In this document: piece after piece, positions 1 to 28,133 of the stretch
How the letters are laid out: the number at the start of each line of letters is the position of its first letter
How positions within the stretch are numbered: position 1 is the first letter of the stretch
Source: a virus
Taxonomy: Duplodnaviria > Heunggongvirae > Uroviricota > Caudoviricetes
Length of the DNA: 28,133 nt
IMG/VR virus record: IMGVR_UViG_3300046006_001304
Reading direction: 5' to 3' (one strand)
Made by a program: the position numbers and the translations under genes
The notes under the pieces: generated by a model
What the model saw: only the letters and a program-made list of their open reading frames with translations
Database searches by the model: none
Told to the model about the DNA's origin: nothing

Positions 1-351
1 GCTTAATGAATTGCCGCTGTGCTTATCGTGATGATGCCAATATGTTTCACGATCTTCTACGGTACTTAAATTTGTTTTAAAACTCCATGCCATCATGTTG
101 GCTACACGAGCTTCGTGTCCTAAATACAAGAATATGCTGGTTAAAAATGTCATTCTATATTTTAACCAAATAGGCTCTTGTCTAGCAAAGATGTTTTCTT
201 GTGTTTGATACGGCGGACTGTTTTTAAAGTAGTTGCCGGAATCAATTATACTATCAATAGTGTAGATAGCCGATTGAGTGTCATCCGGAGTTATCAGTCC
301 GCTAAAATTATATGTGCGACATAAACTATTTTGATCAACTACTGTATTCAT
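1..351 (-). CDS. putative 2OG-Fe(II) oxygenase-like protein, C-terminus beyond window edge
   Basis: Hand translation: MNTVVDQNSLCRTY...MAWSFKT...YWHHHDKHSGNSLS, open to the edge, GAGG SD upstream; the W..HxH..S pattern resembles phage oxygenases. Confidence 0.6.
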   Translation of the reverse strand, partial: MNTVVDQNSLCRTYNFSGLITPDDTQSAIYTIDSIIDSGNYFKNSPPYQTQENIFARQEPIWLKYRMTFLTSIFLYLGHEARVANMMAWSFKTNLSTVEDRETYWHHHDKHSGNSLS

Positions 352-366
352 ACAGACCTCTTAAAT

Positions 367-443
367 TGGTCGGAGTACAAGGATTCGAACCTTGGACCCC
401 CTGGTCCCAAACCAGGTGCGCTACCAGACTGCGCTACACTCCG
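367..443 (-). tRNA. tRNA-Pro(UGG)
   Basis: Cloverleaf; CCTGG-TTTGGGA-CCAGG; TTCGAAT T-loop; CCA encoded. Confidence 0.97.
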
Positions 444-450
444 AAAAAAC

Positions 451-524
451 TGGAGCGGGATGAGAGAATCGAACTCTCGACAACAGATTGGAAATCTGTA
501 GTTTTGCCATTAAACTAATCCCGC
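451..524 (-). tRNA. tRNA-Gly(UCC)
   Basis: ACAGA-TTTCCAA-TCTGT; U73, CCA. Confidence 0.96.
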
Positions 525-529
525 AAAAT

Positions 530-738
530 TAGTGCCCGGCTACTCACACCACATGAGCCCCGGACTGAGCTGTTACTCTGTCCATAACATTTCTTCTTCT
601 GGAAAGGTGTTAAACCTCACCCAATGCGTTCCCGGTAGCCCCTAATTGAAGCTCGGATGGTCATAGCATTGAATACCTAGCACTCTCTATGGTGACTGCC
701 CCACCCCCGTTTATTACGTGTACGGGATCACGGGTTAT
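530..738 (-). ncRNA. candidate structured ncRNA between tRNA-Thr and tRNA-Gly
   Basis: GC-rich spacer with several stems (CCCGT/ACGGG, CATAG/CTATG, GGCTAC/GTAGCC, GGAC/GTCC, GCTCA/TGAGT); no credible ORF seen. Confidence 0.5.
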
Positions 739-739
739 C

Positions 740-815
740 TGGTGCCGCTTGTCGGAATCGAACTGACCACCTGCCGCTTACAAGGCGGCTGCTCTACCAA
801 ATGAGCTAAAGCGGC
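740..815 (-). tRNA. tRNA-Thr(UGU)
   Basis: GCCGC-CTTGTAA-GCGGC; CCA. Confidence 0.96.
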
Positions 816-825
816 ATTACTACTA

Positions 826-901
826 TGGTGGAGGTGACAAGGATCGAACTTGCTACATCCTGCTTGCAAAGCAGGCGCTCTCCCAAATGAGCTACACCCC
901 C
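826..901 (-). tRNA. tRNA-Ala(UGC)
   Basis: CCTGC-TTTGCAA-GCAGG; G3:U70; CCA. Confidence 0.97.
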
Positions 902-902
902 G

Positions 903-1058
903 TTATTCTTTCTCAGACTTTTTCTCTTCTTCTTTTTGTTCTACATCTTTATTTCTTAAGTAGGGCGGAACATACTTACCAAAAATAGTTTCAAACGAAT
1001 TATCAAAATCCTCTTTAGGCACATTAAACGGCCTAGGTTTACTGCCTTTACCTGACAT
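903..1058 (-). CDS. small hypothetical protein (51 aa, MSGKGSKPRPFNVPKEDFDNSFETIFGK...)
   Basis: Hand translation; GGAG SD upstream; not in ORF track (too short). Confidence 0.65.
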   Translation of the reverse strand: MSGKGSKPRPFNVPKEDFDNSFETIFGKYVPPYLRNKDVEQKEEEKKSEKE

Positions 1059-1071
1059 AACTACAATCTCC

Positions 1072-1668
1072 TTAAACTAAATTTGGCCCGCATATCCAAC
1101 CAACTAAGGATTTTCGTACTCCCCTAGTAACCGGTTCTACACTATGCGGTAAAAATGACGGAAATAATACCATATCACCTTTTTTTTCTAAAGTAGCAGT
1201 TATTGGATCTTTACATATATGAAACTTTAACTCACCACCGTCAAACTCTGATGAATCGTTCAATAAAATACTAAATGATATTTTTCTACTAAATCCACTA
1301 GTATTCCGCAATGTGCTGTCACAATGGACATCATATTTACCAACGTCTCCTGCGTGATATTCACTGTATTGTAACATCTCAATATAACTAAGGCTATATT
1401 TATAATGTACATTATTCACACCCGACACTATGTCAATAAGTTTGTTGTACATTGGCATGGCTTGCTCTATATCGTCCATCCATAAAATGTTAGAGCTTCT
1501 ATAAGAAAGGTCTACCCCATTTCCTTGGCCAACTGTTTCTGCTATGTGTAACTTATCACTATGTGTTGCCACATAATTGTCCATAAACTTAAAATCTTCT
1601 TCTTCGAATACTTTTGATATGTGATAATCCCACGATATTGATTGTTCAGGGGGTTCGAACCAAATCAT
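1072..1668 (-). CDS. 2OG-Fe(II) oxygenase (prolyl-4-hydroxylase/PKHD-like)
   Basis: HCD...RKISFSILLND...FDGGEL...PHSVEPVTRGVRKSLVGW: HxD...H...R motif. Confidence 0.9.
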   Translation of the reverse strand: MIWFEPPEQSISWDYHISKVFEEEDFKFMDNYVATHSDKLHIAETVGQGNGVDLSYRSSNILWMDDIEQAMPMYNKLIDIVSGVNNVHYKYSLSYIEMLQYSEYHAGDVGKYDVHCDSTLRNTSGFSRKISFSILLNDSSEFDGGELKFHICKDPITATLEKKGDMVLFPSFLPHSVEPVTRGVRKSLVGWICGPNLV

Positions 1669-1677
1669 AGTTAATCC

Positions 1678-1890
1678 TCACTCTGCCGCTGTAGCACTTG
1701 TACTGGTAGTATTATAATTACTACCTGGACGACTTTCTTTCTTAATAGTCTTTGGCACAATTGCGGCGCATAATTCTGCGTCAATCATAGCACGTTTCCA
1801 TGCTCCTCGTTTATGCGGATCTAGAACTCCGCTGGTTGCTAGACTTATTTTAGTCAAAGATGACATCTTATAATTTGGACCTGGTTTCAT
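1678..1890 (-). CDS. hypothetical protein
   Basis: 70-aa ORF filling the gap between tRNA-Ser and the oxygenase; GAGAG SD-like. Confidence 0.6.
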   Translation of the reverse strand: MKPGPNYKMSSLTKISLATSGVLDPHKRGAWKRAMIDAELCAAIVPKTIKKESRPGSNYNTTSTSATAAE

Positions 1891-1911
1891 ATATTTTCTC
1901 TCTTTTAAAAA

Positions 1912-1999
1912 TGGCGGAGTATGTAGGAATCGAACCTACTCACCCATTGCTGAATGACAGATTAGCAATCTGTTGCCTTAACCGGTCGGCCAATACTCC
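1912..1999 (-). tRNA. tRNA-Ser(GCU)
   Basis: ACAGA-TTGCTAA-TCTGT; long variable arm; G73, CCA. Confidence 0.95.
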
Positions 2000-2024
2000 A
2001 TGTACTTTACTTATTACTATATCC

Positions 2025-2109
2025 TGGTGCGACTGGCCGGAATCGAACCGGCACGCCCGAAAGCGAGAGATTTTAAGTCTCTTGTGTCTACCTATTTCAC
2101 CACAGTCGC
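2025..2109 (-). tRNA. tRNA-Leu(UAA)
   Basis: AGAGA-CTTAAAA-TCTCT; long variable arm; CCA. Confidence 0.96.
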
Positions 2110-2114
2110 ATTCT

Positions 2115-2342
2115 TTAAACTCTTTCTCGCTTTACACGACCAATACGGCTAGCCTTGTTCCAATCGTAAGCAACGCCATCTGGGCACTTACCATCTGCTA
2201 CAGAGTCAACTCCGAATCGACCTACTGCTTCAAAGTTGTTGCCTTTGATAGTTACGAACTCATCCATTGATTTAGCAACATTCATTGCTTCAGCAAGCGT
2301 AAGTACTTTAAAGGTTTCTTCTTTGCCTATTATTTTATACAT
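2115..2342 (-). CDS. hypothetical protein (early promoter directly upstream)
   Basis: 75-aa ORF starting 6 nt after a perfect TATAAT. Confidence 0.7.
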   Translation of the reverse strand: MYKIIGKEETFKVLTLAEAMNVAKSMDEFVTIKGNNFEAVGRFGVDSVADGKCPDGVAYDWNKASRIGRVKRERV

Positions 2343-2348
2343 GCTGTT

Positions 2349-2377
2349 ATTATACTCTCATCATGTGCTGTTGTCAA
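2349..2377 (-). promoter_or_regulatory. sigma70-type promoter
   Basis: TTGACA-17 nt-TATAAT, perfect consensus. Confidence 0.85.
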
Positions 2378-2390
2378 CACTTATTTTACT

Positions 2391-2464
2391 TGGCGTACCT
2401 CCAGGGACTCGAACCCCGACGAACAGTTTTGGAGACTGTCATGCTGCCATTACATTAGAGATAC
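2391..2464 (-). tRNA. tRNA-Trp(CCA)
   Basis: ACAGT-CTCCAAA-ACTGT; CCA. Confidence 0.93.
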
Positions 2465-2469
2465 ATGAT

Positions 2470-2559
2470 TGGCGGAAACGGTGAGATTCGAACTCACGGA
2501 CCCTTTCGAGCCGGCAGTTTTCAAGACTGCTGCAATAAACCGGACTCTGCCACATTTCC
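2470..2559 (-). tRNA. tRNA-Ser(UGA)
   Basis: GCAGT-CTTGAAA-ACTGC; long variable arm; G73, CCA. Confidence 0.96.
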
Positions 2560-2564
2560 TAATT

Positions 2565-2641
2565 TGGTGCCCCAGAGGAGACTCGAACTCCTAAAATTTG
2601 GCTTCTAAGACCAACACGTATACCAATTCCGTCACCGGGGC
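2565..2641 (-). tRNA. tRNA-Leu(UAG) with short variable loop
   Basis: TTGGT-CTTAGAA-GCCAA; Leu-type D loop; only 77 nt; CCA. Confidence 0.88.
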
Positions 2642-2661
2642 GATGTATTACTTACCATATA

Positions 2662-2779
2662 GGTGCTCTCTGCAGGAATCGAACCTGACTGTCTAACTCC
2701 GTATCTTCCTGAGCCTTTCACGTACGGGTCGACTTATACGCTTCTTATCGGTACTCAGTGTAGTTAAACTTCAGAAAGC
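2662..2779 (-). ncRNA. tRNA-like RNA with enlarged central region
   Basis: Acceptor GCTTTCT/AGAGAGC, T arm CAGG-TTCGATT-CCTG, ends ACC(T); ~85-nt centre without a canonical anticodon arm. Confidence 0.6.
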
Positions 2780-2786
2780 ATTTATA

Positions 2787-2861
2787 TGGAGACCCGTAGG
2801 AGAATCGAACTCCTCTTGCCAGGATGAAAACCTAGTGTCCTAACCGATAGACGAACGGGTC
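2787..2861 (-). tRNA. tRNA-Glu(UUC)
   Basis: CTAGG-TTTTCAT-CCTGG; CCA. Confidence 0.94.
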
Positions 2862-2877
2862 AAATTGTCTTTTAAAT

Positions 2878-2907
2878 TTTTAAGGAGCAGTGCTAGTGTT
2901 TGCTAGC
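2878..2907 (-). promoter_or_regulatory. boxB-like hairpin plus boxA-like antitermination site
   Basis: GCTAG-CAAACA-CTAGC followed by TGCTCCTTAAAA (rrn boxA consensus TGCTCTTTAACA), between promoter and tRNA run. Confidence 0.5.
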
Positions 2908-2916
2908 TAAGTGTTA

Positions 2917-2945
2917 ATTATATAGCCTATGTGTCACCCTGTCAA
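2917..2945 (-). promoter_or_regulatory. sigma70-type promoter
   Basis: TTGACA-17 nt-TATAAT. Confidence 0.85.
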
Positions 2946-2990
2946 CGTCTAAATGGACATTTGTGAAAATAAAACATAATAAATAACATC

Positions 2991-3644
2991 ATGCTACTAG
3001 ATCATTTACGAAATCGTTATACTGCCAAATGGTGGGATCCAATTCCATTGGAAGATGAAAAAATCAAAGCCATAATTGAGTGTGCGTATCTAGCGCCAAG
3101 TAAGCAAGGCAATTATGATTTTGAAATAGTTGTTCTTACAGACAGTCCTGCTGGCAAAGAATTTAAACAATGGTTGTACTGGGACAACACAGCCTGTTTA
3201 GATAAAGTGCGAGGCAAAACTGGTGAAGGACTACGTAGATACAATGGACAAGTCTTAGCACCCGTTGTAATGATTTGGTTAGCAAAACAATTTGATCAAG
3301 CAGTTAACGATTACAATGAAAACGAGTTCTTACGCACCAATAACGATTGTGTTATTAGTGCTACAATGGCCATGTGCCAAGCCGAAGAACTAGGAGTTAA
3401 TACAGGATTCTGCGGATGTATAGGTGGACAAGAAATTGCTGATAGATTAAACAAGCCCAAATCAACTGCGATAGTTAGTATGGGATTTGGGTATGCTACT
3501 AGCCATACTACAAACCGACCAATAAAAGTTTATAATAATAACGTTGAACTAGGCTTTGATCTTGCTAACCATCACTCCTCAATTAGAAATATTCCTAATA
3601 GAACTAACAGACTTGAGCTATCTACTATGGTAAATTATATATGA
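2991..3644 (+). CDS. nitroreductase-family protein
   Basis: R.T.K.W..PL...KI..I.E.A.LAPSKQG...V, and C-terminal A.ELGVNTGFCG...S.GFGY. Confidence 0.75.
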   Translation: MLLDHLRNRYTAKWWDPIPLEDEKIKAIIECAYLAPSKQGNYDFEIVVLTDSPAGKEFKQWLYWDNTACLDKVRGKTGEGLRRYNGQVLAPVVMIWLAKQFDQAVNDYNENEFLRTNNDCVISATMAMCQAEELGVNTGFCGCIGGQEIADRLNKPKSTAIVSMGFGYATSHTTNRPIKVYNNNVELGFDLANHHSSIRNIPNRTNRLELSTMVNYI

Positions 3645-4333
3645 AAGTACCTCCAGGCATTAGCGGACGTCCTGCGCTATACAACGGAAACGTTGATCAA
3701 ACCGCACTCGCAAACGAAGTAGCATTATTAAATCTTGGTCCGTTCGAGCCATTGAATTTTCATATTAATCTAAGTCAGTATCTACAAGAAATTAAACAAT
3801 TTGATAACGACTGGGTTAACTACTTACCGCGTACAGATCGTCCTAACAATCGTCGAGCAATGACATTAATGGCGTTACCCGGAAAGACTCACAAAGAAAA
3901 CACTAGTCTAGCAGAAGCTAGTTATGCCGCAGGCCGACAACTTAGCGAGTTAGAGTTTGATCAACCAACTGATGTTTATCGTGCTTGTGCTAGTTTACAT
4001 TCGTTTCTTGATCAATGGCAACCTCTAGGCAGAACATTTATTGTACAGAGTAATACAGGAGGATACTTTGTCCCGCATCGTGATCACCCAAGTATGCCTC
4101 GTGAATGTTTTAGACTAATTGTATTCTTGAACAACTGCGGTCCATTACAGTACGATTGGTTGATGGATGATAGAAAGATGAATATACAAATGGGTCAAGT
4201 CTACTACGTTAACACACGTATGACTCATCGTACTATAAGCTGGGTTGATAACAGTCAACACTTAATTTTGAACATTCCGTTTACTACAGAGAATGTAGCA
4301 AAGGTAATTGCTAATCTAGCCCATACTCATTAA
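3641..4333 (+). CDS. 2OG-Fe(II) oxygenase-like (Asp/Asn beta-hydroxylase-like fold)
   Basis: GGYFVPHRDH...GQVYYVNTRMTH. Confidence 0.72.
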   Translation: MKVPPGISGRPALYNGNVDQTALANEVALLNLGPFEPLNFHINLSQYLQEIKQFDNDWVNYLPRTDRPNNRRAMTLMALPGKTHKENTSLAEASYAAGRQLSELEFDQPTDVYRACASLHSFLDQWQPLGRTFIVQSNTGGYFVPHRDHPSMPRECFRLIVFLNNCGPLQYDWLMDDRKMNIQMGQVYYVNTRMTHRTISWVDNSQHLILNIPFTTENVAKVIANLAHTH

Positions 4334-4829
4334 AATATTCTTTAGCTTCGTTGAAGCTAACAGCTAGTCCCCAACTGATGATTAGTCTATGTTGCTTTCC
4401 AGCCATAACTGAATGTGGGGCATCAACACGCACAAACGATGGTTTAGTCAATGTGAATTCGAATGTTTTATTAACTGTACTTTCAAATTCGTAACCTATT
4501 AATTTATCACTATATACTAATTCATCTGTCGGCATTTCATAAAATGTAGTAATTGACCCTTGATGGCCTAGTAACGGTATATTTAAAGTAGCGGTGCGTT
4601 TAGCATCTATATGTGTTGGGAAACCTGTTTGAGGTTTTAAAAAATAAAAGTTCCAAACACTACCTAGTATTTTTTTATGTTTTTGAAATAGATAATTTGT
4701 ATATTCGTAATCAACTGCGTTTTGTTGGTGGTGTCTAAGGCCACTAACCTTTAAGTTGTTTATGATTGATATGAGCTGTTTAGTATCGAATATAACATCT
4801 AATTCGAATACGTACTCATTGTCAATCAT
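4311..4829 (-). CDS. 2OG-Fe(II)/cupin oxygenase-like protein
   Basis: FPTHIDA...LNIPL...VDAPHSV...R. Confidence 0.68.
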   Translation of the reverse strand: MIDNEYVFELDVIFDTKQLISIINNLKVSGLRHHQQNAVDYEYTNYLFQKHKKILGSVWNFYFLKPQTGFPTHIDAKRTATLNIPLLGHQGSITTFYEMPTDELVYSDKLIGYEFESTVNKTFEFTLTKPSFVRVDAPHSVMAGKQHRLIISWGLAVSFNEAKEYFNEYGLD

Positions 4830-5248
4830 GGCAATAAACTAATTGCGTCCTCAAATGGTACGTCTGACGGAATCTTAATAGCAAAAAAAAGTGATAGTGT
4901 TGCGGCCGGTGATAATTTTTGACGTTCTTTCCCGTTAATTGCAATAGGTGTGTCAATAAGAAAAGTCTCACCGTCTTCAAATTCAATTGAAATATTGTTA
5001 GTGATAGGGAATATAATTAAACCATTGTTATTAGGTTTAGCGTGCATTATTTCTGCTGTGACTAATTTAGATAGTCCGTATTCTTCTGAATTTAGCGTTC
5101 TACTAAAAATATCCATACAAGGCAGTGACTCAGTACTATACCCAACTGCTGACAAATATTGTTGAATACTACCTTGTTTTTCAGAGATGTTAAACAACGA
5201 TAATAGTTTTAATCTATCGTACTCTGTATTGAATTTTTTGTATTTCAT
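4826..5248 (-). CDS. hypothetical protein (possibly degenerate cupin)
   Basis: 140-aa ORF with ATGA-type overlap; no complete HxD..H motif. Confidence 0.6.
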   Translation of the reverse strand: MKYKKFNTEYDRLKLLSLFNISEKQGSIQQYLSAVGYSTESLPCMDIFSRTLNSEEYGLSKLVTAEIMHAKPNNNGLIIFPITNNISIEFEDGETFLIDTPIAINGKERQKLSPAATLSLFFAIKIPSDVPFEDAISLLP

Positions 5249-5265
5249 TATAATCTATCCTAATA

Positions 5266-5353
5266 TGGAGCGGCCGGGGGATTCGAACCTCCGTAGGCTA
5301 TATAGCCACCCGGTTTACGGCCGGGCACGTTTGGCCACTCTGTCACGAACCGC
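5266..5353 (-). tRNA. atypical tRNA with GUA (Tyr) anticodon
   Basis: CCCGG-CCGTAAA-CCGGG (C33); variable arm GGCTA-TA-TAGCC; irregular acceptor/T stems; U73, CCA. Confidence 0.7.
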
Positions 5354-5999
5354 GTACTATATTTAGTATCTTTTCAGCTACTATTATGTTTCCTTCTTCA
5401 GTAGTAAGATTTACAAAAAACGGATTTTTTGCTGGGTATTTTTCAAACACATCCATAATATCATAATCTACTGTTCCTGATTTAAATGTAAACCAACTTG
5501 GTACATTGTTTTGTCTAGGAAGAATGTGTAATGTTTTTATGCGTTTAAACGCAAGATATTGATCTATTTGTAGCAATGCGCCGTAATACCTATTTAGGGT
5601 TAAGTCTGGGTCATAAAAATATTGTCGATACGTGTTAACTGCGTTAAAAAAGTTTTCATTAGTATTAAAGACTTTTTTAAACAACGGCTGATTAGTTGCT
5701 GTAAATTCTGTATCTAGATGATCGTTTCTAAAAATGTCCTCAGCTCTTTTTGCTCTAAATGAGTTAGTGTCAATGTCTCTATCGCATCCAGGTAAGAATA
5801 AAAAACGTGGCAAGCAATGAAATACTATTGCTAAATCTACATTATGTGTTTTTTTTAATTCGTAAAGTATACGTTCTTCACTACCTTGTTTAACTCCTTG
5901 ATTAACTGCTGTACCGTTTAATCTATCAGCAACAATATCAATAAAACTGGCAGGCCCTCGATAGGCGCAGTTACTATGTCCATAAAATCCTATTCGCAT
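5343..5999 (-). CDS. hypothetical protein, weak SGNH/GDSL-like N-terminus
   Basis: IGFYGHS...NQGVKQGS; the C-terminal catalytic His motif is not evident. Confidence 0.55.
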   Translation of the reverse strand: MRIGFYGHSNCAYRGPASFIDIVADRLNGTAVNQGVKQGSEERILYELKKTHNVDLAIVFHCLPRFLFLPGCDRDIDTNSFRAKRAEDIFRNDHLDTEFTATNQPLFKKVFNTNENFFNAVNTYRQYFYDPDLTLNRYYGALLQIDQYLAFKRIKTLHILPRQNNVPSWFTFKSGTVDYDIMDVFEKYPAKNPFFVNLTTEEGNIIVAEKILNIVRGS

Positions 6000-6694
6000 A
6001 ATTTAGTAAAGATGCTTATGCCTAGTTTGCTTTTAATTCCCTGTTGCCTAAAGTCACTGGCACAATGTAATCTCACGCTGTCAAAAATAATAGCCTGTGT
6101 AGGAATCCAATCAATGGCAGAGTGTAGGCTTAACCCCTGCAACCAATGAGGCTTTAGGTGTGTAAAATACTGATGCTCATCTATAAACGGCTGATCAACT
6201 ATATTGTCTACATCGGTGTAGTCGTAAACTTGTTTGTTGTAGTATGTAGGGATGTCTTTACCATTGTTAAAGAACTTAGCCGGACCATGAAAATAAAATT
6301 GATCAAAGAAACATAATTTAGGAATAGCAGTGCCATCAATATGCAAGGGTATAGTTATTGCCTTATACACATCAGGCAATTCAAACGTATCGTCATTATG
6401 TATAATATGCGGAGTTTCTGTATAAAAGAAAAAAGCCGCAGTAATTTCAAAGGCGCCTAACGTTAATTTTAATTTTTCTATTATGCTAGCAATTACCGGA
6501 TCTGTAATATAATTTTTTAAATCTAATGTTACTGGTCCGGTATTTTTATAAACTGCTGGAGAATTTATATTATTGTGTTCGTTTGAGTAAAGCGAAACCA
6601 AATGATCGACATCCTCTTTGCTTAAGAAGTGTTCTATAGCATATGGATTGCTAACTCGAGATTTAATTTTGGCAATACTATCTTTATTCCGCAT
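5990..6694 (-). CDS. 2OG-Fe(II)/cupin oxygenase-like protein
   Basis: PHIIHNDD...ITIPL...FDSVRLHCA. Confidence 0.65.
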   Translation of the reverse strand: MRNKDSIAKIKSRVSNPYAIEHFLSKEDVDHLVSLYSNEHNNINSPAVYKNTGPVTLDLKNYITDPVIASIIEKLKLTLGAFEITAAFFFYTETPHIIHNDDTFELPDVYKAITIPLHIDGTAIPKLCFFDQFYFHGPAKFFNNGKDIPTYYNKQVYDYTDVDNIVDQPFIDEHQYFTHLKPHWLQGLSLHSAIDWIPTQAIIFDSVRLHCASDFRQQGIKSKLGISIFTKLCE

Positions 6695-6720
6695 GGTGTA
6701 TTTATTAGGTTAAATACACC

Positions 6721-7293
6721 ATGACATATTTTAAAAGAGTAAAATTAGATAATATACCATATGCGGAAATATTAAAAAATCTTACAATTCCAAGCGGCGC
6801 AGGGCAAGTTAGCCCATTACCGCATGATGTTAAATTTAAACTAGCAGAGCTTTTAAAAATAGATCTAGATCAGTGCGTCCAATCTAGAATAATGATAGTA
6901 TACTTTCCACCCCTCGGAAGTGTTAATATACACTCTGATAAACCAGTAGAAGATTTACCTGAAGGAAAATTGGATCAATGTATAATAGTTCCAATAGACA
7001 ATTTCCAAGATGTTGAATGGACTTGGTACGAAGTATTAGATTATTCAAAAATATATCATTACGGTCAAAAAGAAAATTGGAAAACAGTGCCAATGGTGCC
7101 AGTCACTGCTACAAAAGCCGTAGAAAAAATTAAATGTAACAGCGCATTTATCGCTGACATTGGCACATGGCACTCATTAAAAAATTTTAGTAATAAGCCC
7201 GCTGTTGCTCTTAGCATTAGACTGATGCCCTGGAGTTGGGAGGATTTTAAAACTAGCAGTTTGCCTCCAATGAAGGGTGTAACATTGGGATGA
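6721..7293 (+). CDS. 2OG-Fe(II)/cupin oxygenase-like protein
   Basis: VNIHSD...IIVPI...DIGTWHSL...LSIR. Confidence 0.65.
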   Translation: MTYFKRVKLDNIPYAEILKNLTIPSGAGQVSPLPHDVKFKLAELLKIDLDQCVQSRIMIVYFPPLGSVNIHSDKPVEDLPEGKLDQCIIVPIDNFQDVEWTWYEVLDYSKIYHYGQKENWKTVPMVPVTATKAVEKIKCNSAFIADIGTWHSLKNFSNKPAVALSIRLMPWSWEDFKTSSLPPMKGVTLG

Positions 7294-7823
7294 ACTATTT
7301 CAAGTACTTAGATTTAAATTGGCAACCTAGTGCTGTTAAACTAAAACAATACATCTACGATAACGAGCAAGATCTTTTAACAGGATTTCATTCATCATGG
7401 AAGGCGGTTGACACTAATGATGTTATCAGCAAAGTACCTGAACTTATAGATATGCTGTTGCCACTAGGTGTTACTATACGGTATGTTGCATTTTTTATCA
7501 GTAATTATCCAGTTGGTACAATTCATATTGACGCGGATACTTATTCAAAAGTACGGATTAATATTCCAATTATTAATTGCGAGCACACTGAAACTAGATT
7601 CTATACTACATCAGCACCACTAATTCGAGTATTACAACAAAATGGCATTCCACTATTTAAAATTGATCCTACTAAGTGTACTCACGTTGATCAATTTTAT
7701 TTAACACAAGCTGTATTATTTAGAAATACTGAACCTCATCAAGTAATAAGCAATAATTTAGTACACCCACGAATATCTTGTACTATAGGACTCAACGAAG
7801 ATTTATCTTATTTGTTAGAGTAG
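7290..7823 (+). CDS. 2OG-Fe(II)/cupin oxygenase-like protein
   Basis: TIHIDAD...RINIPI...RNTEPHQV...RISCTI. Confidence 0.7.
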   Translation: MNYFKYLDLNWQPSAVKLKQYIYDNEQDLLTGFHSSWKAVDTNDVISKVPELIDMLLPLGVTIRYVAFFISNYPVGTIHIDADTYSKVRINIPIINCEHTETRFYTTSAPLIRVLQQNGIPLFKIDPTKCTHVDQFYLTQAVLFRNTEPHQVISNNLVHPRISCTIGLNEDLSYLLE

Positions 7824-8345
7824 CTCGGGGCTAAATCTAATACTTAACATACATCGAGGTAATTCCGACATATTATGTACAGTGTGCGGCTTATCGACTC
7901 TAACTATCATAGGAGACCCAATAAACACTTTATCAATCACTGTTGGTTCACTGTTCCACTTTAAATGAATAGATGGGCGGCCAATTGGATTATTATATAG
8001 TTTTTGTTCATAGTCGCCCTCAAACCACATCATACAGCCATCTTGACAATTGTTAATTGGAATATTCAATGCTGAAATAAAGTCTGGAATATTTGCGCGA
8101 TACCCGTCTATGTGAACACCGCGAGTATGATTGCCAACTTGGAAAAATATAATAGCATCTCTAATAGTGTGGTGAAGCTTGCCAGTCGCATTAACAACGT
8201 CAGCACCCAATTGTTCTACAAGCCATGGGTAGTCATCTTTTGGCACACTCATAGCGTGAAGTGTGCCAGCGTTTGAAATTAAATGTGTATATCTATCAGC
8301 AATATTTGTCCAGTTGCTTATAGTTATTGGTCGATAATATTCCAT
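7815..8345 (-). CDS. 2OG-Fe(II)/cupin oxygenase-like protein
   Basis: GVHIDG...ALNIPI...RVDKPHTV...RCMLSIRF. Confidence 0.7.
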   Translation of the reverse strand: MEYYRPITISNWTNIADRYTHLISNAGTLHAMSVPKDDYPWLVEQLGADVVNATGKLHHTIRDAIIFFQVGNHTRGVHIDGYRANIPDFISALNIPINNCQDGCMMWFEGDYEQKLYNNPIGRPSIHLKWNSEPTVIDKVFIGSPMIVRVDKPHTVHNMSELPRCMLSIRFSPELL

Positions 8346-8359
8346 ACTAATATTTATAT

Positions 8360-15034: not shown

Positions 15035-15109
15035 TGGCGGTCTGTGGGGGAATCGAACCCCCGTAAGTGGATAGACAATCCACAGTAATAACCTCTATAC
15101 GAACAGACC
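15035..15109 (-). tRNA. tRNA-Asp(GUC), second copy
   Basis: GTGGA-TTGTCTA-TCCAC; G73, CCA. Confidence 0.92.
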
Positions 15110-15116
15110 TTAAACT

Positions 15117-15202
15117 TGGTGGAGTATCCTGGGATCGAACCAGGCGTGCCATTACGACGGCGGATTTACAGTCCACTGCATCACCATTGATGCTTCTACT
15201 CC
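15117..15202 (-). tRNA. tRNA-Tyr(GUA)
   Basis: GTGGA-CTGTAAA-TCCGC; long variable arm; A73, CCA. Confidence 0.95.
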
Positions 15203-15210
15203 ATGCTTAA

Positions 15211-15239
15211 ATTATAACACTCTCCCTCTATGATGTCAA
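15211..15239 (-). promoter_or_regulatory. sigma70-type promoter immediately upstream of tRNA-Tyr, embedded in an inverted repeat
   Basis: TTGACA-17 nt-TATAAT. Confidence 0.75.
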
Positions 15240-15470
15240 CCGCGTCGTAGGCGGAGGTGGAAAGTGTTTATTAAAGCATACTCGGCTTGTGACCTTATCC
15301 CCTAAACATTCTAGTTTCGGAATATGCTTTAATAACTAGTATTTTCTTCCCACAAGAGGGAATGCCATCCACTAGTCCGCCCGTTCGCTACGTGTTTTAA
15401 GTGCGTAGCAGAGTCCTCGTTACTCTATATTCACACTTTGCGTCAACGACTGCCTTGGCAATCTCAGCGT

Positions 15471-15508
15471 TAAAAACAAAAAACCCCAGGGTTTTAATCC
15501 TAGGGTCC
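15471..15508 (-). terminator. intrinsic terminator/attenuator
   Basis: GACCCTAGG-8 nt-CCTGGGGTT stem followed by TTTTGTTTTT. Confidence 0.8.
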
Positions 15509-15538
15509 TTGAAGTTTCGAAATGTATTAAGTTGTTAC

Positions 15539-15679
15539 TTAACCATCCCAGCCCTCCCGGACCCTGGTAATCTCTGGTGTGCGATCATATGATAGACTAT
15601 TAATCGCTAACCAGCAAGAGGCTATAACGCCTGCCTGTTTTGGCATCGGATTAAAATGATGTCTGTTAAATGATTGCAT
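15539..15679 (-). CDS. putative attenuator leader peptide (46 aa)
   Basis: MQSFNRHHFNPMPKQAGVIASCWLAINSLSYDRTPEITRVREGWDG*; lies between promoters and terminator; contains CCAGGGTCC, complementary to the terminator 5' arm. Confidence 0.7.
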   Translation of the reverse strand: MQSFNRHHFNPMPKQAGVIASCWLAINSLSYDRTPEITRVREGWDG

Positions 15680-15736
15680 TTTGGTTCTCGTTTACTCTCT
15701 TAAAATTTACTAGCGGAATGCTAGTGTCTTGTGTTA

Positions 15737-15765
15737 ATTATAGTGTCTTTCAACACCTCTGTCAA
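15737..15765 (-). promoter_or_regulatory. sigma70-type promoter for leader and tRNA array
   Basis: TTGACA-17 nt-TATAAT. Confidence 0.85.
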
Positions 15766-15818
15766 CATGTTTTGGCTAACTACAAAAAATATTTATCTCT
15801 TGCTGTTAATTAGTTTCT

Positions 15819-15847
15819 ATTATAAGAGTATTTATATCTCTTGTCAA
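15819..15847 (-). promoter_or_regulatory. tandem sigma70-type promoter with an internal T4-late-like TATAAATA
   Basis: TTGACA-17 nt-TATAAT; spacer contains TATAAATA. Confidence 0.8.
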
Positions 15848-15879
15848 GAACTATATGATAATGTGGTATTTTTACAACT

Positions 15880-16368
15880 TTAGGTTCGAACCGCCCCGAC
15901 TAAGTGTAATCTTGGTTCCTCAGAACAGTTCATAAATGAGTGGAACCGTGTGGTATCAGTTAAGTAAACATTGTTTACTGCCAAGTGGTACGGGGAAATT
16001 TCTTTAAAAGTAAAATAGCATTGACTGTTAGTTATTAATGGAATATGAATGCGAGGGCTTTCATCTTTGTGCATGCTGTAACATGCGTAGGGATTCAACC
16101 ACATCAGTCGTGTTTTAAATAATTTGTATTTGTTAATTAGCTCTTCAAATACAGTATCTTTAAAAAATGGATTTAAAATTGTTGAGGCAAATTCATCACC
16201 GCTACTTCGACCAACCGCACTCGCCCAAACGTCTTCGTTTATTTTATGTTGTAGACCAACTTGTTTTCCCTTAAATCCATAGTCGGCCCAAATCATATTA
16301 GGCTCGAGTCTAGTGTACTCATCTATAATTGGGGTGACATTGATTGTGTCAAGTATTTTTATTAGCAT
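15880..16368 (-). CDS. Asp/Asn beta-hydroxylase-like 2OG-Fe(II) oxygenase
   Basis: YSMHKDE.PRIHIPLITN...DTTRFHSFMNCS...RLHLV. Confidence 0.8.
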   Translation of the reverse strand: MLIKILDTINVTPIIDEYTRLEPNMIWADYGFKGKQVGLQHKINEDVWASAVGRSSGDEFASTILNPFFKDTVFEELINKYKLFKTRLMWLNPYACYSMHKDESPRIHIPLITNSQCYFTFKEISPYHLAVNNVYLTDTTRFHSFMNCSEEPRLHLVGAVRT

Positions 16369-16383
16369 AAAATATTTAGTCGT

Positions 16384-16408
16384 AAAAAAAGCCCCTGCGG
16401 GCTTTTTC
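16384..16408. terminator. intrinsic terminator (possibly bidirectional)
   Basis: A7-GCCC-CTGC-GGGC-T5. Confidence 0.8.
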
Positions 16409-16543
16409 TTAGAATGCCATTTCTTCGTATTCGTCTTTACCTACTCCGCATTCTGGACACTCAAAAGTTGCTGGAAGTTCATCCCATTTGCCTTCTAGTT
16501 CTTCATCGTGGACATGTCCACATACAATACATACGTGTTCCAT
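16409..16543 (-). CDS. rubredoxin
   Basis: Hand translation MEHVCIVCGHVHDEELEGKWDELPATFECPECGVGKDEYEEMAF: CxxC...W..LP..F.CPxCG..K. Confidence 0.92.
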   Translation of the reverse strand: MEHVCIVCGHVHDEELEGKWDELPATFECPECGVGKDEYEEMAF

Positions 16544-16992
16544 TATAGTGCCTCCAAAACTTGTTTATAAGCATTAGCATGGCGTTGCTCAACTTTTTGT
16601 AGAGCGGCAAAACGCTTTTCTGCTTTGGCTAATACTTGGGCAAATTGTTCTGCGTGTTCTTTGCTTTCTTCAATTTGATGACCTGCTTCAAAGGCAGCTT
16701 TAGTATTACCTTCGATCTCTGCGGCACGTTTAAAGTCTGGATACATTGTAGTGAATTCATATGTTTCACCCTCGATAGCTTTTTCTAAACATTCTTTAGT
16801 TGTTGGCTTACCGATGAGCAATTCTAAATGGCCCCATGCGTGTAGCAGTTCTTGATCTGCTGTATGTTCAAAATGTTTAGCAACATCTTCATACCCTTCT
16901 TCACGAGCAATCTTTGCAAAATAGCGATACTTAGTATGTGCTTGACTTTCACCTGCGAAAGCGGCCTCTAAGTTTTTAATTGTAATTGACAT
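16543..16992 (-). CDS. rubrerythrin (ferritin-like di-iron domain)
   Basis: NLEAAFAGESQA..KY..FAKIAREEG...E..HA...GETYE...MYP...E..HA; start MSITIK with GGAG SD. Confidence 0.92.
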   Translation of the reverse strand: MSITIKNLEAAFAGESQAHTKYRYFAKIAREEGYEDVAKHFEHTADQELLHAWGHLELLIGKPTTKECLEKAIEGETYEFTTMYPDFKRAAEIEGNTKAAFEAGHQIEESKEHAEQFAQVLAKAEKRFAALQKVEQRHANAYKQVLEAL

Positions 16993-17094
16993 AGTGTCTC
17001 CTTGTGTGTTTGTGCTATTATATAGCCTATTAAACTCCAAGGTCAATAGTTTTTCACTATAATTATTTCTATTAGGCTTATAGCTTTGTTTAAT

Positions 17095-17119
17095 AAAGAA
17101 ACCCGCCGGAGCGGGTTCT
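17095..17119 (-). terminator. intrinsic terminator after tmRNA
   Basis: AGAACCCGC-TCCG-GCGGGTTTCT-TTATT. Confidence 0.8.
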
Positions 17120-17495
17120 GCTATTTTGGATGACAAGGTATAACTACCTCGCAAGTGCTGTTTCTTAGGCAGCTAGTGCAAATGCGTCATCGTTTAAGGC
17201 GACGTCGACTTGCATGTACTTGAATGTATTTGCGTTTGCATTTACGATTTTTGTATTTTACGTGACCCCACGTGTTGAGTCGTTATCCTATCTCACCCTG
17301 TCGAAACCATGGCAGGCCCATTTAAACACACTTTGGTTTATTAAGAGTTATAGCTATGCTAAAGAGCTCCTGGGATACCAAACCTGATCTTTTTACAGAT
17401 TCAAGTATGCTTAGGTGGACCTGGCGGGAGTCGAACCCGCGTCCAGAACGCCTTACTTTACAACTTTGTCCATTCAAGGACTACAACAATTCCTT
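17120..17495 (-). ncRNA. ssrA: circularly permuted (two-piece) tmRNA
   Basis: Acceptor piece ...GGACGCGGGTTCGACTCCCGCCAGGTCCACC (3' end ~17414) precedes a ~94-nt spacer and the coding piece starting GGGCCTG..TTTCGAC (17319); G3:U70; tag ANANTFKYMQVDVALNDDAFALAA* at 17165-17239; outer limits approximate. Confidence 0.9.
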
Positions 17496-17563
17496 ACATA
17501 AAAACATGTATCAAAACAAATATAACAATTAAAACTGTTACAATGAATTGATACGCTTTCATT

Positions 17564-17767
17564 TTACTCTGGATGAATATTACTAGCTTGCTTACCCTTC
17601 ATTCCCTGTACTACATCAAACGTTACTGCTTGATTTTCTTGTAGAACTTTAAAACCTGGAGTCTGTATTGCTGAGTAGTGAGCAAATAAATCCTCACCGC
17701 CGTTGTCTGGAGTAATAAATCCAAAACCTTTGGTTTCATTAAACCATTTTACTTTACCTGTTGCCAT
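17564..17767 (-). CDS. cspA: cold-shock protein (CspA family)
   Basis: [28 protein letters not shown]; TTGCGT-17-TATAAT promoter at 17795-17823. Confidence 0.95.
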
Positions 17768-17879
17768 TATACTAATTTACCTTGTTAAAACACTATTATA
17801 GTGCCAGTTATTTATCAACGCAATCATTTTGGCAAATAATACTATAAATAACTATGTAGTTAAATCCGGGAGCGAATCG

Positions 17880-18161
17880 ATGGGTGATATTTTCAAAATT
17901 ATTGGAGATCTAGGATTTCCAGTTGCAGCGGCACTAGCGGGCGGGTATTTTGTATACCTAACAATCAAATTACTTTTGCAGGGCGTTTTAAGTTCAGTTA
18001 AAGGTATGGCTGGCATTATTACAGCACTTGATAACCGTGTTAAAACTATGAATCACGATGTTATACGTATTGATACTATTGTATCCAATGCGCTAGGGCT
18101 ACGTCCTGACGCAGACCGTATTGCACGAGCAGACGGTAAAAATGACGCTAGGAGAGATTAA
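17880..18161 (+). CDS. small single-TM protein with coiled-coil tail (holin-like?)
   Basis: Start MGDIFKII with GGAG SD; DLGFPVAAALAGGYFVY hydrophobic helix. Confidence 0.7.
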   Translation: MGDIFKIIGDLGFPVAAALAGGYFVYLTIKLLLQGVLSSVKGMAGIITALDNRVKTMNHDVIRIDTIVSNALGLRPDADRIARADGKNDARRD

Positions 18162-18355
18162 TGCGTCACTTTGATTACGAATGGGATTTGGAGACATGGG
18201 GCATTAAATTTGACCCAGAACTCAACATAGATAAACTAGGTTGGCGCCATGGTGATTGTTTTAAGATTACTAATGTTAACGGCCGTGCTATGTTAGTTAA
18301 ACTAGATCCCGTAGAACAGTTTGCACGAGGACACAAGGTGAATAGCGATGAATAA
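18161..18355 (+). CDS. hypothetical protein
   Basis: 64-aa ORF, TAATG coupled. Confidence 0.6.
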   Translation: MRHFDYEWDLETWGIKFDPELNIDKLGWRHGDCFKITNVNGRAMLVKLDPVEQFARGHKVNSDE

Positions 18356-18494
18356 ATGGACCGCATGGTATGACAGCTTGCCTGAACATACAAAACAATA
18401 TTTAAAAGCACAACCTATATGGCACGATAGAGACATGTGGAAAGCAGGGCTACTAGGTTGCGCTATTGGACTAGTAATAGGAGCAATACTATAA
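18348..18494 (+). CDS. small membrane protein (48 aa, MNKWTAWYDSLPEHTKQYLKAQPIWHD...)
   Basis: Hand translation; C-terminal hydrophobic helix; overlaps both neighbours. Confidence 0.65.
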   Translation: MNKWTAWYDSLPEHTKQYLKAQPIWHDRDMWKAGLLGCAIGLVIGAIL

Positions 18495-18811
18495 TGGATG
18501 TAGTAGAACTAGTAAACAAATATGGTTTCCCTATTGTCATGGCGGTGGGCATGGGATTCATCATTAAGTATGTATGGACTTGGGCTACTACTGAAGTCAA
18601 GCCGGTTATTAGCGATGCTAATACTGTTCTTATCGCACTAATAGATCGCATACGGATGTTAGACAACGACTTGATCCGTTTAAATCAAAAGGTTAATACT
18701 GTACTTCATTTGCGTGGCAAGACAATTGAATACGAACGGGTTGAAGCAGAAAAGAAAATAAATCAGCCTGAACAACCGGATGATAAAGAAGCAAAGGGCG
18801 GAAGCTCGTAA
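18494..18811 (+). CDS. small single-TM protein, paralog-like to 17880-18161
   Basis: MDVVELVNKYGFPIVMAVGMGF...ALIDRIRMLDNDLIRL resembles ...GFPVAAA...ALDNRVKTMNHDVIRI. Confidence 0.7.
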   Translation: MDVVELVNKYGFPIVMAVGMGFIIKYVWTWATTEVKPVISDANTVLIALIDRIRMLDNDLIRLNQKVNTVLHLRGKTIEYERVEAEKKINQPEQPDDKEAKGGSS

Positions 18812-18939
18812 AGAACACACCTTAGGACCGGTACTTGTTACCGTAAGTGTGGGGTGGCTACTACCCTAGGGAAACAATTCGCTACTGCGTACCTTAAAGT
18901 GTAGCATTTTTACGGAGAACGCATTTAGGAGTAACTACT

Positions 18940-19098
18940 ATGGTAAATGCTATTGCTTCACTGTTACTAGCAGGCATGCTATCAAACGAGCCTCGATGTG
19001 TTAAATGGACATGGACTGGCGATGTCTACAATCGTCGAGTGGTATGTGTAGAATGGTCTAAGCCTCCGCCCAAAGATAAGGATCCTAAGAAAACATGA
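18940..19098 (+). CDS. small secreted/membrane peptide (52 aa, two Cys)
   Basis: MVNAIASLLLAGMLSNEPRCVKWTWTGDVYNRRVVCVEWSKPPP...; AGGAG SD. Confidence 0.65.
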   Translation: MVNAIASLLLAGMLSNEPRCVKWTWTGDVYNRRVVCVEWSKPPPKDKDPKKT

Positions 19099-19577
19099 TT
19101 GATCCTATAACAATCGGCCTTGCTTTCACAGCCGCACAACAATCAGTGGGCTATATCAAAAAGGCCATTGCTCTAGGCAAGGATGTCAACAGCCTCTACG
19201 GACAGTTTGCCAAATTCTTTGAAAACAGCGATAAAATTCATGGTGCTAATGTAGCGGCACAAAACAGCAAGAATATTCTCACCGACGGTCAGATTAGATC
19301 GATGTCTATACAAATTGCCATGCAGAGTAAAGCACTCAGAGACGCAGAAAAACAACTCAAAGAACTGTTGATATATTCTGGAAATGGTGATGTGTGGGAG
19401 CAAATGATGGCTGAACGTGTGAGGATGTATAAAGAACGTGCCAAGTTACAAGCAGACTTGGCAAACGCTAGGATCCAAGCCAAAGCAGATTTAATAGACA
19501 GAGTGCTTATAGGTACAAGTTTTATGGCAATAGCAGTCCCTACAGTAATGTTTACTTTTGCTATGATAGTTAGATAA
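19095..19577 (+). CDS. hypothetical helical protein with C-terminal TM segment
   Basis: 160-aa ORF with ATGA overlap. Confidence 0.7.
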   Translation: MIDPITIGLAFTAAQQSVGYIKKAIALGKDVNSLYGQFAKFFENSDKIHGANVAAQNSKNILTDGQIRSMSIQIAMQSKALRDAEKQLKELLIYSGNGDVWEQMMAERVRMYKERAKLQADLANARIQAKADLIDRVLIGTSFMAIAVPTVMFTFAMIVR

Positions 19578-19613
19578 TTTATTTTTAGACGGTATAACCC
19601 AGCTAAATATTGT

Positions 19614-20318
19614 ATGGATAAAATTATAGCAACGTTAGTGATGACGCATATCACAATAGTGTGTGTTACACTATACCTACATAGAAGCCAAGCACATAGG
19701 GGGCTTGAATTCCACCCAATTTTAAGTCACTTTATGCGAGCATGGTTATGGCTAACTACAGGCATGACTACCAAGCAATGGGTAGCAGTACATCGCAAAC
19801 ATCATCAGAACACAGACGTAGAAGGTGATCCGCACTCGCCCCATGTATTTGGAATTTGGAATTTAGTTTTTGGTGGAGTCAAGTATTATAATCAAGCAGG
19901 TAGTGACGCTCATATGGTTATGAAATACGGAATGGGAACTCCCAAGGACTGGATTGAACGTAAACTTTATACACCCCACCATCGCCTTGGAGTTCTTGTA
20001 ATGCTGATCATAGATCTATTGTTATTTGGGCCATGGGGATTTCTAGTGTGGGGTGTTCAGATGATATGGATTCCATTCTGGGCCGCTGGCTTTATTAATG
20101 GCATAGGACATTGGTGGGGATATCGCAATGGGGAAACTAAAGACTACAGTCGCAATGTAGTTCCTTGGGGTATATTAATCGGTGGTGAAGAACTACACAA
20201 CAATCATCACTTGGATCCTGCTAATCCCAAACTGAGTCGTCGTTGGTTTGAATTTGATATTGGTTGGATGTGGTTTAAATTTTTCAGCTACGTGGGCTTG
20301 GCAAAACTTAGAAGTTAG
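19614..20318 (+). CDS. membrane fatty-acid (acyl-CoA delta-9 type) desaturase
   Basis: Three His boxes: HRSQAH, HRKHH, HNNHH. Confidence 0.93.
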   Translation: MDKIIATLVMTHITIVCVTLYLHRSQAHRGLEFHPILSHFMRAWLWLTTGMTTKQWVAVHRKHHQNTDVEGDPHSPHVFGIWNLVFGGVKYYNQAGSDAHMVMKYGMGTPKDWIERKLYTPHHRLGVLVMLIIDLLLFGPWGFLVWGVQMIWIPFWAAGFINGIGHWWGYRNGETKDYSRNVVPWGILIGGEELHNNHHLDPANPKLSRRWFEFDIGWMWFKFFSYVGLAKLRS

Positions 20319-21030
20319 TAGCAATAAATTCTGCTTCGGGTATACGGGTACGAGTATTCTTACTGCCCAGTACTACAACAATTCTGCGTCCAATCTCAGT
20401 GTCCATCATTATAACAACGCATCCGCCCGACGCATTAATAAATCCAGTCTTGCTAACTACAAAGTCGTGACGCTTGCCTATACTAGGATTAGTGTTATGA
20501 AATATAAACCATTTCTTTCTAATTTTAATTTTAACTTCGCTAGTACGTGAAGCTAACACAATCTCTGGATATTTTGCAGCTTCCATTATAATGGAAATTA
20601 AATCTTCAGCAGTACTAATATTCATTAGATTAAGCCCACTAGATTCAACAAAACGAGTTTTTGTTAAACCTAATGATTCTACTTTATTGTTCATTGCTCT
20701 AACACAAGATGCCGAACCGCCTGGGTAGTGTTTACATAAATCTAAACTTGATCGATTGTCTGATTTAACCAACGCTAATTGTATCATCTCCCCCCGTGTA
20801 TAGGGTTTAATATATTCATTTAAATCTTGTTTAGCATCTAACACAACCATGGCCGTGACAAGTTTAGTTATACTGGCAATACTTCGTTGTTGGTCAGTAT
20901 TTTCTCCATCTATAATCTTACCTTTGCTGTCTGCTACTAACCAGCTTTTAGCAGTAAGCGTTATGCCGCTTGATGGACTACTTACTAGTAGCGCGAAAGA
21001 TACCATCCCAATCTTTAGGAAGTTTAACAT
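20308..21030 (-). CDS. peptidase S11 (D-Ala-D-Ala carboxy/endopeptidase, PbpG-like)
   Basis: SITK (SxxK), SDN (SxN), KTG motifs; N-terminal signal-like segment. Confidence 0.9.
   Translation of the reverse strand: MLNFLKIGMVSFALLVSSPSSGITLTAKSWLVADSKGKIIDGENTDQQRSIASITKLVTAMVVLDAKQDLNEYIKPYTRGEMIQLALVKSDNRSSLDLCKHYPGGSASCVRAMNNKVESLGLTKTRFVESSGLNLMNISTAEDLISIIMEAAKYPEIVLASRTSEVKIKIRKKWFIFHNTNPSIGKRHDFVVSKTGFINASGGCVVIMMDTEIGRRIVVVLGSKNTRTRIPEAEFIATNF

Positions 21031-28133: not shown

What the first reader, a model, noticed from the sequence alone, without database searches (positions are those of the whole stretch)
367..17495. Integrated tRNA-protection module: sensor, 32 tRNAs, decoys, end-healing enzymes and tmRNA
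Seen co-located on one strand: the attenuator, a near-complete tRNA set with many altered anticodon loops, anticodon-mimic RNAs, tRNA-like ncRNAs, a kinase plus phosphoesterases and a tmRNA. Inference: the region works as a coordinated counter-defence against host translation shut-off (tRNA cleavage, ribosome stalling) rather than simple codon-usage compensation.
Basis: inference. Interest (0 to 1): 0.7.

Follow-up and report, generated by a model that had tools for sequence, protein, structure and literature searches.

The report
Phage tRNA island with Ro60-like system
An uncultured giant water phage keeps about 34 tRNA genes, a tmRNA, small RNAs that copy tRNA anticodon loops, a Ro60-like RNA-binding protein and RNA-end-modifying enzymes in one same-strand neighbourhood. 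This fits the published idea that big phages defend translation against host attack, but it is several separately transcribed units with no RNA ligase, not one sensor-driven machine.

Summary
On the minus strand there are 32 tRNA or tRNA-like genes, plus 2 more just outside the window. There is also a two-piece tmRNA, three ~70-nt RNAs showing exact anticodon loops, larger tRNA-like RNAs, a polynucleotide-kinase-family kinase, two phosphatases, and a leader ORF with a covarying helix that competes with its terminator. "Many altered anticodon loops" is not confirmed: only 3 of 32 break the U33/purine-37 rule.

The missing centrepiece lies 1.3 kb outside the window. It is a DUF2828 protein that folds like Ro60, preceded by three more "helix+ACAGCAA" RNAs. 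In 18 related phages, tRNAs, handle RNAs, the Ro60-like gene, phosphatase, phosphoesterase and kinase form one contiguous same-strand cluster.

Weighing against a single integrated machine:
- seven consensus promoters drive separate units;
- no RNA ligase, SmpB or CCA enzyme is found in near-complete relatives;
- the kinase/phosphatase linkage is limited to this clade.

The concept is already published (Iyer 2021; Bas63 gp130). This scan has also reported the handle-RNA/Ro60-like pairing many times on other DNA. Verdict: partly supported, a new variant of a known kind.

The parts
367..901 (-). tRNA genes Pro(UGG), Gly(UCC), Thr(UGU), Ala(UGC). A conserved structured spacer RNA lies between them at 528-738.
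   Evidence: ARAGORN and Rfam. The spacer is conserved in 5 loci and folds at -66 kcal/mol.
1912..2861 (-). tRNA genes Ser(GCU), Leu(UAA), Trp, Ser(UGA), Leu(UAG), Glu(UUC), and small ORF 2115-2342. Perfect promoters lie at 2377-2349 and, just upstream of this span, at 2945-2917.
   Evidence: Homologues of ORF 2115 sit beside the Ro60-like gene in relatives.
2655..2780 (-). tRNA-like RNA of about 125 nt. It has an acceptor-type stem and a T arm (GGTTCGATTCC) with a long extended arm in place of the D and anticodon arms.
   Evidence: Fold and repeat family D1/D5. One homologue carries compensatory changes. ARAGORN does not call it.
5266..5353 (-). Tyr-like class-II tRNA or tRNA-like gene: anticodon GUA, C33, U73, CCA encoded.
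   Evidence: ARAGORN at relaxed threshold. Rfam tRNA-Sec model 28.5 bits, E 0.05. No homologue in the fetched loci.
8360..10018 (-). tRNA genes Arg(UCG), Arg(UCU), Thr(GGU), Leu(CAA), Phe(GAA), interleaved with AspH-like cupin ORFs.
10070..10576 (-). P-loop kinase of the polynucleotide 5'-kinase clade.
   Evidence: Pfam AAA_33. The profile of 15 homologues has significant PDB matches (E<=5e-4) only to PSTK (1.3e-7), Pnkp1 (1.1e-6), the C. thermocellum Pnkp kinase domain, T4 Pnk (1.5e-4) and mammalian PNKP.
10712..11275 (-). Calcineurin-type metallophosphoesterase (DxH, GD, GNHD, GHxH motifs invariant).
   Evidence: phrog_547, 3.7e-55. Aquifex aq_1665 (1xm7), 4.5e-14. Invariant columns.
11288..11863 (-). 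Three small ORFs (81, 55 and 66 aa) behind the perfect promoter at 11894-11866. They travel with the phosphatase/kinase block in relatives.
11922..12359 (-). Cysteine phosphatase of the DSP/PTP superfamily (invariant HCxAGxCRSG loop).
   Evidence: Pfam Tc-R-P, DSPc and PTP-SAK. Invariant columns. Weak PDB PTP hits.
12379..12762 (-). tRNA genes His, Arg(ACG), Gln, Gly(GCC).
12613..12686 (-). Handle RNA 1. A 7-8 bp closing helix (AGGAUAG...CUAUCCU) is followed by ACAGCAA. The inner hairpin has loop CUUGAAA, equal to the tRNA-Ser(UGA) loop. It ends in UG + U-run.
13582..13656 (-). tRNA-Met(CAU) elongator type or Ile2 type.
13660..13885 (-). Long handle-type RNA of about 225 nt. It has a closing helix plus a UUAGCAA variant of the motif (UCAGCAA in relatives). 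Its body carries an anticodon arm with loop CUUCGAA (Arg-UCG) and a T arm.
   Evidence: Conserved in 12 loci.
13888..14040 (-). tRNA-Lys(UUU) and tRNA-Lys(CUU).
14264..14332 (-). Handle RNA 2, inner loop CUUUUAA (Lys-UUU).
14333..14626 (-). tRNA-Thr(UGU), tRNA-Asp(GUC, U37), tRNA-Glu(UUC).
14627..14696 (-). Handle RNA 3, inner loop CUUUUAA (Lys-UUU). Relative to handle RNA 2 it carries one compensatory pair change in the inner stem.
14697..15202 (-). Main tRNA cluster: a class-II-shaped tRNA with UAU anticodon, Ile(GAU), an initiator-like Met, Asn, Asp(U37) and Tyr. It is driven by the perfect promoter at 15239-15211.
15243..15470 (-). Conserved multi-hairpin RNA between the terminator and the tRNA promoter. 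Conserved loops are AACGAGG and CACUUAAAACA, with junction GAACGGGCGG and a variable insert that is tRNA-like in some relatives.
   Evidence: Present downstream of the terminator in 19 of 27 relatives. No Rfam match.
15471..15847 (-). Two perfect sigma70 promoters (15847-15819, 15765-15737), a 46-codon leader ORF (15679-15539), segment 2 (15567-15559), and an intrinsic terminator (15510-15479) whose 5' arm also pairs with segment 2.
16543..16992 (-). Rubrerythrin-like gene behind an 11/12 promoter (17046-17017). It is a neighbour, not obviously part of the system.
17074..17513 (-). Two-piece (permuted) tmRNA with tag ending ...NDDAFALAA, and a terminator at 17118-17099.
17564..17767 (-). cspA-type cold-shock protein gene, 58 nt upstream of the tmRNA. 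The adjacency is kept in relatives.

Best explanation
WHAT IT IS
The span is the early, host-RNA-polymerase-transcribed 'translation and RNA-conflict' neighbourhood of an uncultured aquatic jumbo phage. CheckV rates the 46.8-kb contig as 13% complete, so the genome is roughly 350 kb. It is not one operon. It is at least four units kept close together on one strand:
1. A near-complete tRNA set in seven or more sub-clusters, each behind its own consensus sigma70 promoter.
2. A Ro60-like ring protein encoded just outside the window, with at least seven partner RNAs. Each partner has a 'handle' (a 7-bp helix plus ACAGCAA, closing strand, UG). They display bare anticodon arms (Lys-UUU twice, Ser-UGA) or larger tRNA bodies (Arg-UCG). 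With them come a polynucleotide-kinase-family kinase, a calcineurin-type phosphoesterase and a Cys-phosphatase. In relatives these enzymes sit directly behind the Ro60-like gene.
3. cspA followed by a two-piece tmRNA.
4. A translated leader whose 3' end can pair with the 5' arm of its own terminator. It sits ahead of a conserved structured RNA and the largest tRNA cluster.

SHOWN
- The genes and RNAs exist.
- The RNA helices covary.
- The protein has a Ro60 fold.
- The kinase is a PNK-family member.
- The neighbourhood is conserved within the clade.

INFERRED
- The phage supplies its own tRNAs and tmRNA so that translation continues when host tRNAs are cut or run down.
- The Ro60-like protein binds the handle and presents anticodon arms to proteins that read anticodon loops (anticodon nucleases or modification enzymes), as bait or adaptor.
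- The kinase and phosphatases remodel the 5'-OH and 2',3'-cyclic or 3'-phosphate ends that such nucleases leave. Any sealing would be left to a host ligase, or there may be no sealing at all.
- The leader/terminator switch couples read-through to ribosome traffic on the leader.
For: - tRNAs and tmRNA.
- Seven consensus promoters, all on the minus strand.
- Handle RNA family: at least 118 viral loci. 89% of cells are paired, with covariation 0.39 against 0.12 in shuffles (0 of 500 shuffles reach it). Anticodon-type loops occur in 55 of 77 copies against 17% in shuffles.
- Ro60-like gene: DUF2828/DUF7788. All 13 Foldseek hits at E<=2e-4 are Ro60/TROVE, including phage phiLo Ro60 (E 1.2e-7, TM 0.56-0.58). 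Three handles lie directly upstream of it.
- Association: DUF2828 is in 35 of 49 handle-bearing records against 8 of 48 random tRNA-bearing viral records (Fisher p = 5e-8). In 7 of those 8 control positives a helix+ACAGCAA or close-variant (NCAGCAA) element lies near the gene, in most of them just upstream on the same strand. Felix O1 has the same arrangement.
- Kinase in the PNK clade. Catalytic motifs of both phosphatases are invariant.
- Contiguous cluster in 18 relatives. The median Ro60-like-to-kinase distance is 4.2 kb in genomes of up to 383 kb.
- tmRNA in 3 of 3 near-complete relatives, on the same strand.
- Leader: the ORF is kept open at 46-51 codons in 23 of 25 relatives. The segment 2:3 helix covaries, the terminator is 97.5% paired, and the two share columns 250-254.
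- Literature: jumbo phages combine tRNAs, RNA-repair enzymes and occasionally TROVE proteins against host attack on translation (PMC7824862). The Ro60-like gp130 of Bas63, directly upstream of its tRNAs, counters the ppl defence (10.1101/2024.10.10.617714). Phage Ro60 binds Y-like RNAs encoded upstream of its gene (PMC12135203).
Against: - No RtcB, PF09414 or PF09511 ligase, SmpB or CCA-adding enzyme in five relatives, three of them at least 94% complete. The PF09511 control rang nowhere, so that one result is inconclusive.
- The Ro60-like gene does not match Pfam TROVE, and the RNAs match no Rfam Y-RNA model.
- The kinase/phosphatase linkage is confined to close relatives. It is absent around the gene in Felix O1 and in 6 of 8 independent loci, so it could be inherited synteny.
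- In this contig the block is split from the Ro60-like gene by 11 kb that includes unrelated oxygenase genes on both strands.
- Consensus promoters argue for constitutive early expression.
- Only 3 of 32 anticodon loops are unusual.
- The leader shows no protein-level constraint (76 synonymous against 256 non-synonymous differences) and has no run of regulatory codons.
- No binding, cleavage or expression data exist for this phage.
Confidence: 0.5

Rival explanations
1. This is an ordinary hyperplastic early region. The tRNAs serve codon supply and translational autonomy of a very large, 40% GC phage. The other genes are unrelated accessory cargo that accumulates here because the region tolerates insertions and shares early promoters. 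On this view, co-location reflects modular shuffling and common descent, not joint function.
For: - The many independent consensus promoters act as cassette boundaries.
- Unrelated 2OG-oxygenase, nitroreductase and rubrerythrin genes, some on the other strand, are interleaved.
- Gene order and distances vary among relatives.
- Ro60-like genes occur without the kinase and phosphatases elsewhere.
- tmRNA occurs in the Melnitz group with only four tRNAs (PMC9004378).
- U34-rich anticodons fit A/U-ending codon supply.
Against: - The handle RNAs are tied to the Ro60-like gene in independently sampled phages, and they copy anticodon loops far above chance.
- Ro60-like, PTP, MPP and kinase are directly contiguous in 18 relatives despite rearrangements.
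- The Bas63 Ro60-like gene has a measured anti-defence phenotype.
Confidence: 0.3
2. The Ro60-like particle is offensive, not protective. Like phiLo Ro60, it would recruit a host exonuclease such as PNPase through its RNAs. Together with the kinase and phosphatases, it would process or destroy host RNAs (tRNAs, rRNA, defence RNAs), while the phage's own tRNA set replaces them.
For: - phiLo Ro60 with Yrl RNAs and host PNPase forms a RYPER-like complex (PMC12135203).
- There is no ligase in relatives, so repair is incomplete.
- A near-complete own tRNA set would make host tRNAs dispensable.
Against: - No nuclease gene was identified in the conserved cluster, though its small ORFs were not examined.
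- Anticodon-arm display suggests interaction with anticodon readers, not with exonucleases.
- Nothing here has been tested.
Confidence: 0.1
3. The ~70-nt elements are only processing or termination spacers of the tRNA precursors (a hairpin followed by a U-run), or recombination cassettes. Their anticodon-like loops would be leftovers of decayed tRNA genes. The 'attenuator' would be a small early gene with an ordinary terminator.
For: - The elements start 1-3 nt after a tRNA CCA end in most copies (CCA within the 6 nt upstream in 96 of 122 listed copies) and end in G + U-run just before the next tRNA.
- Some family members still keep a T arm (12 of 158 copies).
- The terminator itself is canonical.
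Against: - The invariant ACAGCAA and the end nucleotides are conserved from lake jumbo phages to Felix O1, always beside a Ro60-like gene.
- The inner hairpin covaries and keeps C32-U33...A37-A38 while the anticodon varies.
- The segment 2:3 helix of the leader covaries and overlaps the terminator.
Confidence: 0.07

Closest known systems
tRNA provisioning plus RNA-repair systems of jumbo phages (Iyer, Anantharaman, Krishnan, Burroughs, Aravind 2021, PMC7824862; Burroughs and Aravind 2016)
   Same: A large phage with about 20-30 tRNAs, a polynucleotide kinase, a calcineurin-like phosphoesterase and a ROT/TROVE-type RNA-binding protein. The authors interpret this set as countering host attack on tRNAs.
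   Different: In that survey, kinases and phosphoesterases go together with RtcB or Rnl ligases. No ligase was found here or in near-complete relatives. The handle RNAs, the leader switch and the tmRNA are not part of that description.
Bacterial Ro60 (Rsr) with Y RNAs, including tRNA-like YrlA and the Salmonella rsr-yrlBA-rtcBA RNA-repair operon (Chen 2014, PMC4201824; Hughes 2020, PMC7790460); phage phiLo Ro60 with Yrl1/Yrl2 (PMC12135203)
   Same: A ring protein with a HEAT-repeat ring and a vWA domain. Its partner RNAs are encoded directly upstream and mimic parts of tRNA. It is linked to enzymes that act on RNA ends.
   Different: The protein is DUF2828/DUF7788 and has no Pfam TROVE match. 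The RNAs use a 7-bp helix plus ACAGCAA handle and match no Rfam Y-RNA model. The linked enzymes are a kinase and phosphatases, not the RtcB ligase and RtcA cyclase.
Felix O1 ORF86 and Bas63 gp130 (preprint 10.1101/2024.10.10.617714)
   Same: Felix O1 ORF86 is a homologue (36% identity) lying directly next to the tRNA cluster, with at least 4 helix+ACAGCAA RNAs among the tRNAs. The Ro60-like gp130 of Bas63, a Felixounavirus, sits in the same position and was reported to counter the ppl defence; the authors guessed that some 'tRNAs' are Y RNAs. That gp130 is itself a DUF2828 homologue is inferred, not checked here.
   Different: Within 4-5 kb of the Felix O1 gene there is no kinase, PTP or MPP block. 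ppl is not known to target tRNA.
Phage T4 Pnkp + Rnl1 repair of PrrC-cleaved tRNA-Lys; bacterial Pnkp/Hen1 (C. thermocellum Pnkp, Pnkp1-Rnl-Hen1)
   Same: A kinase of the same clade. The kinase plus metallophosphoesterase pairing equals the healing half of bacterial Pnkp. The Lys-UUU anticodon loop, the PrrC target, is the loop most often displayed.
   Different: The enzymes are separate polypeptides. There is an extra Cys-phosphatase. No ligase or Hen1 is present. No activity has been tested.
Two-piece tmRNA of Methylophilales phage Melnitz and pelagimyophages (PMC9004378)
   Same: A permuted ssrA in an aquatic myophage that also carries the curli CsgG/CsgF and CHASE2-cyclase genes (44% identity in the cyclase).
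   Different: There is no glutamine riboswitch here (no Rfam hit), and cspA lies upstream instead. This phage has 34 tRNAs against four. The tmRNA scores as the betaproteobacterial type.
Leader-peptide transcription attenuators (trp, his, thr type)
   Same: A promoter, a short translated leader, an intrinsic terminator, and a competing helix that overlaps both the ORF end and the terminator's 5' arm.
   Different: There is no run of regulatory codons. What lies downstream is non-coding RNA and tRNAs, not biosynthetic genes. A second constitutive promoter follows. The direction of the response is unknown.

Membership tests
Ro60/Y-RNA ribonucleoprotein (Rsr-YrlA type) | Ring of HEAT-like repeats plus a vWA domain (Ro60 fold) | tested here: met
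   The AlphaFold model has pLDDT 68 and pTM 0.63. All 13 Foldseek hits at E<=2e-4 are Ro60/TROVE structures, with TM up to 0.58-0.61 over about 508 columns.
Ro60/Y-RNA ribonucleoprotein (Rsr-YrlA type) | Sequence membership in Pfam TROVE (PF05731) | tested here: not met
   No match in the own contig or in 49 related records, while the controls rang. The protein is DUF2828 + DUF7788.
Ro60/Y-RNA ribonucleoprotein (Rsr-YrlA type) | Partner RNA matches a known Y-RNA model (Rfam YrlA RF02553 and similar) | tested here: not met
   cmscan at E<=1 gives only a 24.5-bit YrlA hit (gathering score 69), and it lies over two tRNAs. Nothing lies on the handle RNAs.
Ro60/Y-RNA ribonucleoprotein (Rsr-YrlA type) | Structured partner RNAs encoded next to the protein gene and co-occurring with it | tested here: met
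   Three handles lie directly upstream of the gene. The association is 35 of 49 against 8 of 48 records. Handles or close variants lie beside the gene in 7 of 8 independent loci and in Felix O1.
Ro60/Y-RNA ribonucleoprotein (Rsr-YrlA type) | Physical binding of the RNA by the protein | not testable with these tools
   No tool here models RNA-protein complexes. This needs EMSA or RIP-seq.
Heal-and-seal RNA repair (T4 Pnkp/Rnl1; bacterial Pnkp/Hen1; RtcAB) | Polynucleotide 5'-kinase | tested here: met
   Met by homology only. The profile has significant hits only to PNK-clade kinases, E 1e-7 to 5e-4, and the Walker A motif is invariant.
Heal-and-seal RNA repair (T4 Pnkp/Rnl1; bacterial Pnkp/Hen1; RtcAB) | 2',3'-cyclic or 3'-phosphate phosphoesterase | tested here: inconclusive
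   A metallophosphoesterase and a Cys-phosphatase with intact motifs are present. Their substrates are unknown, and the nearest solved relative (aq_1665) is uncharacterised.
Heal-and-seal RNA repair (T4 Pnkp/Rnl1; bacterial Pnkp/Hen1; RtcAB) | RNA ligase (RtcB, Rnl1, Rnl2 or the Pnkp ligase domain) | tested here: not met
   There are no PF01139 or PF09414 hits in 5 relatives, 3 of them at least 94% complete. PF09511 was also negative, but its control was silent. The own genome is only 13% sampled and the ligase families were not searched in it.
trans-translation system | tmRNA with a tRNA-like domain and a tag reading frame | tested here: met
   ARAGORN calls a permuted tmRNA with tag ...NDDAFALAA. 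RF04321 scores 105.9 bits and RF01850 94.6 bits.
trans-translation system | SmpB partner encoded by the phage | tested here: not met
   No PF01668 hit in 5 relatives. The host SmpB would have to be used.
Leader-peptide transcription attenuator | Short translated ORF, intrinsic terminator, and a mutually exclusive competing helix | tested here: met
   The ORF is kept open in 23 of 25 relatives. The competing helix covaries (pair 180-254: AU 16, GC 7, GU 2, none unpaired). The terminator is 97.5% paired and shares 5 columns with that helix.
Leader-peptide transcription attenuator | Regulatory codons, and a response to charged-tRNA supply | not testable with these tools
   No codon run is visible. 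The amino-acid sequence is unconstrained (76 synonymous against 256 non-synonymous differences). The response needs reporter assays.
Nuclease-resistant phage tRNAs (anticodon-loop variants; T5 tRNA-Lys against PARIS) | Anticodon-loop changes relative to the host or canonical tRNA that block cleavage | tested here: inconclusive
   Only 3 of 32 loops break the U33/R37 rule. tRNA-Asp with U37 recurs in 34 of 61 distinct Asp genes of the clade.

The most novel reading that the evidence does not exclude
The Ro60-like ring, its handle RNAs that display bare anticodon arms, and the ligase-less trio of PNK-type kinase, metallophosphoesterase and Cys-phosphatase form one device of a kind not yet described. 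The displayed arms would bait anticodon nucleases or other anticodon readers. [quoted passage not shown] Damaged-tRNA fragments could then no longer act as alarm signals for host systems (RtcR-type or newer tRNA-fragment signalling). On this reading the aim is to silence the signal, not to repair the tRNAs. The leader/terminator switch would tune a second scaffold RNA and the main tRNA cluster to ribosome traffic.
Probability: 0.15. Interest if true: 0.9.

Novelty: new variant of a known kind. Interest (0 to 1): 0.6.

Why it matters
tRNA-cleaving defences (PrrC, RloC, PARIS, retron and Cas13-type effectors) are now recognised as a main front of phage-host conflict. The known phage answers are spare tRNAs and heal-and-seal repair.

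This locus adds two things. First, in a whole clade of giant lake phages the spare tRNAs sit with a Ro60-like particle whose RNAs copy anticodon loops. Second, they sit with end-modifying enzymes but no ligase. That points to a third strategy, bait or signal erasure.

The same protein-RNA pair sits in Felix O1, one of 711 cultured-phage records that carry a homologue of the protein (among them phages of Listeria, Staphylococcus, Campylobacter, Vibrio and mycobacteria). The idea is therefore directly testable in laboratory systems.

The covarying leader/terminator switch ahead of non-coding RNAs would be an unusual use of attenuation.

Tried and rejected
- Megablast of 9 kb against cultured phages gave no match. 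The nearest cultured relatives, found by protein, are Melnitz and HTVC008M at 35-44% identity.
- Pfam TROVE was negative everywhere. I had first taken this as evidence against the Ro60 link reported in earlier scan notes. DUF2828 and the fold search then confirmed the link.
- No Rfam family covers the handle RNAs, the 15243-15470 RNA, or any glutamine riboswitch near the tmRNA. The weak YrlA and cspA-thermoregulator hits are overlaps with tRNAs and with the cspA coding region.
- I considered reading the handle element as a promoter. Only the CUUGAAA subtype has TTGAAA-16-TATCCT. I dropped this because both helices covary.
- I considered a T4 MotA-box reading of the reverse complement and an integron attC-like reading. 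Spacing and symmetry do not fit, by inspection.
- ARAGORN at low thresholds gives many spurious calls. Only those with Rfam support or clear T arms were kept.
- The 596-682 'tRNA-Sec' call was rejected because it has no T loop.
- phrog_6931, a 343-aa family with a C-terminal kinase match, is not a phosphoesterase-kinase fusion.
- Whether efficient translation of the leader causes read-through or termination could not be decided. Segment 2 can also form a local GNRA-capped hairpin, so both logics are possible.
- Codon-usage compensation could not be tested because the host is unknown.
- Complex prediction was not used, because it cannot take RNA.

Full report
**What the window is.** The window is bases 6968-35100 of a single 46.8-kb IMG/VR virus contig. 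CheckV rates the contig 13% complete, which implies a phage genome of roughly 350 kb. There is no nucleotide match among cultured phages. By protein, the CHASE2-cyclase and the curli CsgG/CsgF genes at 21-28 kb resemble those of Methylophilales phage Melnitz and Pelagibacter phage HTVC008M at 35-44% identity. Two-piece tmRNAs are already described in that group (PMC9004378).

**Checking the observation: tRNAs and tmRNA.** ARAGORN finds 30 tRNA genes and a permuted tmRNA, all on the minus strand. Rfam confirms 29 of the 30 and adds a tRNA at 15120-15202 (the exceptions are discussed below). At a relaxed threshold that extra gene is tRNA-Tyr(GUA). A second Tyr-like class-II gene appears at 5266-5353. 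tRNA-Val and tRNA-Arg(CCU) lie just outside the window. Nearly all genes encode CCA.

The anticodon loops are mostly canonical. Only the two tRNA-Asp genes (U37) and the Tyr-like gene (C33) break the universal U33/purine-37 pattern, so "many altered anticodon loops" does not hold. Two ARAGORN calls do not pass Rfam's tRNA model. The 92-nt class-II-shaped tRNA with a UAU anticodon scores only with the tRNA-Sec model, below its gathering score. The initiator-like Met with a shrunken D arm gets no Rfam tRNA hit.

The tmRNA scores 105.9 bits with RF04321 and 94.6 bits with the betaproteobacterial model. It carries a ...NDDAFALAA tag and its own terminator, and it lies 58 nt behind a cspA-type gene. 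No glutamine riboswitch of the Melnitz kind is detected.

**Transcription.** Six perfect TTGACA-17-TATAAT promoters and one 11/12 promoter lie on the minus strand, each at the head of a sub-cluster. About 0.002 perfect sites would be expected by chance in this length. The span is therefore several early units read by host polymerase, not one operon. It is also interrupted by about 5 kb of nitroreductase and cupin/2OG-oxygenase genes, some on the plus strand.

**The "decoys".** Three ~70-nt repeats begin within a few nucleotides of a tRNA 3' end. Each has four parts:
- a 7-8-bp closing helix followed by ACAGCAA;
- an A-rich linker;
- a 5-bp hairpin with a 7-nt loop;
- the closing strand followed by UG and a U-run.

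The loops are CUUUUAA (twice) and CUUGAAA. These are identical to the loops of the phage's own tRNA-Lys(UUU) and tRNA-Ser(UGA).

In an alignment of 66 copies, 89% of cells pair. The covariation score is 0.39 against 0.12 in shuffles (0 of 500 shuffles reach it), and sliding the partners destroys the signal. Among 79 distinct interiors, 77 contain the 5-bp/7-nt hairpin. In 55 of those 77 the loop has U at position 2 and a purine at position 6, against 17% in shuffles. Lys-UUU is the commonest loop (20 copies), followed by Ser, Tyr, Arg and Asn types.

A fourth, ~225-nt member at 13660-13885 uses a variant of the motif (UUAGCAA here, UCAGCAA in relatives). It carries an Arg-UCG-type anticodon arm and a T arm, and it is conserved in 12 loci. 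The elements are thus a real, structured RNA family that displays tRNA parts. No Rfam family covers them.

**The missing centrepiece.** Earlier notes of this scan linked such RNAs to a DUF2828 protein, so I tested that link.
- Pfam TROVE was negative everywhere.
- DUF2828 hit the own contig at 4208-5686, minus strand, 1.3 kb beyond the window start. Three more helix+ACAGCAA elements lie directly in front of it, after tRNA-Val.
- A model of the protein (pLDDT 68) retrieves only Ro60/TROVE structures as its 13 hits at E<=2e-4. These include Ro60 of Thermus phage phiLo, frog and human Ro60, and Deinococcus Rsr.
- DUF2828 is present in 35 of 49 handle-bearing records, including 3 of 3 that are at least 90% complete. 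It is present in only 8 of 48 randomly drawn tRNA-bearing viral records (Fisher p = 5e-8).
- In 7 of those 8 control positives, a helix+ACAGCAA or close-variant (NCAGCAA) element lies near the gene, in most of them just upstream on the same strand (18 elements against 4.9 in shuffles).
- Homologues exist in 711 cultured-phage records.
- In Felix O1 the gene (ORF86) directly precedes the tRNA cluster, which holds at least four handle RNAs.
- A 2024 preprint reports that the Ro60-like gp130 of the Felix O1 relative Bas63 lies directly upstream of its tRNAs and counters the ppl defence. Its authors guess that some "tRNAs" are Y RNAs.

**The enzymes.** A profile of the kinase and 14 homologues has significant PDB matches only to the polynucleotide-kinase clade: PSTK, Pnkp1, the C. 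thermocellum Pnkp kinase domain, T4 Pnk and mammalian PNKP. The E-values run from 1e-7 to 5e-4, and the next family (shikimate kinase) scores 0.06. The phosphoesterase keeps all metallophosphoesterase motifs and resembles Aquifex aq_1665. The third enzyme keeps the HCxAGxCRSG loop of Cys-phosphatases and hits the DSP-PTPase models that Pfam names after the 'Swiss Army Knife' protein and polymorphic toxin systems.

In 18 related records the order along one strand is tRNAs, 1-4 handle RNAs, the Ro60-like gene, a small ORF, PTP, a small ORF, and then MPP and kinase in either order, all packed within 4-9 kb. Not every record has every member. Across 20 records that hold both genes, the median distance from the Ro60-like gene to the kinase is 4.2 kb, in genomes of up to 383 kb; one record is an outlier at 52 kb. 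In this contig the enzyme block has been moved 11 kb away, and tRNAs and oxygenase genes lie between.

Two limits apply. The linkage does not extend beyond the clade: Felix O1 and 6 of 8 independent DUF2828 loci lack these enzymes nearby. And five relatives, three of them at least 94% complete, have no RtcB, Rnl2-type or Rnl1-type ligase, no SmpB and no CCA-adding enzyme. The Rnl1 search had a silent control, so that result is inconclusive.

**The "sensor".** Behind two perfect promoters lies a 46-codon ORF (15679-15539) followed by a strong terminator (15510-15479). The element is conserved in 24 distinct relatives.
- The frame stays open at 46-51 codons in 23 of 25 sequences.
- Substitutions show no codon-position bias (0.15, 0.15 and 0.19 at the three positions). 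Synonymous against non-synonymous differences are 76 against 256.
- This pattern suggests that translation is selected, not the peptide.
- The helix between codons 38-41 and the terminator's 5' arm covaries. One pair reads AU 16, GC 7, GU 2, with none unpaired.
- The terminator is 97.5% paired.
- The two helices share five columns, so they exclude each other.

The architecture of an attenuator is therefore supported. However, segment 2 can also form a local GNRA-capped hairpin, so I cannot tell which way the switch responds to ribosome stalling.

Downstream comes a conserved multi-hairpin RNA (15243-15470), present in 19 of 27 relatives. A same-strand tRNA lies within 0.2-1.2 kb in 27 of 27 relatives, although these loci were sampled from tRNA-rich regions. 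A further perfect promoter (15239) drives the main tRNA cluster regardless of the switch.

**Reading.** The parts exist, and within this clade they stay together. The best-supported mechanism is a loose neighbourhood of translation-maintenance and RNA-conflict functions, not a single sensor-controlled machine:
- a constitutive supply of tRNAs and tmRNA;
- a Y-RNA-like particle that presents anticodon arms;
- end-remodelling enzymes without a sealing step.

The general idea is already published for jumbo phages (PMC7824862). The handle-RNA/Ro60-like pairing has been reported many times by this scan on other DNA. New here are four points:
- the contiguous Ro60-like/PTP/MPP/PNK cluster without a ligase;
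- the covarying leader switch ahead of non-coding RNAs;
- the recurrent U37 tRNA-Asp (34 of 61 distinct Asp genes in the clade);
- the consistent tmRNA position, 13-39 kb upstream on the same strand.

Function remains inferred throughout.

Noticed in passing
outside the window: G000:C1:4208-5686 (-) = L127:874-2352:-; handle RNAs at about G000:C1:5610-6100: A Ro60-like DUF2828/DUF7788 gene with three helix+ACAGCAA RNAs directly upstream, just past tRNA-Val and tRNA-Arg(CCU). It is the likely protein partner of the window's handle RNAs.
   Followed up: yes
window 14697-14788 (-): A 92-nt class-II-shaped tRNA: long variable arm, 3-bp D stem, A73, anticodon UAU. 22 distinct copies of 90-98 nt occur in related loci, and further copies occur in independently sampled phages (L133, L272, L273). 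It could be a TilS-independent AUA reader or a tRNA charged by LeuRS.
   Followed up: partly
window 14413-14487 and 15035-15109 (-): Both tRNA-Asp(GUC) genes carry U37, a pyrimidine where tRNAs almost always have a purine. U37 occurs in 34 of 61 distinct tRNA-Asp genes of the clade, and these make up more than half of all non-canonical loops among 1298 tRNAs.
   Followed up: partly
window 15243-15470 (-): A conserved ~215-nt multi-hairpin RNA. It has a closing stem AAGUGUG/CACACUU, covarying hairpins with invariant loops AACGAGG and CACUUAAAACA, and junction GAACGGGCGG. A variable insert, closed by UUAAAGCAUA/UAUGCUUUAA, holds T-arm-like pieces in some relatives. There is no Rfam match.
   Followed up: partly
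window 528-738 (-): A 210-nt structured spacer between tRNA-Thr and tRNA-Gly (-66 kcal/mol), conserved in five related loci. Its function is unknown.
   Followed up: no
window 14872-14945 (-): An initiator-like tRNA-Met (C1:A72 mismatch, CGCGGG start) with a much reduced D arm. ARAGORN calls it, but Rfam's tRNA model does not.
   Followed up: no
window 14127-14252 (-): A small, very basic 41-codon ORF with a Shine-Dalgarno sequence immediately after handle RNA 2. The segment that contains it recurs in many relatives at about 75-94% nucleotide identity.
   Followed up: no
window 17564-17767 (-): A cspA-type cold-shock gene sits 58 nt upstream of the tmRNA, and the adjacency is kept in relatives (L061, L078, L108). 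There is no glutamine riboswitch, unlike the Melnitz tmRNA.
   Followed up: partly
window 1072-9836, both strands: About ten paralogous cupin / 2OG-Fe(II) / AspH-like ORFs and a nitroreductase-family gene are interleaved with the tRNA clusters. In relatives the Ro60-like cluster is contiguous, without them.
   Followed up: no
window 19614-28132: A fatty-acid desaturase, a D-Ala-D-Ala carboxypeptidase, a CHASE2-adenylate/guanylate cyclase, a FecR-like gene, curlin-repeat proteins, and CsgG and CsgF. This is the curli-type block known from Melnitz and HTVC008M.
   Followed up: partly
L275 (Salmonella phage Felix O1, AF320576.1, 23.7-24.7 kb): At least four helix+ACAGCAA RNAs lie among the annotated tRNAs just downstream of ORF86, the DUF2828 homologue. 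One carries a T arm. All end in GGUC + UGG.
   Followed up: partly

Follow-up and report, generated by a model that had tools for sequence, protein, structure and literature searches.

The window analyzed here is a 28,133-nt IMG/VR record of an uncultured giant phage from lake water, and the locus in question, a leader with a switch in front of a tRNA array, is situated on its minus strand together with all features given below. Two promoters with a perfect TTGACA-17-TATAAT match lie upstream of the leader, P1 at 15819..15847 and P2 at 15737..15765, with transcription from P2 presumably starting near 15730. Near-consensus tandem promoters precede the leader in 52 out of 52 relatives, two being present in about 47 of them. 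Immediately 3' of the presumed start, a stem-loop of the 5' UTR (15709..15725) is paired in the MFE fold; a hairpin, read by eye, is kept at this position in relatives with differing stem sequences, and it probably acts as a stabilizer of the RNA 5' end. An A-rich translation start region follows (15680..15700), in which a GAGA purine tract precedes the ATG by 6-9 nt. The relatives conserve the ATG as well as this A-rich tract, and the tract, a weak Shine-Dalgarno match, may contribute to the translation start of the leader. The leader ORF itself (15539..15679) begins about 50 nt past the presumed transcription start and comprises 46 codons plus TAA; its translation contains all 20 amino acids, including an internal Met.

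Toward its 3' end, the ORF merges into two alternative RNA structures. The antiterminator is formed by a 5' strand, termed a (AGGGUCC, 15559..15565), and a 3' strand, termed b (GGACCCU, 15502..15508), which folding and comparison assign both to the antiterminator and to the 5' arm of the terminator. Strand a covers codons 39-41 of 46 and is thereby located inside the end of the ORF, as in leader-peptide attenuators. Within this domain, an inner helix P1b pairs its 5' strand GAGG (15553..15556) with CUUC at 15514-15511; among relatives, nearly all of which are predicted to form the helix, the 3' strand reads CUUC or CUCC, and GAGG is part of a Shine-Dalgarno-like GGAGG conserved before the stop codon. 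The middle hairpin of the domain (15518..15550) contains the stop codon (15541-15539) and is found in essentially all relatives, built from several unrelated stem sequences, with the stop codon placed in the 5' arm or at the apex. In many relatives, inspection by eye additionally revealed a short local hairpin immediately 3' of motif a. The intrinsic terminator (15471..15510) consists of a stem-loop at 15510-15479 with a 12-pair stem including G-U pairs and an 8-nt loop, followed by a U6-G-U5 tail reaching to ~15471. The first-pass annotation, made from the sequence alone, had described two perfect sigma70 promoters, a 46-codon ORF and an intrinsic terminator behind it, and all of these were recovered, at 15847-15819 and 15765-15737, 15679-15539, and 15510-15471 (stem-loop and U tract), respectively.

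Read-through past the terminator yields as its first product a structured non-coding RNA (15245..15470, fold z = -3.15), located between terminator and array. RNAalifold assigned 31 pairs to this RNA, 23 of them with compensatory changes, and 50 out of 52 loci share a hairpin with covarying stems around the 7-nt loop AACGAGG; Rfam has no match to the RNA. The array starts with a tRNA-Tyr (GUA) at 15120..15202, recognized by the Rfam tRNA model with 33.4 bits (and missed by ARAGORN), and continues with 30 further tRNAs down to position 367. tRNA-Tyr also leads the tRNAs in many relatives, and a same-strand tRNA array starts 270-1100 nt downstream in 49 out of 49 of them. The first gene past the terminator is in most relatives a small protein gene and not a tRNA, for which no family match was obtained in Pfam and PHROGs. 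Between terminator and array, the window also carries a third promoter of perfect consensus by sequence match, P3 (15211..15239). The caution of the first-pass annotation that a consensus promoter at this place would leave control of the array only partial was justified for the window, in which P3 can feed the array independently of the switch; a promoter with at least 11/12 matches between terminator and tRNAs is found in only 14 out of 52 relatives and is absent in 38. Upstream of the leader, a gene for a 162-aa Asp/Arg-hydroxylase-like protein has homologues located elsewhere relative to tRNA arrays, and the contig encodes a tmRNA of betaproteobacterial type.

A profile search of viral loci with the peptide alignment returned 88 viral relatives, and in total at least 88 viral and 199 metagenomic relatives of the leader were collected, with the leader peptide being found in 39 protein clusters. 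The statistics given below refer to 56 distinct DNAs for the a:b pairing, 52 loci for the promoters, and 131 distinct peptides for the composition. Scanning the metagenomes added 40 new peptides and no new type of a:b covariation. Among cultured phages (INPHARED), neither blastn of the region nor tblastn of the peptide retrieved a relative with the element; the sole blastn match was the tRNA-Tyr of Limnohabitans phage DC31. Rfam searches over 15100-15900 at the gathering threshold and at E <= 10 returned only tRNA-Tyr, the weak rows for TCV_H4, NsiR1, and HIV_GSL3 being discarded as chance-level. The leader is covered by metatranscriptome contigs from several studies, and one such contig bridges the terminator at 15365-15521, which we regard as a weak hint of RNA. 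These contigs (pooled relatives, with possible DNA carry-over) do not cover 15782-16000, and their summed depth is lower past the terminator; neither pattern is taken here as evidence.

The reading frame of the leader is open in all relatives, i.e., in more than 130 variants, with indels being either in frame or compensated such that the frame and the same stop codon are restored. The peptides range from 46 to 55 aa across the 131 distinct sequences, and synonymous codon variation is seen at Leu, Ser, Gly, Val, and Arg sites. The first-pass annotation had named missing conservation of ORF and pairing in relatives as an outcome speaking against it; the opposite was found, both being conserved.

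Regarding the pairing, the annotation had proposed for the window an antiterminator between CCAGGGTCC (15567-15559, codons 38-41) and GGACCCTAGG (15508-15499), with seven Watson-Crick pairs, an A bulge, and two more pairs. The seven core pairs, corresponding to a:b, are kept completely (7/7) in 56 out of 56 distinct related DNAs, counted by motif anchoring (a column-wise MAFFT count gave 92%, as the G-class motif is shifted by one column), and the two extra outer pairs turned out not to be conserved. The outer pair of a:b is A-U in 42, G-C in 10, and G-U in 4 sequences and never A-C (Fisher p = 3e-8, uncorrected for relatedness), whereby the G class may stem from few events. Together with a double compensation in the relative L060 (GGGGUUC with GAACCCU), the covariation that the annotation had asked to be sought in homologous loci is present; it consists of one variable pair and one doubly compensated sequence, the other five pairs being invariant and thus uninformative. 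Motif a falls into one reading phase in 41 sequences and into another in 15, which points to a constraint on the RNA rather than on the peptide. Its end lies 14-18 nt upstream of the stop codon in 54 of the 56 sequences, and the ORF stops 22-32 nt before strand b. When the ORF is shuffled with its dinucleotides preserved, 3.7% of the shuffles contain by chance a 7-nt complement to the terminator 5' arm, and 1.2% contain one within the last 45 nt.

The terminator is conserved as well. Its 25-nt core is identical across 20 viral contigs, its stem is 99.6% paired in the 56 relatives with changes from U-G to C-G or U-A, and compensated stem variants occur in L096, L097, and L030. Five of the seven bases of strand b (ACCCU) are also part of the terminator stem; consequently, the two folds are mutually exclusive, as the annotation had proposed. 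A protector or pause hairpin (1:2) was not found, and no segment upstream of motif a pairs with motif a; in a candidate hairpin within the ORF (15614-15574), some pairs are invariant and the others vary without covariation (G/T/A against C/T at random). As no 1:2 hairpin was found, the synchrony of RNA polymerase and lead ribosome is unaccounted for by the model.

In terms of energetics, the MFE fold of the leader is a:b and not the terminator (z = -5.0). The antiterminator fold of the window reaches -75.4 kcal/mol versus -70.7 kcal/mol for the terminator fold, and it is preferred in 50 out of 56 relatives by a mean margin of 3.0 kcal/mol. The effect of a ribosome was approximated by equilibrium folding with a modelled footprint, a check suggested by the annotation. 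With the A site at codons 2-34, the antiterminator formed with a probability of 0.98-1.0; from codon 37 on, the terminator formed with a probability of 0.998; and the fold flipped at codons 35-36. By this modelling, the fold in vivo would be set by the position of the ribosome.

The second conserved property is the amino-acid composition. In the leader of the window, all 20 amino acids as well as 30 distinct codons occur within the first 36 codons, in agreement with both counts of the annotation. The annotation had further suggested to look for this composition in homologues, and all 20 amino acids are present in 119 of the 131 distinct leader peptides (83 of 91 before inclusion of the metagenome set). 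The same is true for 2-3% of random 46-48-aa peptides (2.7% in one estimate) and for 1.5% of real 48-aa windows from the phage's own proteins. Shuffling within alignment columns lowered the share from the observed 91% to 34 +/- 4%, with a maximum of 47% in 2000 shuffles. Cys, His, Tyr, and Lys are mostly present as single copies, shifting their position often and being lost very rarely. Whenever the usual Tyr position is lost, another Tyr copy is present (23/23), compared with a second copy in only 7 of 68 other leaders; the corresponding numbers are 27/27 versus 8/64 for His and 59/64 versus 2/27 for Cys. A tree of 52 leaders requires no fewer than 12 changes of arrangement for Cys, 8 for Tyr, 13 for His, and 18 for Lys, compared with 1, 0, 0, and 1 losses of presence, respectively. 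An internal Met is found in 91 out of 91 leaders. These patterns indicate that the complete amino-acid set is maintained by selection, with the rare residues relocating. All 20 amino acids are located upstream of motif a in 48 out of 52 leaders. In most members, Glu falls at the very limit of the sensing window, usually just 3 codons upstream of motif a; assuming a footprint of standard size, a stall at Glu would leave the antiterminator blocked rather than free it.

On codon level, no run of any one codon is present in the leader. Nineteen codons are each found in at least 90% of the leaders, among them the A-ending codons UUA, AUA, AGA, AAA, ACA, UCA, CCA, and CAA; the U34 tRNAs reading these are encoded by the array itself. 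The idea of a selected “pan-codon” content was dropped, as the 30 distinct codons are to be compared with 28.2 +/- 1.7 expected for that peptide (p = 0.22; 0.04-0.48 in other family members). The codon count of the first-pass annotation is thereby correct, and the codon diversity is not unusual.

Based on this evaluation, we consider the element to be, on balance, a ribosome-mediated (leader-peptide) transcription attenuator at the entry to the giant-phage tRNA array, sensing the shortage of any aminoacyl-tRNA. The two strong promoters would give rise to a leader transcript of ~250 nt. Unhindered, the nascent RNA would adopt a long imperfect hairpin in which AGGGUCC near the end of the ORF is paired with GGACCCU; this hairpin would sequester the 5' arm of the terminator, so that RNA polymerase would continue into the structured RNA and the tRNA genes. 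A smoothly translating ribosome would pass codon ~35 and reach the stop codon within the hairpin, thereby sequestering AGGGUCC, and as a consequence the terminator would form and transcription would end. Since every amino acid, including the internal Met, is encoded upstream of the switch point, a short supply of almost any charged tRNA would stall the ribosome early and lead to read-through. More tRNA would then be produced by the phage, constituting a loop of supply on demand. More generally, transcription of additional tRNA is probably the outcome whenever ribosomes fail to traverse the leader frame.

The window by itself, considered without its relatives, is suggestive with respect to both switch and composition, and it is the comparative data of the relatives which put the two on solid ground at the level of sequence. 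Sequence analysis provides the parts of the element, their conservation, the covariation of the switch, the selective maintenance of all 20 amino acids, and the location ahead of the arrays. We infer that the natural signal is a shortage of or damage to tRNA, or else codon demand or a general failure of translation. The first-pass annotation had read the element as a sensor for the loss of almost any tRNA, a reading to which conservation, covariation, the maintained set, and folding with the footprint lend support. Additional tRNA is of no help where charging, and not tRNA, is limiting.

In comparison with known systems, four features of leader-peptide attenuators are present, namely an ORF near the promoter, an intrinsic terminator, an exclusive antiterminator, and the 5' strand of the latter inside the ORF; a run or cluster of codons for a sensed amino acid is not. 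The classical enterobacterial attenuators (trpL, hisL, pheL, leuL, thrL, and ilvL) have leader peptides of 14-32 codons with runs of one to three regulatory codons, whereby the thr and ilv leaders sense two or three amino acids (multivalent attenuation). They use a 1:2 protector or pause hairpin, which causes termination if no translation takes place, and their targets are biosynthetic enzymes. The phage element shares with them a short, putatively translated leader, the intrinsic terminator with its exclusive antiterminator, and the masking, predicted for the phage, of the antiterminator 5' strand by a ribosome at the leader end. In contrast, the phage leader has 46-50 codons with a complete amino-acid set instead of runs, no 1:2 hairpin was found such that absence of translation is predicted to cause read-through, and tRNA genes take the place of biosynthetic enzymes. 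Ribosome-targeting drugs are sensed through transcription attenuation by the leaders of vmlR, lmo0919, and PA5471.1-armZ, and reportedly also by the mef/mel leader. Here too, a stalled ribosome on a short leader favors the antiterminator and turns on the downstream gene; these leaders, however, need an arrest-prone peptide together with a drug, control resistance genes, and have no requirement for a complete set. The pyrBI leader is of similar length (44 codons) and likewise lets the distance between polymerase and lead ribosome decide on termination. Its ORF extends across the terminator, and termination is avoided if the ribosome follows closely, whereas the phage ORF stops ahead of strand b and the arriving ribosome is predicted to cause termination. 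T-box riboswitches also sense the status of tRNA and make a terminator/antiterminator choice before translation-related genes, but each binds one specific uncharged tRNA by means of a conserved T-box sequence and a specifier loop and has no ORF; neither the gathering threshold nor a cutoff of E <= 10 over 15100-15900 yielded a hit to the T-box model (RF00230).

By analogy, the closest precedent is the uORF attenuator of whiB7 (wblC) in mycobacteria and other Actinobacteria (PMC10274678). Starvation for an amino acid represented in this uORF leads to antitermination, removal of the codons of an amino acid abolishes the response to that amino acid, and loss of the start codon increases basal read-through (PMC10274678). 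In M. smegmatis, where the uORF contains every amino acid but Cys, 18 out of 20 deficiencies of amino acids, tRNAs, and aminoacyl-tRNA synthetases are sensed (PMC10274678). Both systems have in common a promoter-proximal uORF followed by a terminator/antiterminator choice and, as predicted for the phage, read-through upon stalling and a composition that sets which deficiencies are sensed, in the phage leader by a complete set and not by codon runs; furthermore, the read-through upon loss of the start codon matches the default-on energetics calculated for the phage leader. The whiB7 uORF is variable in length and composition, enriched in Ala, and in M. tuberculosis devoid of several amino acids, and it controls the gene of a transcription factor that serves drug tolerance and the supply of alanine in the cell (PMC10274678). 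Its set is hence not kept complete, unlike the set of 20 under selection in the phage, and the phage element is viral, heads a tRNA array instead of controlling a cellular transcription factor, and shows no sequence relationship. Considering the phage contig with its betaproteobacterial-type tmRNA, the non-coding RNA and tRNAs downstream, and a peptide without family, the element appears to work like whiB7 but to stand outside the whiB7/wblC family.

Among other explanations, the one surviving best, which we still consider unlikely, is a translation-coupling switch without amino-acid logic. It would report only whether ribosomes initiate and follow RNA polymerase, serving host shut-off, ribosome inactivation, or the timing of early and late infection, with the full amino-acid set as a by-product of some other constraint. 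The antiterminator as the ribosome-free default fits this well, since any loss of translation, and not only a codon-specific stall, gives read-through; the ordinary codon diversity fits as well, and the conserved GGAGG before the stop codon and the stop codon in a hairpin agree with a tuning to arrival and dwell time of the ribosome. What it fails to explain is the retention of Cys, His, Tyr, Lys, and the internal Met through at least 50 rearrangements with 2 losses, and the fact that 48 of 52 leaders place all 20 amino acids before the switch point. In addition, the composition of the whiB7 uORF has been shown to decide which starvations are sensed (PMC10274678).

Slightly less likely still, in our estimate, is a conventional small-protein gene that carries a terminator of its own and whose 46-aa product would be functional, e.g., as a short amphipathic or membrane-associated peptide; the stop-codon hairpin would merely stabilize the 3' end of the mRNA or tune translation termination, and the composition would be incidental. 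In its favor, W23, D32, and R33 are invariant within a conserved ORF and other residues nearly so, the center of the peptide is moderately hydrophobic, small ORFs abound in phage tRNA regions, and a good terminator follows the gene. The codons of D-R-T-P-E-I are invariant including their synonymous sites, and neither these nor the invariant W, D, and R are accounted for by the sensor model itself. An arrest peptide (W...DR.PE resembling TnaC or SecM) was rejected by reasoning only: a stall at P35/E36 masks motif a and causes termination, the same as normal translation, so that no switch results. Opposed to a functional protein, the dN/dS of ~0.6 is high and reflects relaxed constraint on the peptide sequence itself, and the C-terminal third switches reading frame between subfamilies while the nucleotide motif a stays constant. 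Moreover, the hairpin competes for five bases that the terminator stem also uses, with its stability maintained slightly above that of the terminator, the composition is kept by compensation, the place before tRNA arrays is fixed in 49 out of 49 relatives, and the peptide has no family match in Pfam or PHROG. A non-coding regulatory RNA, with a ligand, protein, or tRNA binding to conserved internal loops (e.g., CAAACUUCAA) of an untranslated ORF or with the terminated ~250-nt leader acting in trans as a small RNA, as reportedly does the terminated attenuator RNA rnTrpL in other bacteria, would be in line with strong nucleotide-level conservation and conserved, covarying folds (z-score -5), yet it is very improbable in view of the frame that stays open throughout more than 130 variants, their indels keeping or restoring it, the synonymous variation at Leu, Ser, Gly, Val, and Arg, the conserved ATG and A-rich start region, the missing Rfam family (T-box included), and a composition that would be meaningless if untranslated.

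Returning to the attenuator sensing aminoacyl-tRNA shortage, we tentatively extend it to a self-regulating tRNA supply circuit of giant phages that would also act as a trigger of counter-defence, a step we regard as possible but not as the likelier case. The output of the array would exert negative feedback on its own transcription, and a host anticodon nuclease cleaving or depleting any single tRNA would instantly de-repress the whole replacement set. This de-repression by tRNA loss would include the conserved structured RNA preceding the array.

If true, the element would be without known precedent both as a transcription attenuator of tRNA genes and as a leader peptide selected for its complete amino-acid content, extending leader-peptide attenuation from amino-acid operons and regulators of drug stress to tRNA genes and viruses. 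From an evolutionary perspective, it provides an unusually clean signature of selection for the mere presence of each amino acid in a peptide of ~47 residues, visible in single Cys, His, Tyr, and Lys codons that have moved repeatedly. As a compact module of ~250 nt, it could act as a sensor of translational capacity in synthetic biology. For large phage tRNA arrays, constitutive early or late transcription is the usual view. A conserved translation-sensing switch at the entrance of the array offers a concrete and testable mechanism for on-demand tRNA, which would cover codon-usage mismatch, decay of host tRNAs, and anticodon-nuclease defences.

All relevant features are located on the minus strand of the window. 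Two perfect TTGACA-17-TATAAT promoters, P1 (15847-15819) and P2 (15765-15737), a 46-codon ORF (15679-15539) with a weak Shine-Dalgarno match and an intrinsic terminator (stem-loop at 15510-15479, then U6-G-U5) were all recovered as the first-pass annotation had reported them. The complementarity of CCAGGGTCC in the ORF (15567-15559) to GGACCCTAGG in the terminator 5' arm (15508-15499), proposed there as an antiterminator, is present as described, and a recount again found 30 distinct codons and the full set of 20 amino acids within the first 36 codons. The minimum free energy fold of the whole leader adopts this pairing, not the terminator, and is much more stable than shuffled sequences (z = -5.0). 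Of shuffled ORFs, 3.7% contain 7 nt complementary to the terminator arm. All 20 amino acids are found in 2-3% of random 46-48-residue peptides of this phage's composition and in 1.5% of 48-residue windows taken from the proteins it actually encodes. Given these chance rates, the evidence from the window alone is only suggestive.

Related loci were collected by a profile search yielding 88 viral and 199 metagenomic loci, 80 of each being fetched. The protein collection holds 39 homologous clusters for the leader peptide, all unnamed, 20 viral contigs share a 25-nt terminator core without a single difference and near-identical DNA is contained in lake-water metagenomes of many studies. Searches with region and peptide did not find the element in cultured phages in GenBank. 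When anchored on the motif, strand a ([A/G]GGGU[C/U]C; 15565-15559 in the window) and strand b (G[G/A]ACCC[U/C]; 15508-15502) form all seven pairs in each of the 56 distinct DNAs, 52 of them fully Watson-Crick; the two extra outer pairs of the first-pass annotation are not conserved among relatives. The outer pair of this seven-position helix is A-U in 42, G-C in 10, G-U in 4 and A-C in 0 sequences, with identical counts from a MAFFT alignment. The U-to-C change in strand b, which also betters the terminator stem, is found only opposite a G partner, and in the related locus L060 both strands are altered from C-G to U-A (one sequence). Motif a is translated in two phases, as R-V-R in 41 and x-G-S in 15 sequences, and indels on either side of it bring the reading back into frame for the same stop codon, which together argue that the constraint acts on nucleotides. 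A 4-bp helix of GGAG with CUCC or CUUC, enclosed by the a:b pairing, folds in every relative and is followed by a hairpin of subfamily-specific stem sequence that always contains the stop codon. In the terminator stem, 99.6% of cells are paired, and compensated variants occur. At its 5' end (15709-15725), the leader transcript has a stem-loop whose structure is kept in relatives with differing stem sequences.

As ACCCU of strand b is common to both folds, antiterminator and terminator are mutually exclusive. Their energies in the window are -75.4 and -70.7 kcal/mol, respectively, and the antiterminator is the more stable fold in 50 of 56 relatives, by a mean margin of 3.0 kcal/mol; such near-balanced values would be expected of a switch with read-through as default when the ribosome is absent. 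No protector or pause hairpin was found in the leader. Motif a ends 14-18 nt upstream of the stop codon in 54 of 56 sequences and strand b begins 22-32 nt downstream of it. We modeled a ribosome footprint with its leading edge 12 nt past the first A-site base and folded the RNA 3' of it. The antiterminator forms with a probability of 0.98-1.0 as long as the A site lies at codons 2-34, the terminator with 0.998 once it lies anywhere from codon 37 to the stop codon, and the fold flips at codons 35-36; the model thus predicts termination for smooth translation and read-through for an early stall or absent translation.

Concerning the encoded peptide, 83 of 91 distinct leader peptides contain all 20 amino acids; with the metagenomic set added these are 119 of 131, the others having 19 (10 peptides) or 18 (2). 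Column shuffling lowers the all-20 fraction from 91% to 34 +/- 4% (maximum 47% in 2000 trials), showing that the property is not simple inheritance. Exactly one Cys, His and Tyr each occurs in ~90% of members, with Cys distributed over at least 10 different alignment columns. Among sequences lacking Tyr, His or Cys at its most frequent position, a copy exists elsewhere in 23/23, 27/27 and 59/64, respectively; where that position is occupied, second copies are rare. Across a 52-leader tree, Cys, Tyr, His and Lys were rearranged at least 12, 8, 13 and 18 times, respectively, but lost from a leader only 1, 0, 0 and 1 times. An internal Met, requiring the elongator tRNA, is present in all 91 peptides. 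The set is complete upstream of motif a in 48 of 52 leaders, its last member being Glu, so close to the motif (3 codons upstream) that a Glu stall may not count with a standard footprint.

Leader dN/dS is ~0.6, a relaxed value for a conserved protein. Leaders use an ordinary number of distinct codons; 19 core codons are each found in 90% or more of leaders, and among them are several A-ending ones for which the array encodes the U34 tRNAs. AUG-CCC (M-P) and AUA-GCC (I-A), at codons ~12-13 and ~19-20 (alignment columns 18-19 and 25-26), have exchanged positions in 13 of 52 leaders, so that internal AUG and AUA are both retained in every leader. The residues W, D and R never vary, and the codons for D-R-T-P-E-I are invariant including synonymous sites; a hairpin that could account for this shows no covariation. 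At the 3' end of the ORF, a Shine-Dalgarno-like GGAGG lies 5-9 nt upstream of the last sense codon (window 15553-15539; same in relatives), which is NUG directly followed by UAA in ~45 of 56 relatives; the window also has an out-of-frame AUG-GUU-AAG-UAA here. The GGAGG followed by NUG-UAA looks like a start-stop arrangement, which could retain the terminating ribosome or let a second one bind.

Directly upstream of the tRNA array lies a structured RNA of ~200-230 nt (15245-15470) without Rfam match and of no known class. It would be the first read-through product in the window and 50 of 52 relatives. It shows strong covariation and is positioned between terminator or small ORF and first tRNA in the relatives L026-L104. 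One of its hairpins, present in 50 of 52 loci, has the 7-nt loop AACGAGG and a stem with ten or more covarying variants; another carries the loop CACUUAAAACA. A stretch of AAACGGGCGG is also conserved, and UAUUAAAGCAU and AUGCUUUAAUA form a long-range helix. Of the 31 pairs predicted by RNAalifold, 23 show compensatory changes. In about two thirds of relatives, a gene for a 50-58-aa helical protein, absent from the window, is inserted between terminator and structured RNA, 8-14 nt past the U tract and with a good ribosome-binding site (L028, L036, L030, L053 and others). This protein forms two or three subfamilies (e.g., M-E-Q-I-D-Y...F-S-V-N) without a Pfam or PHROG family and, where present, would be the first read-through product.

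The window belongs to a 46.8-kb IMG/VR contig rated 13% complete by CheckV, hence a fragment of a very large phage. ARAGORN detected 30 tRNA genes and one tmRNA but missed a tRNA-Tyr (GUA) with long variable arm (15202-15120; Rfam tRNA model, 33.4 bits), the first gene of the array. The phage tmRNA (17074-17513; 24-residue tag), which has counterparts in the corresponding position in six relatives, is classed by Rfam as permuted/betaproteobacterial type (tmRNA_permuted 105.9 bits, beta_tmRNA 94.6 bits). A downstream rubrerythrin-like ORF (16543-17154) overlaps its 3' end by ~80 nt, so that the TTG listed as the start of this ORF probably lies too far upstream. Further ORFs resemble an Asp/Arg beta-hydroxylase (cupin; 15880-16368, just upstream of P1) and, within the tRNA region, a dual-specificity phosphatase (11922-12359). 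A bacterial-looking gene run (20978-27718) comprises a CsgG-like curli secretion channel (26516-27718), two curlin-repeat proteins (25508-26335 and 23266-24414), a FecR-domain protein (24411-25505) and a CHASE2-adenylate/guanylate cyclase (20978-23038).

The element has the architecture that defines leader-peptide attenuators, apart from a run of regulatory codons and a 1:2 protector. The nearest known precedent is the whiB7 uORF attenuator of mycobacteria. In M. smegmatis this uORF encodes all amino acids except Cys, whiB7 is induced by deficiencies tied to 18 of 20 amino acids, removal of Trp or His codons abolishes the matching response and basal expression rises when the start codon is lost (PMC10274678). 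There is no sequence relationship between the two; unlike whiB7, the phage element is viral, heads tRNA genes and has its complete amino-acid set under selection, whereas the whiB7 uORF is variable and Ala-rich. Full-text literature searches turned up no account of such control over tRNA genes or phage tRNA arrays.

The attenuator interpretation of the first-pass annotation was supported in every test open to sequence data. We moderately favor a ribosome-mediated attenuator sensing shortage of any charged tRNA; the remaining, smaller share of probability falls jointly on a composition-blind coupling switch, a small functional protein or a non-coding RNA. Regarding the genes such an attenuator would control, a same-strand tRNA array follows the leader in each of the 49 viral loci scanned, starting 270-1100 nt downstream and frequently opening with tRNA-Tyr, like the array of the window; hardly any tRNA lies upstream, and several of these loci carry a tmRNA 1.3-2.7 kb upstream. 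Upstream of the leader, 52 of 52 loci have tandem near-consensus promoters, which together with the conserved downstream array shows that the module and its array-head position are conserved. In the window, the perfect promoter P3 (15239-15211) bypasses the switch, bearing out the earlier caveat of partial control. A promoter of at least 11/12 matches between terminator and tRNAs is present in only 14 of 52 loci, the window included; in most relatives, the leader module is the only obvious strong entry point to the array.
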